Part shown: piece by piece, positions 1-64,000 of the stretch
Layout of the letters: every line of letters starts with the position of its first letter
How positions within the stretch are numbered: position 1 is the stretch's first letter
DNA from: Nitrospirota bacterium
Lineage (GTDB): Bacteria; JACPQY01
Direction of reading: 5' to 3'
DNA: 64,000 bases
NCBI GenBank assembly: GCA_016190245.1
Contig: JACPQY010000085.1
Span: 35,095 to 99,094 of the forward strand
Made by a program: the position numbers and the translations under genes
The notes under the pieces: generated by a model
Told to the model about the DNA's origin: nothing
Database searches by the model: none
Seen by the model: only the letters and a program-made list of their open reading frames with translations

Positions 1-774
1 CGCGTTGATTCGGACCCGTTCGGATGACAGATCGCCGTCGGCCAGCCCCAGCGCGACGCAGCCCTTCATGGGGATCGAGAATCCGTTCGGGGTCACCCAG
101 TTGTCCATCACGACCATCTCCACCGGGAAGGCCGATTGCGCGCCTCCGGCCGCTGGATAGGCGGACACGCCGTTGAGCGTGCGCACTTTCACCACGCTGC
201 CGGCCGGCAGGTAGTGGGGTGAGGATGGCGCGCCTCGCAGTCCCAATGCTCCGTCGGCCCTCGGCTTCTCCTCCCTGGGTGGCGGCACCTGAATCATCTC
301 GATTGGAGGGATGTCGGAGGCCCGGGCGCCCGGTCGTCGACCTGCTTCCTCACCCCCCGCGCCGGCCGCCCGGACTGCCTCGACTACGCGCCCTTGGAGG
401 GCGGCCTGGCCGACCTGTATCTCATTGAGCTGCGCGGCAAAGCCTTGAAGAATCTCTGCCTTGGTCTTGTCCGACTTCTCAAGCGCCTGGAGGCGGCCAT
501 CAAGCCGCTTTCCCTCCTCGACTCGTTTCTCGATGTCCTGCCGGATCTTCTCGATCGCAAGACCGGTCGAGAACTCACCCATCTGGATGGGCGACTCATC
601 CCGCGTCTTCGTGACCGTCCGCCCAGCCGGGGCCTCGGTCAGGCGCGATCCTGTGTCTGCCGGCTTCTCCGACCGAAGCCACACGTACAGGACCAGTGCC
701 AGAATCAGGATGGCCGACACACCAACTATTTTTCGTTGCCTTGGAATGCTCTGCAACCGTTCACGCCAGCTCAT
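1..774 (-). CDS. traB: F-type conjugative pilus assembly protein TraB (VirB10-like), 3'-truncated by window edge
   Basis: Not in the ORF track because it has no stop in the window. My translation from ATG 774 (ATGA overlap with the traK stop): MSWRERLQSIPRQRKIVGVSAILILALVLYVWL (one TM), a coiled coil, then HYLPAGSVVKV..NGVSA..FPV..PNGF..MKGCVALGLADGDLSSERVRI, the characteristic TraB C-terminal motif. Confidence 0.85.
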   Translation of the reverse strand, partial: MSWRERLQSIPRQRKIVGVSAILILALVLYVWLRSEKPADTGSRLTEAPAGRTVTKTRDESPIQMGEFSTGLAIEKIRQDIEKRVEEGKRLDGRLQALEKSDKTKAEILQGFAAQLNEIQVGQAALQGRVVEAVRAAGAGGEEAGRRPGARASDIPPIEMIQVPPPREEKPRADGALGLRGAPSSPHYLPAGSVVKVRTLNGVSAYPAAGGAQSAFPVEMVVMDNWVTPNGFSIPMKGCVALGLADGDLSSERVRINA

Positions 775-1607
775 GGTTTCACCTCCCCACCCCCGGTCTC
801 GAACATCATGCGATCCACCACGAGATACCCCATCGTCTTCCTGGGCATCCCCTTGAAGGCCTCGATGGTCTCCGCCGGTTCCCTCGGCGCCAGGTGCTTG
901 TCCGTTATGGAGCCCAGAACCATGCCCCGGTAGTGCCACCCCTCAGGCGTCACGAGTTGCGGCTCGTTCGAGAGGTTTTCAATCTCGAGCACGAAGCCGC
1001 GGTTAGTCGGTCCCTCGTAGACACGCCTCGCGCGGTAGCGGATCACGTGGGGCTCCTCGAAAATGATCTTTCCGCCTCCGTCTTGAATCTCATAGCCGGG
1101 CACCGGTTGTTCCAACTTCATCGCGCCGAGAAGCATCAGCGCCTCCATCGGAGGCGTGATCGTTTGCGGCACCGGGGCCTGGAAGGTCTCGGGGACGAGG
1201 TGGACGGCGTCGTCTTCTCTCTGACCCTCCGTGGTCTCCAGAAGCTCCACCATGTAGGTCTGTCCTTTACTGTCGAACAGAAACAGCCGGTAGCGCTCGA
1301 ACGACAAGAGCGGCTTGATCAAGATGCCGTCCGGCGCCCGCAGGATCGAGAACGTCCTGCTGTCAGGATTGGAGAAGTTGCCCATCGGCCCCGGCAGTAC
1401 GATCTGTGTGGTTTGGGCCAGTGTGAGATAGACGATGACCGGACGACCGGGGGCCCATGGGACAGCCCGTCCCGCGTGGGCCGGTTGTGGACTCGCCAGC
1501 CCGAGCCCGATCACGATCGCGGCAACGCACATCGGCCGGAACGTGATGAGTGGTACGTGGTGAGTGATAGCAAACCAAACACTCTTGCATGTGACCGAAG
1601 CCTTCAT
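771..1607 (-). CDS. traK: F-type T4SS secretin-like protein TraK (VirB9-like)
   Basis: Signal peptide ending AHA; C-terminal GFVLEIENLSNEPQLV..LAP..T.GYLV resembles the TraK C-terminus; directly upstream of and coupled to traB; RBS-like AAGGGGG before ATG 1607. Confidence 0.65.
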   Translation of the reverse strand: MKASVTCKSVWFAITHHVPLITFRPMCVAAIVIGLGLASPQPAHAGRAVPWAPGRPVIVYLTLAQTTQIVLPGPMGNFSNPDSRTFSILRAPDGILIKPLLSFERYRLFLFDSKGQTYMVELLETTEGQREDDAVHLVPETFQAPVPQTITPPMEALMLLGAMKLEQPVPGYEIQDGGGKIIFEEPHVIRYRARRVYEGPTNRGFVLEIENLSNEPQLVTPEGWHYRGMVLGSITDKHLAPREPAETIEAFKGMPRKTMGYLVVDRMMFETGGGEVKP

Positions 1608-1720
1608 CTTGGTCCCCCTTTCCTTGTCCGCCTTTCTCCACGGATGCAGCCCCTTGTGTGGCCTCGCCGTCGCATCGCTCTTGTTGATGTCTAGATTGAG
1701 AATGGAGTCGCACCCGGCAG

Positions 1721-1791
1721 GAGATTGCTTCGTCGAAGACTTCTCGCAATGACGGCCGAGGGTGTCATTGCGAGCGACGCGAAGCAATCTC
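1721..1791. repeat. Imperfect long palindrome (GAGATTGCTTCG..CTCGCAATGAC / GTCATTGCGAG..GAAGCAATCTC), REP/RPE-like
   Basis: Two inverted half-units read directly; one half-unit recurs at 16037-16064. Confidence 0.8.
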
Positions 1792-1876
1792 ATGAGTCCA
1801 CTATCAATCCAGACCTCAATATCTTGATCCACTTGATCCATGTCTTCCCCCTCTTTCGCTCATCACACACCACCCT

Positions 1877-3031
1877 TCACGCCGCCATCCGCTTGTTGAA
1901 ATACACGAGCCCGAAGCCCAGCAAGAGGATACAGAATCCCCGGTAGGCCCACGTGTCCCGGCCGATTTCCGCTTTCTTGGCCATGCACCCATTGTACAGT
2001 TCGGCATAGGCCCAGTCGGTCGCGTTTGCTTGGACAAAGTAGCCGGCGAATGAGTGGAGGGGATGAAGGTTCGCGTCGGTATCGGCCGCCGTCAGCCCGC
2101 CGATACATCCCTGGTCCGCCTGATGGGCCCGGTAGGCGTACCATGTGAGACCGCGTGCCGCAGCCACGGCCACCACGTAGAGGACCACGTTGACCAGGCC
2201 GGCCGGAAGCTGAACCAAGGCCGGCATGGCCACAAACGCCGCGGTGACCCGTCCGGTGTTCTCCCCCACCAGCCTCGCAGCCCAACCCGCGTCATGTTCA
2301 TCCTCGACCGGGGCGGTAGCCTCCAACAGGCCCCGGATTTCCTCCGGCGCCAGGCCCACCCCCCCCTCCTGAGCCGAGACCACCCCACGGGCGACCTCGC
2401 GCGCCGTGGCCCTCCTGACCGCATAGCGAGACCGCGACCCCTTCCAGGTGGTCACGTCGGTTTCGATTTGCGTGGCGTGAGCGGCGCAGGTCGTGCTCAC
2501 ACTCCCAACCTCAATCGAGCGATTCGCAAGATTCGCCTTGGCCGTGGTTTCGTCTCCCTCCATCAACTTCTCAAGAACCGAACCCACGATGCACTCGCTC
2601 CCGAACTGACGCGCCGCGGCGGCCTCGGCCGCATCGAGGACCGACTCGAAGTCTTCCGTCACCTTGGCCGCCAGGGGAAACTGAGTGGCGGGGGCGGTGA
2701 ACCCGGAGGCCTTCTTCAGGTCCCAGTCGTGAATGAGTCCCGTCGGGATATCAGCCAATGGCCGCACCACGGCCTCGAAGAGCGTCGAGGGATACCCTGT
2801 GCCCGACTTCTCCGCGCTCACGGCCACGGCCCAACCCAGGAGAATCTGGACCATCGCCAGGCCACCCATGAGCTGGCGCCCCTCACCGATCCTGCGGACG
2901 CCCCATAGGAACATCCCGATGCTTGTGAGCGCCGCCACGGCCAGGATGGCCCCATGAACCAAGTATTGGGCCACGAAATCCAGCCACGGCTGGATGAGCG
3001 CCGCCTCGAGGGTGAACGTGGTCCGGAACAT
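1877..3031 (-). CDS. Membrane protein, possibly TraG_N/VirB6-like
   Basis: 384 aa with N- and C-terminal hydrophobic helices; follows the TraU-like and TraH-like genes as traG does in F-type order; no diagnostic motif recognised. Confidence 0.4.
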   Translation of the reverse strand: MFRTTFTLEAALIQPWLDFVAQYLVHGAILAVAALTSIGMFLWGVRRIGEGRQLMGGLAMVQILLGWAVAVSAEKSGTGYPSTLFEAVVRPLADIPTGLIHDWDLKKASGFTAPATQFPLAAKVTEDFESVLDAAEAAAARQFGSECIVGSVLEKLMEGDETTAKANLANRSIEVGSVSTTCAAHATQIETDVTTWKGSRSRYAVRRATAREVARGVVSAQEGGVGLAPEEIRGLLEATAPVEDEHDAGWAARLVGENTGRVTAAFVAMPALVQLPAGLVNVVLYVVAVAAARGLTWYAYRAHQADQGCIGGLTAADTDANLHPLHSFAGYFVQANATDWAYAELYNGCMAKKAEIGRDTWAYRGFCILLLGFGLVYFNKRMAA

Positions 3032-3194
3032 GACCTAGTACGGCGTTAAGGAATTCCTGGAGCGGTTCCCTGCCACGTCGCCGTGCGGTAGCCCCGCTCT
3101 CCGTTCGAATGCACCAATAGGGGCGGGGCGTAAGTACCGTGTTGATGAGAACCACCCCATTCTCGATCTGCTCCCACTATTGCTCAACACGGTA

Positions 3195-4445
3195 TCAGAA
3201 CGGTCCCTTGTAGTTGAAGATCAGCTTCGCCACCGCCTCGAGGCGCTCGCGCAGCAACTGGAGGATCCACGCCTGCACGTCCGCATACGTGCTCTTCTTG
3301 ACCTTCTGGTCCTCGATCCATGCCTCCAGATCCACCCGCAGCCGCTCCCGCATCCGCCAGATCTGTTCGAGCATGATCGGCTGGATCCCGGCGCGCGCCT
3401 GGACGAAGCCCACCAGCGAAACCACAATCCGCGCCTCCCGCTGAACCGCCTCCGCCGCGAGGGCCCCGCGGAGCTTGGGACATTTGACCGTATCCTTGTG
3501 GGCCTCGTGGTAGACGACGGTGTCAATCGGGATGGGCTGGAGGTCGGGCAGATCCGTGCGCCATTGATACTGAGGCGGCGCAGGAAAGATCCCGCAGTCG
3601 GACCCCATGATCGTGTCCAGCACGCTGCCGCCCTCTTGAAGATTCTCAAGCCGCCCGTATAAGCCCTGGAAGTAGTAGGTGGGATTGTTGTTGGAATCGG
3701 GATAGTAGTCGGCGTTCTCGCCTTCGAGGATCAAGTGCGACACCATCCGGCCGTCTTCGAGCCTGCTGTCGCCCAAGTAGTTCCACACGAGGCCCCGGTA
3801 GGTGTCGTTCGTGAACAGCCTCGTCACCACCGAATCGTAGGCCGTGCCCGAACCCGTGGCACTCGGCAGTCCTGTCATCTCCTCGACAAACGGCTTGCCG
3901 CTGGTCGCATCTCTCCACTTGGGGTCCTTGTAGGCCTCCACGCACTTGGCAAAGATGTCCGGGTGATAGGCGGTGTAGTCGATGCCCCCCACCGTCACCC
4001 CTCTCCCCACGCACGTCGCGATCGCGTCGTACGCCGCGCGGTCGGAGACCAGCGTCGCATTCCCCGCGTGCGTCTCGATCGTCCGCCTCTGGAAGCCGTA
4101 GAGTTGGAAGTAGAGCGCCGCGACCGCCGGGAGCACATGCTCCATTCCGGGATTCTTGGTGATCAGGGATTGGGTATACGTGGCGGGGGGAGACTTCTCG
4201 ATCTCAAGCAAGACATCATATAGGAGTGCGCCCAGATCCACGTTCCCAGCAAAACCCTTGAGATCGGGCGGTGCGATCACGGCATAGGGAACCTGCTGCG
4301 ATGGCACGTTCGTCTTGTCGCGCCAGTTGTCGGTCAAATCCCCCTCGGAAGGCGGCCAGACAACTTGCTGCGCCTTCGCCTGCCCCCAACCCGCCAGTGT
4401 AGACGCAAGAACCGCCGCTGTGATGATTCCGTTGTTCAGTCGCAT
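3195..4445 (-). CDS. Secreted protein, possibly TraH-like (ICE PFL_4711-type)
   Basis: Signal peptide (AKA); segment PPATYTQSLITKNPGMEHVL resembles the P..iqranPglydlL motif of TraH-equivalent ICE proteins; overlaps the end of the TraU-like gene. Start could be 4472. Confidence 0.4.
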   Translation of the reverse strand: MRLNNGIITAAVLASTLAGWGQAKAQQVVWPPSEGDLTDNWRDKTNVPSQQVPYAVIAPPDLKGFAGNVDLGALLYDVLLEIEKSPPATYTQSLITKNPGMEHVLPAVAALYFQLYGFQRRTIETHAGNATLVSDRAAYDAIATCVGRGVTVGGIDYTAYHPDIFAKCVEAYKDPKWRDATSGKPFVEEMTGLPSATGSGTAYDSVVTRLFTNDTYRGLVWNYLGDSRLEDGRMVSHLILEGENADYYPDSNNNPTYYFQGLYGRLENLQEGGSVLDTIMGSDCGIFPAPPQYQWRTDLPDLQPIPIDTVVYHEAHKDTVKCPKLRGALAAEAVQREARIVVSLVGFVQARAGIQPIMLEQIWRMRERLRVDLEAWIEDQKVKKSTYADVQAWILQLLRERLEAVAKLIFNYKGPF

Positions 4446-7400
4446 ACGATCTTGTCCATCCTTTCTTTCCATTCGGGACTCTTGGCCGAGAACTTGGCCT
4501 TGACTTCCTCGCAGGCCTGGCGGCTGCCCTCCGCACGTTTGCCCGCCCGCTGCTTCCGGGTGGCCTCAGCGTCTTTCTTGGCCTCGTCCAACGCTTTCAT
4601 GTAGGGCGAATTGGGATCGGTGAGCTGCTGGTGTGTCGGACCGGGATCGGTCGGCTTGCCCATGCCGTAGCCCTGGCGCTTGAGGTATTCTTCCTTTGCC
4701 TTTCGCTCCAGTACGTCTCGGGCCTGATCCACGTTGCCCTGTGCGTCGTCGATCTCTTTCTGCCGCGGCTCCACCTTCTTGCGCACGTAGCGCCCCTCCG
4801 CGGCAGCCGCCTCCTCGGCCCTCGACACGCCCCCAGCCCGAACCTCCTCGCGGGCTACCTGCAACGTGCCGGAGGAGGCACCCGATCTCATGCGGGCCAC
4901 CGCCTCCAGAAGCTGAAGGAACTCCCACACCTCCGCACCCGTCGCCACCGTCCCCTTGAACACAGGCCCCGTGAACGAGGAGGACAGGGTCTCGAAGTCG
5001 GCGGCCATCGTCCCAAAGTCGCCCGATACCCCTTCCAACTCAGCCAAGAGGTTCCCCTGCCCCGCCGCCTTGCCCTTGCCCACCAACCCCTCCAAGGCAT
5101 CGGCCGCCTTGCCCAGAGCGTCGTGAATCGGGTTCAATGCGGCATACAACGTCCCCTTGGAAAACTTCCCCATCGCGTCGGACACTCGGATGAGGCCATC
5201 CGATGCCGTCCGCAAAGTCCCCTCGATGCCCGGCGGAGCGTCACGAAGTCCCCGCGCCCGATTCGCCATCACACCCAACCGGTCGCCCATCTGACGCAGG
5301 GCTACCGGCGAGAGAAAGGCCGCGGCGTACACCCGGTCTGCAAAGTCCCGGTCGAGATTGCGCAGCTTGTCAGGCAAGCTCCCCAATCCCACCGAGACAG
5401 CCTGCGAGGCACTCCCCACGCTCGCCTTCCGTCCCCCCGCCTTCTTCATCGCCCCCTGCGCGTCGGTCAACCACTTCTCGAACTCCACCTTCACCTCCGC
5501 AAATGCGATGAGCGCCTCCATCACCTCCTCGGGACTGCCGATGCTCGTGATGTCTCCTGCCTCCCGGAGCTTCCTCATCAACTTCTCCCCCCGATGCGTG
5601 AGCGCCCCCATGTCCTCCCACAACCCCTTGGGGACGCCCGTGCCCGGCGAGAAGAGCGCCTTCACGTCCACCTCCACGGGCTTCACCAAGTCCTTCACAA
5701 AGTCGGGACCCACCGCGTCGCGCAAGGCCAATGCCCGCGCGCGAATCCCCTGTCCCGTCAAGCCCGCCGCGGCGATGGAAGACTGCAACCCCTGGACCTC
5801 ATTCTGCCACCACTGAAGTTCGAGAGCCGGGAGTCGAGAGGCGGGAGCCGACAGGGACGACAGGATCCCGCTCAACATCGCCGAAGGATCGCCCAGCCTC
5901 CCCAAGTCCCCCGCCAGCGTCACAACGGGACTGACCTCGCCCAACTTCACATCCCCAAACTTGCGGATGAGGTCCGCCGTGTCGCGCGGGGGATTGGAAA
6001 TGAGGCGAACCGCGGCGCATGCGTAGTCGGCGTACGTGAGGTACCCCTCCAGCTTCGCGAGCCGCCGGTGCAGAAGATCCAGCTTCGTGTGTACGGTCTG
6101 CACGGGGGCGTGGACGGGCATGATGGTGCAGGCCTGCTCGGCCATGTGGGATAGCGGCGGCTTGAGGAGCACGGGAGGAATCCGTGACTCCACGGCCGCG
6201 ATCTTCGTCTTGACCAGGGAAGCACCGGGAATGTCTCCCGTCCCCATCCCGCAGGCCGAGAGGCCCGTGAGCGTCTTGCCGGCCTCGAGCGCGTGCCGCC
6301 CGATGTCCACCGCGCACTCGACGTCGTACACCCCGCTCTCCACGTCCGGATCGACCTGAAAGTGGGTCATCAACCCCTTCATGGCCGCATGAATCACCGT
6401 GGGACCGGTCTGCCCCGCCGCCTGCCTCACGATGGGCTCGATCTGCTGGAAGAGGCGGAGATACTGCTGCAACACCGCCACCATGGCGTGGATCTTCTCC
6501 TCGATCTTCTTCGCGAAATCGAGGACTTCCTTGGCGGATTGGTAAAGATTGCGGATCTGCTTGATGGCGTTGGAGATCGTGTAGACGTAGTCGGCAATGA
6601 TGGCCGGTCCAGCCGTCCCCAGTGATCCCGCTTCGGCACCAAGGTCCTGTGAAAGGCGCACAAAGAACCATGCCGTGTTCTTGAGATAGGTGTTCAGATC
6701 AAAAAGACACATCCGCTGGTGCTGATAGATTACGAAGAGGGCGCCCTCGCTCACGTTTCCCGTCCAATACTCCTGGCGATCCCATTGCTTCGGGTCGTAC
6801 CCGATCGGCACACACGAGTTCCAAGTTGCTCCGCCCGCGCCGGTGTGCACAAGCTGAATTGAAAGCCCATCCTGCTCATTCCAAGGGATGGAAAGCACAT
6901 CCGGGTCCAGCGGATCCAACTCATCCGCGCCCCGCCCGTCAATCCAACACCCGCCCCCGCTCGATGCTGCAAGCGGCGCCTCCCAGACACCCAGGCTGGC
7001 CCCGGCAAGCGCAAGTCTCCCCATCCCAAATCTCGGGTCGGCGTGTTTCAGCCGACCGGAACGCTCATGCAGGTTTCCCCAAGGGAGCAAACCGGGCTGG
7101 TTTACACCCTCCCAAAAGCGCACCGTATCTGCCGGATCACGAAAGATTGTGAATGTGGGCACGTGCTTCTTGAAACCGGGCAGCCACGATTTCTTGCAAC
7201 TGACGTCGGAGCAAACCTTCACTCCAAGCGCCTCCCCACACACCTCACACGTTGGCGTGCCCTTCTTGATCTTCTGCTCGCGCATGGGCAAGCCACCCTT
7301 CCAGCGGAAGAGGTCGAATTCCGAGAGATAGCAGACACTTGGCGAGGCCCATGCGTCTTTCCACGAAAGATTCATGTAGGCACCATGGGTTGCCAAACCC

Positions 7401-7972
7401 TTCACGATCTCGTCAATGACGTCCTTCACCATCGCCCCCACATCGAATGCCAGCCGGTACACGTGCACCTCGGGACGTTCAACGCCGGCGTCCAACCGCA
7501 CGCCGAGCGGACGAACGAAGGGTTCGACCAACTGCTCAATCTGACCAAGAACGGGCTGAATCACGCGTTGCCCAACATCAGGGAAGAGGAGGCTTTGCCA
7601 GCGGGTGGGCACAACCTCCACCACGTAATAGGGGATGTTGTAGTCAAGATAGATCCCGAAGCATGGGTTGGGGTCGCCATCGAACGCAGTTGAGACAGCA
7701 GCGGCAGCAGCAGTCCCGACCGGGCCTGATGTAATGGCACCCATCGCTGTTCCGAACTCCACCCCGTCGAACTTGGGCTTGATCCCACACGCCCCGCCAA
7801 AGTCCAACGACTCCGTGATGATGCGCCACATCGCATCGCCAGAGATCGGCTGTGCTCTGGCCATTCGCGCCTGAACAGCCACAAGAACGAGGAGAAGACA
7901 AACTACATGCAGACCTCGGCGGGGCTTGGGCGCGTAGCTCATTGCTCTCCGGCTTCCCAGAGTAAGCCTCAT
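4436..7972 (-). CDS. TraU-like N-terminal domain fused to a long helical/coiled-coil C-terminal rod (about 1180 aa)
   Basis: TraU-type motifs YNIPYYVVEVV, RPEVHVYRL, CYLSEFDLFRW, PWGNLHERSG in the first ~330 aa; ATG 7972 overlaps the upstream lipoprotein stop (ATGA). Confidence 0.65.
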   Translation of the reverse strand: MRLTLGSRRAMSYAPKPRRGLHVVCLLLVLVAVQARMARAQPISGDAMWRIITESLDFGGACGIKPKFDGVEFGTAMGAITSGPVGTAAAAAVSTAFDGDPNPCFGIYLDYNIPYYVVEVVPTRWQSLLFPDVGQRVIQPVLGQIEQLVEPFVRPLGVRLDAGVERPEVHVYRLAFDVGAMVKDVIDEIVKGLATHGAYMNLSWKDAWASPSVCYLSEFDLFRWKGGLPMREQKIKKGTPTCEVCGEALGVKVCSDVSCKKSWLPGFKKHVPTFTIFRDPADTVRFWEGVNQPGLLPWGNLHERSGRLKHADPRFGMGRLALAGASLGVWEAPLAASSGGGCWIDGRGADELDPLDPDVLSIPWNEQDGLSIQLVHTGAGGATWNSCVPIGYDPKQWDRQEYWTGNVSEGALFVIYQHQRMCLFDLNTYLKNTAWFFVRLSQDLGAEAGSLGTAGPAIIADYVYTISNAIKQIRNLYQSAKEVLDFAKKIEEKIHAMVAVLQQYLRLFQQIEPIVRQAAGQTGPTVIHAAMKGLMTHFQVDPDVESGVYDVECAVDIGRHALEAGKTLTGLSACGMGTGDIPGASLVKTKIAAVESRIPPVLLKPPLSHMAEQACTIMPVHAPVQTVHTKLDLLHRRLAKLEGYLTYADYACAAVRLISNPPRDTADLIRKFGDVKLGEVSPVVTLAGDLGRLGDPSAMLSGILSSLSAPASRLPALELQWWQNEVQGLQSSIAAAGLTGQGIRARALALRDAVGPDFVKDLVKPVEVDVKALFSPGTGVPKGLWEDMGALTHRGEKLMRKLREAGDITSIGSPEEVMEALIAFAEVKVEFEKWLTDAQGAMKKAGGRKASVGSASQAVSVGLGSLPDKLRNLDRDFADRVYAAAFLSPVALRQMGDRLGVMANRARGLRDAPPGIEGTLRTASDGLIRVSDAMGKFSKGTLYAALNPIHDALGKAADALEGLVGKGKAAGQGNLLAELEGVSGDFGTMAADFETLSSSFTGPVFKGTVATGAEVWEFLQLLEAVARMRSGASSGTLQVAREEVRAGGVSRAEEAAAAEGRYVRKKVEPRQKEIDDAQGNVDQARDVLERKAKEEYLKRQGYGMGKPTDPGPTHQQLTDPNSPYMKALDEAKKDAEATRKQRAGKRAEGSRQACEEVKAKFSAKSPEWKERMDKIVCD

Positions 7973-8481
7973 GGCGACCTTAGAGAAGCATAGTAGATTG
8001 CAAGACACTTGAAATCCTTGTGACCTGGGTCAACCAGTTCTGCGCATTCCGAAACACTAGTCAGATTCAACGAGATGTCTTCTTTGAAGAAAAGAGCACA
8101 CACCTCCTGATCGGTTCTGAAATTCAGCGCCTCGCTGCATCCTTCGACAGTGGGTACCAATCGGGGGATGCACTCAGCTACCTCAGGAGGGCCCGCCTTC
8201 AGCAGCCGAGCTCCTTGTGAAACAAGATCTGCCAGAGAAGCCTTGCATTCCTCCAACGTCTCGTTCCTACGTTGGAGTCCTTCAGGTTTGCAGGCGGCAG
8301 CCGCGGAGCATCGCCTATCCGCGACTTGCAGATTCGCCACTGTCCACCGCTCCCACAGTTCGTCCTTTGACGCCCCGCCTCCCCCATCCCCGCCCTCGTC
8401 CCCGCCGCAGCCCGGGAGCGTGAACAGTGACAAGTAAACGGTGAGCAGCAAGACCGTGAGATTCCGACAGATTCGATTCAT
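7969..8481 (-). CDS. 8-Cys lipoprotein, paralog L1
   Basis: Lipobox-like LPGC followed by a Gly-rich tether and CSAAAAC..TLEEC pattern; 8 Cys after the lipid Cys; visibly lower GC than flanks. Confidence 0.75.
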   Translation of the reverse strand: MNRICRNLTVLLLTVYLSLFTLPGCGGDEGGDGGGGASKDELWERWTVANLQVADRRCSAAAACKPEGLQRRNETLEECKASLADLVSQGARLLKAGPPEVAECIPRLVPTVEGCSEALNFRTDQEVCALFFKEDISLNLTSVSECAELVDPGHKDFKCLAIYYASLRSP

Positions 8482-8591
8482 GCCATTCGCTCCTTCCAAT
8501 TCAGCCTCCCCACACCCATCGTTTCCACCTCCCCCTCACGCAGCAGATCTGAATCCAGCGGATCGAACTCATCTGCCCGCGAAGAGGCTTT
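8478..8591 (-). pseudogene. 3' remnant of a gene truncated at the RAYT inverted repeat
   Basis: Frame KASSRADEFDPLDSDLL..ERMA* ends in an ATGA overlap with L1; ADEFDPLDSDLL resembles ADELDPLDPDVL in the TraU-like protein. Confidence 0.3.
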
Positions 8592-9642
8592 GGGGTCAGA
8601 GCTTGACTTTGGACTCATCGAGCCTCCTTTCGCAGGCATTCACCACGGATCGTAGCGCCAGGTCCCGTTCCAAACGCCCCTTCATTCGGTCGGCGGCTTT
8701 GGCCACCGCACTGTACTGAACTCCATCCAACGCCCGCCCAATCTCTCCATACGTCTCTGTCCCACGCCGGGTCGCCAAGTACATCGCCACCGCCCGCGCC
8801 GGCTGCTCCCCGTCCCGACGCCGAACCGCCTCGACCGGTATCCGCCAAACCTCCGCCACCACCGGAACGATCTCCTTCACGCCCCAACCACGCCCCCTTA
8901 TCGCACGGGCCTCCGGCACGTCCAAATCCTTCCCCGCATACCGACCGTCCACCATCCGACCCACTCGCTCCCAAAACGCCTCCCCACCCAACACCCCCCC
9001 GGCGCGAACTTCGCTCGCCAGGTCCCGACCGGCCCCCTCCATCCCATCGGCCACGAACCGACGGTAGAACCCCTGCGCTCGCCTCTCCGAACGGTGAAAC
9101 TGCCCCAACGTCCACTCCCGATCCAACGGGATGTCCCCCGGAACGGTGCGCGAAATGAAATGACAAAGGCTGGAATACGAGTAGGCCTCCGGCTTGTCAC
9201 AAAGACCCGCTCGAAGCGGATTGAGATGGATGTAACGCGACAGTTCCAAGCCGTAGGCCTCCTTCTCAACCAAGATCGCCTTGTACCGACCGCTGAACAG
9301 GTGCCCCACGCGCCGATGCCCACGGTTGAACCAGACCGTGTACCGGGTCTGAAGCGCCTGCATCGACCGGGAGAGATTGGCCCGCGGTGTTTCGATCATC
9401 AGGTGGTAATGGTTCGTCATCAGGCAATAGGCATGCACCACAAGACCATACTTGGCTCGAACGGCGAACAGATCGCTCAGAAAACGGGCATGATCCCTCT
9501 CCTGCATGAAAAGGTTCCGCCGCTCGATCCCTCGGGCCATCACGTGGTACAGCGCCCCTTCAAATTCCATGCGCAGCGGCCGGGCCATGGCCTCACGCAC
9601 CTCCCCGCTCAACCCTTGAGTCCATAGTCAAGCTCTGACCCC
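8592..9642 (-). mobile_element. RAYT-type element bracketed by 24-bp inverted repeats (23/24 identical)
   Basis: GGGGTCAGAGCTTGACTTTGGACT at 8592-8615 and AGTCCATAGTCAAGCTCTGACCCC at 9619-9642 flank the transposase. Confidence 0.75.
8596..9588 (-). CDS. REP-associated tyrosine (HUH/Y1) transposase with C-terminal DnaA-like HTH
   Basis: MARPLR..YHVMARG..AYCLMTNHYHL (HUH motif), GHLFSGRYKA, YIHLNPLRAG; C-terminal ARAVAMYL..TYGEIG. Confidence 0.92.
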   Translation of the reverse strand: MARPLRMEFEGALYHVMARGIERRNLFMQERDHARFLSDLFAVRAKYGLVVHAYCLMTNHYHLMIETPRANLSRSMQALQTRYTVWFNRGHRRVGHLFSGRYKAILVEKEAYGLELSRYIHLNPLRAGLCDKPEAYSYSSLCHFISRTVPGDIPLDREWTLGQFHRSERRAQGFYRRFVADGMEGAGRDLASEVRAGGVLGGEAFWERVGRMVDGRYAGKDLDVPEARAIRGRGWGVKEIVPVVAEVWRIPVEAVRRRDGEQPARAVAMYLATRRGTETYGEIGRALDGVQYSAVAKAADRMKGRLERDLALRSVVNACERRLDESKVKL

Positions 9643-9704
9643 AAATCCGAAATCGCGAATCGAGAATCGGAAGACAAACGGGCAGGACGAGCCCACCCCA
9701 CTCG

Positions 9705-9911
9705 GCGCGGGCCGTATTTCGGAAACCCCTCTTTTCCTACTCATGGGCATTCCCCCTCGGAATGCCCGCACTCGCGCGCCTTTGGCTCGCCCTCCGTGGG
9801 CTCGCCGGGGGCGCGAGTACTGGGCCGTCCTGGCCCGCACTCGGCCCCTGCTTCGGCCGCCCTTCCTTGGGTCGGCCTGGGTGGCCGAGTACTGGGCCTT
9901 CGTGGCCCGCT
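9705..9911. repeat. REP-like hairpin cluster beside the RAYT (GGCATTCC-N5-GGAATGCC; GTACTGGGCC-N5-GGCCCGC x2)
   Basis: Hairpins read directly; homologous block at about 43260-43410; further GTAC-hairpin copy at about 18293. Confidence 0.7.
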
Positions 9912-10495
9912 CATGGCTGCGCCCCTTCGGTTACGACGTAGAGGGCGTTGATTCTCAAGCACTGGCGCGTGAAGAGGGTGAAGACGGTGAGGGTGTTGAG
10001 GTCGGCTCGAACGTCGATGAGCAAGCCCTCGCGCCCGTGGGTCAGCCGTTTGCCCATCGCCCGCGCCTTCTCGATGGCCCCGGCGTAGCCGGCATCGCCG
10101 TAGACGCCGGCCAGGTTGTAGAACGGTTGGTTAATCGCCAAGGAAAGCGGTTCTCCCTTGAGCATCAGGACCGGGAGGATCAGGCGATCTCGACAGGCTT
10201 CGCCGCTGACCGCCTCGATTCCCCCGTCGGCGGCTACCCTCGCGCGGATCAGTTCCCGCGGCGTGGGCGGCCGGTAGGCGAGCGTCCCCTTCGTGTCCTC
10301 GAACAGGGGATAGGATCGAGGCCCGGGGTTCAATGCCGTCTCCGTACCCATCGTTCGAAGGCCGACGTCCTGCAAGTAGGTCGGGGGCGGCCGCAGCGAA
10401 GTGCAGGCCGGCATGAGCAGAGAGCCGACGGCAAAGGGCATGGCTATGTTGAGCAGGCGATGTCGCCTGCGCTTGAAGCCGAAAGAGACTGTCAT
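9911..10495 (-). CDS. TRL-like family lipoprotein
   Basis: LMPAC lipobox-like; GEAC..GDAGY..A..DVRAD..QC motif typical of TRL-domain proteins. Confidence 0.6.
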   Translation of the reverse strand: MTVSFGFKRRRHRLLNIAMPFAVGSLLMPACTSLRPPPTYLQDVGLRTMGTETALNPGPRSYPLFEDTKGTLAYRPPTPRELIRARVAADGGIEAVSGEACRDRLILPVLMLKGEPLSLAINQPFYNLAGVYGDAGYAGAIEKARAMGKRLTHGREGLLIDVRADLNTLTVFTLFTRQCLRINALYVVTEGAQP

Positions 10496-10512
10496 CGGCG
10501 CACCAACTCCCC

Positions 10513-10875
10513 TCACAGCCTCACGGGATGACCCTGGACGATGGAGCAGTGCTTCTGATAGACGCCCAGAATCGAAAAGGACGATGTGTCGGCCTTCACA
10601 TCGGACAGGGTTGTCGCGCCATTGGCCCGAGACAAGGCGTCCTTCAGGGCGTCGTTGTAGCCCGCCTCTCCGACGGCGATCAGCCACAGGATGACGCTCA
10701 TGCATGCCTCCCCGCGCACCTCCTCTGCCGGACCGCGCCCCTCCGACGCCGGCACTTCCGCCGGTGTGGGCGCCCGCCAAGCGAGGGGCGAGGTCACATT
10801 CGTGTAGATGCAACCACACCACGCGACAACGAGAAGAGGGATCAACAGAATACGACTACGGTTGGATGAGGTCAT
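10513..10875 (-). CDS. TRL-like family lipoprotein
   Basis: WCGC lipobox-like; GEACMSVILWLIAVGEAGY..DVKAD..ILGVY..HC; SD GGAG upstream. Confidence 0.7.
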   Translation of the reverse strand: MTSSNRSRILLIPLLVVAWCGCIYTNVTSPLAWRAPTPAEVPASEGRGPAEEVRGEACMSVILWLIAVGEAGYNDALKDALSRANGATTLSDVKADTSSFSILGVYQKHCSIVQGHPVRL

Positions 10876-11050
10876 GATAGGTTCTCCTTTCTCAGTTTCT
10901 TTCCAACTGGCCCGTCGGCGATTTCGTTCGATACGCGGCCTTGGGGACGGGGCCTTGGGGACGTTGCCAGGCAAGTCAGGTTGTGCCATCGGGGGTGCTC
11001 CTTTCGGAGAAGCGAATCGGGAATTGGGAATCGCGAGTCGATCGGGCATG

Positions 11051-11749
11051 TCAGTATGCTCCTTTCCTGGTGAACTCAGAAAGGTCCACGAACTGGCGTC
11101 CCTGAGATGGGTCCGCCGGACGGGCCACTTGGGAACGGCTTGGAGGGCTTGCAGAAACCTCTTCTTCACATCGGAGTGAGTGGTCGCGACCTCCGCCCAT
11201 CGATTCCAGGGTTGGCGCCACCGAAGCCCTCGGGCTCTCCCGCTCCACCACGTCGCCCGAGACAATGGTGGACCACGGCATCACAACCGCAATCGTTGCA
11301 ACGCCGATCACCGGATTGACCAGTGCCGAGGCCAAACCGATGCTGAACGTCTGGCCGAACAGGCTGAACCAGTCGAGCGGTGTCACCTCTCGCGTGATGA
11401 GCAGGTTCCGGACCGCGAGCCGCTTGCCATCCCCGACTTCCTCTTCCACGACGCGCTCCAGCGGCTCGTTCTCGTTGAGCGGCAAGAGCCCCCACAAGGC
11501 GAACCACGTCCGGCGGGTCTGGGAAAAACGGTGAAGCACCCGTTCGTTCTCCGCCGCCGGCGCGAAGGCCGCATCGTCGCGCACGTGGTACCGCGTGCTG
11601 TAGCAGCCGGCCGTTGCAACCAGTGAGCAGTGAACAGTGAACAGCAAAACGAGGATGGAGAACCGGGAACGGCGACACTCTCCGCGGCCCTCCATGGCGC
11701 TGCGGGTGCCGTTCGCCGTCGCGGCACGGATCGGGAATCGCGATGTCAT
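11051..11749 (-). CDS. Bor/Iss-like lipoprotein (putative)
   Basis: TAGC lipobox; WFALWGL..ITREVTPLDWF..PWSTIVSG resembles the Bor-family pattern; SD AAGGAG. Confidence 0.45.
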   Translation of the reverse strand: MTSRFPIRAATANGTRSAMEGRGECRRSRFSILVLLFTVHCSLVATAGCYSTRYHVRDDAAFAPAAENERVLHRFSQTRRTWFALWGLLPLNENEPLERVVEEEVGDGKRLAVRNLLITREVTPLDWFSLFGQTFSIGLASALVNPVIGVATIAVVMPWSTIVSGDVVERESPRASVAPTLESMGGGRDHSLRCEEEVSASPPSRSQVARPADPSQGRQFVDLSEFTRKGAY

Positions 11750-11905
11750 CTCAGGCTCCTTTCGTGAGTTCGTGAAGCGTGAAGGGTGATGAGTGATGAG
11801 AACTGGGCTTTGGCGCGCTTCACGCCGCCTAACACTTTGGATAAGCTTAACTCTCCGCATTCCTCGTCAAGCCCATCCACAAAGGGACTTGAACGAAATT
11901 CGGGA

Positions 11906-11954
11906 CGCGGGCTAAAGCCCGCGACTACCGCCTGTGTCCCAAGTTGTGTGGTAG
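11906..11954. repeat. GTAG-type REP hairpin (GTAGTCGCGGGCTTTAGCCCGCG on minus) with an opposing GTAG
   Basis: CGCGGGCT-AA-AGCCCGCG palindrome followed by ACTAC (11906-11928); second GTAG at 11951. Confidence 0.65.
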
Positions 11955-12070
11955 CCGCACCCCCTTGCCGAGGATAGCATGGGGCCATGATAGGTTGCGG
12001 CCCAGGAGGGGCCGCATGGAACACGGCCTTTGCGGGTGCGTCTCGAAGACCCAAGGAAATGTTCCAAATG

Positions 12071-12282
12071 TCTTTGGGGACGTTGCCAATCAAAGCAACT
12101 CCCGCCGACTTCACTATGGGCCGCCCGTCACGATCTGTCGCTCCGTCCCACCCACCCCGATGACTCACCACCGCGGTCGAGTAAACGGTAATCCGCCACG
12201 GGCGGAGTGAACGGTGAACAGCGGGGCGAGAACCGGGAATCGGGAACGGGGGGCCAGAAGCCGAGAGCCGGGGAACCGTCTG
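12071..12282. repeat. ~205-bp intergenic repeat unit; permuted tandem copy at 42605-42858
   Basis: TCTTTGGGGACGTTGCCAA..CAAAGCAACTCCCGCCGACTTCACTATGGGCCGCCCGT and GTGAACGGTGAACAGCGGGGCGAGAACCGGGAATCGGGAACGGGGGGCCAGAAGCCGAGA are near-identical in both places. Confidence 0.85.
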
Positions 12283-12457
12283 GAAACAGACCGTGCGCGG
12301 ACTCAGCCTCATGAAGTTCAAGAAGCCGTCCCCATGCACATCGGGACGGCCCGGGCAGAGGCCAGGCCGGGCCTGCCGACTCACGACTGTCCGCCCAATG
12401 GCGGACTGCCGACTCCCACCTCCCAGGTTCTTGGTCACACTCATACCCCTATTAGTA

Positions 12458-12486
12458 TTAGACTCCTGATACCTTCGTTTTGTTCC
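12458..12486 (-). promoter_or_regulatory. ECF-sigma-type promoter, copy 1
   Basis: GGAAC-N18-GTCTAA on minus; surrounding ~40 bp nearly identical to 24136-24164 and 50501-50529. Confidence 0.6.
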
Positions 12487-12601
12487 AAAGAACGCCAGTT
12501 TTTCCATCGGTCCAACGTATTGTCATTGCCAACAATCCCGACTTGCCCCTCCACCCAACCTCGCCCCTTGTGGGCAGGGGAAGAGGTGCTACAATGAGCC
12601 C

Positions 12602-12991
12602 GTGAGCGTCATCCAAAAGCCCATCACCCTCGCCGGATCCAAGGCCCAGAGGGACGTGACGGCTCTTTTCGACTCGGGTGCCACGTACTCGTGCATCAAC
12701 CCCGAGATCGCCCGCGGGCTGGGGATCACTGATTCCCTCCCCAAGCCGATGATCTTCGGGACCGCCAAGAACGGGGATACCCTCCAGGCCACGGAGGCCA
12801 TCCGTTTGGATTTCCACCTCGCCGGCTATCGCTTCTCGGACGAGTTCATGCTCATCCCGGACCTCTCGGAAGATGTGATCATCGGCGCCGCCACGCTCCA
12901 GAAGTGGCGCTTCAAGCTTGACTTCGAGAACGACGAGGTGATCATCGATCCGCGCGTCACCAAGCTGCGACTCCTTCGGCTCGCGCGATAG
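12602..12991 (+). CDS. Retropepsin-like (clan AA) aspartic protease, copy 1
   Basis: ALFDSGATYSCI catalytic motif and VIIGAATL motif; TGCTACAAT 6 nt upstream of GTG (leaderless type). Confidence 0.88.
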   Translation: MSVIQKPITLAGSKAQRDVTALFDSGATYSCINPEIARGLGITDSLPKPMIFGTAKNGDTLQATEAIRLDFHLAGYRFSDEFMLIPDLSEDVIIGAATLQKWRFKLDFENDEVIIDPRVTKLRLLRLAR

Positions 12992-13045
12992 CCCGGATCC
13001 GGCCCAGTCGGTCATCGCCTCACACGCCTCCTCGCTCACCCCTTG

Positions 13046-13069
13046 GGTCCACAGTCAAGCTCTGACCCC
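13046..13069 (+). repeat. Solo copy of the RAYT terminal repeat, with ~30 bp of upstream homology to the transposase 5' end
   Basis: GGTCCACAGTCAAGCTCTGACCCC; 13018-13069 aligns to 9591-9642. Confidence 0.85.
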
Positions 13070-13084
13070 CAATCACACTTCGGG

Positions 13085-13113
13085 TTGAAAGTAGATAGCA
13101 CGAAGTGTATACT
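13085..13113 (+). promoter_or_regulatory. Sigma70 promoter of the vapBC-like operon (leaderless type)
   Basis: TTGAAA-N17-TATACT-N6-ATG. Confidence 0.75.
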
Positions 13114-13119
13114 TCGCGC

Positions 13120-13383
13120 ATGGCCATATCAGCCAAGGATCTTCGATACAGAACATCCGAGATCCTGGACCGCGTCTCGAGAGGGGAACGCATCTTGGTG
13201 CTGAAGCGAGGCAAGCCCAAGGCCGTCCTCGTCCCGATCGAGAGCCCGGGCGAGGGATCGAAGGAGGAGATTTCCCCGGCCTTCGGGCTCTGGAAAAACC
13301 ACCCCGCCTTGAAATCTCCCAGGGGTTGGCTCAGGAGGCTCCGATCGGGGCGGCACCCGTCCTCTTCGACACGGACGTCCTGA
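13120..13383 (+). CDS. Phd/YefM-family antitoxin
   Basis: ISAKDLR..SEILDRV.RGE.I.V.KRGKP.A.LVP is the Phd N-terminal pattern. Confidence 0.85.
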   Translation: MAISAKDLRYRTSEILDRVSRGERILVLKRGKPKAVLVPIESPGEGSKEEISPAFGLWKNHPALKSPRGWLRRLRSGRHPSSSTRTS

Positions 13384-13742
13384 TCGACTTTCTCCGCGGC
13401 CGTGAGAAGGCGCGGGATTTTCTCGACCGCGTGCCGATCGGCCTGCGCCGTGGCTCGCATATTGTGCTTCTGGAACTGCTCCAAGGGGCGCGCAATCGAA
13501 GGGAGCAAGGCGTCATCGAGCGGTTCTTCAGAGAGTCTTTTCCCGAAACTCATCCTGTCGCGGAGGCCGTTTCGAGCCGCGCGGTCGGGCTCATGCTGCG
13601 GTACGGGGCCACGAGCGGACTGCGGCCAGCGGACTGTTTGATCGCCGCGACGGCCCTCGTACACGGTACGGGCCTGGCCACGGGCAACGTGCGACACTAC
13701 AGCTTCATCCACGGTCTGGAACTCCTGAAATACGACCCCTGA
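13326..13742 (+). CDS. vapC: PIN-domain (VapC-like) toxin
   Basis: VLFDTDVLID..ELLQG..DCLIAATA..LATGNVRHY; start uncertain (TTG). Confidence 0.88.
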   Translation: MAQEAPIGAAPVLFDTDVLIDFLRGREKARDFLDRVPIGLRRGSHIVLLELLQGARNRREQGVIERFFRESFPETHPVAEAVSSRAVGLMLRYGATSGLRPADCLIAATALVHGTGLATGNVRHYSFIHGLELLKYDP

Positions 13743-13898
13743 AGATCCCCGGGGGCTTTGGGGCACGCCCCGTGTTGGGGACGAGAGTCGAGAACGGAGA
13801 ACCGGGAACCGGGGAGCCGGGGAAAGGGCGCGGGGTGCCCCGCCACCGTCCCGGGCTTCGCCATCCCACCCCGGCCCTTGGAACGCGAAAAGCTCCTG

Positions 13899-13914
13899 CT
13901 CACGCTCTGACCCC
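13899..13914 (+). repeat. Degenerate RAYT terminal repeat downstream of vapBC
   Basis: CTCACGCTCTGACCCC, 14/16 match to GTCAAGCTCTGACCCC. Confidence 0.55.
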
Positions 13915-13922
13915 TTTCGCAA

Positions 13923-14810
13923 CTACCTTGGTATGGGCACGGGCTCCCGCCCGGGCGAGATGGCGAGACCATCCAGCAGGAGCCTCTTGTCTCGCTCGTT
14001 TGACTCGTGGGCCCCGCTCACGGCGCCAAAGATGTTGCCCGAATACCACGTGACCTCGAAGAAAGCCGCCGCGCCTCCAACCAGGTAGAGCTGTCTGCGA
14101 AAGGCTTCGTACGTGGCAAGACCGAAGAGGGCATTCAGCACCAAGCTGGTGCCCGCATCGGCCCACCGTCCGAGGTAGACGTGGCCGGCCCCCGGCAGGA
14201 GGGCCGCTAGCAAGCCTGCCGTCACCGGCGACTTTTTCTGACGACCTTGGAGCTCGTGCGACACCCGCACTAAATCGTCGCGGTACTTCGCCAACTGCGC
14301 CTCATCAGGCATGGCTGCGAACACTGATGCGGCACGGGACCCACTGTCCTGATTCAGCCGAATCCAGCCCAGATAGAAAACGGCCTCGGAGGCGACTTCC
14401 CGATCCGAAGACGCACCCGGGGCGAGGAACCCGGAGAAACCCCTTTCGGCGTCGTTCCAGCGCCTCTCGAAGTAGTAGGTCTTCGCCTCCTCCAGCCGCG
14501 CGCGCTCTTGAAGGCCGGCTCCTCCCCCTTCCGTCAATGTTCGGAACTCATCGCGCGCGTCTTCGGCCCTGCCTTGCTGTGTGAGCGCGATCCCAGCCAA
14601 GAGCTTGGACCAGGGGGCCCGCGCACTCGCCGGGTAATAGGCACCAAAGCGACGGAACTCGAGGACGGCCTCATCGAGATGGCCTTCGGCGTAAAGCTCG
14701 CGAGCGAATGCCCAGGAGCGATCCTCGTCCGACTGCATAGGCTCGCCCCGTGCGACGGACGGCGAGACCCCCGCGAGGCTACTCAGGATGATCAGCACGC
14801 TACTCTTCAT
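13923..14810 (-). CDS. TPR (BamD/YfiO-like) protein with C-terminal membrane domain
   Basis: TPR-like helices (FARELY..A..EFRRF..YP.S); KKSPVTAGLLAALLPGAGHVYLG motif. Confidence 0.7.
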   Translation of the reverse strand: MKSSVLIILSSLAGVSPSVARGEPMQSDEDRSWAFARELYAEGHLDEAVLEFRRFGAYYPASARAPWSKLLAGIALTQQGRAEDARDEFRTLTEGGGAGLQERARLEEAKTYYFERRWNDAERGFSGFLAPGASSDREVASEAVFYLGWIRLNQDSGSRAASVFAAMPDEAQLAKYRDDLVRVSHELQGRQKKSPVTAGLLAALLPGAGHVYLGRWADAGTSLVLNALFGLATYEAFRRQLYLVGGAAAFFEVTWYSGNIFGAVSGAHESNERDKRLLLDGLAISPGREPVPIPR

Positions 14811-15312
14811 CCGGACCCACTCCCGAAAAGGACCAGAACTCATGCGCCTCCACCGGGTCAACATAGCGGAGGTGCCCATGGATGCGTTGGCGGGCATAGG
14901 CACGGAAATCTCCGTTGTCGCGGATCAGGCGGTCGCCCGTCATAGCCAAACCAAGCCACAGACCGTTGCGCCGGACCGCTTCGAGTGCGTACCGCGAGCA
15001 AGTGGGATGCATCGGGCAACGCGGGCCATCCATGCGTGAAATGGTTGTCTGGAAGAAACGCACGGCGAGATGAACAGGCAGCCCGACGAGCGACCCTGTC
15101 CCGAAGGCCAACGAGGGCTCGCCCGCAGCCGGACGCGGGGGCGGTTGGATCCACTCGATTTCGATCTGACCCGGGCTCCCCTGCGTCTGCCTTGGGCCCT
15201 GCGCCGCCAAGTCGCCGGCGATGGCGGCGCAAGGGCCCAGGCCGGAGATCGACGCGCCCCAAACCACGAGCGCGCACGACACGAAGGCAACGCATGATCG
15301 GGTCCAGGCCAT
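14800..15312 (-). CDS. YidD-like (haemolytic domain / membrane insertion efficiency factor) protein with signal peptide
   Basis: FFQTTIS..RCPMHPTCSRYALEAVRRNG..G..MT.DRLIR. Confidence 0.8.
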   Translation of the reverse strand: MAWTRSCVAFVSCALVVWGASISGLGPCAAIAGDLAAQGPRQTQGSPGQIEIEWIQPPPRPAAGEPSLAFGTGSLVGLPVHLAVRFFQTTISRMDGPRCPMHPTCSRYALEAVRRNGLWLGLAMTGDRLIRDNGDFRAYARQRIHGHLRYVDPVEAHEFWSFSGVGPDEE

Positions 15313-15602
15313 CAGTCCATCACGTACGCGATGACGAGCCCCAGACCTCCGAGCAAGCATCCCAGCGCGAACCCTTCAACCTTGTCTTCCTCCTTGCCGG
15401 CCTCGTAGGCGGCCCGCACGCGTTCTTCGCGTTGGCGTTCGAGTTCTCTCCGGCGCTGCTGGTATTCGTCCGAGCTGGCCACGATGATCTCGCGCGCTTC
15501 GGCGATCAGTTCGCGGTTCGGCTCTACGGCGAGCGCCCGGTACCTCAGACTGGGCAGACAGAGCAGAGCGGCCAGAACGATGATGCGGCTGAACTGTTTC
15601 AT
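15312..15602 (-). CDS. Small secreted coiled-coil protein with C-terminal TM
   Basis: Signal peptide, charged helix, AYEAGK..G, hydrophobic tail; SD AAGGAG. Confidence 0.65.
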   Translation of the reverse strand: MKQFSRIIVLAALLCLPSLRYRALAVEPNRELIAEAREIIVASSDEYQQRRRELERQREERVRAAYEAGKEEDKVEGFALGCLLGGLGLVIAYVMD

Positions 15603-15643
15603 GATTGCTCCTTTCTCTTGAGAAGGTTTCACCGGGAGAGTGA

Positions 15644-15982
15644 CTAGGCGAACAGGCTGAGGATCGCGATGACATAGAAGGCCGCGACGGCCACGACAGC
15701 GGTACCGCAACCCCAAAGGGCGGCCGTGGTGCGCCCCTTCCTCACGCCTTTGCGGTACGCCTCCTCTTCCTCCTTCTTAATCTGCCGCTCCAGCTCCTCG
15801 AGCCGATCCCGCTCGTCGTCGGTCAGCTCGGCGACCACGACCTCGCCGGAGTGCGCCACGTCGACCGTTCTCGTCGGTCCAGGGGGTGCGACCTCCGTGG
15901 CGGCACGGCCCACACTTGGGGCGGCCAGCGTGAGGATTGAGACCAGAACGAGTCCGCCCATCCGATTCGGCATCACGTGCAT
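15644..15982 (-). CDS. Small secreted coiled-coil protein with C-terminal TM (similar to neighbour)
   Basis: Signal peptide, charged helix, AYRKGVRKG, hydrophobic tail; SD GGAGG. Confidence 0.65.
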   Translation of the reverse strand: MHVMPNRMGGLVLVSILTLAAPSVGRAATEVAPPGPTRTVDVAHSGEVVVAELTDDERDRLEELERQIKKEEEEAYRKGVRKGRTTAALWGCGTAVVAVAAFYVIAILSLFA

Positions 15983-16036
15983 CTTTTTCCTCCTTTGGTC
16001 TTGTGCTCTTGATATCCATGCGGTCGAAGGACCCAT

Positions 16037-16064
16037 GAGATTGCTTCGCTGCGCTCGCAATGAC
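16037..16064. repeat. Half-unit of the 1721-1791 palindrome family
   Basis: GAGATTGCTTCGCTGCGCTCGCAATGAC. Confidence 0.75.
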
Positions 16065-16139
16065 GCGAGAACTCTGAGTCCGTTATCAATCCCGACATCG
16101 ATTCTCGGCCACGTGTCCGTCACGATTCGCACGCCGGCC

Positions 16140-16787
16140 TCAGGATTCATCATCGAGCTTGAGGACCTTTTTCGTCAGGACCGTCAGACCGATGGTGCCT
16201 TGGAAGGTTGGGCCATCCAGGAAACCGACACCCACATCCGTGAGGTAGCCTGCCTCGATAAAAACACGGTGAGAAGTTCCGAGACCGAGGCCCGCCACGG
16301 CACCGACGAGGTTCTGATTTCCGAAACTGCCGGCCGCCCGGAGGACGTATCTGGGCGATGCGTACAAGGACAGCGAGGGCGAGGGGTCATAGCTTGCGAA
16401 GAGGGGCAGGTAGACGTCGTACCAGCCGATATCCGCGCTCGAATAGTCGAAACCGAAACCGGCCGACAGCGCCACGTCGGACTTCGGATCCCGCCCATAG
16501 AACTGATACTTCGCATCCGCGAGGGCCCCGCTCGCGAACCACTTGATGCCGACATCGAGCGACGGCAAGACACCCAGTCGGACCATGGTCTCCACGTTCG
16601 GCCAGATGGCGTTTATGTCCTCTTCCGTCGGATCGTCGGACTCAATGCGGACTCCAGTGAATCCACCGGCGCCCACTACCGTGACTTCACCTTGTTCGAG
16701 CGTGCGACCGCTCTGCAAGGCGGACATCGAAGCGCACCCGCCCAGCACGATGGCGCTGAGGCCGGCGGCCAGGATTGTTTTGTTCAT
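16140..16787 (-). CDS. Lipoprotein / outer-membrane beta-barrel-like protein
   Basis: LGGC lipobox, alternating beta-strand pattern, SD GGAGG. Confidence 0.65.
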   Translation of the reverse strand: MNKTILAAGLSAIVLGGCASMSALQSGRTLEQGEVTVVGAGGFTGVRIESDDPTEEDINAIWPNVETMVRLGVLPSLDVGIKWFASGALADAKYQFYGRDPKSDVALSAGFGFDYSSADIGWYDVYLPLFASYDPSPSLSLYASPRYVLRAAGSFGNQNLVGAVAGLGLGTSHRVFIEAGYLTDVGVGFLDGPTFQGTIGLTVLTKKVLKLDDES

Positions 16788-17183
16788 CGTGTTCCTCCTA
16801 CTGTTGTTTGTTGCGTGGTCGGTCTGAGTTCGGGGTCGGTCCACGCGGCCGGGCCCGATGGACGTTGTGAGAGATTCCAAGTGAATGACAGGTCCGGGCC
16901 TCTACCTCCCCTTGTCCGCCGCGGCGGACTTGCCCCTCCTCACCACGGTCATCGCCCCGCCTTCCTGGCGGGGCCACACCTGGACAAGGAGTCCTGGTGC
17001 CACGTAAGGAAGGCAGGCCAGGATGGCCTGCAAATAGCGTGGCATTGCGTGGTACCTGGCCCTCCTGGGCCACGGTACAAAGGAGGGGCAGATCTTCCCC
17101 CGCGTATCGGGCGGCGGGAGAGGCCTGAGATTCCAGTACGGTGAAGGTGCCGATAGTCGCCTGAGACAGGCAGGCGTGTGCGC

Positions 17184-18395
17184 TCACTTGTCCGGCTCCT
17201 TCAGAAACTTCGGGAGGGGCGGAGGGGGGCAGGGACGATTCTCCGGGGTGCCGTCCCACCGGAGAAGCCCCATGCGCATGAGTTTCCGGTCCACCACCTC
17301 CATCGACGATTCCGGCATGGGGACTTCGATGCCGGCTTTTTCGAGGGCATACCGCCAGGAGCCGAAATGCCGGCGGGCCGCGGCCACCAACCCAGGCCTG
17401 ATCTTTAGCGCGTGGCTTACGACGAGACTGCCCGCGTCCGCGACATAGGCACGTACACGCGCGAGCACTTCTTCATCGGAGAGACGCAGGTGAGTCGCCA
17501 TCCCGTCGTAAGGCACGCCGACGGCTTCAAGCGCCGCACGCCACGAGCTGAAATGCTCGCAGGCCTTCGAGTAGAGCTTCCGGTCCTGCCTGAAGACGTC
17601 GTACGGGCGCACACTCAGACCCGCTCCTTTTCGCGCCTCGATGGCCTGCAAGACCTGCTCCCGGGTCCACCGCCGCCGGGCGCGGCACTTTTCAGCGTCT
17701 AGATCGGCCGCCCTGAGCGCCTCCGACCACGACCCGAATCGTCTGACGGCACGGTGATAGAGGGAGTCCCATTCCAAGCGGACGCCGTTAGAGTTGAGCG
17801 GCAGGCCTGCTGCGATCCTTTCGTGGATCATCTTGACAATGGCCGCTCGGCGTTCCTGCCTCCGGTACGGATGCGGAGCGCGGCTGAGTCCTGCCGCCTG
17901 GAGGGCGTACCGATAGCAGCCGAAGTACCGCCGCACGGCTCTGGACAGGGGCGGGTCCTTACGGACGAGGTGGTACGGGACGAAGTCGCCCCCGCCCACG
18001 AGGTCTCGGAGGGCCTCGATGACACGCTCGCGGTTCCAGCGATTGAATCCTTGGCCTCGGGGGGGCGACTGTGGCGGGGCGACGGGACTCCTCACCCCAG
18101 CCCTCCCCGGCTGTCCAGTCCGCCACGGCGGACGGACGGGCAGGTCCTCTTCGAGGAGAGGGGACGGATGCTGCCCGTGCTGGGGCCCGACGGGATCGGC
18201 GTTGAAAAGGCCGGAGGGGGAGGCGCTCCGATCCACCGGTGGCAGGACCATGGCTCGCCCTCTCCGCCACGGCGGACTCGCCTCGTTCCGCCGGTACAGG
18301 GCCTTCGTGGCCCGCACCGGTGGACCGGATGGTTGGGACAGCGACGAAACAGACCGGAGGCCGTCGCGCCTCCCGTTTCCTGCAGTTTCAGTCAT
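17184..18395 (-). CDS. Protein with four homing-endonuclease-associated (HNH_repeat-like) helical repeats, no nuclease domain
   Basis: Four ~52-aa repeats ending (Y/R/H)F(G/S)(C/S)(Y/W)..AL..AG(L/V/I); ATGA overlap with traE; N-terminal ~100 aa derived from DNA repeats, so the start is uncertain. Confidence 0.7.
   Translation of the reverse strand: MTETAGNGRRDGLRSVSSLSQPSGPPVRATKALYRRNEASPPWRRGRAMVLPPVDRSASPSGLFNADPVGPQHGQHPSPLLEEDLPVRPPWRTGQPGRAGVRSPVAPPQSPPRGQGFNRWNRERVIEALRDLVGGGDFVPYHLVRKDPPLSRAVRRYFGCYRYALQAAGLSRAPHPYRRQERRAAIVKMIHERIAAGLPLNSNGVRLEWDSLYHRAVRRFGSWSEALRAADLDAEKCRARRRWTREQVLQAIEARKGAGLSVRPYDVFRQDRKLYSKACEHFSSWRAALEAVGVPYDGMATHLRLSDEEVLARVRAYVADAGSLVVSHALKIRPGLVAAARRHFGSWRYALEKAGIEVPMPESSMEVVDRKLMRMGLLRWDGTPENRPCPPPPLPKFLKEPDK
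18088..18163. repeat. 76-bp palindrome-containing element (core GTCCGCCACGGCGGAC), second copy at 30373-30448
   Basis: Near-identical copies, both inside ORF 5' ends; a related inverted variant at 58311-58355. Confidence 0.85.
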
Positions 18396-19069
18396 GGTGG
18401 GCCCGCGCTCGTTTCCACCTGCCCCCCTGTCTGGATCGCGCCCTGGTTCACTTTCACAACGGCGACCGCGCGCGGCGCCGCTGGCGTGGGCGCCCGGCGG
18501 CGAAGTTCGACTTCGTAGAAGTAGGGACCGGTCCAGACCGGCTTCGTGCCCACGTACATCTCCCGCAACCCTTCCAAGCGGACGAGGTAGCGATCGCCTT
18601 TTTGCGAGACGATCCGGCCCTCGCCCACGTGAAACACTTCCGAGATCTGATTGCGCCGGATGTCCTCGAGGCGGTCCGAGACACGAACGTCGAACTCGGC
18701 AAGGACGACCTTGTCCATCATCGCGCGCACCGCTGCGAACGCCTTGTCCGCTGTGGAGTAGTTCCAGTTTGCGAAGGAGAGGATGAAGGACTTGGCGGTA
18801 TCCTCGATGTACTCGGTCGGCACCTCGCCCGGGCGGAACACGCCGCCTTCGGAGGCACCGGGGACAACCAATACCGGTCGCGGCCGCGCGGCGAGGTAGA
18901 TCAGGCCCACAAAGAGCAGGCCCGCGAGGGCCGTGACGGAGACGGCATAGAGTCGCACGACGTTGTAGCGGGCTTCGGCTTCGCCCCAGACTTCCCAGAA
19001 TTTCGGCAGTCGGGAGTCGGCAGTCGGGAGTCGAGGGACGGGAGTCGGGTGGCGATCACTAGCGGACAT
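18392..19069 (-). CDS. traE: F-type T4SS protein TraE (VirB8-like)
   Basis: One N-terminal TM then VLVVPG..EYIEDTAKSFILSFANW; downstream of traL; SD GGAGG. Confidence 0.7.
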   Translation of the reverse strand: MSASDRHPTPVPRLPTADSRLPKFWEVWGEAEARYNVVRLYAVSVTALAGLLFVGLIYLAARPRPVLVVPGASEGGVFRPGEVPTEYIEDTAKSFILSFANWNYSTADKAFAAVRAMMDKVVLAEFDVRVSDRLEDIRRNQISEVFHVGEGRIVSQKGDRYLVRLEGLREMYVGTKPVWTGPYFYEVELRRRAPTPAAPRAVAVVKVNQGAIQTGGQVETSAGPP

Positions 19070-19595
19070 GCCCACCTCCCTCCGGCCCAGCCGGGCTTGA
19101 CCATGGAGCGTTTGCGGAGCGATTAGGCATCGTCTGCCCGGGCGAAGCCGCCGTTCGAAGGATCGCCTGGATGAGGCGGGTCAACATCCTTCCGACATCG
19201 TCCATGAGCGGCTCCATCTGAGGATCGAGCGTGTAGCCGAGGTCCCGGACCAGATCGGACAGCGTGTCCACCTCGCTCAAGGATGCGCGCGACATCCGAA
19301 GAAACCGGACGTACTCCTTGGCAGAACCTCGGGCGGCGCCCTCGGCGATGTTGCACGCTACGCTGACCGCGGCCCTCTGCATCTGAGAGGCCAGACCGTA
19401 TCGCTCGTGCACCGGCCAAGTACGCGTGCAGTGGTAGGCCCTGCGCGCCAAGGCCATCGACTTTTGCCAGACATCCAGCTCCTTGTGGGGTTTCCATGCC
19501 CCTTTCTTTCCGACCTCCAGCTCGGAAACGATCTTTCGGGATTGGGTCTTGGCGACTCCCGACTGCCGAATGCCGACTGTCGCCTCGCGGCTCAC
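19059..19595 (-). CDS. Four-helix-bundle protein (IVS-encoded/Avd-like family)
   Basis: HKELDVWQKSM..WPVHERYGLASQMQRAAVSVACNIAEG..FL..SRASLSEVDT; GTG 19595 overlaps the traL stop; flanked by heptamer repeats. Confidence 0.88.
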   Translation of the reverse strand: MSREATVGIRQSGVAKTQSRKIVSELEVGKKGAWKPHKELDVWQKSMALARRAYHCTRTWPVHERYGLASQMQRAAVSVACNIAEGAARGSAKEYVRFLRMSRASLSEVDTLSDLVRDLGYTLDPQMEPLMDDVGRMLTRLIQAILRTAASPGQTMPNRSANAPWSSPAGPEGGGHVR

Positions 19596-19864
19596 GAGGA
19601 ATACCTCCACCGCCCCCTCTGCGGCTTGGGCCAGCCTTTGACGGGAAGGCCCTTGCGGTAGAGGAAGTGGACGAGGTAGCCCGGCGGTTTGCCCCTCTTG
19701 AGCCTCTTGATGGCGATGACCGCGGCGAGGCCGCCGATGACGGCAAGGACAGCGGAACCCAGCACGAGGTTGACGATCCCCATGGCGGCGGGCAGAACGG
19801 CCCACTCCTCGGGCTCGAGACCGAGGACGGTGATGGGCTTGTCAATGTTCTGGTGGACTCTCAT
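19592..19864 (-). CDS. traL: F-type T4SS protein TraL (VirB3-like)
   Basis: QNIDKPITVLGLEPEE..two TMs..KRGKPPGYLVHFLYRKG matches the TraL signature. Confidence 0.8.
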   Translation of the reverse strand: MRVHQNIDKPITVLGLEPEEWAVLPAAMGIVNLVLGSAVLAVIGGLAAVIAIKRLKRGKPPGYLVHFLYRKGLPVKGWPKPQRGRWRYSS

Positions 19865-20160
19865 CGGACGGTGAACCCGTGAGCCCGGGAACCCGGGAAC
19901 CCGAGAGCCCGGGAACCCCGAAGGCAGCAAGATGCGAGAGCGGGGAACCGGGGAGCTCGGGAGCCCGAGAGCAGGGCAAGAAACCCGGTCCTCCGGGAAC
20001 CGAGAACAGCGTAGGCGGGGAAAGGCGTCATGTGGCCACGACCTCCCGAGCTACCGGCCTCATGCACCGATCCCGCCTTGGCCTTGGCTCACGGAAGCAG
20101 CCGCGGACCGGCCGGCGCATCCGGGGGGTGGAATGGGTGCTCAGTCTGCGCATGGGCGAC

Positions 20161-22926
20161 CTACGGCTCAAGCTCGGCCCAGACCACCCGCGCGACCGCC
20201 GCATCGTAGTACACGACGTCAAGTTTTCCATCGGCGCGGAAGGCAAAGGCGCTATGGAAACCGGGGTTCTCCGTTGGGGAGAGGAGAGTGAGGAACTCCC
20301 ATGTCTCCCGACGATTTGTGGCGTACTTGAGGGCGGCGTTGGTTTCATCGCGGTACGTGACATGGACAAAACCGTCGGCGTCGACCCGCATGAAGGCGCC
20401 GTAACCCACGTCTCCCACGCTGTCCACCGTCTCCACTGTCCAGCCCTCGTCCCCGAGTATGGCGTGGAGCAAGTCACGGGCCGTTGTGTCTTGGTACGCG
20501 ATGTGAACCGCCCCCCCGGGCACAACTCCTATGCTCGGCCAAGCCGCTGTTCCCTCTGCATCTACCACCTCTGTCGTCCACGCGCCCTCAATGCGGTGCG
20601 CGTACCGCAGGTCACCCGAGGGTGCATTCTGGTAGGCCGCGTGGAGCTCGCCCTGACCGACGGCTGCGAGGGCGAAATGGGGGCCGGCCTCCACGTCGTC
20701 GCCCAGATCCGACAGCAGCCACGCTGTGGATCCAAGCGAGCGCTCGGCAATCTTGAGGCGCTTGCTTAGCGCATCGCGGTAAAGGATGTACACGCTGCCG
20801 GCGGCGCCAATGGCGATGCTCGGAGAAGAATCCACCGGCGTCGCCGTGTCGACGACTTCCGACTGCCACGCGCCCGCGGCATCCTTGCGCGCGTACCGCA
20901 GGCGCTGTGTCTCAGCATCGTAGTAGGCCACATGCAACAATCCCTGGCCATCGAGGGCGAGCGAAAGGCCGCGGCCGGGATCCCCAGTATTGTCGATGAA
21001 ACCGTTGCTGCCCGGGTCCCCTACCCAGCCCCCCAGACCGGTGCGGACAACATCCCATAGCCACTCGCGAGACCTGTCGTAGTAGAGCACGTGCAGCTTG
21101 CCGTCAGGCGTGTAGGCGACTCGGGCGTACTCGCCTACGATCCCGAACCCGTCCACGACTGACCTTACCCAGCGCCCGGTCCGGTTGGTCGCATAAACGA
21201 GTTGGCCGCGCACCTCGGCCTTGTAGGCCAGATGCGCAACACCACTAGAATCGACGGCAAGCCCCACGCTGCCGCCATCCCCCGAATCCACAGCCGTGGA
21301 TGCCCACCCTCCCCCGGTGTTCGTGTAGTAGTAGACGGCGTTTCCGGAATGACCTGGGGCGCCGTATCCGCCTCGGGCGGCATGAAGGCTGCCGCCGGGG
21401 CCTTTCGCCAGGGAGCCGCGCTCGGGAAAAGACATTGCGGGGGGTATCACTCCACTTGTAGACCACTCTCCAAGAACCACCATGCGAGTCGTGTGATAGA
21501 GACCGCTTGTAGCGTGATGAAGGAGATGAAGGTTGGCGAGACCGTCGAAAGCGATCCCCAAGGGGTCCCCTGGCGGCTGGGGAGAGAGGCTCAGAGGGGT
21601 GACGACCCAGAGCCCGACGGGCTTCGACGCGTAGCGCAGCCGGGTGTCATAGTGGCTGTCGTAGACGAGATGAGGCATCCCCAGCGCGTCGAACCCGAGA
21701 GTGATGTCGCATCCGGGATCCCCTGAATCGACGCTCTCGGGAAGCCAAATGCCGAGGCCAAGCCGAGTTGCAAGGCGGGCCTCGTATTTGCCGCCGGAGT
21801 AGGCACGCACGTAGGCGACGTGGATGGCACCGCCGGGATGCACCGCGGCCTGCGGGCAGTAGCCCGTGTCGTCGAGCGAATCCACTGTGTCCTGCGACCA
21901 GACCCCGCCGGCCAAGGTCGCATAGCGCAGGTCCTTGTTCGTTTTGTCGCGATGAAAGATGTGGCCCTGTGTGCCATCGAAGACCATCGAAATGTCCCAC
22001 CCATCGTCGGCGGAGGTAGGAAGGACGTGGAGGCTCCAGTCCCGTCCGTCACCGGTGGCGTAGCGCAGGTCGGCAGCCTCGTCGTCGCGGTAGGCGATGT
22101 GGAGAATCCCTCCGGAGTCGAACGCGATCGATGGATATGAACCCCGGTCATGGGCAACCGTGCCGGACACACCGTCCGCAACGACGTCGAAGCTGACGAA
22201 GGCGGGGGCGGAGGTGTCGACCCTCCAGGCGTAGGTCAGGTTCTCCCCTGCTGCGCCAGCCGAATCATATGGCGAGAAGTTCGCCGTGTGGGTTCCTTCG
22301 GAAAGGCCGGACAAGACCCAAGGAGGCACGCAGGGGAGAGGTTCGCCACTGTCCAGGGCACACGTTGTGGAGCACGGTTTGTCGCATGAGAACTCGAACT
22401 GCGCGTCGGTGTCGGGGCTGACGGCCGGAGGTGAGACCGAGAGGAGGACTTGAGGGAGAGTCGTATCGATGATCCAAGTGTGGATGGCAGGGGCATCATC
22501 CGAAACCCCCTCGACCAAGAGGGCCCGAACCTCGAAGACATGTTCCCCATCCGCAAGGGAGTCATACGCCTGTGGAGAGGCGCATGATTCCCATGAGGTT
22601 CTGTCGAGCCGGCACTCGAAACCCGAAACCGAATTCATTCCGTTGAACTCGAAAACTGCTGTTCCGGTGGCACTGGGGTTCGGAGGCACCCGGGTGAGCT
22701 CAGTCCCCACACTCACATCCCCTGCCTCGTCAGCACCCCCTCCTTGTGATCCGGCGCCTTCCGTTTCAGCGGCTTCCTCCGGCGCTGGGTTGCCCCCGTC
22801 ACCCTTGTCCTTCTCACAGGGGCTGACTCCGACTACGAGGGGTACAAGAAGAATGCAGAGGAGTCCAGCCAGAGGACTGCTCAAACTGGCTGCGCTCGAG
22901 GCTAGAACTGGCTGATGATGGGGCAT
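20161..22926 (-). CDS. Secreted protein with two Ig-like modules and a repeat beta-propeller region
   Basis: Ig-like modules FEC.LD..W..C.SP..Y..L.DG.H.F.V.A; many repeats of type S(I/L)A.D..G..H(I/V)AY. Confidence 0.75.
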   Translation of the reverse strand: MPHHQPVLASSAASLSSPLAGLLCILLVPLVVGVSPCEKDKGDGGNPAPEEAAETEGAGSQGGGADEAGDVSVGTELTRVPPNPSATGTAVFEFNGMNSVSGFECRLDRTSWESCASPQAYDSLADGEHVFEVRALLVEGVSDDAPAIHTWIIDTTLPQVLLSVSPPAVSPDTDAQFEFSCDKPCSTTCALDSGEPLPCVPPWVLSGLSEGTHTANFSPYDSAGAAGENLTYAWRVDTSAPAFVSFDVVADGVSGTVAHDRGSYPSIAFDSGGILHIAYRDDEAADLRYATGDGRDWSLHVLPTSADDGWDISMVFDGTQGHIFHRDKTNKDLRYATLAGGVWSQDTVDSLDDTGYCPQAAVHPGGAIHVAYVRAYSGGKYEARLATRLGLGIWLPESVDSGDPGCDITLGFDALGMPHLVYDSHYDTRLRYASKPVGLWVVTPLSLSPQPPGDPLGIAFDGLANLHLLHHATSGLYHTTRMVVLGEWSTSGVIPPAMSFPERGSLAKGPGGSLHAARGGYGAPGHSGNAVYYYTNTGGGWASTAVDSGDGGSVGLAVDSSGVAHLAYKAEVRGQLVYATNRTGRWVRSVVDGFGIVGEYARVAYTPDGKLHVLYYDRSREWLWDVVRTGLGGWVGDPGSNGFIDNTGDPGRGLSLALDGQGLLHVAYYDAETQRLRYARKDAAGAWQSEVVDTATPVDSSPSIAIGAAGSVYILYRDALSKRLKIAERSLGSTAWLLSDLGDDVEAGPHFALAAVGQGELHAAYQNAPSGDLRYAHRIEGAWTTEVVDAEGTAAWPSIGVVPGGAVHIAYQDTTARDLLHAILGDEGWTVETVDSVGDVGYGAFMRVDADGFVHVTYRDETNAALKYATNRRETWEFLTLLSPTENPGFHSAFAFRADGKLDVVYYDAAVARVVWAELEP

Positions 22927-23000
22927 GGCGCGTTCACCTTTCATGAAATCCCTTGACCGGGCCGAGGGCACTCGGTGGCCTCATTGCCTGTCGTGGGGCA

Positions 23001-23495
23001 TCAGGGGCAGGTTTGGGCGGTCACGAACGCCGCCTGAATGACCGCCGGGCCCAGCATCAGGATCAGGCCACCTCCCATACCGCCAGCGACGTATCCCCAC
23101 TTTCCCGCGAAGGCCGCCACAGCTCCCCCTGCCAGGAAGGCAAAGGCGAGCGCTTTGCCGGCGAAGCCCTCGACGAGCTTGATGACCGTGCAGGCCACTT
23201 CGGTCACCTGCGTGTTGACTTCGTCCATCGGCGTTTGCGCCCACGCCCGCGCCGCCACGAAGACGGCGGCGATGATGACCGGCGCCCAGACGGGCCTGAT
23301 TGTGTTCGGTGTTCGATCGGCGGCGGCGCGGAAGGCTTGGAGGCGCATCCAGGCCCCCAGGGTGCGGAGGCGTTCCGCGGACCGCCCGACCACCAATGCC
23401 GTGACCAGAAGCGCGCGCGGCCAGGTTCCTGCAAAGGGCAAGATTCCCCTCGCATCCGCCTTTCTCGGCGTCTCGTCAGCTTGGTTTCTTTTCAT
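23001..23495 (-). CDS. Conjugative pilin precursor (TraA/VirB2-like)
   Basis: Long leader ending ARAWA, then two hydrophobic helices (AGKALAFAFLAGGAVAAF, GGMGGGLILMLGP); SD GAGGAGG; in the traV-pilin-traL-traE block. Confidence 0.65.
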   Translation of the reverse strand: MKRNQADETPRKADARGILPFAGTWPRALLVTALVVGRSAERLRTLGAWMRLQAFRAAADRTPNTIRPVWAPVIIAAVFVAARAWAQTPMDEVNTQVTEVACTVIKLVEGFAGKALAFAFLAGGAVAAFAGKWGYVAGGMGGGLILMLGPAVIQAAFVTAQTCP

Positions 23496-23535
23496 GGTTC
23501 CTCCTCTTCGATTGGCTTTCATCGCAAACATCCCC

Positions 23536-24117
23536 TCACTTCTTCTCTGCTTCATCGGGCGCCTGAAGCTTCCACTCGCCGGGATCGAGCAGCACGAACT
23601 CATGGTGACCCGGGAGGAAAGTGCCGGAGACGATCATCGGGGGCATCCAGACCCGCTGGACGAGGGGGCGCTTCCAGACGTAGTGCTCCACTTCCGTCAT
23701 TTCCTGCCGCAGCGTGACCGCTTCCTGGAGTCCTCGTTTATATCCTTTCACGTAGGCTTCTTTGAGGTCCTTCCCTGAGGCCTTGGGGAGGTCGGCGTCT
23801 TTGGGTGGCGCCAGCTCGAGGTGGAGCCCCTCCGATTCGCAGCGGAGCGTCTCGCCGATCTGGTCGCACTTGAGTTCCATCTGGGGGGCCTTTCGGCCGG
23901 AGGGCTCGCCGGCCACCGCGTGAGCGGTGAGCAGTGAACAGTGAACGGTGAACAGGAGGGCGAGGAGCCAGGAGTGGGCCGCCATCAACCCCACCACCAG
24001 AGAAAAAGAACGCGGAAGCCAGGATCGCTTTCGTCCACAAGGCCAAATACCGACATCAGGATCCGCACTTCCCCTCTCTTTCCACGTTTTCCAACTCATT
24101 CTGGTGACGCTATGCAC
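23536..24117 (-). CDS. TraV-like outer-membrane complex protein (putative)
   Basis: C-terminal PLVQRVWMPP..GTFLPGHHEFVLLDPGEW resembles the TraV motif R.WIAP..G..H.G..V.V.PG.W; no clear lipobox. Confidence 0.45.
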   Translation of the reverse strand: MHSVTRMSWKTWKERGSADPDVGIWPCGRKRSWLPRSFSLVVGLMAAHSWLLALLFTVHCSLLTAHAVAGEPSGRKAPQMELKCDQIGETLRCESEGLHLELAPPKDADLPKASGKDLKEAYVKGYKRGLQEAVTLRQEMTEVEHYVWKRPLVQRVWMPPMIVSGTFLPGHHEFVLLDPGEWKLQAPDEAEKK

Positions 24118-24135
24118 TTGGTCCTCCTGTTAATA

Positions 24136-24164
24136 TTAGACTCCTGAGACCTCGGTTTTGTTCC
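24136..24164 (-). promoter_or_regulatory. ECF-sigma-type promoter, copy 2, followed by SD AGGAGG
   Basis: GGAAC-N18-GTCTAA directly upstream of the traV-like/pilin block. Confidence 0.65.
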
Positions 24165-24291
24165 AAGAATCGGGGGGCGGGAGTCGGCAGTAGGTAATTC
24201 TGGGATATCCGGAAGAACCGGGAGGCCGAGAGGTAGGGATGCCGGGAGGCTGGCGACCCTCCGCCCTGTTGTGGACCTCGCCTGTAACCAT

Positions 24292-25161
24292 TCAAAACGG
24301 CACCTCCAGCCCGGCGCTGCCTCCGAAGGCGCCGAACCAACGGATGCCCAGTTTGAGGATGAGGACGCGCAGGTCGAGTCCCACGTTCCCCCCCACCCCG
24401 ATCAGGTGGCGCGCCTGGGCATCCACGTCCGAGAGTTTCTGCTCGGTGGACTGCTGTCCACCGGAGGTTGCGAGCTTCTGTGTGTAGAAGCCATCCCCGA
24501 CAAATCGGGGCGAAACGAACACGTAGAACCCGGGGAAGACGAACTTGCGGGGCCCGATCTGCCACCACCACTGGGGCCCGATCCCGAGGGTGAGACCGAC
24601 CATGTCCCGAAGCTCCATCCGGCCGCTTGCCCGCACGTTCCCGATCGTGAGGGGCGTGTCCTGAACGAGAGACGTAACGTAGTCGAACTCCGTGAAGAGC
24701 CCGACTTCGGCGCTCCGGCTCCCGGCGAGCGAATAGCGGAGACCCGCTCCGGCGAGGAGACCCGTGGCGCGATCGTCATCGAGGACGGACGGCGAGAGCA
24801 CTCCGCCGATCTTCAGGAAGGCGTCCATCCGCTCCGTGAACCCGTATCCGCCCACGCCGGCGATCACCGTGCCTTCGACGTCGTACGGCGTGCGCGCCGC
24901 GCCGGTGCCGAAGCTGCCGGTGACGCTCAGCCGTTCGCCCAGGATTCCGCCTTCGACGCCCAGCATCCCCTCACCACGACGGAGGAGGTTGGACGGCATG
25001 GAAGATGTGAAGGCGTGCGCGGGCGGCGCGCAGAACGTGAGCAGTGAGCAGTAAGCAGTGAGCAGCAGCGTGGCGAACCCGAGGGCCGGGCGGCGGGGGA
25101 GGAGGGGAGCGGGAGATCCCGGGAGCCGGGGGCACAGTTTGTCGGGGGAGATGATGCTCAT
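24292..25161 (-). CDS. Outer-membrane beta-barrel protein
   Basis: Signal peptide, amphipathic strands, C-terminal aromatic residue (GLEVPF); ATGA overlap with the upstream adhesin. Confidence 0.65.
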   Translation of the reverse strand: MSIISPDKLCPRLPGSPAPLLPRRPALGFATLLLTAYCSLLTFCAPPAHAFTSSMPSNLLRRGEGMLGVEGGILGERLSVTGSFGTGAARTPYDVEGTVIAGVGGYGFTERMDAFLKIGGVLSPSVLDDDRATGLLAGAGLRYSLAGSRSAEVGLFTEFDYVTSLVQDTPLTIGNVRASGRMELRDMVGLTLGIGPQWWWQIGPRKFVFPGFYVFVSPRFVGDGFYTQKLATSGGQQSTEQKLSDVDAQARHLIGVGGNVGLDLRVLILKLGIRWFGAFGGSAGLEVPF

Positions 25162-28100
25162 GGCAGATTGATCACGGCCGTAGCCATGCTCCTCTGAGCC
25201 GTCGTCCCATCCCCCACCTGCCCGTACGTGTTCCCCCCCCAGCACTTGGCGGCACCATCGGACAGGGAGGCGCACGTGAAGTCACCGCCACCCGCTAGCG
25301 ACACGATGCTCGCAAGGCCGAAAACGCCCTTGGGGATGTTCCAATCCGCCGTGGACCCGTCCCCGATCTGGCCGTTCGCGTTGTCCCCCCAGCAGGTCGC
25401 GGTCCCGCTGACATTCAACGCGCACGTGTGGTTCTTGCCGGCGGTCAGCCACAGGTTCCAGCTCCCCGCCACCGCCGCCGGCGTGTTGCGCGTGGTGTTC
25501 GTCCCGTCCCCGAGTTGACCGTCTGTGTTCAACCCCCAGCACTGGGCCGTGCCTCCTGCGCCTACGAAACATGCGTGATCCCCACCCGCCGCGATGCTCC
25601 TGACGCCGGCGGGGTTCCCGGACAGCGTCACGGGTGTGTTCTGGTTCACGTTGTCCCCGTTGCCGAGTTGCCCGCTGGCGTTGTAGCCCCAGCACCGCGG
25701 CGTCCCGTCCGCCAAGACCGCGCACGTGTGGTTGTCCCCTGTGGAAACGGCGACGGCGGTCGTAATCCCGCTCACCGCAACGGGCGTCAAGCTCTGGTTG
25801 TTCGTCCCGTCCCCGAGCTGCCCGCTCGTGTTCAGTCCCCAGCACTTGATCGTGCCATCGTAGATGAGCGCGCAAGTGTGGCTGCCTCCGGCCGCGATCG
25901 CCGCGACCTTCGAGAGCGACGTGGCGCACGACCCCGCGTCACACACGGCCACGGGACTCGTCCTCTCCGTCGTCGAATTGTCCCCCAACTGCCCGTTCGC
26001 GTTCTTGCCCCAGCATTTCACGGTCCCGCCGGCTACCAGGGCGCAGGCGTGCGATCCCCCGCTCGAGACCGACACCACGTTTCCGATGGACGTGATCTTG
26101 ACCGGCGTGGTGCTGTTCGTCGTGCTACCGATGCCGAGCTGACCGTTCGCGTTCAGCCCCCAGCAGCGCGCCTGGCCATCCGTCGCCACCGCGCACGCGT
26201 GGCCGTCACCGGCCGAGATCGGCTCGTGCGCCCGTGTGGCGCCCGCCCCCGAGCCTGAGGCGCGCGCGCGGGTCGGCGCGATCAGACCGACCGGACCTTC
26301 GAGCACGGTCACGGCGCCCGGGCTGGCGCAAGGGGCCCCACACACTCGCCCCAGAGGGCTGTTCGGGGTGTTGTATCCCCAGCTCTGGAGCGTCCCATCG
26401 GCCATGAGGGCAAAGCTCGTCTGGCTTCCGTTCGAGGCCCACGCCACGGACGTGAGCGTCTGCACCGCCCCGGAGGACTTGCCGCACGCATTGCCGGAAC
26501 AGTCGTCCGGCCCTGTGTTGGTCCCATTGCCGAGCTCTCCAGTTGTGTTGCTCCCCCAGCATCGTTCGGTCCCGTCCGACATCACCGCGCAATTGTGGTC
26601 GGCTCCGCCCGCGCTCGAGCCCGTCACCCCGAGCGCACCCGTACCAGCGCCGAACCCCGCGACAATCACCGGCGTGGTGGAGTTCGCCGTTCCCCCGTTC
26701 CCCAACTGGCCGTTGTTGCTCAGCCCCCAACACCGCGCCCCGCCGTCCGACAGCCTCGCGCACGCGACCCGGCTCCCGGCCGAGATCGAAACGACATTCG
26801 AGAGGCTCCCCACCCCGCCCACACCCAGCACCGTCTGGGCTGTCATCGCGCAGGACTGCCCGTTGCACACCTCGGGGCCCGACCCTGAGCCCTCCCCGAG
26901 CTGCCCGACGTTATTCCAACCCCAGCACTTCGCGCCGCCCCCCGAGGTGATCGCGCACGCGTGACTCCCGGTCGTGGAGATGGCCGTGAAAGTGTTTCCC
27001 CCGCTGACCGCGGCGGGCGTGTAGGTGTCCGTCGTGTTCCCGATCCCCAACTGGCCGTAGTAGTTGTCGCCCCAGCAATACGCGGCTCCATCGGAACGCA
27101 GCGCGCACGTGTTTTCGCTGCCCACGCTGATTGCCACGACATTCGCCAGCGAGCCCTGCACCTGCAAGGGCAGCTTCGAGCAGGCCACGCTCGAACAGGT
27201 CTCCGGACCCGTGTTGTTCCCGATCCCGAGTTCCCCCTGAGCGTTTCTGCCCCAGCACCAGACATACCCGTCGGCCTTGAGGGCGCAGGCGTGGGGCTCT
27301 TGGTTGTTGGGCCCTGCGGAGATTGCCACCACAGCGGAGAGACCGCTCACCGTCACCGGAGTCGTGGAGGCGGTGGTCGTGCCGTTCCCGAGCTGACCGT
27401 ACGTGTTGCCCCCCCAGCATTTCACGGTACCGTTCCCCACCAGGGCGCACGAATAGTCATCCGCGGCAGAGCCTCCTGCGCTGAACCCCTGCACGGCCTG
27501 CGTGCTCCACGTGTAGGCGCTCTTCTCCACCACGTTCGTGTCCACGTTCCCTGCCTGGTCCCGAGCGCGGATCACGAAGAAATAGCGAGTCCCCGAGTTC
27601 AGCGTCGTGGCCGAGTAGGACGTGGCCCCTGCGGTCGTCGTATACGTCGTGGTGAAGTTGGAGGCGCACGCTCCGTAGGTCGTGTTCCGGCAGATGAGGT
27701 AGACGATGCTGCCCTGAGGAGTAAGCGCGTCTGTCGCCGCCGTCCACGTCAGGTCGATCTGGGTGGACGACACCATGCTCGCCGTGCCCGCACCGGCGAA
27801 TGTCGGTGCGATGCTGTCGTGGACGTACACCAGCCCGTTGGAGGAACCCGAAACGTTCCCGGCCGCGTCGGTCGCCTTGGCCGTGATCGTGTTCATCGCG
27901 TTGGCGGTCACGGCCGTCGTCGCCCCCACGGAGAACGATCCATTCACAGGCGCGCTCCCGGTCCCGATCAGGTTCCCGTCGTCGAATACCTGGATCGTCG
28001 CGTTGGCCTCCGCCCACCCCTTGATGGTGGGCTTGTCGTTGCTCGCGGGGCTGGAAGGAACCGTTTCCAGGTAAGTCGGGGCGTTGGGCGGCGTCGTGTC

Positions 28101-30491
28101 CACCAGGATCCCGTTCGAGGCCACCCATGCCCCGCTGTTCCCCACCGTGTCCCGCGCGCGAACGCAATTGTAGTATGTGACACCGTTGGCGAGGGTGAGA
28201 CCGCCGGTTGCCCGACTCGTGACCAGCCCCACGTCGTTCGATGCGATTTTCTCTCCCTGGCAGTTCGGTGACACACTCAGGTTGTACTCGTAGCTCGCGA
28301 TCCCGTTGGCATCCGTGAACCCGCTCCAGACCGCCGTCATACCCCAAGTCCCTTTCTGCGAGGCCACGTCATTAGGGCCGCCGTCCGTCACGAGCCCGCC
28401 GGAAGGCAGGAGATTGTCATGGAGATAGGTGAGCGTGTTCGAAACCGAAGATACATTCCCCGCGCTGTCGATAGCCTTGGCCGTGATCGCGCTCGACGTG
28501 TTGGATGGCACGGGCGAGGAGGGCGTGATCCCGAACGACCCGTTGCTCCCCGCCCATCCGTCGTCGATAAAGACCCCATTGGCCAGAATCTGCACCTTCG
28601 CACCGGCCTCGGTGGTCCCCGACACCGTGGGTGTGGAGGAACCGCCGGAGCCCGAGGGGGTCAAGGATGACAGGGTGATCGTGGGAGGCGTCTTGTCGTT
28701 TGCGACCGAGGTGGGGGCGCTCGTGTTGCCCGCGATGTCCGTAGCCGTCACGTAGATCCTGTCCGCGGCGTCTCCCTTGTTGTCACCGATCTCCACAGTG
28801 GAAAACGAGCCGTCCGCATCCGCGGCCGCCTCCGCCAGCTTGCCCATCAGCAAGGCGTCCTCGTAGATCCCGACGATCGCGGCCCCCTCCACCGCACCAG
28901 ACAGGCCATACACCTTGTCCGCCAGCCCCGGCGCTTGTTGCCCGACTATCACATACACCGCTTCGGGCGGGGCGGGAGCGGTTGTGTCCACGGTCCAGGC
29001 GTACGCCGCCACGGCCGACTCGTTGCCCGCGGGGTCCACAGCCTTGACCTGGAGCGTGTGGGAACCGTCGGCCAAACCGCTCAACACGTGGGGTGAGGTA
29101 CAAGTGGAGAATGGGTCGCCGTCCAGAGAGCACGTCGCGGAGCAGTCGGCCTCGCTGCACGTGAACGCGAACGAGGCAGTAGAGGAGGCATCGAGCGCCG
29201 CGGGCTGGCTCTGGATGAGAGCAAGGGGAGCAACGGTATCGACTACCCAGTCATGCCGCGCGGGAGTGTCATCGGGGATGCCGAACTGTGTGGCACGCAC
29301 CTCCAGTACATGGGCACCGGCTTGCGCCTCGACTGTGAAGGGGGTGGAACAGGCGGCAAACGGCGAGCCATCCAGCGAGCACTCGAAAAGACAGTCGATC
29401 CCCTGGCATGCGAAAGTGAACGTGAGAGAGGTCGCGTTGACGAACGGAGGCAGCCCCGGTCCCAGGATCGTATCCAGGGACAGGAATCGCTGGACGCCGC
29501 CCGATCCCTGGGTCCATTCCACCGCCGAAGGGAGTGCCTGGAGCGTCCCATACTCGTCCGCCGCGCGGACCTCGAGGCGGTGGTCTCCATCAGGCAGGGA
29601 AGCGAGTGGCAGAGTGTCCGAGCACGGCTCGGGCGGGGAACCGTCGAGGGAGCACAAGAAGACTGCGCCTGGATCATCGCTCAGCAGTTGAAAGACGTAC
29701 CTCCCTCCTTCGGGCGCTGCCAGAATGATGCGGGACGAAGGTGACACCACATCGAGATCCGGCACCGGCTGCCAGGTGACGAAGGGCGCGAGGTGCTTGA
29801 GAGTTTGCAGCATCGCATCCCGCGCGGCGTTCGGTTCGGGAACGGAATTGGGATCCTCGGGCGAGGAGCCGACGACCAGTTCGAGGGCGCTCGAGTAGCC
29901 GTCGCCGTCGTGATCGGAGAAGTACATCCGCAGCTCGTCCAATGCGGCAGGTCCGTTCTCCACCGGCAGCCGCACGATGCCGACCACCCGGGCCAATTCG
30001 GCCGGACTGCCCTGGCTGCCGAGGAGGATCGTGACACTGTCCGCCGTGAGAGGTAGTTCGGTAGGGGCGTGGACCCGAAGAGAGCACGCGGTTGATGCGG
30101 GGACCGGCGGACCCGACGCCGATGCAACGACAGGAGCGAGGGTCGGTCCGCAGGCGAGCCATGCCGACGCGTCCGCAACCGCTCCGCCCACCTCGACGCG
30201 GGCCCACAGAGGGGAGGCGGCCGCGAGGAGGAAGGACTGCGGCGTGGTGAGACCGCTTTCGAGCTCCTGCCATGTGGGCGGGGCGGGGTCATCCTTTTGG
30301 CAGGAGAGCGCGAGGAAGATGGTGGCGGCGGCCAACAAAGAAGTCATTCGAGGTCGTACAACTGCGGCGGATCTCCTCACCCCAACCCTCCCCGCCTGTC
30401 CGGTCCGCCACGGCGGACGGACGGGCAGGTCCTCTTCGAGGAGAGGGGCTTGGGATAGTTGCGCACGACGACTTCGTTTCATGTCGCTCAC
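25158..30491 (-). CDS. Giant surface lipoprotein: Ig-like/FN3 stalk plus RCC1/BLIP-II repeats (adhesin 1)
   Basis: LALSC lipobox-like; repeated DTTPP/D.AGN Ig-like units; many H.CA..G...CWG.N..GQLG repeats. Confidence 0.9.
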   Translation of the reverse strand: MSDMKRSRRAQLSQAPLLEEDLPVRPPWRTGQAGRVGVRRSAAVVRPRMTSLLAAATIFLALSCQKDDPAPPTWQELESGLTTPQSFLLAAASPLWARVEVGGAVADASAWLACGPTLAPVVASASGPPVPASTACSLRVHAPTELPLTADSVTILLGSQGSPAELARVVGIVRLPVENGPAALDELRMYFSDHDGDGYSSALELVVGSSPEDPNSVPEPNAARDAMLQTLKHLAPFVTWQPVPDLDVVSPSSRIILAAPEGGRYVFQLLSDDPGAVFLCSLDGSPPEPCSDTLPLASLPDGDHRLEVRAADEYGTLQALPSAVEWTQGSGGVQRFLSLDTILGPGLPPFVNATSLTFTFACQGIDCLFECSLDGSPFAACSTPFTVEAQAGAHVLEVRATQFGIPDDTPARHDWVVDTVAPLALIQSQPAALDASSTASFAFTCSEADCSATCSLDGDPFSTCTSPHVLSGLADGSHTLQVKAVDPAGNESAVAAYAWTVDTTAPAPPEAVYVIVGQQAPGLADKVYGLSGAVEGAAIVGIYEDALLMGKLAEAAADADGSFSTVEIGDNKGDAADRIYVTATDIAGNTSAPTSVANDKTPPTITLSSLTPSGSGGSSTPTVSGTTEAGAKVQILANGVFIDDGWAGSNGSFGITPSSPVPSNTSSAITAKAIDSAGNVSSVSNTLTYLHDNLLPSGGLVTDGGPNDVASQKGTWGMTAVWSGFTDANGIASYEYNLSVSPNCQGEKIASNDVGLVTSRATGGLTLANGVTYYNCVRARDTVGNSGAWVASNGILVDTTPPNAPTYLETVPSSPASNDKPTIKGWAEANATIQVFDDGNLIGTGSAPVNGSFSVGATTAVTANAMNTITAKATDAAGNVSGSSNGLVYVHDSIAPTFAGAGTASMVSSTQIDLTWTAATDALTPQGSIVYLICRNTTYGACASNFTTTYTTTAGATSYSATTLNSGTRYFFVIRARDQAGNVDTNVVEKSAYTWSTQAVQGFSAGGSAADDYSCALVGNGTVKCWGGNTYGQLGNGTTTASTTPVTVSGLSAVVAISAGPNNQEPHACALKADGYVWCWGRNAQGELGIGNNTGPETCSSVACSKLPLQVQGSLANVVAISVGSENTCALRSDGAAYCWGDNYYGQLGIGNTTDTYTPAAVSGGNTFTAISTTGSHACAITSGGGAKCWGWNNVGQLGEGSGSGPEVCNGQSCAMTAQTVLGVGGVGSLSNVVSISAGSRVACARLSDGGARCWGLSNNGQLGNGGTANSTTPVIVAGFGAGTGALGVTGSSAGGADHNCAVMSDGTERCWGSNTTGELGNGTNTGPDDCSGNACGKSSGAVQTLTSVAWASNGSQTSFALMADGTLQSWGYNTPNSPLGRVCGAPCASPGAVTVLEGPVGLIAPTRARASGSGAGATRAHEPISAGDGHACAVATDGQARCWGLNANGQLGIGSTTNSTTPVKITSIGNVVSVSSGGSHACALVAGGTVKCWGKNANGQLGDNSTTERTSPVAVCDAGSCATSLSKVAAIAAGGSHTCALIYDGTIKCWGLNTSGQLGDGTNNQSLTPVAVSGITTAVAVSTGDNHTCAVLADGTPRCWGYNASGQLGNGDNVNQNTPVTLSGNPAGVRSIAAGGDHACFVGAGGTAQCWGLNTDGQLGDGTNTTRNTPAAVAGSWNLWLTAGKNHTCALNVSGTATCWGDNANGQIGDGSTADWNIPKGVFGLASIVSLAGGGDFTCASLSDGAAKCWGGNTYGQVGDGTTAQRSMATAVINLP

Positions 30492-33229
30492 TCCTTCTTT
30501 GCGAGATAGATGACCTTGACCGTCTGGCCGGGCTGCGGCGTGAGCTGGGAGCCCACGAACGAGATCGTGCGGGAGACGATGTCGTAGATGAATCCGTCCG
30601 TGCGCGTGACGGCGCCCGTCCCGCCGATCGTCACGCTGCGGCGCGCTTCGATGTCTTCAACGAAAACCCTGATCCGAGACGGGACAGCCGGACGGGCCAG
30701 CTTGAACTGGCTGGCGGCGGTGCCGACCGCCTGCGAGATGAGACTCAACGTCGGCGCGAACGTGCCCGAGCAGATGGATGCCCACGCCCCTCCGGTGGCC
30801 TGGGCCACTTCGATCACGGAGTTGCCTTCGTCGGCGCTCCCGTTGGTGCTGGAACATCCGCCGGCCGAGAAGGCATCGGCCGGATCCCCGGTGATCGCAA
30901 AGACTGTGGCCGCTTGCGCGGCTAAGAAATCGATAAAGAGCTGGGGTGAGGTAGCGCCGGCGGTGTAGGAATAAGTGTATGAGCCCTCCCAGGATTGGTC
31001 GATTTCATCCGTTACGAGGATGACCACCAGCGACGCGCCGGACCGGCGGAAACCGGCGTTCTTCCCGTCTGTTACCCGCGAAGAGAGCGCCTCTCGGGCG
31101 GCCAGAAGGGGGCGCTCGAAGGCGGAGCCCCACGTGCCCGGCGTGCTGAGAGTGGCCCACTCCGACTTGGCGTTGGGCGTGGAGGGAGCGAGATACTTCG
31201 CGCCGGATGCGAGCGACCGCAGGGCGCCGCAGTTGCCCGAGACGTCGCAGTCGGTCGTCGTCACGCCGAGGTGGTAGTCGAGGCCCATCGCCTGAAGCTG
31301 GGTGAAGAACGCGTCGAAGTTTGACGCCAGGTTCTTCTGCTCCTGCGACATGCTGCCCGAGTCATCAATGACCCACAGGATGTCCACCAGGTTCGAATTC
31401 ACGACGATCTGAGCCGCCTGGGCGGCGGTGAAGGTTTCTACGTATCGAGTCAGGGTCGTGGACGCCCCCGTGGCGGCGCCGACCGACTGGAACATTTCGT
31501 CGGATAGCGTGTTGAAATCGTCGAAGGGCGCCGCCGCAATCGCGTGCGCGTTCTTGCCGTCCTTCCGAGTCGCGCTCCCGATCACGGCGACGAAATCGGA
31601 TGCGAGTCGGCCGGTCTTGGGATCCGAAGGCACGTTCGGGAGCGTCACATCGGCGTCGCCGGCGCTTGCGCCCAGGACGGCGGCGAGCTGGGCCACCACG
31701 CTCTCCAGGCTGCGGTCGCTCGCGAAAGAGAGGAAATACGTGGAGAGGCTCATGGGGTCGCCCTCTGCGCTCGTGGCGGCGAAAGCGGTCACCGTGCTCA
31801 GGGAGAGCGACGAATCGGCCGGGATGAGGGTGCCGTTCACCGTGGCCTGTTTGGGCATGCCCGCCGCGAGTTGGGAGGCCGCCTGGTTCGGCGGAAACGC
31901 CGAGAGCAGATAGGCCCCGCGAACCCCGCCCTCGCGGTGGAAGAACAGCGCCGTCACATCCCCTTCGACGGGTACGGCCGAATAGCTTTCCGGGAGGGCC
32001 ACAGCAAGGTCGCCGGAGGGGTGGGTGCTCTGTCGCGGCAGAATATCGGAATCGGTCGAGATGACGGGAAGGGCCTCGACAAACGTCGCCTCCGAGTCGC
32101 CGGCCCCCGAGTTGGAGGCGGAACCGCCCGCCGGCTCGAACAGGTCGGGGGATTCCGGCATCGGGTCCCGGGGCGGCGCGGGATCGGTCCAGCAGAGCCG
32201 CTCATCCCGGCCCTCGATCAGCGCGCAGCCGCTGCAATCGTCCGCAAAGACGAGGCGGAAGGTGTTGAGCGATTCGACCGCGAGCGTACCCGCGTGGGGC
32301 ATTCGGGGCCGGTCGTGACAGAGACCTGTCCGAATCCCTTCGAAGCGAATCGCGATCCGGCCCGGCGATGAAGTGAGCAGCGCCAGACGGGTGCCGCCCA
32401 CCTCGACCTCTCCGTCGGTTGCGAGTACGGCCGGCGTCTCCGACCGGCGCGATTCGATGCTCGCGCGCAGGGCCGTCGCGTCAGGTTGGGTCTCCACCAA
32501 CCAGGATGCCTCGGAGGCCACGAAATCGGAGTCCATCCCCCAAGTCCGCCATCGGAAGGACTCGCGCAGCGGCCGGTATTCGTTGAGGAGGCCGGTGAGT
32601 TCGCGTTCGGCCTCCATCCGATACTCTTCTCCCGGCCGGTAGGTGCTGTGGAGGGTTTGCTCCCCTTCCACCGTATGACGGGCGAACGGCGTGTCCTCAA
32701 CCCACCCATTCCATTCGTACTCTGCGGAGTAGTTTCCGAGATGGAAATCTCCGCTGACACGGATCTCGCCGTCGTACCGGATGGGGAGGTCGCCGACGGC
32801 GGTGCCGCAGCCCCCCTTGAGACGCAAATCGATCCGCCCCGTCGGATATTCGGATGCATCCGCCACGCGGGGGCAACGGGCCTCATCCTGCCGGCGCAGC
32901 GCGCGCAGCGGAACCCGGTCGGAGGCATCGCGCGTCACTCCGAGAATCGGCAGTCCGCCGAACAGCGAGGGCGCTTCCTGACCGAATCCCGACAGGTCAA
33001 CGGGCGTCTCCACGGATCCTAGCGACCAGTACTGAACCGCTGCGGGGAGGTGGCTGACAGCCCAGGCGGTGAGCGCGGCGAGCGCCTCCCGGTCGTTCGA
33101 GAGTTCGGCGACGGGCCAGGATTCGATCAGCGCATCCGGTGTGGGGCGGCGGTCGGGGGAGGGACTCCCGGTACAGGCTGCCAGAAAACTCATGGAGGCG
33201 AAGCACAGAAATGGTCGGCGCACAGTCAT
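30488..33229 (-). CDS. Lipoprotein with C-terminal von Willebrand A domain (CglB-like)
   Basis: LAAC lipobox; DILWVIDDSGSMSQEQ..DYHLGVTTTD MIDAS-containing vWA typical of CglB-like proteins. Confidence 0.8.
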   Translation of the reverse strand: MTVRRPFLCFASMSFLAACTGSPSPDRRPTPDALIESWPVAELSNDREALAALTAWAVSHLPAAVQYWSLGSVETPVDLSGFGQEAPSLFGGLPILGVTRDASDRVPLRALRRQDEARCPRVADASEYPTGRIDLRLKGGCGTAVGDLPIRYDGEIRVSGDFHLGNYSAEYEWNGWVEDTPFARHTVEGEQTLHSTYRPGEEYRMEAERELTGLLNEYRPLRESFRWRTWGMDSDFVASEASWLVETQPDATALRASIESRRSETPAVLATDGEVEVGGTRLALLTSSPGRIAIRFEGIRTGLCHDRPRMPHAGTLAVESLNTFRLVFADDCSGCALIEGRDERLCWTDPAPPRDPMPESPDLFEPAGGSASNSGAGDSEATFVEALPVISTDSDILPRQSTHPSGDLAVALPESYSAVPVEGDVTALFFHREGGVRGAYLLSAFPPNQAASQLAAGMPKQATVNGTLIPADSSLSLSTVTAFAATSAEGDPMSLSTYFLSFASDRSLESVVAQLAAVLGASAGDADVTLPNVPSDPKTGRLASDFVAVIGSATRKDGKNAHAIAAAPFDDFNTLSDEMFQSVGAATGASTTLTRYVETFTAAQAAQIVVNSNLVDILWVIDDSGSMSQEQKNLASNFDAFFTQLQAMGLDYHLGVTTTDCDVSGNCGALRSLASGAKYLAPSTPNAKSEWATLSTPGTWGSAFERPLLAAREALSSRVTDGKNAGFRRSGASLVVILVTDEIDQSWEGSYTYSYTAGATSPQLFIDFLAAQAATVFAITGDPADAFSAGGCSSTNGSADEGNSVIEVAQATGGAWASICSGTFAPTLSLISQAVGTAASQFKLARPAVPSRIRVFVEDIEARRSVTIGGTGAVTRTDGFIYDIVSRTISFVGSQLTPQPGQTVKVIYLAKKE

Positions 33230-35691
33230 GATTCCAGCCGGACGGCATCAATGAGAACGACGGTGTCGTACACCCTGTCGCCACCGTCTTTGACTTCGAA
33301 GATCAGCGTGGCACCCTGATTTCGAGCCGCCTCGGGCAGTGGGGCCGACACCGTGGTCCACTCCGTCGCGAAGACCGTGTGGTCGCCGCCCTCCAGGTCC
33401 AGGCCCATCACCGGGGCCCACGAGCCCCCGTCCGTCGTTATCGAGGTCAGAGTGGTCTTTGCGCCCGCCACGTCCAATGAGGCTTCGAAGGTGTCCCGGT
33501 AGGGCGACCCGACGAACTCAAGAGGCTCTTCGGAGACGAGCCGGTAGTCAAAAACGAGCTTCGTCGAACCCGGCGATACGCAGAAGGGCTGGCTGAGGCG
33601 GCTGGTCGCACCGTCCGCGGCTTTTTCCCCGGTGCTCACGAACGCCATGTAGCGGCCATCCTTCGAGGTGAGGGATCCCACGCGCGTGACAACCTGCACG
33701 TCGCCCTCCGGGTCCCATCCGCCGGCCGTTCCGTCTTCGAACGAGGCGTTGTTGAAGCCGTCGGCGGTGATTGTGACACTAGTGTCACCCGCAACTAACA
33801 GTGTGGCCGGATGGGGCTCGGGTTCAGGGGAACAGACCGCATCGGTCGGCCCGATCGTTCGGGTCACGAAATCGTACACCTCGCCCAACTTGGAACCCTT
33901 GAGGAACTCGCCGAAGACGGAGCGGACAACCGGGCCGTCGTAGCAGGTGCTGACGACCTCGCTGTAGCCGAGGTAGCCGGTCGTGCCGGCATTGATGAAT
34001 CCGTTCGGCAAGGAACCTCCGTAGTAGCTGCGGCAGGACCCGTTGAAGACGAGAGAGTTGGGACGCGAGGGCCCGTAGGAGGCGGCGAAGCCGGGGGAGA
34101 TGGCGTAGTAGGTCAACTGCGGAAGGCTGATTACCTTCCCGCCCAGGATTTCGCTCGCATACTGGGTTTCCCGATCGGGGCTCTTGGGCGTCCCGGACAG
34201 CGCGATCGAGACAACGACGTCCGCTGGATCTGGATCACTCGGGCACACTTTCATGTTCCCCGGTTTGCCGCAGTAAGCATCACCATGGGTGTCCAAGACA
34301 ACGATGTCGTAGTCCTTCATCGTCTTGAGCGTGTCGATTCCGGCGTCCTGGTTGTACACGCGGTGTGCTTCGAAAACGGGGCACTTGTGCCCCTCGATCA
34401 TGGAGTGCACCTCATCGTACGCGGCGGCCGGCAGGCGATCGCCTTGGTCACGAAATGCGGAGGCGACGAGGACTTTCGGGTTGGTCAGCGCCGCCCGCTC
34501 GGACGATCGGGCTGGCTGACGCTTGTATCGAATCGGATCGGGGCGCCGCTTCTCGTCGGGTTTGGGGGGCGCGGGGGCCGCGGGCGGTTCAGGCGCCGGT
34601 TTGGGAGCGCAGTTGACTCGCACCGGGCCGACTTTCGTCTTGAACGAGCCTCCACAGAATCCGTGCCTGCCACTGTCGAGCAAGTAGCTGTACGTGTCAC
34701 CACTCGAGGAGGCCTCGACCACGTTGGGCTGTTTTTTCAGCCATTCCGCCACCTGCCGGGCCGCCTCTTCATCGCCAGCTTCCACCCGCAGCTTCTCGTA
34801 CATCGTTCCTGCTTGGCCTTCGATCTCCCAGCTCCGCGCCCACTGCTCCTCCGTCCACGGCACGTACACTTGGGGCCCGAAAACCTCCGAATAGGCCCGG
34901 AACGAGCCGGCGCCCTCGCGTCCGCCCGAGACCGCGATTCGAAACCGCGCCCGCCCCTCGACGGTCTCGCGCAGGGTGGTCTTGTTGCTGAAGACGGCGT
35001 CCTTGGGGATGGAATCGGAGTGCTCCTTCTTGCCGTCGTCGAAAAGCTCGGCGATCGTTTCGATCGCCTCGTTGCCCTCGTTCACGCGCACGACTTCCAC
35101 GCGATCGATCATGACGCCTTTGGCTTCCTGGATTCCGATCCGGATCAGAACCTCCTCGGGCTGGTCGGTCATGAGAACCGTCTCGGAGAGGTCGGGGTAG
35201 CTGATGAAGTCCACCTCGGTGGTGCGGATGACCCACAGCACCACGGAGCCCGTGTTGGCCGCCGCGTCCCAAGCCGTGATGGTGATCCGGTTGTCGCCCG
35301 GCTCCAGATGAATCCCGCGGGCCTCCCAGTGAAGGCCGAAGGGCTCTGGACGGACGTCCGCGATCCCTTGTCCCCCTCGATCGCTCTCCCACTTCACGCG
35401 GACGACGGCCCGATCATCGCCGGCCGAGCCGGTCAGGTCGAGGGTGGGTTCGCGCGTCGAGTACCCCTCGACGTGTTCGGGTCGGATGGGCTCCGAGACC
35501 GATACGGAGGGACCCTGAGTATCTCGATCGGGGGCCTGCACCTCGGCCTCAGCCCGACCTCGCATCCGGTCCCATCCCGATTCGATCTGGTCGCACCCGG
35601 CGACCAGTGCGCCGTGGGCCGCGAGCAACAGGATCGCGAGCAGGCGGCCAAGAAAACGCGGCCGGATCTCAGTCCATCGGCGTCGCCCCAC
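33226..35691 (-). CDS. Lipoprotein with Ig-like domain and putative clan CD (caspase/gingipain-like) peptidase domain
   Basis: VAGC lipobox; DIVVLDTHG and SLVFNGSC His/Cys motifs; GTG 35691 with SD GGAGGA (the ORF-track extension to 36237 overlaps hicBA). Confidence 0.6.
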   Translation of the reverse strand: MGRRRWTEIRPRFLGRLLAILLLAAHGALVAGCDQIESGWDRMRGRAEAEVQAPDRDTQGPSVSVSEPIRPEHVEGYSTREPTLDLTGSAGDDRAVVRVKWESDRGGQGIADVRPEPFGLHWEARGIHLEPGDNRITITAWDAAANTGSVVLWVIRTTEVDFISYPDLSETVLMTDQPEEVLIRIGIQEAKGVMIDRVEVVRVNEGNEAIETIAELFDDGKKEHSDSIPKDAVFSNKTTLRETVEGRARFRIAVSGGREGAGSFRAYSEVFGPQVYVPWTEEQWARSWEIEGQAGTMYEKLRVEAGDEEAARQVAEWLKKQPNVVEASSSGDTYSYLLDSGRHGFCGGSFKTKVGPVRVNCAPKPAPEPPAAPAPPKPDEKRRPDPIRYKRQPARSSERAALTNPKVLVASAFRDQGDRLPAAAYDEVHSMIEGHKCPVFEAHRVYNQDAGIDTLKTMKDYDIVVLDTHGDAYCGKPGNMKVCPSDPDPADVVVSIALSGTPKSPDRETQYASEILGGKVISLPQLTYYAISPGFAASYGPSRPNSLVFNGSCRSYYGGSLPNGFINAGTTGYLGYSEVVSTCYDGPVVRSVFGEFLKGSKLGEVYDFVTRTIGPTDAVCSPEPEPHPATLLVAGDTSVTITADGFNNASFEDGTAGGWDPEGDVQVVTRVGSLTSKDGRYMAFVSTGEKAADGATSRLSQPFCVSPGSTKLVFDYRLVSEEPLEFVGSPYRDTFEASLDVAGAKTTLTSITTDGGSWAPVMGLDLEGGDHTVFATEWTTVSAPLPEAARNQGATLIFEVKDGGDRVYDTVVLIDAVRLES

Positions 35692-35755
35692 CCCCTGCCC
35701 TCCTCCACCCAGGCCCGAATTGCCGCCCGTGGCGCGTGGTGGTACGATTCTCTTC

Positions 35756-35971
35756 GTGGCAAGAAAGCGGGAAACCTTTCGCGCGACGTTCGTAAAGGAC
35801 GGCAAGTGGTGGGTAGCCTGGACGGATGACGTGCCCGGTGCCCTCACGCAGGGCGCAACTCTGGCAGAGGCTCGCGAGAACCTGAGGGACGCCATTCGAC
35901 TCATGCTTGAGCCCCTCGACTTGACCCGGCTGCCCAAGCGGGACGTCCGCGTCGAAACGATCTCCGTTTGA
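35756..35971 (+). CDS. hicB: HicB-family antitoxin (short form)
   Basis: WWVAW.DDVPGALTQG.TL.EARENL.DAI; TGGTACGAT 7 nt upstream of GTG. Confidence 0.85.
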   Translation: MARKRETFRATFVKDGKWWVAWTDDVPGALTQGATLAEARENLRDAIRLMLEPLDLTRLPKRDVRVETISV

Positions 35972-36159
35972 AGCGCCGCGAGTTGATCCGTCATCTCGAA
36001 AGCCACGGGTGTGCGCTGATCCGAGAGGGAGCCAAGCACAGCCGGTACGTGAATCTCGCCGACCCTCGACGCCAGACTTCGGTGCCGAGGCACCGAGAAA
36101 TCGCCGACCTCCTCGCGGTCAAGATCTGCCGCCAGCTCGGCGTTCCGGATATCCGGTAG
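35968..36159 (+). CDS. hicA: HicA-family mRNA interferase toxin
   Basis: MKRRELIRHL..GC..IREGAKH..T.VPRH.EI...L...IC.QL. Confidence 0.9.
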   Translation: MKRRELIRHLESHGCALIREGAKHSRYVNLADPRRQTSVPRHREIADLLAVKICRQLGVPDIR

Positions 36160-36224
36160 TCGGAACCTCCGCTCTCCTCCATCTGCGCGCCTCGCCTTCC
36201 GCCCCATGCAATGCGGCCGGTTCT

Positions 36225-36248
36225 GGTCCATCGTCAAGCTCTGACCTC
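36225..36248 (+). repeat. Solo copy of the RAYT terminal repeat downstream of hicBA
   Basis: GGTCCATCGTCAAGCTCTGACCTC; upstream ~35 bp similar to 44260-44297. Confidence 0.8.
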
Positions 36249-36334
36249 AAAGTTCAGCTCCTGCATTGTCCGAAGCTGACAGCTGATCGCTGACCGCTGA
36301 AGGCCTACAGGATTCAGTACCTGCTTCATTCTCC

Positions 36335-37663
36335 CTACCTCCCTCGCCCCCTGATGTGCCCAAGCTGTTGTTCGTCCCACTCGTTGGCCACCTCGGCCAG
36401 CCGCTGCAACCGCTCCGAATAGCCCGCCACCGTCAGCCCCGTGCTCGCTTCCAACCCCTGCCGCATGGCCCGGATGCGGGGGAGGGCCGCACGCAGGTAG
36501 GGCTCAAGCATCGGGAACATCGGATCGCCGCCGTACCCCAGTTCCCACCCGGCCGTCCGCGCCTCGGCATCCGCAAGCTGGGCCTCGATTCCACCGAGCG
36601 TCTGGAGCGCCTCCCCCACGGCCACGAACGTGGCCAAGGATTCCACCCCCTCACATCGCGTCGGCGTTCTGGACGCGTCCCACAGCACATTCCCACACTC
36701 CTTCATGTAGAGCTTGAACACACTGAAGGGCACGCCCAGTTTCTTGAGCACCGTCGAGAACTCCTTGTTGTCGGGAATGTTGCCGGGCGTGTTGGGGATA
36801 CCGGCCGAGAGGACCGGCAAGCCATCCGAGGCCTCCAGGATCTGGTAGGCGAGCGGCTTCGGATCGCTGGGATTTCCCGACCACTTCAGTTGCGCCTCGA
36901 CCACGTCGTAAGTGGTCTTCGCTGGACTCGACACCACCACGCCATTCGTTGCCACCCAGTTCCCCGCCTCCACGTCGCCCAGGAGATCCCACGACGGCGA
37001 ATCCACACCGGCGCCGCTGAGAACCGTCGAGAGCTTGAGCGGGGGCACAGCCACACCCTTGTTGGCGACCTCCATCGCATCCTTGGGATTCTCGATGCAA
37101 TCCTCCTGGTCACCGCCGAAACGCATACAGGTGGCCAACAGAAGACTGGAGATATCGGGCGCCCCATCACCGCCTCCGCCAGACCCAGCCAAAGTTGAAA
37201 GCGCCTGCGTCGTGGCCCCCTGAGACAGATCTCCAAGCTGCCCCTGCTGCATGGCCTTGGTAAGGAGGTCCCCAACAGATGGGAGGGCTGCCGTCATTGT
37301 CAGTTGGGTCAGGAAAATCCGCGACGTCGGCAGACTAAGGAGCGTGTCTTTCACCTTCGACTTGCCGTCCTCCGCCCACTTTTTCCCCAACTTCCCGGTC
37401 CGTTCCTTCATCATCCGGCCTACTCCTCGATCCAACGGTTGGACGGTCGTGGCCGCTGGAGAGCCGGCTCCGGCCTGCCCACCTGCCGGCGTGGCCGTCC
37501 CTGCCTGCGGCTGCCCCGCAGCCGGGGCCGGGCCGGTGCTCTGCACCTGCTTGGGCTTCTTGATTCCCCGCATGACCTGTTCCGTTTCCGCCGCGCGGGC
37601 GGTGGAGCCGAGCAGGCCGATCACAAGCGCACTGCCCATCCCGATGATGATTGCCTTTCGCAT
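36335..37663 (-). CDS. Secreted protein, possibly second TraH-like protein
   Basis: Signal peptide ARA; LPTSRIFLTQLTMTAALPSVGDLL weakly resembles the TraH helix; follows the second TraU-like gene. Confidence 0.3.
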   Translation of the reverse strand: MRKAIIIGMGSALVIGLLGSTARAAETEQVMRGIKKPKQVQSTGPAPAAGQPQAGTATPAGGQAGAGSPAATTVQPLDRGVGRMMKERTGKLGKKWAEDGKSKVKDTLLSLPTSRIFLTQLTMTAALPSVGDLLTKAMQQGQLGDLSQGATTQALSTLAGSGGGGDGAPDISSLLLATCMRFGGDQEDCIENPKDAMEVANKGVAVPPLKLSTVLSGAGVDSPSWDLLGDVEAGNWVATNGVVVSSPAKTTYDVVEAQLKWSGNPSDPKPLAYQILEASDGLPVLSAGIPNTPGNIPDNKEFSTVLKKLGVPFSVFKLYMKECGNVLWDASRTPTRCEGVESLATFVAVGEALQTLGGIEAQLADAEARTAGWELGYGGDPMFPMLEPYLRAALPRIRAMRQGLEASTGLTVAGYSERLQRLAEVANEWDEQQLGHIRGRGR

Positions 37664-37683
37664 ATCTCACCCCTTTCCCCTCA

Positions 37684-37745
37684 TTAGTGTGTCCATCATG
37701 TCATCATATATATCTATGCCATATGATATCAATGTCAATATCCCT
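37684..37745 (-). promoter_or_regulatory. AT-rich promoter/operator island
   Basis: TTGACA (37733-38) and TTGATA-N18-TATGAT on minus; inverted ATCATAT..ATATGAT. Confidence 0.55.
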
Positions 37746-40700
37746 ATTGCCACACGCACATCGTGGGCGGCGTGGCCAGGAATTCAGCCGACCTCGAAGT
37801 GTTCGGTTCGTCCATCTTCGGACACTCGACCATGTTGGGTTGATCCGTGTTCGGATCCGTCCCAAGCTGATAGTGCGTCGGCGGGCTGCACTCCGCTCCG
37901 GGAGCGCAGGTGAGCTGGCATTGGGCAGGTACCCCACCTGCCGGTGGCGGTCCCGCGTCGGAATAAATCGGAACGGATTGGCCCGTCGCCGGGTCTCGAA
38001 ACGTACCGGGACAGCCGCCTCCCTTGCGGATGCCGCTGTCGGAGTCCTGGGCACTCGGGTCCGCCGAGTCGAACTTCTCGGGGTAGCCGGTACACGTGCA
38101 AATCTGCTTGTCACTCCCATCCGGCAGCCGGAACCACATGCACTTGCGCATCCGGATCTTGTGCGATCCGTTGCCGAACGCAGGATCCGTGTCCGTGCAA
38201 TAGGCCACCGAGCACCCGCCCAAGAAGGCCACGCGTTTCTTGGGATCCTTCAGGCCGGTCAGCATCCGGCGGTAGAGGTCATAGCTCGAGTACGGAATGC
38301 CGACTCCCCCCGCCACGTGCTGCATGTCCGTCGCGTTGGATCGCGAACATTCGACGAGCGAGGCATCGGCGTTCCAGTCCAAGGCAGGACAGCTCAACGG
38401 ATCGGCGGGGTCTCGCGGAGTCTTCTCGGTCGTGGAGCTGTCGCACAGGCCCTTGGGCTTGATGGACTCCTCCAGGGCCACCTTCTGAGCCGCATCCGTG
38501 ATGCCACATCCGAAAACCTTGTATGCGTCTGAATCCGTCTTCCCCGCGTCGGCCAGCCAGCCACACGCGTCCTTGGGCTCGGGATGGACGGCAGGGTCCG
38601 GGGGGACCGGCTTGGGCAGATTGCGGCCGCGCCTCTGCCGCTCTTCCCAAAGCCTGAGATCGTATTCGTATTGGGCCCATTTCTCCGCGGCGACCACTTC
38701 GGGAGCGGGATTGTTCTTCAGTTGCTCGTTGAGGTCATGTGCCTCCTTGGCCAAGTCCATTCCCTGACGAATCCCGTCCTGCACAGGCTGAGGCAGCGCG
38801 CTCATCGGCGCGCTGGACAGGATCGCCTTGCCCAAAGTCGATCCCGAACCACCCAAACGAATATCCTCGTACACCTTGTCCTCAACACATCGGGCGATCT
38901 CACCGGGGCGAGGCTTGCCGGTGGGGACGCAGCCCGCGAACGGCCCGGCAGGGGACTGCGCAGCCAACGTTTCCAACGCCTGATTGGCCAAGCCTGAAAA
39001 CAAGCCCACACCGGCATCCTTGTCCCTATAGCGTTCGCGATTGACCTGGCACTGGCGGATCACATCGCGCGCCTCCAAGTCCAATGGGAGGTGCTTGACC
39101 GCCACCCCGGCCAACGCCTGGCGAACATCGGGCCTGAGGGCACCGTAGAAACCCTGCCCACAGTGCACCGAAGCAAGCGGGGCGTCGCAAAGCCGGTCGC
39201 GGGCCACTCGATTCAGCGTGGAAACATCCTGCCCCAAGTATGGGGGATTCGTGTCCAAAATCCGGCCCTGACAGCCCTGCCAAGGGTCGGGCATGGGCGT
39301 CCACACGAGGGGACACCACGGCGGGCACCGGTCGAGGCACACGCCGTCGAGGGCCGTGAAATCCCCAGCCGTGGCCGGAAGGTGAGGGAAAAGGGCCGCC
39401 ACCTCGTCGGGCGGCCGATTGAACAGATCGCCCATCTCATCGATAGTCCACTTGCCCGCCTTCCGGTCCGATTCGGACCCCCCGAACAGATCGTCGCACG
39501 CCTCCGGCGCACCGTTGCGGATTGCGCAGTGCCCTGCGTCCTCCGGCGCGACGGGCGGGATTGCATTGAGATCGCCCGGGGCACACTTGACGCGAACGGC
39601 CCCGTGAATCTTGTCCGCCAGGACTTGGCTCCCGATGGTCTGGATCGTGCCGCCAAACCGGACCACGCTGATGACCGTGTTGAGATTGCGGAACACCTTC
39701 TCGATACTCCCACCGGGAAAGGCCTGCTGGCAGGCCGGAAGCGAGGGCGTTTGCGCCACATCCGCCTTCGCAACAACACCCACCAGATCGCTGATCTCAC
39801 CCAGGCATTCGACCGCGTGCTCGACCATCGCGATGGCTTGCCGAATCTGACTGTAGAGGGTGCGCAACTTGTTGACGACGTCGACGATCTTGGCGAGGAT
39901 GGAAGCCGCCTCAATCGCGGCCAGCGCGATCTCGCAGGTGGGGCCAGAGAATACTGTCGTTACACTGCATGTTGGCGCATATTTTGCAGCTTCCGCGGCT
40001 GCCATGTCCGATAGCGAGGTCATCAGGCACTGCTGCAGCTTGCTCGTATCGCCCGCCTCGGTCCAAACGATGAACCCATAGGAACTCTGCCTGGCAAACT
40101 TCGTCGGGTCGGTGCGACGCGCAGAGACACTGTACTCGGCAGGAATGGTGATCGTGATGTTGCCGTCGGCATCATTCTCGGGTGCAAAGCAGCCCGTCTT
40201 CTCCGGCCAGATCGCGTTGAATTGGTACTTTGACGGCTCGGCGAAAACATCACCATGCTCCACAAGCTTACCGCTCAGCGCCGTGGCTGCCCGAGAAAAA
40301 CCCCGCAGGGCCATCTGGAACGACGAAAGGAGCGGGTCCGTTGATGCGACCACGCCCTTGCGGGCATACTGTTGGATCGCCGTACTCCGTCCGACCGAGT
40401 CGTCCTCCCAAATCACCTTCTTGCCCAAACCCAGTCCTTCACCGAAGCTCAGATCGAACAACCCAGTGTTCCACTGGAACCAGTCCACCTCGGAGAAGTA
40501 GACGGGAAAGATGATCGGGGTGTCCTTCTGGGGCGGAAGATAGTCCGGGATCTTGTAGTTGTTCTCTACGAGCTGGAACATTTCAGGAAGCATCGCGTCC
40601 GCCGCATGGCAGATCAGGATCTGGAAGAGTTCCGAGACAAACTCGGGGTTGTTGTACTTCCACACGTGGACATCCCGGAACTGGATTCCACCTCCGCCGG

Positions 40701-41196
40701 CGTCGTTCACACCCGTGCGACCCTTGAGATCGACCGAACTGGAAAGAAGCGTGGAGAGGCCGCCCCAATCGAATCCTGGAAGCGCGTCGCCGATCGCCTT
40801 CATCACGACCTTCTTGGACGATTCCACCTTGGTCACGTCCGCGAGCTTGCGGAGAAAGTTTGTCCCATGCGGCGGAAACAAGAGCGTCTGCTCCCGCTCG
40901 GTCACCACTTCGATGTAGTACGTGGGGACCCAGAACTTCACCTCAAACCCAAGGGGAGTTGACGCCGGTGCCGTGAACTTGAAATCGAGGCAACTGGGTT
41001 CAATGAAGCCCTCCGCGTAGATATCCGCTGTGACCCCCCAGCCCTGAGCATGCGCAGGTACCCCAGCCATGGAGACCAAGCTACTCGCGACCACCATGAT
41101 CACGTACCGCGCATTCGCTGCTCTTCTTCGGCCAAGGTAAGCCGGAAAACTAGTCGGGAGGCGCACATTGATCGCCCGCTCGGGATCATGCGCCAT
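37744..41196 (-). CDS. TraU-like N-terminal domain fused to a Cys-rich C-terminal region (about 1150 aa)
   Basis: FWVPTYYIEVV, FRDVHVWKY, VYFSEVDWFQW motifs match TraU and the 4436-7972 protein; many Cys in the C-terminal two thirds. Confidence 0.6.
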   Translation of the reverse strand: MAHDPERAINVRLPTSFPAYLGRRRAANARYVIMVVASSLVSMAGVPAHAQGWGVTADIYAEGFIEPSCLDFKFTAPASTPLGFEVKFWVPTYYIEVVTEREQTLLFPPHGTNFLRKLADVTKVESSKKVVMKAIGDALPGFDWGGLSTLLSSSVDLKGRTGVNDAGGGGIQFRDVHVWKYNNPEFVSELFQILICHAADAMLPEMFQLVENNYKIPDYLPPQKDTPIIFPVYFSEVDWFQWNTGLFDLSFGEGLGLGKKVIWEDDSVGRSTAIQQYARKGVVASTDPLLSSFQMALRGFSRAATALSGKLVEHGDVFAEPSKYQFNAIWPEKTGCFAPENDADGNITITIPAEYSVSARRTDPTKFARQSSYGFIVWTEAGDTSKLQQCLMTSLSDMAAAEAAKYAPTCSVTTVFSGPTCEIALAAIEAASILAKIVDVVNKLRTLYSQIRQAIAMVEHAVECLGEISDLVGVVAKADVAQTPSLPACQQAFPGGSIEKVFRNLNTVISVVRFGGTIQTIGSQVLADKIHGAVRVKCAPGDLNAIPPVAPEDAGHCAIRNGAPEACDDLFGGSESDRKAGKWTIDEMGDLFNRPPDEVAALFPHLPATAGDFTALDGVCLDRCPPWCPLVWTPMPDPWQGCQGRILDTNPPYLGQDVSTLNRVARDRLCDAPLASVHCGQGFYGALRPDVRQALAGVAVKHLPLDLEARDVIRQCQVNRERYRDKDAGVGLFSGLANQALETLAAQSPAGPFAGCVPTGKPRPGEIARCVEDKVYEDIRLGGSGSTLGKAILSSAPMSALPQPVQDGIRQGMDLAKEAHDLNEQLKNNPAPEVVAAEKWAQYEYDLRLWEERQRRGRNLPKPVPPDPAVHPEPKDACGWLADAGKTDSDAYKVFGCGITDAAQKVALEESIKPKGLCDSSTTEKTPRDPADPLSCPALDWNADASLVECSRSNATDMQHVAGGVGIPYSSYDLYRRMLTGLKDPKKRVAFLGGCSVAYCTDTDPAFGNGSHKIRMRKCMWFRLPDGSDKQICTCTGYPEKFDSADPSAQDSDSGIRKGGGCPGTFRDPATGQSVPIYSDAGPPPAGGVPAQCQLTCAPGAECSPPTHYQLGTDPNTDQPNMVECPKMDEPNTSRSAEFLATPPTMCVWQ

Positions 41197-41200
41197 CTGC

Positions 41201-41797
41201 TCACCTCGGCCTCTGCGGCGCAAACGCCCCGCCGAGGAATGCGGCCTTGCACTTGGGATCCTCGGGGCCATTTCTCATGATCTCTGCCGCAAGCTTGCAA
41301 GAAGGAATGTTCGCAGCGAGCTTGAACTCCTCTGTCACTCTCGCGTCGTCCGGACCATAGAAGCTACCCGTCACTTCCATGTACGGACAGAGGCTTGCGG
41401 CAGGGCTTGCGTCGACATCTGACACGCACTGTTCGTACGCCTCGATTGCTCTTCGGGAGATTGCTTCGAGGGACGTCGCAAGATTGGGGCACTCCCCGGC
41501 AATTGTCTTGTTGCCTTCCAGAGCCTCGCTCACGGCAACATTCTCAAAGGCGCGCAGACATTCCTCGGGCGTCCCATGGATTCTTACTAGGGGGGCCTCG
41601 GGTGCACACACAAATGCAACCTCGCATACTTCCTTTTTCAGGAATTTCATCGCCGCCTCGTCGAACCTTCTGACTTCGTCGCTTTTCGCGCCTCCGCTCT
41701 TCTCTTCTCCGCCGCATGCTGCAAGGGCGAGCGTGAGAAAGACGCCTCCCATTGCGAATCTCGCGCCGCCAAGCCTGAAATGAAGACGCCCGCGCAT
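41201..41797 (-). CDS. 8-Cys lipoprotein, paralog L2
   Basis: LAAC lipobox, CEVAFVC..TPEEC, 8 Cys after the lipid Cys. Confidence 0.75.
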   Translation of the reverse strand: MRGRLHFRLGGARFAMGGVFLTLALAACGGEEKSGGAKSDEVRRFDEAAMKFLKKEVCEVAFVCAPEAPLVRIHGTPEECLRAFENVAVSEALEGNKTIAGECPNLATSLEAISRRAIEAYEQCVSDVDASPAASLCPYMEVTGSFYGPDDARVTEEFKLAANIPSCKLAAEIMRNGPEDPKCKAAFLGGAFAPQRPR

Positions 41798-41810
41798 CGT
41801 TCCTCCCCTT

Positions 41811-42467
41811 TCAACCCTTCACCAAGGGTCGTTTCGACCCGCGCTCCGGGGCAAACAACAAGTCGGTGTAGCCTTGCATCACATCGCCACAGGGATCCCC
41901 AGCGCTAAGCCGCTGGAACTCCTCTAATGAGACCCTGTTGTCTTGCCGAAAAAAATAGTCCTTGCAACCCGAGCTTGAAGCCTGTCCCAGGATTCCGAAG
42001 TCATCACCATCGTAGTAGGGCGCTTCGGACACATCCACGAACTGACACAGGCTTTCATTGGGCAGCGATGCGACATCCTCCATACATGACACGTACGACG
42101 ACGACAGGCCAGTCGCGCGAAGAAACTCTGCACACCTCGCACGGTCTGGAATCTCCAGAGATCCACTGACTCGCTGGTCCATCAATGCCCGGCACTCCCC
42201 CACTGTCGCCGGCGAAACCCGGATCGAAGTAGCGCTGTCAAAGATAGCCGCTTTTCTGCCATACCCACAGGCAAATAGGACGTCACACGTCTTGTGGTAT
42301 CGGACCTGTAGTGCATGGAGGTGGTTCTCAATTGGGTCCCCCTCGTTCCCCCCTCCCTCATCCCCCCCCCCGCAGGTGGGAAGAATCGTGAAGGGGAATG
42401 TGTAAAGGGTGAGCAGCAGGGCCAGGATCGAGAACCGTGAACCGAGAATCGTGAATCGATGGGTCAT
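41811..42467 (-). CDS. 8-Cys lipoprotein, paralog L3
   Basis: LPTC lipobox-like, CDVLFAC..TVGEC, 8 Cys after the lipid Cys; SD AAGGAG. Confidence 0.75.
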   Translation of the reverse strand: MTHRFTILGSRFSILALLLTLYTFPFTILPTCGGGDEGGGNEGDPIENHLHALQVRYHKTCDVLFACGYGRKAAIFDSATSIRVSPATVGECRALMDQRVSGSLEIPDRARCAEFLRATGLSSSYVSCMEDVASLPNESLCQFVDVSEAPYYDGDDFGILGQASSSGCKDYFFRQDNRVSLEEFQRLSAGDPCGDVMQGYTDLLFAPERGSKRPLVKG

Positions 42468-42479
42468 GTCAGGCTCCTT

Positions 42480-43500
42480 TCAGAACCGCAAATCGGGAAT
42501 CGTGAATCGGAAATCGAAAACCGAGAAAGGAGAACGGCTCTTGTGGCGAACCCTGAAGCGTGAAGCGAGACCCCATGCGGCATCGGCGCCGAGGCCCGGG
42601 AGTAACGATCATGCGTTCCGTCCCATCCGCCGCCACGACCCGCCGACGCGGTCGAGCAAACGGTGAGCAGTGAACGGTGAACAGCGGGGCGAGAACCGGG
42701 AATCGGGAACGGGGGGCCAGAAGCCGAGAACCGGGGAACCGTCTGTAAAGTCTTTGGGGACGTTGCCAAGCAAAGCAACTCCCGCCGACTTCACTATGGG
42801 CCGCCCGTGACGATCGTGCGTTCCGTCCCATCCGCCGCCACGACCCGCCGACGCGGCCGCCGTGCACGAATCCGTGCGCAGATCAAGCCTCGGGAAGTTG
42901 TAGATCGCGTCGCCGTCAACGTCGGGAGGGCCGCCGTCAAAGCGGGCACGGCTCTGCGACTGCACCTTGGGGACAGGCAAGTCAGATTGCCCCATCAGGA
43001 ATGCTCCTCTCGGGGATCGCGGAACCTTCGGGACGTTGCCAAGAAAGTCAAGCTGTGCCATCGGGGGTGCTCCTTTCGGAATCGGGAATCGCAAATAGGG
43101 GAACGGGGAGCCAGGGAGCCGGGGAACCGGGAAATGCAAATCGGGAATCGGAAACTGAGAACAGCCGGTCTGGATTCCGGCTTCCACCGGAATGACGGAC
43201 CTTGACCCCGCAGCGCGCCGGATTCCCCGCCAGCCGGCGGGGAATGACGCACCCCCCTGCCGCGGCGCGGGCGCGTCTCCGAAAACCCCTCCTGTCTCTC
43301 CATAGGCATTCCCCCTCGGAATGCCCGCACCCTCGGTTCTTCGGCTCGCCCTCTCCGCCACGGCGGACTCGCCTGATCCTCGGGTACTGGGCCTTCGTGG
43401 CCCGCACCGCTCGAAATCCCGCCTCACCTTCCCGGCTCGGCCGGTACTCACGGCACGGGGTCGTCCTGGCCCGCCACTCCACCTCTCTGGTGAGGTTCCC
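42480..43500. repeat. Repeat-dense intergenic mosaic
   Basis: Blocks homologous to 12071-12282, 10958-11030 and 9705-9911, heptamer tracts, and a GTCATTCCGG..CCGGAATCCAG-type palindrome near 43168-43197. Confidence 0.8.
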
Positions 43501-43731
43501 TGACTCATCCCCTACCATGGGCCACCTGATCGCGCAAGCGCAGCACGGCAGTCGGCAGCGGGCAGCCGGACCACCTGTCCGGGCGAGTGTATTGGAGTAT
43601 GCCGTCCCCGGTAATACCGGTGGTATGGGGGATGCCGGGTAAATCCCTGCCGGAACGTCGGAATCGTCGCCGGCGGGTCCGCTCTCCAATCGCTCGATCC
43701 CCGGGGGCGTGAACGGTGCTACAATGCCCCC

Positions 43732-44109
43732 ATGAGCGTCATCCAGAAGTCGATCACGCTGGAAGGCTCCAAGCGCCGACGCCGCGAGGAGGCTCTCTTC
43801 AACAGCGGCGCCACCTACTCCTGCATCCGGGAGGACGTGGCGCGCTCCTTGGACCTGTTGATCCCCCTGCCTCGCCCCCTCCGCTTCGGAACCGCCGAGA
43901 ATGGCCATACCGTCAAGGCCACACACGCGGTCCGCCTCGACTTCCGAATCGGGCGATACCGGTTCTCGGATGAATTCATGGTCATCCCATCGCTCTCCGA
44001 ACCCGTCCTCATCGGCGCCGCCACACTCCAGAAGTGGCGGTTCAAGCTCGACTTCGAGAACGACGAGGTGATCATCGACCCAAGGGTCACGAAGCTCAGG
44101 CTGCTGTAG
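43732..44109 (+). CDS. Retropepsin-like protease, copy 2, with catalytic Asp replaced by Asn
   Basis: ALFNSGATYSCI (AAC codon); same C-terminus as the other copies; TGCTACAAT-N6-ATG. Confidence 0.85.
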   Translation: MSVIQKSITLEGSKRRRREEALFNSGATYSCIREDVARSLDLLIPLPRPLRFGTAENGHTVKATHAVRLDFRIGRYRFSDEFMVIPSLSEPVLIGAATLQKWRFKLDFENDEVIIDPRVTKLRLL

Positions 44110-44262
44110 GCCGCACGCTTCGCAAGGAATTGAGATGCCTTCCTGGCATCTCTTTGCTGCTCCGCGTACAGGCCATCCGTGGCCGCACGCCTCGCGAGGA
44201 GTTGAGATGCCTTCCTGGCATCTCTTTGCTGCTCCGCGTACAGGCCATCCGTGGCCGCACGC
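44109..44262. repeat. 72-bp tandem repeat (2 copies plus 10 bp) containing two hairpins
   Basis: GGCCGCACGC starts at 44109, 44181 and 44253; GAGATGCC-TTCCT-GGCATCTC and GGCCA-TCCG-TGGCC stems. Confidence 0.9.
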
Positions 44263-44297
44263 CTCCACTCCCGCCCCACGCGATGCGGCAGGTCTCC

Positions 44298-44321
44298 GGT
44301 CCATGGTCAAGCTCTGACCCC
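44298..44321 (+). repeat. Solo copy of the RAYT terminal repeat upstream of protease copy 3
   Basis: GGTCCATGGTCAAGCTCTGACCCC. Confidence 0.85.
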
Positions 44322-44352
44322 CCAAGGCTTTGAACCGTGCTACAATGCCCCA

Positions 44353-44730
44353 ATGAGCGTCATTCAGAAGACGGTTCAGCTGGAGGGATCGAAGGGAGCC
44401 GCCGAGTCCCCCGCCCTGTTCGACAGCGGAGCAAGCTATTCCTGCATCAGCCCCGATCTCGCCTCTCAACTCGGCACGCTTGAGCCACTCCGCCGACCCC
44501 TTTCGCTCGGGACCGCCAAGAACGGCGACACCCTGACCGCGACACACCGAGTGACCCTCGATTTCTACCTCCAGGGCTTTCATTTCTCGGACGAATTCCT
44601 CCTCATCCCAGACCTTTCCGAGCAGGTCATCATCGGCGCCGCCACACTCCAAAAGTGGCGGTTCAAGCTCGACTTCGAGAACGACGAGGTGATCATCGAT
44701 CCCCGGGTCACGAAGCTGCGGCTGCTCTAA
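44353..44730 (+). CDS. Retropepsin-like (clan AA) aspartic protease, copy 3
   Basis: ALFDSGASYSCI; TGCTACAAT-N6-ATG. Confidence 0.88.
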   Translation: MSVIQKTVQLEGSKGAAESPALFDSGASYSCISPDLASQLGTLEPLRRPLSLGTAKNGDTLTATHRVTLDFYLQGFHFSDEFLLIPDLSEQVIIGAATLQKWRFKLDFENDEVIIDPRVTKLRLL

Positions 44731-44762
44731 CGGTCGCCGCCGTTCCACGGACTCTCCACCCT

Positions 44763-47700
44763 TCATGGCAGATTGATCACGACGGTTGCGCTCAGCTTCA
44801 TGGCCGTCGTCCCATCCCCCACTTGGCCGCTCGTGTTCCCTCCCCAGCACTTGGCCGACCCGTCCGAGAGAGATGCGCACGTGAAGTCGCCTCCTCCCGT
44901 CAGCGCCACCACGCCGGAGAGGCCGGTCACGGACACCGCGGTGTTGCGGTCGAGGATCGAGCCGTCCCCGAGCTGGCCGCTGGCGTTGTCCCCCCAGCAT
45001 TTCGCGGCCCCACTGGCGTACCACGTGCAGCTATGGTTCTTGCCCGTCACGATCGACCGCACCGTGTTTGCCCCGCTCACCGCCGCCGGCGTGTTCCTCG
45101 TGGTGTTCGTCCCGTCCCCGAGCTGGCCATCCGTGTTCAGCCCCCAGCACTGTGCCGCCGAGGCAGTCGTGGCAAAACACGCGTGATCGCCTCCCGCGGC
45201 GATCGCCCTCACCCCCGTCGGCGAACCGAAGAGCGTCACGGGCGCGTTCTGGTTCACGTTGTCCCCGTTGCCGAGCTGCCCGCTCGCGTTGTAGCCCCAG
45301 CACCTCGGCGTTCCATCCGCGAGGACCGCGCAGGTGTGGTTGTCTCCCGCCGAGAGACCCACGGCCGTCGCGATCACGCTCACCGACACGGGCGTCAAAC
45401 TCTGGTTGTTCGTCCCATCCCCGAGCTGCCCGGACGTGTTCAGCCCCCAGCACTTGATCGTGCCGTCATAGATCAAGGCGCACGTGTGGCTGCCTCCGGC
45501 CGCGATCGCCGCGACCTTCGAGAGCGACGTGGCGCACGTCCCCACGTCACACACCGCCACGGGACTCGTCCCCTCCGTCGTCGAATTGTCCCCCAACTGG
45601 CCGTTCGTGTTCTTGCCGAAGCATTTCACGGTCCCACCGGCCACGAGAACGCACGTGTGTGAGCCTCCGCCCGCCACCGACAGGACATTCGCCAACGTCG
45701 AGATGTTGAGCGGCACGGAGCTGTTCGTCGTGCTCCCGATCCCGAGCTGACCGTTCCCGCCCAGCCCCCAGCATCGCACCTTCCCCTCCGTCACGACGGC
45801 GCACGCGTGACCGTCACCGCCGGTCATTGGCTCTTGGGCCCGCGTAGGGCGGGCTCCCCACCCCGACGCAAGCGCCCGGCTCGGCGAGATCAGCCCCACC
45901 GGCCCCTCGAGGACCGTCACCGCTCCCGGCTGGTACCAGCCGGATCCCGACACCCGCCCCAGGACGCCCGATCCGGCGTCATATCCCCAGCTCTGGAGCG
46001 TCCCGTCCGCCATGAGGGCAAAGCTGTGCTGACTGCCGTTCGAGGCCCCCGCCACCGACGTGAGGGTCAGCACCGCCCCCGACGACTTGCCGCAGGCATT
46101 GCCTGCACAGTCATCGGGCCCCGTGTTGTTCCCGTTCCCAAGCTGCCCGTAATAGTTCAGCCCCCAGCATCGCTCGGTCCCGTCCGACATCACCGTGCAG
46201 GCGTGGTCGGCACCCCCGCTATCCCCCGTCGCCACCCCCAGCGCACCCGTGCCCGCGCCGAACCCCAGGACGATGGCCGGCGTGTTGGACGACGACGTCC
46301 CCCCATTCCCCAACTGGCCGTTATTGCTTATTCCCCAGCACCTCGCCCCACCGTCCGAAAGCGTCGCGCACGTGTACCGATTCGCGGCCGCGATCGCCAC
46401 GACCTTCGAGAGCGAGGTCCCGCAATCGCTCACGTTGCACACCGCCACGGGGGTCATCTGGCAGGGTTGGCCGTTGCAGTTGCCGCTGGGGTTCCCCTGC
46501 CCGAGCTGGCCCTGGTCATCCCGGCCCCAGCACTTGGCGCCCCCTCCATCAACAGCCGCGCAGGCGTGCTCGGTCCCCGTGCTGATCGCCACGGAAGTGA
46601 AGCCCCCGGAGACCGTGGCCGGGGTGTAGCTGTCGGTCGTGCTCCCGATCCCGAGCTGGCCATAGTAGTTGTCCCCCCAGCAAACCGCCACCCCATTCAC
46701 CCGCAGCGCACACGCGTAAAAGCCGCCCACGCTGATCGCTATGGCGTCCGTCAGAGAGCCTTGCACCTGCATCGGCAGCTTCGAACACGCCACGGTGGAA
46801 CAAGTGCTCGGCCCCGTGCTGGTCCCGATCCCGAGCTGCCCCTGGTCGTTCCTCCCCCAGCACCAGACCGTGCCATCATGCTTGAGCGCGCAGGTCTCCT
46901 TCGCATCGTCGCCCCGCCCCGCGAAGACGGCTATCACACCCGTCAAGGACCCCGCACCGCAGCCGGTCGAGGCGCAGACGGTCACCGGCGTCGTCGAGGC
47001 CGTCGTCGAATCGTTGCCGAGTTGGCCGTAGGTATTGCCCCCCCAGCACTTCACGGTCCCGTCCCCCACCAGGGCGCAGGCGTAGGTGTCCGAGCCCGCT
47101 CCCCCCGAACTCATCCCCACCACACTCTGGGTGGAGTGCGTGTAGGCGCTCTTCTCCACCACGTTCGTGTCCACGTTGCCCGCCTCGTCCCGGGCCCGGA
47201 TCACGAAGAAATAGCGTGTCCCCACACTTAGGGGCGTGGCCGAATACGATACGGCACCGGCGCTCGTCGTGTAGGTGGCCGTGAAGCTCGAGGCGCACCC
47301 CGTGTAGGTCGTGCTCCAACATATCTGATAGACCATGTTGGCCGCCGAGGTGACGGAATCCGTCGCCGCGCTCCAGGTCAGGTTGATCTGGGTGGACGAC
47401 ACCGCACCCGCCGTGGTCGCCCCGCTGAAGGTCGGCGCCGTCCCGTCGTGCACATACGTGACCCCCGTCGAGGGGTTCGAGACATTCCCGGCCGCGTCGG
47501 TCGCCTTGGCCGTGATCGCGTTCGAGGCGTTCAGACTCACCGCCGTGGTCACGGTCACGGAGAACGCCCCGCCGGCATTGGCGCTCCCCGTCCCGATGAG
47601 CTCCCCGTCATCGAAGATCTGGATCGTGGCATTGGCCTCCGCGCTCCCCGTCACCGTGGGCTTGCTGTTGCTGCCCGGGCTCGCGGGACTCGTGGCCAGG

Positions 47701-49886
47701 CCCGTGGGCGCCCCCGGCGCCGTCGTGTCCACCAGGATCCCGTTCGAGGCCACCCATGCCCCGCTGTTCGCAGCCGTGTCGCGCGCCCGGACGCAGTTGT
47801 AGTACGTGGCGCTGTTGACGAGCGTGAGCCCCGTCGTGGTCTTGGCCGTCACCGCCCCCACGTTCACCGCCCCCACCGTCTCCCCACCGCAGGATGTCGA
47901 GAGGCTCAGGTTGTACTCGTAGCTCGCGATCCCGTTCGCGTCCGCGAACCCGCTCCAGGCCGCCGTCATGCTCGCCGTGTTGTTCTGGGCGACGACGTCC
48001 GTCGGTCCCCCGTCCGTGACCGCCCCGCCCGACGGGACCACGTTGTCGTGCACGTAGGTCAGGGTGTTCGAGACCGCCGACACGTTGCCCGCGTTGTCCG
48101 CGGCCTTGGCCGTGATCGCGTTCGAGGCGTTGCCGCTCACCGCCGTCGAGACCACAATCGAGAAGGACCCACCGCTCCCGACCGACCCGGTTCCGATAAG
48201 CGCCCCATCGTCGAAAATCTGCACCGCGATGTTCGCCTCCGTCGTCCCCGAGACCGTGGGCAGGAGGGAGTTGCCCGGGCTGGACGGGGTCAGGGAGCTT
48301 AGGGTCACCGCCGGCGCCGTCTTGTCGTTGGTGAGCGGGAGGGCCTGGCTCACGTTGCCGGCCGCGTCCACGGCCACGACGTAGATCTTGTCCGAGGCAT
48401 CCCCCTTGTTGTCGCCGATCCCCACGGACGCGAAAGACCCGCTCGCTTGAGCGGTCGTCTCCGCCAACTTGGACGTGAGGAGCGCGTCCTCGTAGATCTT
48501 CACCGTCGCCGAGGTCTCCACGGCGCCCGCCGAACCGCTCACTTGGTCCGACGTGCCCGGCGCGTTCATGGTGACCGTCACTTTCGCCACGTCCGGCGAG
48601 CCCGGCGCGGTCGTGTCCACCGTCCACGTGTGCGCCACGATGGCCGACTCGTTGCCGGCGGGATCTATGGCCTTGACCTGGAGCGTGTGGGAACCGTCGG
48701 CAAGACCGGCCAACGCATAGGGCGAGGTGCAGGCCGAGAAAACTCCGCCGTCGAGCGCACAATTGGTCCCACAATTGAGCTCGCTGCACGAGAACGTGAA
48801 CGAGGCGCTGTTGGAGGCCACGATCGCGCCGGGACCCCCCGTCACGGTCGTTGTGGGCGCCGCCGTGTCAATCGTCCACGTGTAGCTGACCGGTGTGGAA
48901 TCGGCCACGCCGTCCGCCGAAACACCCCGCGCTTGGAACGTGTGCTTGCCCTGGGGCAGGCCCTCGTGGAGGCTGGGCGACTTGCAGTCGGCGAACCCCG
49001 CGCCGTCCAGATTGCACTGCGTGGAGACACCCGTGGTCGTGAACCGGAATGTGGCCGAGGTCGAGTTGGTCAGCGCAGGCGGCTTCGCCTGGAGGCTCGT
49101 CTCGGGCTCGGAGCCCGCGGCCACCGTGGGCGGGGTGATGACCGCGCCCGTGACCGGGTCCACCAGAGTCGTCCCCGCAGTGGTCGTCTGGCCTGAGGAA
49201 ATGGCGCCCTGGAACGCGTCCGTGAGGGTGGATGAGGCCTGCGTCACCTGCTCAGCCGTGGGCTTGCTGAGCGCGTTCTGGGGATCCGTGCCCAGGATCA
49301 GCTCGATGAAGTTTGCAATGGTGTCTCCATCGTCATCTGCGATGACCACGCCCGAGGCGTCGAGCAGAATGAGAACGTCGGAGCCGGAGAAATCGATCAC
49401 ACCGGTCGCGGTGAGAATGAGAGTGCCGCTTTTGTCGATCACATAGACCTCGAAGGTCACCTGGGAGGCTTGGCGGCGCGGGCTGCCTCTGACACCCGCG
49501 GCATCGAGGGCCACTTCCTCAGGCAGTGCGAGCGACAGCGCAGCCCCCGAGTCTGATTCCGCCATCGTCAGGGCCAAGCCCTCACCCACGGTGCGACCGT
49601 TCACCGAGATCGTGGCCGTGCCGTCGCGCGCCTTCACGGCGCCCGCCACTTCAACAGCGACGGGAATGGCGATCGTAAGCGTTTCCTCTTCGCCCGATCC
49701 CTTCTTCTTGCAGCCAGGGCCGGCCACGAGAAGCAGGCACAAAGCTGAAAGCAACAAGCGAACGAAAGATGGAACGTGGTTGGACGGATGAGACGAACGC
49801 AGCATGTGACTCCCCTCCTCACTCATGCGGGACGACAACATGGGACCAGAGGTACCCCTTTCACTCGCCACCCTCTGAAACCCCAC
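44763..49886 (-). CDS. Giant surface lipoprotein: Ig-like/FN3 stalk plus RCC1/BLIP-II repeats (adhesin 2, paralog of 25158-30491)
   Basis: Same domain string and extensive DNA similarity to adhesin 1; different N-terminus (GPGC lipobox-like); start may be near 49806. Confidence 0.9.
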   Translation of the reverse strand: MGFQRVASERGTSGPMLSSRMSEEGSHMLRSSHPSNHVPSFVRLLLSALCLLLVAGPGCKKKGSGEEETLTIAIPVAVEVAGAVKARDGTATISVNGRTVGEGLALTMAESDSGAALSLALPEEVALDAAGVRGSPRRQASQVTFEVYVIDKSGTLILTATGVIDFSGSDVLILLDASGVVIADDDGDTIANFIELILGTDPQNALSKPTAEQVTQASSTLTDAFQGAISSGQTTTAGTTLVDPVTGAVITPPTVAAGSEPETSLQAKPPALTNSTSATFRFTTTGVSTQCNLDGAGFADCKSPSLHEGLPQGKHTFQARGVSADGVADSTPVSYTWTIDTAAPTTTVTGGPGAIVASNSASFTFSCSELNCGTNCALDGGVFSACTSPYALAGLADGSHTLQVKAIDPAGNESAIVAHTWTVDTTAPGSPDVAKVTVTMNAPGTSDQVSGSAGAVETSATVKIYEDALLTSKLAETTAQASGSFASVGIGDNKGDASDKIYVVAVDAAGNVSQALPLTNDKTAPAVTLSSLTPSSPGNSLLPTVSGTTEANIAVQIFDDGALIGTGSVGSGGSFSIVVSTAVSGNASNAITAKAADNAGNVSAVSNTLTYVHDNVVPSGGAVTDGGPTDVVAQNNTASMTAAWSGFADANGIASYEYNLSLSTSCGGETVGAVNVGAVTAKTTTGLTLVNSATYYNCVRARDTAANSGAWVASNGILVDTTAPGAPTGLATSPASPGSNSKPTVTGSAEANATIQIFDDGELIGTGSANAGGAFSVTVTTAVSLNASNAITAKATDAAGNVSNPSTGVTYVHDGTAPTFSGATTAGAVSSTQINLTWSAATDSVTSAANMVYQICWSTTYTGCASSFTATYTTSAGAVSYSATPLSVGTRYFFVIRARDEAGNVDTNVVEKSAYTHSTQSVVGMSSGGAGSDTYACALVGDGTVKCWGGNTYGQLGNDSTTASTTPVTVCASTGCGAGSLTGVIAVFAGRGDDAKETCALKHDGTVWCWGRNDQGQLGIGTSTGPSTCSTVACSKLPMQVQGSLTDAIAISVGGFYACALRVNGVAVCWGDNYYGQLGIGSTTDSYTPATVSGGFTSVAISTGTEHACAAVDGGGAKCWGRDDQGQLGQGNPSGNCNGQPCQMTPVAVCNVSDCGTSLSKVVAIAAANRYTCATLSDGGARCWGISNNGQLGNGGTSSSNTPAIVLGFGAGTGALGVATGDSGGADHACTVMSDGTERCWGLNYYGQLGNGNNTGPDDCAGNACGKSSGAVLTLTSVAGASNGSQHSFALMADGTLQSWGYDAGSGVLGRVSGSGWYQPGAVTVLEGPVGLISPSRALASGWGARPTRAQEPMTGGDGHACAVVTEGKVRCWGLGGNGQLGIGSTTNSSVPLNISTLANVLSVAGGGSHTCVLVAGGTVKCFGKNTNGQLGDNSTTEGTSPVAVCDVGTCATSLSKVAAIAAGGSHTCALIYDGTIKCWGLNTSGQLGDGTNNQSLTPVSVSVIATAVGLSAGDNHTCAVLADGTPRCWGYNASGQLGNGDNVNQNAPVTLFGSPTGVRAIAAGGDHACFATTASAAQCWGLNTDGQLGDGTNTTRNTPAAVSGANTVRSIVTGKNHSCTWYASGAAKCWGDNASGQLGDGSILDRNTAVSVTGLSGVVALTGGGDFTCASLSDGSAKCWGGNTSGQVGDGTTAMKLSATVVINLP

Positions 49887-49998
49887 TCTGGCCCAGGTGA
49901 CTTGCGACTTGTGATTTCCATAGAATATGGCATCTTATTTGTCAAGTTAGCTCACCTTTTGGACCCTTCCAAAAGCGCGGGAAGGATGGTGATGGTTG

Positions 49999-50421
49999 AT
50001 GGATGATCGGAGCAAGCGGCGGAGACGCCACCCGCCTCGGACCGTGACGGTCAAACCCACTGAACTGGGCCTTCGGCTCGGCGCCCGCATCAGGGCGTTG
50101 CGCGAGCGGGGCGGGGTCACGCAGGTGCAGCTTGCGGAACGCGCAAGCATCGGCATCGAGACCGTCAGCCGCCTCGAGCGGGGCATCGAGAACCCCACGA
50201 TCGGGATCCTCGAGACGGTCTGCCGGGCGCTGAACGTGGACATCCACGAATTGTTCGAGCGGGCGTATTCGGTTGAGGAGTACATCCGGAAGCAGGAGGT
50301 GCGCCAGATCGCCGAGAGGCTCGGGGGGGCCACCCCTGCCGAGCTTGCCGCCTTCCGCACCCTGGCCAATGGGATCCGTACGCGGGGCTCGAAGCCATAC
50401 CGGCAACGGCGCTCGCGGTAG
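49999..50421 (+). CDS. XRE/Cro-CI family HTH regulator
   Basis: LGARIRALR..TQVQLAERASIGIETVSRLERG..NPT..LE.VC.AL; divergent from the adhesin operon. Confidence 0.9.
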   Translation: MDDRSKRRRRHPPRTVTVKPTELGLRLGARIRALRERGGVTQVQLAERASIGIETVSRLERGIENPTIGILETVCRALNVDIHELFERAYSVEEYIRKQEVRQIAERLGGATPAELAAFRTLANGIRTRGSKPYRQRRSR

Positions 50422-50500
50422 AGTCCAGCCCCGCAGAATCCCCCGTTCCCATCTTTTTCAGGCCCTCTGAGCAACCCCATATCATTTGCCCCTATTAACA

Positions 50501-50529
50501 TTAGACTCCTGAGACCCGCGTTTTGTTCC
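50501..50529 (-). promoter_or_regulatory. ECF-sigma-type promoter, copy 3 (convergent with the XRE gene)
   Basis: GGAAC-N18-GTCTAA. Confidence 0.55.
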
Positions 50530-50562
50530 AATGTGGACTCGGCCACTCTTCATCAGCCCCCC

Positions 50563-50962
50563 TCACTGAGCCACCGCGGCCACCTGCACCGGAGTGGCCG
50601 ACTGGGTGGTGCCTTCATCGCCCAGTTCGCCGTGGTCGCTGTCCCCCCAGCACCGAGCACTCCCGTCCGACAAGACAGTGCAGGTGTGCAGATTCCCCGC
50701 CGCAATGCCCACAGCCGATGAAAGTCCCACAACCGGGGCAGCAATGGGGAAACTGGTCAACTCAATCAACTTGGCAAACTGGTAAGATGGGACCATGGCA
50801 CCAGTGAGAGCCCCCGTTCCCAACTGGCCGACCACGTTGCCACCCCAACACCGAACCGTCCCATCCGAAATGAGCGCGCAACTGTAGTCGCTGCCCACGG
50901 CGATTGCCTTCGCACGGGAAACGCCCGCGACCGTGGCCGGCACTTTGGAGTACGTCCGCAGG
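50563..50962 (-). pseudogene. 5'-truncated RCC1-repeat gene remnant
   Basis: Two RCC1 repeats (YSCALISDGTVRCWG, HTCTVLSDGSARCWG) in a frame that begins at the RAYT inverted repeat without a proper start. Confidence 0.7.
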
Positions 50963-51698
50963 GAAAAGGGGACATTCCTATTTTTCACGGCAGCAGCCTC
51001 GGGCGACCCCGCGGCCGAAGGCTGGACTCCAACCCCAGATGCGCTGCGGTCACGAGCACCCAGTCCCGGCGACCGAACGGAGTTCCCTTGTTTACACATG
51101 TGCGCACGCGATCCAACTCCCCAGGCGCGAACGGCGTGTTGACCCAATCCGCCCAGCTGGCGGGCCACACCACTGGACCTCCATCCAGCTCGATGTGGTT
51201 TCGGACGCCCAGACGAACGCCGCTGCTGGACCACTCCCACTCACTGGCCCTCCTGACCAAGCCCGCCCGAACCGGGTTCCGCTCGATATAGCGAGCCGCG
51301 ACAAGAAGATGCCCGTCCTGCTGAATCGGAAAGGCCTTGAACCGGCCCTGCCAAATCCGGCCGCTCGTACCGTAATGCTTGTTGTACCGGCAGACGTGTG
51401 TCGTGAGCAGCCAGTGCATGTAGCGGCTCAGGTCGTCATCACCGTGAGGCCAGAGCAGGAGATGAAAATGATTTGGCATCAGGCAATACGCCAACAATCG
51501 CATGCCCACGCGAGCCCCAGCCTCTCTGAGGAGTTCAACAAAAGCCTGGTAATCGTCGCAATTGTGGAAAATCTCGCGGCGACCGTTTCCGCGATTGATC
51601 ACGTGGTAGCAGATGTCACCCACGCAGGCCCGTGAGGTTCGAGGCATCAGGATCGCTCTACTCCGCGTCTTGTCGAAAAATAGGAATGTCCCCTTTTC
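50963..51698 (-). mobile_element. RAYT-type element with perfect 24-bp terminal inverted repeats
   Basis: GAAAAGGGGACATTCCTATTTTTC (50963-86) and its exact reverse complement (51675-98). Confidence 0.8.
50985..51647 (-). CDS. REP-associated tyrosine (HUH/Y1) transposase
   Basis: YHVINRGN..AYCLMPNHFHLL..GRIWQGRFKA..YIERNPVRAG..WSS. Confidence 0.92.
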   Translation of the reverse strand: MPRTSRACVGDICYHVINRGNGRREIFHNCDDYQAFVELLREAGARVGMRLLAYCLMPNHFHLLLWPHGDDDLSRYMHWLLTTHVCRYNKHYGTSGRIWQGRFKAFPIQQDGHLLVAARYIERNPVRAGLVRRASEWEWSSSGVRLGVRNHIELDGGPVVWPASWADWVNTPFAPGELDRVRTCVNKGTPFGRRDWVLVTAAHLGLESSLRPRGRPRLLP

Positions 51699-51703
51699 TT
51701 CAT

Positions 51704-54700
51704 CTAGTCCCTCAGCGTGTTCCGATACGCCTCGACGGCGCGGTCGGCGCGGCCGGCCACGACGGCGTCGGGAGCACCATCGCCATCGAGATCGCCCAGC
51801 TTCAACTCGTGGGCGCCCGAGGCGACCGATTCGAAGAAGGGGCGACAGTAGCGCCCGCCGCCGAGCGATTTGAGGAGCATCAACTCATCGCCTTTCCCGC
51901 GCCGCCCCCCGGCGCCGACGACGGCCAGGAGGTCGCCGCGCCCATCCGCATCGAGATCCGCCTGTTGCAGGGCCAAAATGGGAGCCTCGATCTCCCGGCT
52001 CCGAAGGAGCGTGATAGGGGGCGCCGACCCCGGTGCAGGGTTGTAGAAGAGCAGGTGCCCGCTGTGCGTCCCCACGATGACCTCGCTCTTTCCGTCGCCG
52101 TCCGTGTCCCCCGCCGCCAGCGCCGAGGGCACACCCGGAAGCTTGAGAGCCATGGGCGCGCCATACGACCCGGTGGCGGGATCTCCCAGGGCGATGGAAA
52201 GCGACGAGGTGATCGGGTGGATCGCGAGGAGGTCCTTCTTGCCATCGCCATCCACGTCCAGGAAGAGTTGACCTTCCGGATCGGGCAGGGTCGTGGCGCT
52301 GCGGGCCGTGAACGCGCCCCCTGAGTTGAGGAACCACGTGACCTTGTCCTTCGCCGGAATCACATGGGCGAGGTCGAGCCTTCCGTCGCCGTCCAGATCC
52401 GCCGCCGTCAGCGCCAGACCGTTCTTCTCCGTCGAGAGGCTCGCGATGGATTGGTACGTGTCACCCCGCACGAGCAGGACCGAGCCTTCGTCCAGCAGCA
52501 CGGCAAGGTCTTCCACCGTGCCGCCGGTGAGAGGACCCGCGCCGAGGGAGGAGCCGGCGGAGGTGGTGGTGAGGGTGTCCACCACTCCGAGGAGGTTCCC
52601 CACGGAGCCGAGCCCGTAGGCGTAGATCTTCTTGTTCGCGAGGTCCGAGACGTGAACGCGCGCCACCCGCCCTCGCTCGGAGATCAGGCCCACGGCCACG
52701 GGGTCCGGCTGGGGATCGGTGACAAACGCGGTGGAGAGATGGCCGCTCGATTGCCGATAGACCGCAAGCTTCTCCGATGTGAGCGCCACCACCTCGGACG
52801 TGCCGTTGCCATCGAGATCCGCCATCGCCAACGATTCTGCGGGGCCGAATGCAGACGCGGCGGAGCCCGTCACGGTGGTCTGCACCATGCCGATGGGCTT
52901 GAGGGCGGCGCTGATGAGCATGGACCGAATCACCGCTCCGCCGTTTTCCAAGAAAACGAGGTCCTCGATGCCGTCGGTGTTAAGGTGACCGATAACGGGT
53001 CGCTCGGGTGCGTCCAGCCCCTCTTGGATCGTCGGCGTTTGGAAAAGGCCCTCCGGTTCCATCTCGAGGATTCGAAGTTCGCTCTCCGAGAGGGCGATGA
53101 TCTCGGGCGCGGCGTCGCCATCGAGGTCGGCCCCAAGAATCTCCGTGAGCGGCGGAAGGCCGCTCTCTCTACGAACGAATTCGTAGCGGCCGTCCTTCTT
53201 GGGCGAATCGAAAACGTTGAGAGCGCCCTCGAGCAGCGAGGCCGTGCCGAACACGAGCTCGGTCACGCCGTCCTGGTCGTAGTCCACCGCGGCGACACCG
53301 ATCACGCCCGAGAGGCCCGTGCGGGTTGAGGCCAGCGGCGTGAGGAGCAAACCCTTGGTCGCATCGTAGCGGCCCTTGGCGGTGAGGATCGTCGCGGTGC
53401 GCAGGTCCACCCCCACGAAGTCGTAGAGGCCGTCGGCATCAACGTCCGTCCACTCTGCCGGCATCAACAGCGTGCCGGGGTTCTCGCGCACGGGATGTTC
53501 CTTGCCCGCGAACGGACGCCCGTTGGAATCCACGCGAGACGAGAGGGCGATGTAGGGTCCCCTCAGCCCGGCCGCGGTCAGGATGGCATCGCGGACGCCG
53601 TCCGAATCCACATCGAAATACACAACCTGTTCGGGGGCCCCCACGTCGAGGTCGAGCCGGTCGAGGTGTGTGGCCAGCCGGGTGAGCGTGGGCGCTTCGA
53701 GCAGCCAGAGCCGGCTTGAGGCCGCCGAGACCATCATGAGTTCCTCCCGACCGTCGAGGTTCACGTCCGTGCCCGTGGCGCGGGCCTCACCCGAGGGGTA
53801 GATCCCCAGGTCCGTGGTCCACAAACGTTCGAGGGGGCGGACGCCCTTCACCTCGATCGTCAGCGGGAGCCCGCCAAAATCCGGCTTCTCCCCCTTGGGC
53901 CCGCGCAGCTTCACGCCGTCTTCGGTGAGCTTGAGAGTGAGCGACCGGCCGGAGAGAGACGGCCCGGCGCAATCCGCCTCGACCGCGATCACGAACCCGG
54001 TTGCGCCGCCGCTGAGCGAGATTTCCTCCCCCTCCCCCTCGCGCACGAGGCGCAAGCGGAACTTTCCTTCGCCGGTCGGCTGCGGCGCGATCTCGCCGAG
54101 CTTGATGTCCCCCTCGGAAACGGCGTGGTCTCCATCCACATCCTGGTAAAGGAAGACACGCGTCACCGCCCCCAGCGCCGCCGAATCCGAGCCCTCCACC
54201 TCGAGTTCGACGCCCCGGAAGAGGAGCGGTGAGTTGGCGTTGATCTCGAAGGCGAGCAGCGTGCCCACCCCAGAGAAGGCGCTCACCTTGGAGGAATCGG
54301 AAGCCACGCGGATGTTGCCCGCCTGCGGGATGGTATTGATCAAGCGGAGGGCGTAGGTCTCTCGCACTTCGAAAGTGCCCGCGCCACCGACGCGCACCAC
54401 CAGACGGACGGGATACGTCCCGTCCGGGTTGGTGTTCTTCTGGCTGAGAATGTAACCGACCTCGTACCTGCCGTCCGGGAGGGCCTGGATGGTGACGGCA
54501 TCCGCGGCGTACCCCGTGTCAACGGCTGAGAAGTCCGCCTGGACGGACCCCTCTTGCGGCGCGAGGCCGGAGAGACCGAGGTCGAGCGTGAGAACCACCC
54601 GATCCCCGTTGCGCACTTCGGAGGGCCCCGTCACGGTGATGGCGGGACCGATGGGAGCCTCCTGGGCCTGTTCGCAGGCGACTGCAAGTGCGAGCAGAAC

Positions 54701-54721
54701 AGCGAGCGACCCCCTCTTCAT
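51704..54721 (-). CDS. FG-GAP/VCBS-repeat lipoprotein
   Basis: AVAC lipobox; many D.(D/N)GDG..D repeats. Confidence 0.85.
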   Translation of the reverse strand: MKRGSLAVLLALAVACEQAQEAPIGPAITVTGPSEVRNGDRVVLTLDLGLSGLAPQEGSVQADFSAVDTGYAADAVTIQALPDGRYEVGYILSQKNTNPDGTYPVRLVVRVGGAGTFEVRETYALRLINTIPQAGNIRVASDSSKVSAFSGVGTLLAFEINANSPLLFRGVELEVEGSDSAALGAVTRVFLYQDVDGDHAVSEGDIKLGEIAPQPTGEGKFRLRLVREGEGEEISLSGGATGFVIAVEADCAGPSLSGRSLTLKLTEDGVKLRGPKGEKPDFGGLPLTIEVKGVRPLERLWTTDLGIYPSGEARATGTDVNLDGREELMMVSAASSRLWLLEAPTLTRLATHLDRLDLDVGAPEQVVYFDVDSDGVRDAILTAAGLRGPYIALSSRVDSNGRPFAGKEHPVRENPGTLLMPAEWTDVDADGLYDFVGVDLRTATILTAKGRYDATKGLLLTPLASTRTGLSGVIGVAAVDYDQDGVTELVFGTASLLEGALNVFDSPKKDGRYEFVRRESGLPPLTEILGADLDGDAAPEIIALSESELRILEMEPEGLFQTPTIQEGLDAPERPVIGHLNTDGIEDLVFLENGGAVIRSMLISAALKPIGMVQTTVTGSAASAFGPAESLAMADLDGNGTSEVVALTSEKLAVYRQSSGHLSTAFVTDPQPDPVAVGLISERGRVARVHVSDLANKKIYAYGLGSVGNLLGVVDTLTTTSAGSSLGAGPLTGGTVEDLAVLLDEGSVLLVRGDTYQSIASLSTEKNGLALTAADLDGDGRLDLAHVIPAKDKVTWFLNSGGAFTARSATTLPDPEGQLFLDVDGDGKKDLLAIHPITSSLSIALGDPATGSYGAPMALKLPGVPSALAAGDTDGDGKSEVIVGTHSGHLLFYNPAPGSAPPITLLRSREIEAPILALQQADLDADGRGDLLAVVGAGGRRGKGDELMLLKSLGGGRYCRPFFESVASGAHELKLGDLDGDGAPDAVVAGRADRAVEAYRNTLRD

Positions 54722-54848
54722 CCCATTACTCCCTGGCCCGGATCGGCGCGGCGGCAGACCTTCTCCGCACCCACAACTTCGAGAATGCTCCCGTGCAGGC
54801 AGCCCCTCTTGGAAGGTCCGATGCGCATAACTAGTCCCTCTATAGTTA

Positions 54849-54877
54849 TTAGACCCTTGGTGGCTACCTTCTCTTCC
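54849..54877 (-). promoter_or_regulatory. ECF-sigma-type promoter, copy 4 (diverged spacer)
   Basis: GGAAG-N18-GTCTAA upstream of the FG-GAP gene; ATAACTA..TAGTTAT inverted repeat adjacent. Confidence 0.45.
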
Positions 54878-55049
54878 GGGCCGGTTATGGGGCGCCCCTC
54901 TTTTGCGATGGGGGGAATCGGTGCAGAGGATGACGGCGAGGGGGCAGACTCAGCCCAGGACAACCGCCTGCTTCAATCAAACAGATTGAAAATACTAGCC
55001 TAATCGTGCGAGCGGGGAGCTCGCCTGGTGGACGGGGCGCCCCGCGGGG

Positions 55050-55745
55050 CTATGCGGTGGGGGTCGGACCCTCCTTGCTCAACACCCGAACGAGAATCTC
55101 TTTGAAGAAGTCCTTCCAGGCGTTCCAGGTTCCTTCGCTCGGTTCTTCGGCTAGGATGAGGCCAAGCAACGGTCGAGCACCGAAGAAGATCACCATGAGG
55201 CCCAGCGCGCAGGCCACCACCTTTTCCGCATCCACCTTGTTCAGCAACCCCGAGTCCATGGCCTGCTGCAGGATGTCGATCATCCGCTTGATCTGGAACT
55301 TGAAGATCTCGGGGTGTCGCCTGCGGATCTCTTCGAAATACTCGCCGCCGTTGGCCGACTCCCTGAGGATGATACGCATGATCTGTTCGCTGGTCTTGTA
55401 GAGCTCAAAGTTGCGGTCGAAGATCTCGAGGGCCACGCTGATGGGCTCGGTGATCTTGGAGAGCGCCGACTCGGTCTCGGTGGCGATACGCGTCACGAGC
55501 GATTCCAGCACGGCGAGATAGAGGCCCTCCTTGCTGCCGAAGTGGTAGTAGATCATGGCCTTGTTCACGTCGGCCTTGCGCGCAATCACATCAATGCGCG
55601 AGCCTTCGAGGCCGACGTCGGCAAAGACCTCTGCCGCCGCCCCGAGGATCCGTTCCCTCGACCCCCCGGGCTCCAGCGCGCCCTCGCCCCCCCCCGATGG
55701 AGGCGAGCCGCCGGGACGCTTGGGTTCGGACACCGGATGGCTCAC
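55050..55745 (-). CDS. TetR/AcrR family regulator
   Basis: RERILGAA..F...G.....I..IA..A.V.KAMIYYHFGSKEGL. Confidence 0.92.
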   Translation of the reverse strand: MSHPVSEPKRPGGSPPSGGGEGALEPGGSRERILGAAAEVFADVGLEGSRIDVIARKADVNKAMIYYHFGSKEGLYLAVLESLVTRIATETESALSKITEPISVALEIFDRNFELYKTSEQIMRIILRESANGGEYFEEIRRRHPEIFKFQIKRMIDILQQAMDSGLLNKVDAEKVVACALGLMVIFFGARPLLGLILAEEPSEGTWNAWKDFFKEILVRVLSKEGPTPTA

Positions 55746-56062
55746 GGGGTTTCCGGCACCTCCACCAGGAGGGCGTCGCCGTCCTGACGCACGTCATACA
55801 CCGTGGCCCGTGTCTCTTCGCTCATCGCGCTCTTCCCACCCTGGGCAAGGTCAAACTCCCAACCGTGCCAGGGGCAGGTGATCACCGTGCCTTCGATCTC
55901 TCCTTCGCCCACCGGGCCGCCCTTGTGCGGGCAGATGTTTTTCAGGGCGTACACGGCCTCCCCCATGCGAACCAACGCGATTTCGATGCCCTTCACGTTC
56001 ACGATTTTCGGGCGGCGATCCTCCAGTTCGGCCACCTTGGCCACCTTCACGAACTCTGCCAT
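55742..56062 (-). CDS. Rieske [2Fe-2S] ferredoxin (NirD-like)
   Basis: CPH..CPWH Rieske ligands. Confidence 0.92.
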   Translation of the reverse strand: MAEFVKVAKVAELEDRRPKIVNVKGIEIALVRMGEAVYALKNICPHKGGPVGEGEIEGTVITCPWHGWEFDLAQGGKSAMSEETRATVYDVRQDGDALLVEVPETP

Positions 56063-56213
56063 GTCGAACCTCCCGTTCGATCCTGCGATTCACCCGCTGC
56101 GGACGTGTCCGCCTTCGGCAACGGCCGCCCGCGCGCGGAAGGTCATTATCGGGCGTGTCCCCCAAGTGTCAAGGGCGCCGCTTACGCGCGGGGCTGCATG
56201 CTATACTTTGCGC

Positions 56214-57941
56214 GTGATCCCGTTCCGGCTCGAGGAGAAAAGGCGGCGTCTGCTCGAGGACGAGCAAGGCACGATCCACAAGGCAGGGGCGGATCTCTGC
56301 GTGGCCCTCGTGTATCCCAACATTTACTCCGTGGGCATGGGCAATCTCGGTTTCCAGGCGGTGTATGGCTATCTCAACGGCCTGGAAGGCGTCTCGTGCG
56401 AGCGGGCGTTTCTCCCCGATGCCGACGATGCCCCGCTCTACGACCGTCACGACACGCACCTGTTCACGCTCGAATCGGGTCGGCCCCTCTCGGCGTTCGA
56501 CGTGGTGGCTTTTTCGATTTCCTTCGAGGATGACATCATGAACCTTCCCCGCCTATTCCGGCACGCGCGGATTCCCGCTCTCGCTCGTGAGCGCGCCGAC
56601 GGTCACCCCCTCATCCTCGGGGGGGGGATGTGCGCCTTCATGAACCCGGAACCTCTCTCGCCGCTGATGGATGCGCTCTTTCTCGGCGAGGCAGAGGCGG
56701 GCATCTCGGAAGCGATGCAGGCCGTGCGAGCGTCGCTCCGGCAGGGCGGCGGAAGGAGCCGGATGCTGTCCGCCCTGGTGGGCGTGCCGGGCGTGTATCT
56801 CCCCTCGCTGTACGAGGTGATCTACGACGAGCGGCGCTGGGTGGCGGAGCGGCGCCCGCTCGGCGATGCGCCGGAACGTGTCCCGCGGCAGCGGGTAAGC
56901 GATCTGCGCGGCCTCAAGACCCAAAGCGTGATCCGAACACCCCACAGCGAATTCGGCGCGATGCACCTGATCGAAGTGACCCGGGGCTGCGGATGGCGCT
57001 GCCGGTTTTGCGCGGAGGGCCACGTGTATCTCCCGCCTCGTACCCACGCCGCGGCCGACGTATTGGCAGCACTCCCCGCCGCCGATGGTGCGCAGAAGGT
57101 CGGTCTGATCGGCACCTCGCTTCCCGAGCATCCCGATCTCGACCGGATCCTCGACGGCCTCATCCTCGATCAGCGCACGGTCTGCACGGCGAGCCTGCGG
57201 ATGGACGGCGCAAACCGTCAGATCCTCGCGCGGATGGCGGAAGGCGCGCAGAAAACCCTCACGATCGCCCCCGAGGCCGGCAACGAGCGCATGCGGCGGG
57301 TGATCAACAAGCCCATCTCCGATCGCGCGCTGCTGCGCTCCGTGGAGTCCGCGCTCGAGTGCGGGATCAAGAACATCAAACTCTACTTCATCGTCGGCCT
57401 CCCCTTCGAGAGCGACGAGGACGTGCGCGACATCGCCCGCCTCAGCCGCGAGGTGTGGACCGTGATCGAAGGGCGGAGCCGCCACCCTGACTCGAAGCTG
57501 ACGCTCAGCGTCAACCCGTTCATCCCCAAGCCCTGGACACCGTTTCAATGGTCGCCGCTCCAGGATCAGGCCGTGCTGCGCGCGCGGGTGCAGACCCTGC
57601 GCGAGGGGCTCAAGGATCTACCTCGAGTGCGCGTGGGCGGCTATTCCCCGCGCCAGGCCATCCTTCAGACGCTCCTCTCGCTGGGAGACCGCCGCGTGGG
57701 GGAGGCGGTGGCGTCAGGAGGGGGAGACGGCCGCCGCTCGTGGGCCGATCGGTTCGGCGGACTCGATTTCATCGTGCACCGGGCGAAAAGCGTGGATGAA
57801 CATCTGCCGTGGGATTTCGTGGATCATGGACTCCGGAAGTCTTTCCTCGTGGATGAGTACCGCCGCGCGGAGTCCGAGACGCGCACGCGGGCGTGTCACG
57901 TGCCGACATGCCGGATTTGCGGCGTGTGCCACGACCCGTGA
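56214..57941 (+). CDS. B12-binding-domain radical SAM protein
   Basis: YPN.Y.VGM.NLG, RGCGWRCRFC (CxxxCxxC), APEAG.ER.R..INK; TGCTATACT-N6-GTG. Confidence 0.88.
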   Translation: MIPFRLEEKRRRLLEDEQGTIHKAGADLCVALVYPNIYSVGMGNLGFQAVYGYLNGLEGVSCERAFLPDADDAPLYDRHDTHLFTLESGRPLSAFDVVAFSISFEDDIMNLPRLFRHARIPALARERADGHPLILGGGMCAFMNPEPLSPLMDALFLGEAEAGISEAMQAVRASLRQGGGRSRMLSALVGVPGVYLPSLYEVIYDERRWVAERRPLGDAPERVPRQRVSDLRGLKTQSVIRTPHSEFGAMHLIEVTRGCGWRCRFCAEGHVYLPPRTHAAADVLAALPAADGAQKVGLIGTSLPEHPDLDRILDGLILDQRTVCTASLRMDGANRQILARMAEGAQKTLTIAPEAGNERMRRVINKPISDRALLRSVESALECGIKNIKLYFIVGLPFESDEDVRDIARLSREVWTVIEGRSRHPDSKLTLSVNPFIPKPWTPFQWSPLQDQAVLRARVQTLREGLKDLPRVRVGGYSPRQAILQTLLSLGDRRVGEAVASGGGDGRRSWADRFGGLDFIVHRAKSVDEHLPWDFVDHGLRKSFLVDEYRRAESETRTRACHVPTCRICGVCHDP

Positions 57942-59278
57942 GGTCGGGAAATCGGGATGTCGTGAGATCGAGCGAGCGGGACTTCACGGAGAGCGCCCAT
58001 CAGCCGCGCCACCCTCGCGCGGGGTTTGCACCCACGACGTCCCGACCTCGCGACTTCCCGACCTCCCGAGGCCGCGTGCTGTTCATCCGCCTGAGTTCGC
58101 TGGGAGACGTGGTCCGCGTTCTCCCCGTGTTGGCCGGGTTCAAGGCCGCCGCGCCAGGGGTCGCGGTCGGACTGCTCACGGGCCGGGCCTACGGTCCGCT
58201 GTTCGCCCGCCTCCCCCTCATCGACCGCCTCCATCTTTGGCCCGGCCCCTCGGCCAGTGACGGCACCGTGACGCAGGCCCCTGGAGCGCCCGGCGCCAGG
58301 ACGCGGGCTGCCTGCCCGCCGAAGTCCGTCCGCCGTGGCGGACTGGACAGGCGGGAAGCCCGCGGCTACCGGGAACGAGCATCCGAGGTAGGCGCACCCG
58401 TGGGACGGGGCACAGCAGGCTTTGAGCCTGCGGACCTCTCGCGCCAGATGCTCATTCCCTCCAATGCGCTGAGAACCTTGCGCGAGATCCGAGGGATCGG
58501 CTACGAGCGCTGCTTCAACCTTCATCCCGGACTCCGCAGCGGTCTCATCACCGGCCTTTTGGGGATTCGAGAGAGCTACGGGTTCGGCCGGACGCTGGAC
58601 CGGGAGGGCGGGTTCCTCTTTTCACGTCACACGGTTGATCCACCGGCCATTCTCCACCGTGTGGACCAGTACATTGAGCTCCTCCGCGTCTCGGGTACGC
58701 CTGTCACTTCTTCGTTCGAGCGGCTTGCACTCGGAAGCGATTCGAGGTCGGAAATGTTGGATCGTTTTGTGAGGGCCAACGGCCTTGAGGGCGCACATCC
58801 CGTCGCCCTCTTCCCAGGTTCGAGCGGAACAAGAGACTCCAAGCGCTGGCCGGAGGAGTGCTACGGCGAAGTGGCCCGTCTGCTCCGAACACAGACCGGC
58901 TGCCGCGTGGTGGTCGTGCCCGGCCTCGGCGAGACCGACCTCGCGAGGCGCGTCGCCGAGCGAAGCGGCGGCGCGGCCCTCCTCGCCCCCGAGTGGGGGT
59001 TGGCCGACCTCGCGAGCTTTCTTGCGTCGTGCGATCTGGTGGTCGGCGGAGACACGGGTCCAATTCACCTCGCAGATGCGCTGGGCGTGCCCGTTGTCGC
59101 CATCTTCGGTCCCACCGACCCCGCGGTGTACGGCCCTCGCGGCGCCCGCGCCGTCGCGCTCGGCGGTCGGCCGGGTACGGGACGCCCCCATCGCGGCCAT
59201 TCCCGCCGGCTTGCCCCGCCGACTGCTGACGTGACCGTGGAACAGGTCGTCAACGCCTGCGCGGAGTCATTGCGGTAG
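57938..59278 (+). CDS. Glycosyltransferase family 9 (LPS heptosyltransferase-like) with internal in-frame insertion
   Basis: LFIRLSSLGDVV, FPGSS..KRWP, GGDTGPIHLA..FGPT.P; start uncertain (57938 or 58076). Confidence 0.85.
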   Translation: MRSGNRDVVRSSERDFTESAHQPRHPRAGFAPTTSRPRDFPTSRGRVLFIRLSSLGDVVRVLPVLAGFKAAAPGVAVGLLTGRAYGPLFARLPLIDRLHLWPGPSASDGTVTQAPGAPGARTRAACPPKSVRRGGLDRREARGYRERASEVGAPVGRGTAGFEPADLSRQMLIPSNALRTLREIRGIGYERCFNLHPGLRSGLITGLLGIRESYGFGRTLDREGGFLFSRHTVDPPAILHRVDQYIELLRVSGTPVTSSFERLALGSDSRSEMLDRFVRANGLEGAHPVALFPGSSGTRDSKRWPEECYGEVARLLRTQTGCRVVVVPGLGETDLARRVAERSGGAALLAPEWGLADLASFLASCDLVVGGDTGPIHLADALGVPVVAIFGPTDPAVYGPRGARAVALGGRPGTGRPHRGHSRRLAPPTADVTVEQVVNACAESLR

Positions 59279-59357
59279 GAGTTCAGTGTGCCCCGGTCAA
59301 TGACATTCAGGCCCAACTTGCCTGCATCCCTTGAAACCAAGCAGGTATCCGAACTGA

Positions 59358-59486
59358 TGGGGAACGATCTCCGGCAAGGAATATCTCATTCGTGTCGTCG
59401 TTGAGTTGAGGGACGGAACTCCGTACATCATCACCGTTTACAACACTTCCAAAATCGGCAAGTATTGGGGGGTGGAGGCCGTATGA
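59358..59486 (+). pseudogene. DUF4258-like toxin C-terminal remnant
   Basis: YLIRVVV..IITVYNTSKIGKYW with ATGA overlap to DUF2283; in-frame TGA upstream and no start. Confidence 0.5.
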
Positions 59487-59692
59487 AGGCGGTTTACGAC
59501 CGGGACACAGATACGTTGACTCTCGTTCTCTGTGAAGTTCCGATCGCAGAGAGCGATGAACTGAAGGAAGGTGTCATTGTTGATTACGACGACAAGGGAC
59601 ATGTCGTGTCCGTCGAGCTCTTGGATGCCTCCCGCCATGCGACCGATCCGGCCCGAATCGCCTACGAAGTGAAACCTGCAATCGCAGGTTAG
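59483..59692 (+). CDS. DUF2283-domain protein (antitoxin-like)
   Basis: MKAVYDRDTDTL..ESDE..GVIVDYD..G.VV.VELL.AS. Confidence 0.85.
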   Translation: MKAVYDRDTDTLTLVLCEVPIAESDELKEGVIVDYDDKGHVVSVELLDASRHATDPARIAYEVKPAIAG

Positions 59693-59757
59693 AGGCGCTA
59701 CATCGTCTTTCAGATCACCGGGAGGTTATCTCCGGTTACTCTGTTCCCTTACAGTCC

Positions 59758-60192
59758 CTAGCCCTGGCTCTTCAGCGCCGCAGCCAGGCCTTCGTTGAAC
59801 TTCTCGTAGACGGGCGCGAGGCGGGCGCGGGCCAAACGGATGAGAACCTCTCCGACCACGCCGCCAAAACACTCACCATGAATCCACAGCGTGGCGCGGC
59901 CATCGCGGACGGGCTTGGCCATGAAGTAGTGCTCCCCCGAAAATCCGGGCACGGCGCCCCGCCACCGCAGATGGCCTTCCTCGGCCGCGATGATGCGGGC
60001 CTTCACCGGCATCGCGGGCAGGCCCGGCGCACAGATCTTCAGCCGACGCGATTTCCCAACGACGAACGGCTCCCCCACCTGACCATCCTCGACGAAGCGA
60101 GCAATCTTGGGCCAGTTCGAGGAATCGATGAAGAACGACCACAGCCGCCTGGAGTCCACGGGGATCTCGATTTCGGACTTGATTTCGACCAT
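59758..60192 (-). CDS. SRPBCC/START-like domain protein
   Basis: IEI......LW....D...WP..L.WRG..F.GEH.F..E.F.G pattern. Confidence 0.75.
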   Translation of the reverse strand: MVEIKSEIEIPVDSRRLWSFFIDSSNWPKIARFVEDGQVGEPFVVGKSRRLKICAPGLPAMPVKARIIAAEEGHLRWRGAVPGFSGEHYFMAKPVRDGRATLWIHGECFGGVVGEVLIRLARARLAPVYEKFNEGLAAALKSQG

Positions 60193-60229
60193 GACTGCGG
60201 GTGCACGATAGACCCGCTGGCGCGGTGGG

Positions 60230-61651
60230 TCAAGGCGAGGGCAAGATCGCCTGTGGGCAGCCCCGGGAGAGAACCTCAGGAATGGAGTCGCCACCGCGAT
60301 TCGCACCGGAGCCATGACCCATCCGATAGGCAATCAGCCCGACACCCGCTTCCACCACCCTGCCGCCGGCCCGCACCAAGAGCCCCAATCGCCCCTGCGC
60401 GGGGAGCCGCGGGCATGAGCCATTCCTAGGCCTTCCCCCCACGACCGTCAGGTCTCGCGGCAAGCGGTCTCTCACTCCCTTGAGCGTCGCATCGGCCATG
60501 AAGAGATCTCCGCGCAGTGCGTGGACAAGACCGGCCAGCGCGCGCCCACCCGAATAGTACGGCGAGGTCACAGGGATCCGCTCGCACGCCGCAAGAGTAG
60601 TTTCGAGGTAGAGGTGCGCGAGCTTCTCGAAGGCCATCGCCTCCTCCGCGCCGCTCGCCACGGGCCGTAGGAGCAGAACGGCCATGAGCGACATCCCGAG
60701 GTGAAACGCCGCCTCATCCTCCGCCACCGGCCACGGCCCCATCCGAATCATCTCGCGCACGAGTTCGCCCCACCGCTCCATCCGCCTCGCCATGAGGTGG
60801 TCACGATGCGTCACATTCCAGCCGGACCGCGCCACCGCCAACGAGCCCTCGGGGTCCTCCAAGGCCCGCATCACGACTCGCGCGGCGTCCCTCGCGTCCC
60901 CCCAGCGGTAGGTGAGGAGGTCCCGTCCGGGCTCGAGCAGACCGCGCAGGCTCGCCGGGCAGTGACCGCTCACCACGAGTGCTCCGCAGGACATGGCCTC
61001 GAAAATCCTCAGAGTGGCTTCTCCCTTCAACGAGTGATTCAAAACGATCTTCGACCGCGGGTACACTTCGCGAGGGTCTCCACGCCCGAAGAAGTACGAG
61101 ACGCTCTGCGGGAGCCACCTCGCCACATCGTTCAGGAACCGATGGCGATCGGCGTCGTAGCGATGGGCCGAAACGAATCCGCCAATGAATGAGACGTCGA
61201 GGGGGCGGTCGAAGGAGGGTTCCAACCGCGCGCACGTTGCGGGCGGAGTTCCAGAGAACGGCGGAAACTGTTCCATGCGGAACCCCAGCGCACGTCCCGC
61301 GTCCATGTAAGGCGTCTGCAGAACCGCCGTCCGGTCGAAGAGCGGCGCATAGTACCGCTCAACCGGCCACGTCACCTGGGCGTCCCGGATCACATAGATG
61401 CTCGGCAGGGACAACCGATCGAGATCCACGATCCGGAAACCGTAGCCGTCCTCCACCACAAGCACGTCGGGCTTGACCTGGTCCACCACCGGTCCCAACA
61501 CGTAGAGACCCTGCCACGGGAGCCGGATGTCCGCGTGAGACTCGGGGCCCACGCGAACCACCTCCAGGTTCTGCCAGTGCATGTTTCCGTAGAGGCTCGA
61601 CGAGAACCACAGAACCCGCGGGCGCTGCGATGCGGTTCGAATGACAGTCAT
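60230..61651 (-). CDS. Glycosyltransferase (CgeB-like, GT-B)
   Basis: DVSFIG..R..VY..SKIVLN..LRIFEAMSCGA..F.PG. Confidence 0.75.
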   Translation of the reverse strand: MTVIRTASQRPRVLWFSSSLYGNMHWQNLEVVRVGPESHADIRLPWQGLYVLGPVVDQVKPDVLVVEDGYGFRIVDLDRLSLPSIYVIRDAQVTWPVERYYAPLFDRTAVLQTPYMDAGRALGFRMEQFPPFSGTPPATCARLEPSFDRPLDVSFIGGFVSAHRYDADRHRFLNDVARWLPQSVSYFFGRGDPREVYPRSKIVLNHSLKGEATLRIFEAMSCGALVVSGHCPASLRGLLEPGRDLLTYRWGDARDAARVVMRALEDPEGSLAVARSGWNVTHRDHLMARRMERWGELVREMIRMGPWPVAEDEAAFHLGMSLMAVLLLRPVASGAEEAMAFEKLAHLYLETTLAACERIPVTSPYYSGGRALAGLVHALRGDLFMADATLKGVRDRLPRDLTVVGGRPRNGSCPRLPAQGRLGLLVRAGGRVVEAGVGLIAYRMGHGSGANRGGDSIPEVLSRGCPQAILPSP

Positions 61652-61728
61652 GTCCTCATCGTCAGGATCGGCGGGAATCCGGGGGGTCTTGAGTCCCCGC
61701 TTCAGCCGGTCTCGGCTATAATCGCCCC

Positions 61729-62805
61729 GTGGACAAGCCGGCAGGTCCAGGGCGGGACGACGAGTTGATTCGGCTCGCCCACACGGACCCGCTCACCAAC
61801 ACCTTCAATCGCCGGTACCTCGAGGCCAAGTTGCAGGAGGAGTTCCGTCGCGCGCGACGTGACCGTGCCTCTCTCGCGCTCGTCCTCCTCGATGTGGACC
61901 ACTTCAAGCTCTACAACGACACGCTGGGGAACGCCTGGGGCGACCGCCTGCTCCAGCGCCTCGCGGAAGTGATCCAGAGCCAACTCGAGCAGACGGACCT
62001 CCTCTGCCGGTACGGGGGCGACGAATTCGCCGTCCTCCTTCCCGGTCGCGACCTGAAAAGCGCGACATCCTACGCGAAGAATCTCCTGAGGGCGATCTCA
62101 GGGGGACGCTATCCCGGCCACGAGTTGTTCGACGCGCTCTACTCGCAGGGACGGCTCACGGCGAGCATCGGCGTGGCCGCCATCCACCCCCGCCTCGAGC
62201 ACGAGACGGACCTCATCGCGTGGGCGGATTACGCCGTCTATCGGGCCAAGCGGGCGGGGCGGAACCAAGTCATCGCGCAGGACGGCCCCCCTCACACGTC
62301 CGATTCAAGGCGGCAGCCGCTCAAACTCTTCGAAACCCTCGCCGGCATCTTCTCAAAGGCGGACGAGGCCGCACGAAAACTGCAGCAAACCGTTACCGTC
62401 ATCCAGGACTGGCTGGGCGTGGACGTCTGCTCGCTCTACCTCCACGAGGCGGGCGATCTCGTGCTCAGGGCCACGGTGGGACTCCACCCCGAATCGGTGG
62501 GACGTGTGCGCATGAGCCCAAGCGAGGGACTCACCGGGCTCGCCGTTCAGACCTTGACGATGATCTGCGCGCCGGACGCCGCGCGGCACCCGCGTTACAA
62601 GTATTTTCCTGAAACGGGGGAGGAACGGTTCGCGTCCTACCTCGGCGTGCCGATCCTCTACGAGGCGAGGCCGCTCGGCGTGATCGTCGTGCAGACGCGC
62701 GCGATGCGCGACTTCTCGGACGAGGAAACCTCCACCGTCAGGGCCATCGCCGGGTTGCTCGGGGGATTTCTCGTTCCGCTCGCCGAGGCAGCACCTCGCG
62801 CCTGA
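61729..62805 (+). CDS. GGDEF (diguanylate cyclase-like) plus C-terminal GAF domain
   Basis: D.LT..NRR, D.DHFK.YND..G..GD, RYGGDEF; GAF with GEG.TG..D..HPRYKYF; TATAAT-N6-GTG. Confidence 0.9.
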   Translation: MDKPAGPGRDDELIRLAHTDPLTNTFNRRYLEAKLQEEFRRARRDRASLALVLLDVDHFKLYNDTLGNAWGDRLLQRLAEVIQSQLEQTDLLCRYGGDEFAVLLPGRDLKSATSYAKNLLRAISGGRYPGHELFDALYSQGRLTASIGVAAIHPRLEHETDLIAWADYAVYRAKRAGRNQVIAQDGPPHTSDSRRQPLKLFETLAGIFSKADEAARKLQQTVTVIQDWLGVDVCSLYLHEAGDLVLRATVGLHPESVGRVRMSPSEGLTGLAVQTLTMICAPDAARHPRYKYFPETGEERFASYLGVPILYEARPLGVIVVQTRAMRDFSDEETSTVRAIAGLLGGFLVPLAEAAPRA

Positions 62806-62872
62806 CCCCCACTCGAAACCGCGCGACCTGCTTTGCGCGCGCGCAATCCCGGTGGCCGCGGCGCCGAATTCC

Positions 62873-64000
62873 TCAGCGGTTCTTCCAGGCCCAATGCAAC
62901 GGGGCCGGAAGCCACATGAGAAGCCGGCGAACCCGGGCGTGGAGATCGTCGTCCGACACGGTGCAGGTTGAACACACGGGGAGGGCCGACTTCCTCGCAA
63001 GCATCCCGCGGCGAAAGTCTGCGTATCTCTCCCCGCGCCAGATCTCACCGAACGAGCGATCGAACACGTTGCCCATCTTCAGCGAACCCTCGCGGTCCAC
63101 CGAGAAACAGCAGGGGTACACATCGCCGCGCGCGTCCACGTAGGCGGTCGTCCACGGCTTGTAGCACACTCGGCTTGGCCCTGGCGGCGTACAGGCCTCG
63201 CGCGCCGCCCGCCGCCAACGCTCGTAGAAATCGAGCGCGTCCGGCGGGGTCCCGTCGCGCGCGCGACCGTCAAGCCGTGCCTCCATGTCGGCCAGGAGGG
63301 ACTCCTCGGCCCGGCAGGTCCGGGCCACCTCCGGCTGCTCCAGGTACTTGACGGGAATGAGCTGGATCGTGAGTCCGAGCTCCCGCTGGAGGGCCAGGGC
63401 GTGGTCAAAATCCATCAGATTGCCCTTCTGCACCACGAAGAGGACACGAAGCTCCGGTGCTGTGGCCGCGTGGCGGGCGCACAGATCGCGGAAGAGCCGA
63501 ACATGCCCCATCACCTTCTCGAACCGGGACCCCTTTCGCACGGCCTCGAAACTGTCCTTTGTCGCCCCGTCGAGAGAGAAACTCAGAACGTCCAACCCCG
63601 CCTCGATCAGCTTGCGACCTCGAACCTCGCTGGTGATCGTCATGTTGGACGGCATCACCACGATGCACCCCAGGGCCTTCGCCGCCTTGATCTTGTCGGC
63701 CAGCCCGCGATCCAGAAGGGGCTCGCCATCGCCGTTGAGAGTGAGGTAGGAAGGCCGCGCCTCGGCCAAGAGCGTCGCGAAACGATCGTTGGGGAAATCC
63801 TTGCTGAAAACGTCGCGGAATTCCCGGGCGCACATGATACAGGAGAGGTTGCACTTGTTGGTGGGCTCCACCTGCAGCCGGATCGGGAGCGGTGGCCTCG
63901 CGGGCAGGAATGCAATGGCCCAGGCGGTGCGGAGGAGGTGGACGATCCGCCGCGCGAGCGTGCGGAGGTAACCCCAGCCGGCGGCGCTGCGCGGCCAATC
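62873..64000 (-). CDS. Radical SAM/SPASM-domain protein, 5'-truncated by window edge
   Basis: EPTNKCNLSCIMC, GDGEPLL, C-terminal C..PW..G.VYPCC..C..C; frame open to 64000. Confidence 0.88.
   Translation of the reverse strand, partial: DWPRSAAGWGYLRTLARRIVHLLRTAWAIAFLPARPPLPIRLQVEPTNKCNLSCIMCAREFRDVFSKDFPNDRFATLLAEARPSYLTLNGDGEPLLDRGLADKIKAAKALGCIVVMPSNMTITSEVRGRKLIEAGLDVLSFSLDGATKDSFEAVRKGSRFEKVMGHVRLFRDLCARHAATAPELRVLFVVQKGNLMDFDHALALQRELGLTIQLIPVKYLEQPEVARTCRAEESLLADMEARLDGRARDGTPPDALDFYERWRRAAREACTPPGPSRVCYKPWTTAYVDARGDVYPCCFSVDREGSLKMGNVFDRSFGEIWRGERYADFRRGMLARKSALPVCSTCTVSDDDLHARVRRLLMWLPAPLHWAWKNR

Follow-up and report, generated by a model that had tools for sequence, protein, structure and literature searches.

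A genome-wide family of 16 probable ECF sigma promoters includes sites facing lipoprotein, pilus, and adhesin genes in a Nitrospirota bacterium

The window analysed here, a 64-kb stretch of DNA, features four minus-strand matches to the pattern GGAA(C/G)-N18-GTCTAA, which reads TTAGAC-N18-STTCC on the plus strand. Exact matches are located at 12458-12486, 24136-24164, 50501-50529, and 54849-54877. The chance expectation for GGAAS-N18-GTCTAA, determined with 100 dinucleotide shuffles, is 0.01, and four matches were reached in none of the shuffles. The sites, labeled class 1 (modules P1-P3) or class 2, and the main genes below them are listed with position weight matrix (PWM) scores from a scan of the genome.

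12440..12489, minus strand: class-1 module P1, core 12458-12486, predicted +1 near 12450, PWM score 71.8
11051..11860, minus strand: lipoprotein, first gene below P1, with a lipobox (...LVATAGC)
10513-11265, minus strand: TRL-like protein after the lipoprotein gene, followed by further minus-strand genes
24118..24167, minus strand: class-1 module P2, core 24136-24164, predicted +1 near 24128, PWM score 69.6
23536..24117, minus strand: first ORF below P2, with a signal-peptide-like segment, LLALLFTVHCSLLTAHA, paralogous to that of the 11051 gene
19592-19930, minus strand: TraL (PF07178, 35.2 bits), F-like type IV secretion system (T4SS) block downstream of P2
18392-19075, minus strand: TraE (PF05309, 37.4 bits), same block
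50483..50532, minus strand: class-1 module P3, core 50501-50529, predicted +1 near 50493, PWM score 76.2
49996..50421, plus strand: XRE-family HTH gene (PF13560, 56.3 bits) between P3 and the adhesin gene, convergent with P3
44763..49886, minus strand: 1707-aa RCC1-propeller/Big-domain surface protein with a lipobox, main gene below P3
54831..54900, minus strand: class-2 element, GGAAG-N18-GTCTAAT at 54849-54877, PWM score 22.3, with a conserved upstream block, CCCA(T/A)AACCGGCCCGGAAGAGAAGGTA
54718-54828, minus strand: 36-aa ORF below the class-2 element
51704-54721, minus strand: 1005-aa FG-GAP protein below the class-2 element

A first-pass annotation of this DNA had placed the four sites at these coordinates and on this strand, facing a lipoprotein cluster, a pilin-traL-traE block, an adhesin operon, and an FG-GAP gene, and its description holds at all four. 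It had also reported that the first three sites share the spacer sequence TCCTGA(G/T)ACC-N3-GTTTT; all three contain it and are 86-88% identical over 43 nt, whereas the fourth site is only 65% like them. Between P1 and the lipoprotein cluster that it faces lies a leader of ~600-760 nt made up of degenerate repeats. P2 faces a 193-aa secreted protein, a pilin-like ORF, a 936-aa protein, TraL, and TraE. The first clear gene is ~600 nt away from both P1 and P3, and at P3 a gene on the opposite strand intervenes. The P3 transcript would cross the XRE gene antisense and then enter the RCC1 adhesin gene. A scan for sigma-70-like promoters at sites 1-3 found none. As the annotation had noted, there is no ECF sigma gene in the window, and the contig that carries the window is without any sigma-70-family gene.

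A genome scan for the motif, which the annotation had suggested, placed sites 1-3 in a sharply bounded family of 16 class-1 sites. The class-1 consensus is TTGGAACAAAAC-N5-TCTCAGGAGTCTAAT, after which come an A/T-rich stretch and a G-run. The 16 sites score between 57 and 76 with the PWM and the next best site in the genome scores 22; the half-blocks of the motif are almost never found separately in the genome, and a reversed-pattern control gave 3 matches versus 14 for the forward pattern. According to the gene calls made in this analysis, all 16 sites are intergenic. A same-strand gene lies 19-615 nt downstream in each of the 15 sites that can be judged, and the sixteenth site runs off the end of its contig. 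The GGAAC element, which includes the AAC core of an ECF -35 element, is invariant (16/16), and the GGAAC-N18-GTC spacing is fixed in every copy, in line with the constant 16-19 nt that separate AAC from the GTC/CGT -10 core in ECF promoters. GTC is present in 12 of the 16 sites and is TAC or GAC in the other four, the C being kept in all of them; positions C26, T27, A29, and T30 are likewise invariant. A purine or G-run is conserved at the expected +1. Conservation extends over about 26 positions and amounts to 56 bits, whereas about 19 bits are enough to specify 16 sites, which bears out the earlier statement that the spacer is conserved beyond what sigma recognition requires. An 8-nt mid-spacer block, TCTCAGGA (about -21 to -14), is invariant and contributes 14.4 bits.

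The fourth window site is a different element. Its -35 position features GGAAG in place of the AAC-containing sequence, and it belongs to class 2, which has two members, the window site at 54849 and a plus-strand site at C55:6539-6567. Class 2 has only the -10 half (GTCTAAT) and the start region in common with class 1, and the mid-block is not kept. A search for further promoters featuring only the GTCTAAT/start half gave no additional family. The class-2 element may serve as promoter for the 36-aa ORF and the FG-GAP gene, and the suggestion that it is read by the same sigma as class 1 is tentative and somewhat doubtful. The proposal that all four sites are ECF-type promoters of one regulon is therefore retained for sites 1-3, based on architecture, position, orientation, and membership in the 16-site family, and is given up for site 4 (PWM score 22 versus at least 57).

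The search for ECF and anti-sigma genes, also suggested by the annotation, identified a chromosomal ECF sigma gene with the same motif upstream, which is located on a contig other than that of the window.

C53 13325-14053, minus strand: ECF sigma, 242 aa, beside serS

The C53 protein scores 88.3 bits against TIGR02937 (cut-off 42.9) and matches PF08281 (51.4 bits), PF04542 (27.2 bits), and PF07638 (29.3 bits). It features sigma2 and sigma4 regions only and is encoded next to an anti-sigma gene, as in ECF sigma factors. Its best solved relatives are sigmaE (E 7e-12), SigW, and AlgU. In sigmaE, S172 and R176 read the GG of GGAAC (PMC1540707), and the sigma4 helix of the C53 protein retains the equivalents of both residues. 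The operon encodes the ECF sigma, a zinc-finger anti-sigma, a TPR-CHAT protease, and a caspase (Peptidase_C14). The anti-sigma gene overlaps the sigma gene downstream, and its 279-aa product features a zf-HC2 domain (33.6 bits) with an HxxxCxxC motif, one TM segment, and a periplasmic tail of ~140 aa. TPR-CHAT (PF12770) is encoded by the separate next gene as an 822-aa protein with its own signal peptide, and the C14 gene follows; a phmmer search of the PDB with the CHAT protein gave no match. A class-1 copy (C53:14207-14235) lies 153 nt upstream of the sigma/anti-sigma operon, an arrangement indicative of autoregulation. The genome has only three ECF sigma genes, and the other two as well as fliA are without the motif. 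A rough estimate of the probability that the motif lies upstream of an ECF sigma gene by chance is about 2%. The same two sequencing runs contain both C53 and C79 at 100% identity, and the two contigs belong to the same organism. Because its own operon carries the class-1 motif, the C53 sigma is the most likely cognate sigma of the class-1 promoters. The argument for autoregulation comes from one site.

We consider it probable (about 0.72) that sites 1-3 are promoters for RNA polymerase with one ECF (group 4) sigma, and that they represent three of at least 16 such promoters in the genome. If the A/G-run located ~7-8 nt after GTCTAA is +1, the geometry would be canonical, with GGAAC as the -35 element and (G)TC as the -10 core, 18 nt apart. 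Sigma dependence and start sites are predictions. We rejected sigma-54 and sigma-70 as readers of the motif, as the spacing and hexamers do not fit when compared by hand and the sigma-70 scan was empty. GANTC methylation at GAGTC was also rejected, 4 of the 16 copies being without GANTC.

The very high conservation, which spans ~30 bp, resembles that of protein operators more than that of a sigma consensus, and the motif could be an ordinary transcription-factor operator or a DNA site of another kind (a recombination site, for example), with the ECF likeness and the copy at the sigma gene being coincidental. This is very unlikely, since the motif is asymmetric (no dyad symmetry, inverted repeat, or direct repeat structure was found in the class-1 consensus), it is strictly co-oriented with the downstream genes, its ECF spacing and core bases are exact, and one copy fronts an ECF/anti-sigma operon. 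A recombination site is additionally opposed by the lack of a recombinase consistently nearby and by flanks that are unrelated and without target duplications. The annotation had regarded the promoter as a recently duplicated and spread module, and a young mobile cassette could be conserved without a need for every base. The copy at C29:58234 and window site 3 are indeed identical over 32 nt with the N5 included, and one 133-kb contig carries 4 of the 16 copies; however, homology between copies is limited to about 32-46 nt per pair, with non-homologous flanks, and the central N5 holds 0.96 bits summed over five positions, which is the background level, while its neighbors are invariant in all 16 copies. 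No terminal inverted repeats or target duplications were found around the class-1 copies, and neither the sister genome nor two public collections contain the motif. A mobile cassette is thus highly improbable. Because homology stops ~45 nt out and the N5 is randomised between invariant flanks, the copies argue for selection on about 26 positions rather than recent copying. It is scarcely credible that the motif is a transcribed 5'-leader RNA element, for example one where CsrA or a different RNA-binding protein would bind GGA motifs and a Shine-Dalgarno-like AGGGG. The genome has a csrA gene, GGA triplets occur at GGAAC, CAGGAG, and AGGGG, and a start codon lies 5-10 nt after the G-run in about 11 of the 16 copies, but the ORFs that begin there lack conservation and for the most part have a non-coding appearance, and the real genes start at distances between 19 and about 760 nt. 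Pairing is not conserved and covariation is absent; there is no Rfam 15 match at gathering score in the 64-kb window, and no upstream sigma-70-type promoter, and 26 invariant positions are far above CsrA-type specificity. AGGGG as the Shine-Dalgarno sequence of a conserved small ORF was rejected, because these ORFs lack conservation and one of them continues through the following motif copy.

Known ECF contacts do not account for the conservation of TCTCAGGA, and sigmaE spacers have been described as showing 'very little sequence conservation' (PMC3326320). The element may be composite, with the ECF sigma reading the -35 and -10 elements and an obligatory second DNA-binding factor, a co-activator or common repressor, sitting on TCTCAGGA, so that the regulon would be gated by two inputs. 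Such an arrangement is consistent with the size of the information excess, the contribution of TCTCAGGA, the imperfect 8-bp palindrome CTCAGGAG, and the -10/start half that class 2 retains without the mid-block. It is nonetheless rather unlikely, as no candidate factor was found, the block is just 8 bp and lies on the polymerase-covered face, and its fixed register with the sigma elements is equally expected from holoenzyme reading or DNA-shape selection. A speculative proposal, on which we place a similarly low probability, is that the promoter is tripartite, TCTCAGGA being a third obligatory element that is read by a new ECF-holoenzyme contact or a dedicated co-factor; this would account for the threefold information excess.

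The proposed ECF promoters can be compared with those of E. coli sigmaE (RpoE), whose elements are 'GGAACTT' and 'GTC' (PMC6648896). Both feature a GGAAC -35 element with an AA-tract, a GTC-centered -10 element, and an A/T-rich discriminator (PMC6648896, PMC1540707, PMC3326320), as well as envelope-directed targets and positive autoregulation of the sigma/anti-sigma operon, which is predicted here. The sigmaE protein is the best solved relative and its GG-reading residues are kept; however, identity to the C53 sigma is low (a 48-bit local match) and the equivalent of R171 is Ser. The spacing is one base above the sigmaE optimum, the -35 block extends to TTGGAACAAAAC, the 8-nt spacer block is invariant where sigmaE spacers are essentially unconserved, and the anti-sigma is of the ZAS type and not RseA. 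In Myxococcus xanthus, the anti-sigma DdvA of the ECF sigma DdvS features a zinc-binding N-domain, one TM helix, and a periplasmic TPR-CHAT domain (PMC11506125, PMC6061681). The C53 operon likewise appears to combine an ECF sigma, a one-TM zinc-finger anti-sigma, and a periplasmic TPR-CHAT module in one autoregulated operon, and the same logic is proposed, in which CHAT cuts first and M50/RseP then cleaves within the membrane; the genome has M50 genes. The TPR-CHAT module here is a separate secreted protein and is not fused to the anti-sigma, a second caspase follows, and, rather than a CBASS/CRISPR defence island, the regulon comprises surface structures and c-di-GMP enzymes. No sequence relationship was found in the phmmer search of the PDB with the CHAT protein. 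Streptomyces BldN directs chaplin and rodlin surface-protein genes and is also an ECF sigma that serves as a master switch for secreted surface-structure proteins, not damage repair (PMC6101532). The two systems have no relationship in organism, anti-sigma (RsbN), promoter sequence, or targets, and the analogy is one of logic only.

The class-1 targets are overwhelmingly secreted or envelope proteins, which include giant surface proteins, lipoproteins, and the TraL/TraE block, together with two GGDEF-PilZ enzymes. The pilus and adhesin genes of the regulon first proposed are among them, but the regulon is much wider. One envelope-signal switch probably turns on the pilus, adhesin, lipoprotein, and c-di-GMP genes of the bacterium, which is uncultured, together. 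In the proposed circuit, a signal from the envelope or outside would lead to periplasmic cleavage of the anti-sigma by TPR-CHAT and Peptidase_C14, two secreted caspase-fold proteases, and an M50 site-2 protease would then complete its removal; this proteolytic activation, as well as the operon extents, is inferred. The freed sigma would amplify its own operon and switch on a surface programme that consists of the F-like pilus/T4SS block, giant adhesins, lipoproteins, the two GGDEF-PilZ c-di-GMP enzymes, and an acyl-carrier/ligase operon.

The system appears isolated. No relatives of the C53 sigma with >30% identity were found among 5.8 billion proteins, and the contigs of its nearest matches show no similar motif upstream. 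The GTDB order and class each hold just two genomes, and the only other genome of the class is without a sigma orthologue, the CHAT protein, and the motif. Scans of public metagenome-contig and genome-contig collections with two motif patterns gave 0 matches each. The Logan contigs provided no usable population microdiversity: they match the genome at or close to 100% identity, one of them differing by 3 mismatches in 4456 nt. Nothing relevant on ECF control of T4SS or adhesins emerged from a search of the literature.

If the tripartite promoter is real, it would define an ultra-specific kind of ECF promoter not described before, linked to a TPR-CHAT/caspase activation module that is split and acts in trans, and in control of an F-like T4SS, adhesins, and c-di-GMP enzymes. 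With the split TPR-CHAT arrangement, the trans-cleavage step that has been proposed for DdvA could be tested in a natural setting. The sigma/promoter pair could serve as an orthogonal switch in synthetic biology because it is isolated in sequence space and has very high information. If the ECF reading is correct, it provides a complete, testable circuit of sensor proteases, anti-sigma, sigma, and 16 promoters in a GTDB class of two species representatives. The F-like secretion/pilus apparatus, giant adhesins, and c-di-GMP synthesis would then be one surface programme run by the host chromosome, which bears on whether the T4SS cluster is a domesticated adhesion/contact machine or a plain conjugative element.

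An exact search of the window for TTAGAC-N18-STTCC returned four matches, all of which read GGAA(C/G)-N18-GTCTAA on the minus strand, against a shuffle expectation of 0.01. The first-pass annotation had reported four equally spaced sites of this kind on that strand, and its count and positions hold:

12458, minus strand, site 1 (P1)
24136, minus strand, site 2 (P2)
50501-50529, minus strand, site 3 (P3)
54849, minus strand, site 4

Sites 1-3 are 86-88% alike across a 43-nt stretch (repeat family D19), whereas site 4 is only 65% alike. The assembly (3.29 Mb in 86 contigs, 64.6% G+C, 85% complete) has 14 matches to a loose pattern versus 3 for the reversed control, and a weight matrix made from the long consensus separates 16 genome sites, with scores of 57-76, from all else. 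These 16 sites, here called class 1, include sites 1-3, and four of them are found on the 133-kb contig C79, of which the window is 35095-99094. The class-1 consensus is TTGGAACAAAAC-N5-TCTCAGGAGTCTAAT, followed by about six A/T-rich bases, an A, and a G-run. Of the 16 genome copies of TTGGAACAAAAC, 15 are accompanied by the second half, and either half is very rarely seen alone. When 400-nt flanks were compared pairwise by BLAST, the homology stopped about 45 nt out, so the copies are not the end of some longer repeat. A lone TTGGAACAAAAC block at G000:C78:48812 (minus strand) lacks the second half, and its 22 upstream nucleotides resemble those of the site on contig C63 (gcggacggatt(t/a)tcgggacg); it may be a decayed class-1 copy. 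Site 3 is identical to the C29 copy over 32 nt, and a Logan contig (a public sequencing-run assembly) from run SRR12113390 breaks exactly within site 3 (end of locus L001, C79:85596), so copies of this length and exactness suffice to fragment assemblies of short reads. A separate repeat family of about 45 nt, ACTAGTACCATGTKGACTAATTCTTGGAACRGATCGGTGCC, was met in a CTAAT scan at G000:C16:11090, C51:8450, and C63:102734 and is unrelated to class 1.

Numbered from the first G of GGAAC and counted over the 16 copies, columns -2 to +30 include 19 that are invariant in 16/16 copies and 26 that are conserved in at least 13/16. Class 1 totals 56 bits against the genome base composition, and about 19 bits are needed to specify 16 sites in this genome.

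Information content of class-1 segments
canonical GGAAC and GTCTAA: 21.5 bits
AAAAC: 11.6 bits
mid-spacer TCTCAGGA: 14.4 bits
central N5: 0.96 bits (a random column gives 0.14)

In the N5 and throughout the flanks the sequence is randomised, yet the adjoining columns are invariant, which is the mark of purifying selection acting on every conserved base and not of young copies. The same pattern speaks against the proposal that the promoter was spread as a recently duplicated module. The spacers of E. coli sigmaE promoters show 'very little sequence conservation' (PMC3326320), in contrast to the mid-spacer block of class 1.

Genes were called with a crude, home-made dicodon caller and cross-checked against public gene calls. 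By the dicodon calls all 16 class-1 sites are intergenic, and a same-strand gene lies 19-615 nt downstream at each of the 15 that can be judged; below the remaining site, on C38, the sequence is cut off by the end of the contig. Class 1 shows no dyad symmetry, a search for sigma-70-like promoters at its three window sites was empty, and Rfam gave no match within the 64-kb window.

Besides RpoD and FliA (C56, adjoining flhA/flhF), Pfam searches of the whole genome identified just three genes of ECF type, located on C53, C33, and C10. None of the three is on the window's contig, in line with the earlier remark that the window contains no ECF sigma gene. A class-1 site, C53:14207-14235, is located 153 nt upstream of the C53 ECF sigma gene, and no copy of the motif lies upstream of fliA or of the ECF genes on C33 and C10. 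With roughly 2,500-3,000 genes, the chance of a site in front of any of the three ECF genes is about 2%; taken together with the exact ECF core and spacing, this copy is, judged from sequence, the classic autoregulation signature of the C53 sigma. The gene order in public calls on three Logan contigs is serS, a divergent 394-aa gene, the motif, and then:

ECF sigma, C53, 242 aa
zf-HC2 anti-sigma, C53, 279 aa, overlapping the sigma's stop codon
TPR-CHAT protein, C53, 822 aa
Peptidase_C14 protein, C53, 504 aa

Two runs each contain both C53 and C79 at 100% identity, so these contigs come from one organism. The C53 sigma scores 88 bits to TIGR02937, and among solved structures it is closest to E. 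coli sigmaE, SigW, and AlgU. The sigma4 recognition helix reads GTVSSTLYRAL, compared with GTVRSRIFRAR in sigmaE; it retains the counterparts of S172 and R176, the residues in contact with the two G's of GGAAC, and has Ser in place of R171. Ser at position 172 correlates with G at -34 (PMC1540707), and sigmaE recognises 'GGAACTT' and 'GTC' (PMC6648896). The best match to the C53 sigma in a protein search is only 30% identical, and the best matches have no similar upstream sequence. This genome and G001 are the sole members of their GTDB order and class, and G001 has neither an orthologue of the sigma nor the CHAT protein nor the motif family. The two motif patterns had no match in metagenome or genome collections.

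Site 4 was placed by the first-pass annotation in one promoter set with sites 1-3, but it scores 22 (the next best genome-wide) versus 57-76. It pairs instead with C55:6539 (plus strand) as class 2; the two have in common GCCCCA(T/A)AACCGGCCCGGAAGAGAAGGTA, then GTCTAAT and an A/T-rich stretch, and they have neither the AAC core nor the AAAAC tract nor the mid-block. GTCTAAT is rare in the genome (29 copies versus about 119 expected), and a genome scan for GTCTAAT followed by a G-run gave one extra copy, which is not significant. On the 6.8-kb contig C55 (locus L008), a class-1 site (6387-6415, minus strand) and the only other class-2 element (6539-6567, plus strand) are divergent and 123 bp apart, and the class-2 side runs off the end after 245 nt. 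One tentative reading, on the doubtful side, is that site 4 is a promoter served by the same sigma although its upstream half differs; another sigma may use it as a promoter, or the site may be of some other kind.

Predicted class-1 targets (operon extents assumed from gene order)
C53: the sigma operon itself
C53: REC-domain protein and GGDEF-PilZ protein, downstream of tandem sites 191 nt apart
C55: GAF-GGDEF-PilZ protein
C50: DUF11 protein, 1905 aa
C64: M23/Ig protein, 1525 aa
C63: two lipobox proteins and a 1237-aa secreted protein
C48: lipoprotein
C78: 102-aa pilin-resembling protein (signal peptide, further hydrophobic segment, no Pfam match)
C29: ACP / enoyl-CoA hydratase / AMP-ligase operon
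C31: secreted protein, 423 aa
C79:1075: small ORFs
site 1: lipoprotein cluster
site 2: TraL/TraE block
site 3: RCC1 adhesin, 1707 aa

The first clear gene below site 1 begins about 600-760 nt downstream, past degenerate repeats. A 57-nt window repeat has five copies (11616-11672, 12193-12249, 23927-23983, 42388-42444, and 42656-42712) and encodes, on the minus strand, a common signal-peptide segment (...LLFTVHCSL...). The sequence around at least two of the copies has no intact ORF, degenerate RFPIxxSRF-like repeats surround them, and they may be decayed paralogues in the long leader below P1. Positions 4540-4790 (minus strand) of locus L003 (C53), just upstream of the tandem sites, contain two perfect direct copies of a repeat of about 137 nt (TTCCCCGGTAGCCGCACCCCCTTGCCGAGGATGGCATGGGGCCATGATAGG...), and 78 nt in C31 that are 82% identical to it lie about 200 nt upstream of the C31 class-1 site. 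The window also contains two Y1 (IS200/RAYT-like) transposase genes, 8596-9612, which also carries a DnaA-C HTH domain, and 50985-51647, each bracketed by inverted repeats of 24-32 nt (8586-8617/9617-9648 and 50963-50986/51675-51698). An XRE-family HTH gene (49996-50421, plus strand) is convergent with site 3 and sits immediately downstream of it, between the site and the adhesin gene, so any transcript begun at site 3 would be antisense to the XRE gene; antisense RNA across this regulator upon P3 activation could be a built-in switch.

The sequence shows the class-1 family, where its members lie, the copy at the sigma operon, and which genes are present; the activation mechanism is our proposal. 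The anti-sigma has an HxxxCxxC motif (HLKGCDPC), a single hydrophobic segment, and a tail of about 140 aa, and M50 site-2 proteases are encoded in the genome. The TPR-CHAT and C14 proteins each start with a signal-peptide-like segment and, by eye, keep their His/Cys motifs (SAHAE and MSGCQT in TPR-CHAT; YAGHG and DACYSG in the Peptidase_C14 caspase). In M. xanthus DdvA, TPR-CHAT is fused to the anti-sigma, and self-clipping has been proposed to occur before RseP acts (PMC11506125). Because the protease is a separate protein here, the system is not of the fused DdvA type; 8472-13328 of C53 (locus L003) encodes the anti-sigma and then a separate secreted TPR-CHAT protein and a Peptidase_C14 (EACC1-type caspase), a split version of the DdvA fusion. 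By analogy, the separate TPR-CHAT system of this organism plausibly works as the DdvA model does.

Follow-up and report, generated by a model that had tools for sequence, protein, structure and literature searches.

Organisation of the locus

The window, by which is meant the whole stretch of 64,000 nt that was analysed, carries two gene cassettes on its reverse strand. Each cassette opens with one or two genes for predicted lipoproteins (named L here), continues with a gene for a very large, predicted secreted protein and is completed by a third gene.

Cassette 2:
41811..42467, reverse strand: L3, predicted lipoprotein of 218 aa; lipobox LPTC with the lipid cysteine at Cys32; 8 Cys beyond the lipid Cys; first gene of the cassette
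41201..41797, reverse strand: L2, predicted lipoprotein of 198 aa; lipobox LAAC, Cys28; 8 Cys; 13 nt past L3
37744..41196, reverse strand: big2, secreted protein of about 1150 aa; N-domain putatively TraU-like, C-terminal extension rich in Cys (36 Cys)
36335..37663, reverse strand: p442, third gene; 44% identical to 409a, the third gene of the cassette on metagenome contig L015

Cassette 1, which heads the core operon of a type IV secretion system (T4SS):
7969..8481, reverse strand: L1, predicted lipoprotein of 170 aa; lipobox LPGC, Cys25; 8 Cys; ATG start; first gene of the cassette
4436..7972, reverse strand: big1, secreted protein of about 1178 aa (ORF of 1190 aa); N-domain putatively TraU-like, C-terminal extension helical and charged
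3195..4472, reverse strand: p425, third gene; matches only its counterpart in genome G001 (23% identity)
771..1841, reverse strand: TraK-like gene (TraK_C), downstream of cassette 1

Shine–Dalgarno sequences precede the L genes (AAGGAG 6 nt ahead of the ATG of L3, AGGGGAGGA for L2 and GGAAGGAG for L1). As the original prediction had stated, the L genes lie immediately upstream of the large genes, L1 before an ORF of 1190 aa and the L3–L2 pair before an ORF of 1175 aa. The latter is the longest ORF of big2 and starts at 41271; the likely start of the gene is the ATG at 41196, and that of big1 is the ATG at 7972. The stop codon of L1 overlaps the start codon of big1 in the sequence ATGA (7972-7969), and only 4 nt separate the stop codon of L2 from the ATG of big2 at 41196, with a Shine–Dalgarno sequence (GAGG) located within the end of L2. 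The L genes are translationally coupled to the large gene that follows them.

A small family of cysteine-rich predicted lipoproteins

The L proteins of the window share a common architecture. Their N-termini combine a positively charged n-region with a hydrophobic h-region, after which comes a cysteine in a lipobox-like context with Gly at position +2. Past the lipid Cys there is a run of 10-20 residues rich in Gly, Asp and Glu, followed by a domain that bears a C-x5-C and a (T/S)-x-x-E-C motif and contains exactly 8 Cys besides the lipid Cys. The lipobox, the Gly-rich tether, the C-x5-C motif and the eight cysteines described in the original prediction are present in all three ORFs. Because of the Gly at +2, the L proteins would be placed at the outer membrane.

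Pairwise BLASTP comparison connects L1 with L2 (E 9e-8) and L2 with L3 (3e-6); the L1–L3 pair alone is not significant. Application of the family profile to the same genome identified a full-length paralogue on another contig (E 8e-31):

C71:69023-69655: L4, fourth paralogue; 10 Cys

Both BLASTP and the profile bear out the homology that had been proposed for a three-member family; the number of members had to be corrected, since L4 is a fourth one with a different cysteine count. With a profile of the four proteins, 1.84 billion representative proteins were then scanned by HMMER in filter-only mode, and nine proteins were returned, the four of this genome among them. Beyond this genome, P0005, P0006, P0007 and P0008 were matched over their whole length (E 4e-18 to 3e-10), and P0009 was left out as a marginal match that covers the signal peptide and tether only. 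For the eight credible members the E values range from 4e-78 to 3e-10 (1.84e9 proteins). All eight have the lipobox Cys, the Gly at +2, the Gly/acidic tether, the C-x5-C...E-C... framework and, close to the C-terminus, an AP motif. The number of Cys past the lipid Cys is 8 in every credible member except L4, which has 10, and is even throughout. The lipobox itself is canonical ([LVI][ASTVI][GAS]C) in L2 (LAAC), P0006 (ALSC) and P0008 (AASC), and carries a Pro at −2 in L1, L3, L4, P0005 and P0007 (LPGC, LPTC, LPSC, FPGC).

Compared all against all, the mature L domains are uniformly 25-38% identical. In Pfam at E<=1, L1-L3 matched no family, the TraT (PF05818) and TraV (PF09676) profiles included; searches of NCBIfam, PADLOC and PHROGs gave no match to the L proteins, and word-indexed protein searches retrieved almost nothing but proteins of the genome itself. 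Judged by sequence comparison, the L proteins are real homologues whose similarity is above chance. The family is extremely rare as gauged by these searches, and what the alignments show to be conserved is mainly the cysteine framework. The L proteins can be described as a new, lineage-restricted and very small family of predicted accessory lipoproteins, with 8 credible members in the whole set of 1.84 billion representatives.

Linkage to the large genes

The position of the L genes is constant in other loci as well. L4 is followed, after a gap of 15 nt, by an ORF of 1120 aa (big3). In G001, P0007 is directly upstream of a big1-like gene of 1224 aa, and on contig L015, P0008 lies 10 nt upstream of P0014, a big2-like gene of 1202 aa. 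P0005 overlaps the next gene by 11 nt, and the first 89 residues of that gene bear the big1-type motif YWVPYYVVELVP. The contig of P0006 stops 19 nt past the gene, which was kept outside the count. Altogether, a large gene for a secreted, putatively TraU-like protein (about 1100-1200 aa) is directly downstream in 7/7 L genes, at the 6 loci with readable context (three in this genome, one in G001 and one each on the metagenome contigs L011 and L015, which are independent of each other). Neither this genome (G000) nor G001 yielded orphan L genes or arrays of them. The original prediction had expected homologues to be linked to T4SS genes, and those found with the family profile are.

The obligate linkage, the translational coupling of L at the head of the operon, the retention of L across the types of cassette described below and the lack of orphans in the two genomes argue that L is a lipoprotein partner dedicated to the TraU-like domain and co-translated with it, which it would tether, pilot or chaperone. 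This is the explanation that we favour, tentatively. The tandem arrangement of L3 and L2 before one large gene is unexpected for a 1:1 partner.

The proposal originally made for this locus is that the L proteins are cognate surface-exclusion, immunity or self-recognition lipoproteins. According to this explanation, L displayed on the envelope would neutralise or refuse contact by the matching TraU fusion of sister cells, so that cells with the same cassette do not engage each other. The proposal has precedents, because the known factors TraT, TrbK and Eex of pKM101 are lipoproteins, and Sfx is an outer-membrane lipoprotein encoded beside traN whose specificity is set by the TraN of the donor (PMC11493245). 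The extra tandem copy L3 in cassette 2 also fits it. The operon structure fits it less well: the L gene heads its operon and is coupled to the large gene, whereas Sfx is reported to be constitutively expressed (PMC11493245) and is encoded in pRA1 on the strand opposite to traN. Nor did the searches of G000 and G001 reveal orphan L genes or arrays. We consider exclusion, immunity or self-recognition rather unlikely on balance. What stands of the proposal is the word cognate, which agrees with the 7/7 linkage, the coupling and a weakly supported tree that follows cassette type; the exclusion, immunity or self-recognition part received no direct support, since the L proteins are unlike TraT, TraS and Sfx in sequence beyond the lipobox and the large proteins lack a recognisable toxin domain.

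TraU-likeness of the large proteins

Among the components of the F-type T4SS, the periplasmic assembly factors TraU, TraW, TrbC, TraF and TraH are, to our knowledge, the most poorly understood. The resemblance of the large proteins to TraU is weak. The TraU family PF06834 was not matched by Pfam, NCBIfam or genome-wide search, tblastn of the N-domain of big1 against plasmids gave no TraU match, and a search for the TraU-like N-domains in genome and metagenome contigs found no related loci. In a profile–profile test, an alignment of five large proteins over their first 450-560 residues was compared with an alignment of F TraU and four diverse TraU proteins from 400 genomes. The two alignments matched in hhalign with a score of 30.8 (E 0.004, probability 8%), a weakness that counts against a model in which a TraU-like domain is the partner of L. 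None of 150 column shuffles reached 30.8 (mean 15.4, sd 2.7, max 23.4), and the reversed control scored 16.8. The match is anchored by the motif G-x-x-x-(Y/F)-W-x-P...EVV, and with MAC relaxed it runs collinearly past HVHWY and YLSE-DP-W to the C-terminus of TraU. The N-domain of the large proteins is probably TraU-like, although weakly supported; the neighbours called TraU-like in the original prediction deserve the name by this weak profile–profile match and not by any match in Pfam or NCBIfam. The C-terminal extensions showed no hhalign match to F TraN, TraH or other Tra proteins, and family-library scans revealed no recognisable toxin domain in the large proteins, which speaks against an exclusion, immunity or self-recognition function of L.

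The L profile was likewise compared with the F Tra proteins by hhalign, and no similarity was detected; TraT and TraV align at the lipobox only. For F TraT the alignment is limited to 12 lipobox columns (E 0.048), and for Sfx of pRA1 to 11 lipobox columns (E 0.24). This lack of similarity to TraT, TraS and Sfx beyond the lipobox is a further point against exclusion.

The same comparison bears on the idea that L, in lipid-anchored form, takes over the function of TraW or TrbC. The arrangement of the F genes is suggestive in this respect: traW (210 aa) is immediately upstream of traU, trbC is the next gene downstream, the sizes are similar, and neither a TraW nor a TrbC homologue came to notice among the genes of the cluster. 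However, hhalign of the L profile gave E values of 0.21 for TraW and 0.63 for TrbC. Moreover, TraW, TraU, TraF and TrbC of F-type systems are reported to be periplasmic factors homologous to one another (PMC4027160), which is at odds with the all-helical fold predicted for L. A replacement of this kind is improbable.

Two types of cassette in a T4SS context

Comparison of the large proteins divides the cassettes into two types. The proteins big2, big3 and P0014 are 36-44% identical end to end and have Cys-rich C-terminal halves with 36-44 Cys (type 2). The protein big1 and its G001 orthologue (type 1) have only the N-domain in common with the type-2 large proteins. The third genes follow the same division, with no detectable relation between p425 and p442 (BLASTP 0.36, hhalign 0.18). 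A TraH-like nature of the third genes was considered and rejected, as neither p425 nor p442 matches F TraH. Detectable homology between types 1 and 2 is found only in L and the TraU-like N-domain. Since these alone are common to both types, the conserved role of L most likely concerns the TraU-like domain. Exclusion accounts less well for an L that is kept in both types of cassette despite unrelated variable extensions.

Both types can occupy the same genomic slot. Upstream of a p384-like gene, TraK and TraB, the contig L015 has a type-2 cassette, and G000 and G001 have a type-1 cassette. This genome contains three cassettes against one in G001, the additional ones being two satellite type-2 cassettes. 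One satellite is followed by genes for proteins of 1003, 913 and 1777 aa (RCC1/Big) with 4-nt overlaps; the other comes after housekeeping genes (UvrA, a PLP enzyme and GH1) at the end of a contig. The tree of the L proteins, which is saturated and has weak support, joins the type-1 proteins L1 and P0007 (91/89), together with P0005, apart from the type-2 members. This grouping by cassette type is consistent with long co-inheritance.

The three alternative cassettes of this genome, compared with one in G001, also count in favour of an exclusion function. A broader formulation treats the units of L, large gene and third gene as specificity cassettes that can be exchanged for one another and serve a domesticated, non-conjugative F-like T4SS of a lineage isolated at the level of the phylum; the L proteins would be the matching 'self' tags (exclusion or kin recognition), each fitted to its own TraU fusion. 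We regard this formulation as doubtful, and less likely still than exclusion, immunity or self-recognition as such.

The T4SS context of cassette 1 is firm. Past the left edge of the window, downstream of TraK and on the same strand, there are genes for TraB/TrbI (2e-18), TraV and the TraC ATPase, the last of which combines PF11130 (2.5e-18) with a P-loop_TraG domain. TraV was identified by PF09676 with 23 bits, above the cut-off, at C79:34229-34672, after TraB, and is the only TraV match of the genome. The same order of T4SS genes follows the cassettes of G001 and L015. The presence of this gene bears directly on the idea that L is the core-complex lipoprotein equivalent to TraV/VirB7, to which it would correspond as a small, fast-evolving lipoprotein. 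With a separate TraV gene in the expected place after TraB, the identification of L as TraV itself was rejected. In addition, L is also present in satellite cassettes far from the core genes, and its even number of Cys leaves no evident spare Cys for an intermolecular bond, so that an equivalence to TraV/VirB7 is very improbable.

In G000 and G001, PF02534 was not found and PF10412 gave P-loop-level matches only, so that a coupling protein was not detected; the relaxase PF03432, the only relaxase family tested, was not found in either genome. The completeness of the assemblies is 85% for G000 and 97% for G001. The genes probably encode an atypical, F-like, non-conjugative secretion or pilus machine. 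Because neither a coupling protein nor a PF03432 relaxase was found, classical plasmid exclusion has no obvious rationale here.

Composition, recombination and rate of evolution

The original prediction had pointed out that the L genes look lower in GC than their flanks, and the measured values agree. The GC content of L1-L3 is 0.56-0.59 compared with 0.646 for the genome, and their GC3 is 0.59-0.65 compared with 0.76-0.87 in the adjoining genes. Wherever a full-length neighbour can be compared, including the cases of L4, P0007 (G001) and P0008 (L015), the GC3 of L is below that of the adjacent large gene. Because low GC3 recurs in the L genes of other genomes, it is a trait of the L family, and its reading as a sign of recent horizontal import was rejected. 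The low GC3 reflects weak codon adaptation or fast evolution as a family property. A GC3 below that of full-length neighbours is also in line with an exclusion factor.

Two repeated segments lie at the start of L3 and upstream of it:

42348..42481, reverse strand: 5′ module of L3, 134 bp; ribosome-binding site and first 40 codons
42750..42937, reverse strand: upstream repeat, 188 bp; 88% identical to the region upstream of L4

The 134-bp module spans the ribosome-binding site together with the codons for the signal peptide and tether, and it shares 96% identity with the 5′ end of L4 on C71. Over the remainder of the two genes, the similarity between L3 and L4 falls below blastn detection. The edge of the module has the signature of a sharp recombination boundary, as judged from the alignment of the two genes. 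The 188-bp repeat also matches positions 12070-12179 of the window, with 85% identity over 110 bp. Recombination at the 5′ end of L3 and L4 is among the observations that favour exclusion, as is the conservation of nothing more than the cysteine framework at 25-38% identity. Low identity outside that framework would also fit a recognition or exclusion protein.

This uncultured lineage is isolated and has no close relatives among 400 sampled genomes: one genome of the same family was available (G001), and the rest share with it only the domain as a taxonomic rank. The identities between orthologous proteins of G000 and G001 are as follows:

L1 and its positional orthologue P0007: 32%
big1: 41-54%
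p425: 23%
p384: 32%
TraK: 44%
TraB: 46%
TraV: 45%
X576: 51%

These values suggest that L is fast-evolving, yet not uniquely hypervariable within the cassette, given that p425 and p384 are no slower. That L evolves no faster than p425 or p384 counts against exclusion.

Predicted structure of the L proteins

AlphaFold2 modelling of L on an alignment of 4 sequences gave a pLDDT of 50.8, which was too poor for use. With seven family rows, the model of mature L2 reached a pLDDT of 66.7 and a pTM of 0.66 (62.6-66.7 across the five models). The L2 model is all-helical, with nine helices. A Foldseek search of the PDB with this model retrieved generic helical bundles only (best E 1.8, TM <0.3), and the L profile gave 0 matches to PDB sequences at E<=10. 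A fold model of moderate confidence, and no structural relative that hints at function, weigh against the partner model to some extent. The even number of Cys, together with the helical bundle, suggests four intramolecular disulfides. The same two features, taken from the count and the model, would fit a stable periplasmic binding module.

A proposed role for the L proteins

The findings can be brought together in the partner model, which we put forward with reserve. Each L would be co-produced with the giant TraU-like fusion whose gene lies just downstream. The mature protein, of about 145-190 aa, would be a helical bundle with four disulfides that the flexible Gly/acidic tether suspends from the membrane. 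In this position L may tether, pilot or chaperone the TraU-like N-domain where an atypical F-like T4SS or pilus machine faces the envelope. Physical binding of the N-domain and a part in assembly would follow from the model. A point against the model is that TraU of the F systems characterised so far is not known to depend on a lipoprotein; TraW, encoded just upstream of it, is a soluble protein.

The pairing has consequences under each explanation. A TraU-like domain fused to giant variable extensions is invariably accompanied by a private lipoprotein that is probably rich in disulfides. If L is a tether or pilotin, the pairing shows how a TraU-type module gets anchored and diversified. If L is an exclusion or self-recognition factor, the Sfx/TraN logic would extend to a chromosomal, non-conjugative machine, and if the L proteins are 'self' tags, there would be a T4SS-based self/non-self system built on a TraU scaffold. 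Either way, the L proteins form a tiny new protein family with a clear, testable partner.

Comparison with known systems

The exclusion lipoprotein Sfx of IncC and IncA plasmids resembles L in being a predicted Sec/SPII lipoprotein encoded beside a large, variable, Cys-containing T4SS envelope protein (the product of traN), with a specificity reported to match it (PMC11493245). Sfx is a protein of 286 aa with 3 Cys that is carried by a conjugative plasmid; its gene in pRA1 is downstream of traN and encoded by the other strand. In contrast, L is upstream of the large gene, co-translated with it, has 8 Cys and occurs in a chromosome where a coupling protein was not found. TraT is an outer-membrane lipoprotein of the F-type system and has chromosomal homologues in many phyla (PMC11733297, PMC12658005). 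It differs from L in that it assembles into a decamer anchored by an alpha-helical barrel (PMC11733297, PMC12658005) and in that its gene comes after traG/traS and not at traU. TraW, whose gene shares with that of L the place immediately upstream of a traU or traU-like gene, is neither a lipoprotein nor Cys-rich.

In F-type systems TraV stabilises TraK/TraB. [quoted passage not shown] TraV and VirB7 are small, fast-evolving lipoproteins that stabilise a larger T4SS subunit of the periplasm or outer membrane, which is the mechanism proposed here for L. The L proteins differ from them in being larger, predicted to be helical and provided with 8 Cys, and in having as their proposed partner a TraU-like protein in place of TraK/TraB or VirB9.

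Apparent cassette exchange and the isolation of the lineage

The cassettes studied here combine a gene of the 8-Cys lipoprotein family (L), a large TraU-like gene (big) and a third gene. A contig from another metagenome, L015, carries at positions 1318-8018 a type-2 cassette made up of an L gene, a big2-like gene and a gene resembling p442, the third gene of cassette 2. This cassette lies upstream of TraK, TraB and a gene similar to p384, the neighbour of cassette 1, whereas the same slot in the genome of the window (G000) and in G001 is occupied by a type-1 cassette. On this basis, one locus seems able to accept either type of cassette. G001 is the only other genome of the same family, the remaining 400 sampled 'relatives' sharing only the domain; the G000/G001 lineage is very isolated.

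The third genes, p425 of cassette 1 (window 3195-4472) and p442 (window 36335-37663), displayed no detectable relation to each other (BLASTP 0.36; hhalign 0.18). Neither matched F TraH in a comparison where a single-sequence template makes for a weak test.

Shared 5′ module and repeats of the L genes

The first L gene of cassette 2 (L3) and the L gene of contig C71 in G000 (L4, with 10 Cys) share a 134-bp 5′ module with 96% identity, which comprises the ribosome-binding site and 40 codons encoding the signal peptide, lipobox and Gly tether:
window 42348-42481, module of L3
C71:69009-69142, module of L4
Beyond this module, the divergence between L3 and L4 was too great for blastn. Such an abrupt end of identity in the sequence suggests that gene conversion or recombination has taken place at the tether.

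Repeats were also observed upstream of L genes and of other lipoprotein genes:
window 42750-42937 and C71:68784-68971, 188-bp intergenic repeat upstream of L3 and L4 (88% identity)
window 12070-12179, the same repeat upstream of the lipoprotein cluster at about 12 kb (85% over 110 bp)
window 8589-8636, terminal inverted repeat of an IS200-like/RAYT gene upstream of L1, with an inverted copy at 9617-9645
L015:545-592, the RAYT terminal inverted repeat upstream of the L015 L gene (98% over 48 bp, in a sequencing run different from that of the window contig)

Several unrelated predicted lipoproteins of G000 have in common the signal-peptide motif SRFSIL-LLLT-(Y/H), whose DNA is similar to a short repeat (CGATTCTCGGTTCACGGTTCTCG-like) at several other positions of the genome. 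The motif sites are:
C10:106182-106271
C79:15708-15806
C63:98395-98499
window 11603-11695

Genes surrounding the cassettes

Core T4SS genes were located downstream of cassette 1:
C79:29036-36033, left of the window, TraB/TrbI, TraV and TraC ATPase
The interval between TraV and TraC encodes a 576-aa protein, in which a 23S_rRNA_IVP four-helix domain at the N-terminus precedes a weak match to Secretin_N. A 166-aa ORF in the same interval resembles the N-terminal part of this protein, and a GGDEF-FHA protein is encoded after TraC. In L015, too, TraV is followed by the IVP gene.

From p442 onwards (window 25158-37663, minus strand), the cassette-2 operon appears to run on into a 1003-aa ORF, joined by 4-nt overlaps to the subsequent 913-aa and 1777-aa genes. 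The last of these codes for a surface protein with RCC1/Big domains, similar to the 1707-aa RCC1-repeat ORF at window 44763-49886.

Finally, an ORF on the minus strand (window 23001-23603), with two long hydrophobic Gly/Ala-rich helices in its C-terminal part, looks like a candidate TraA/VirB2-type pilin.
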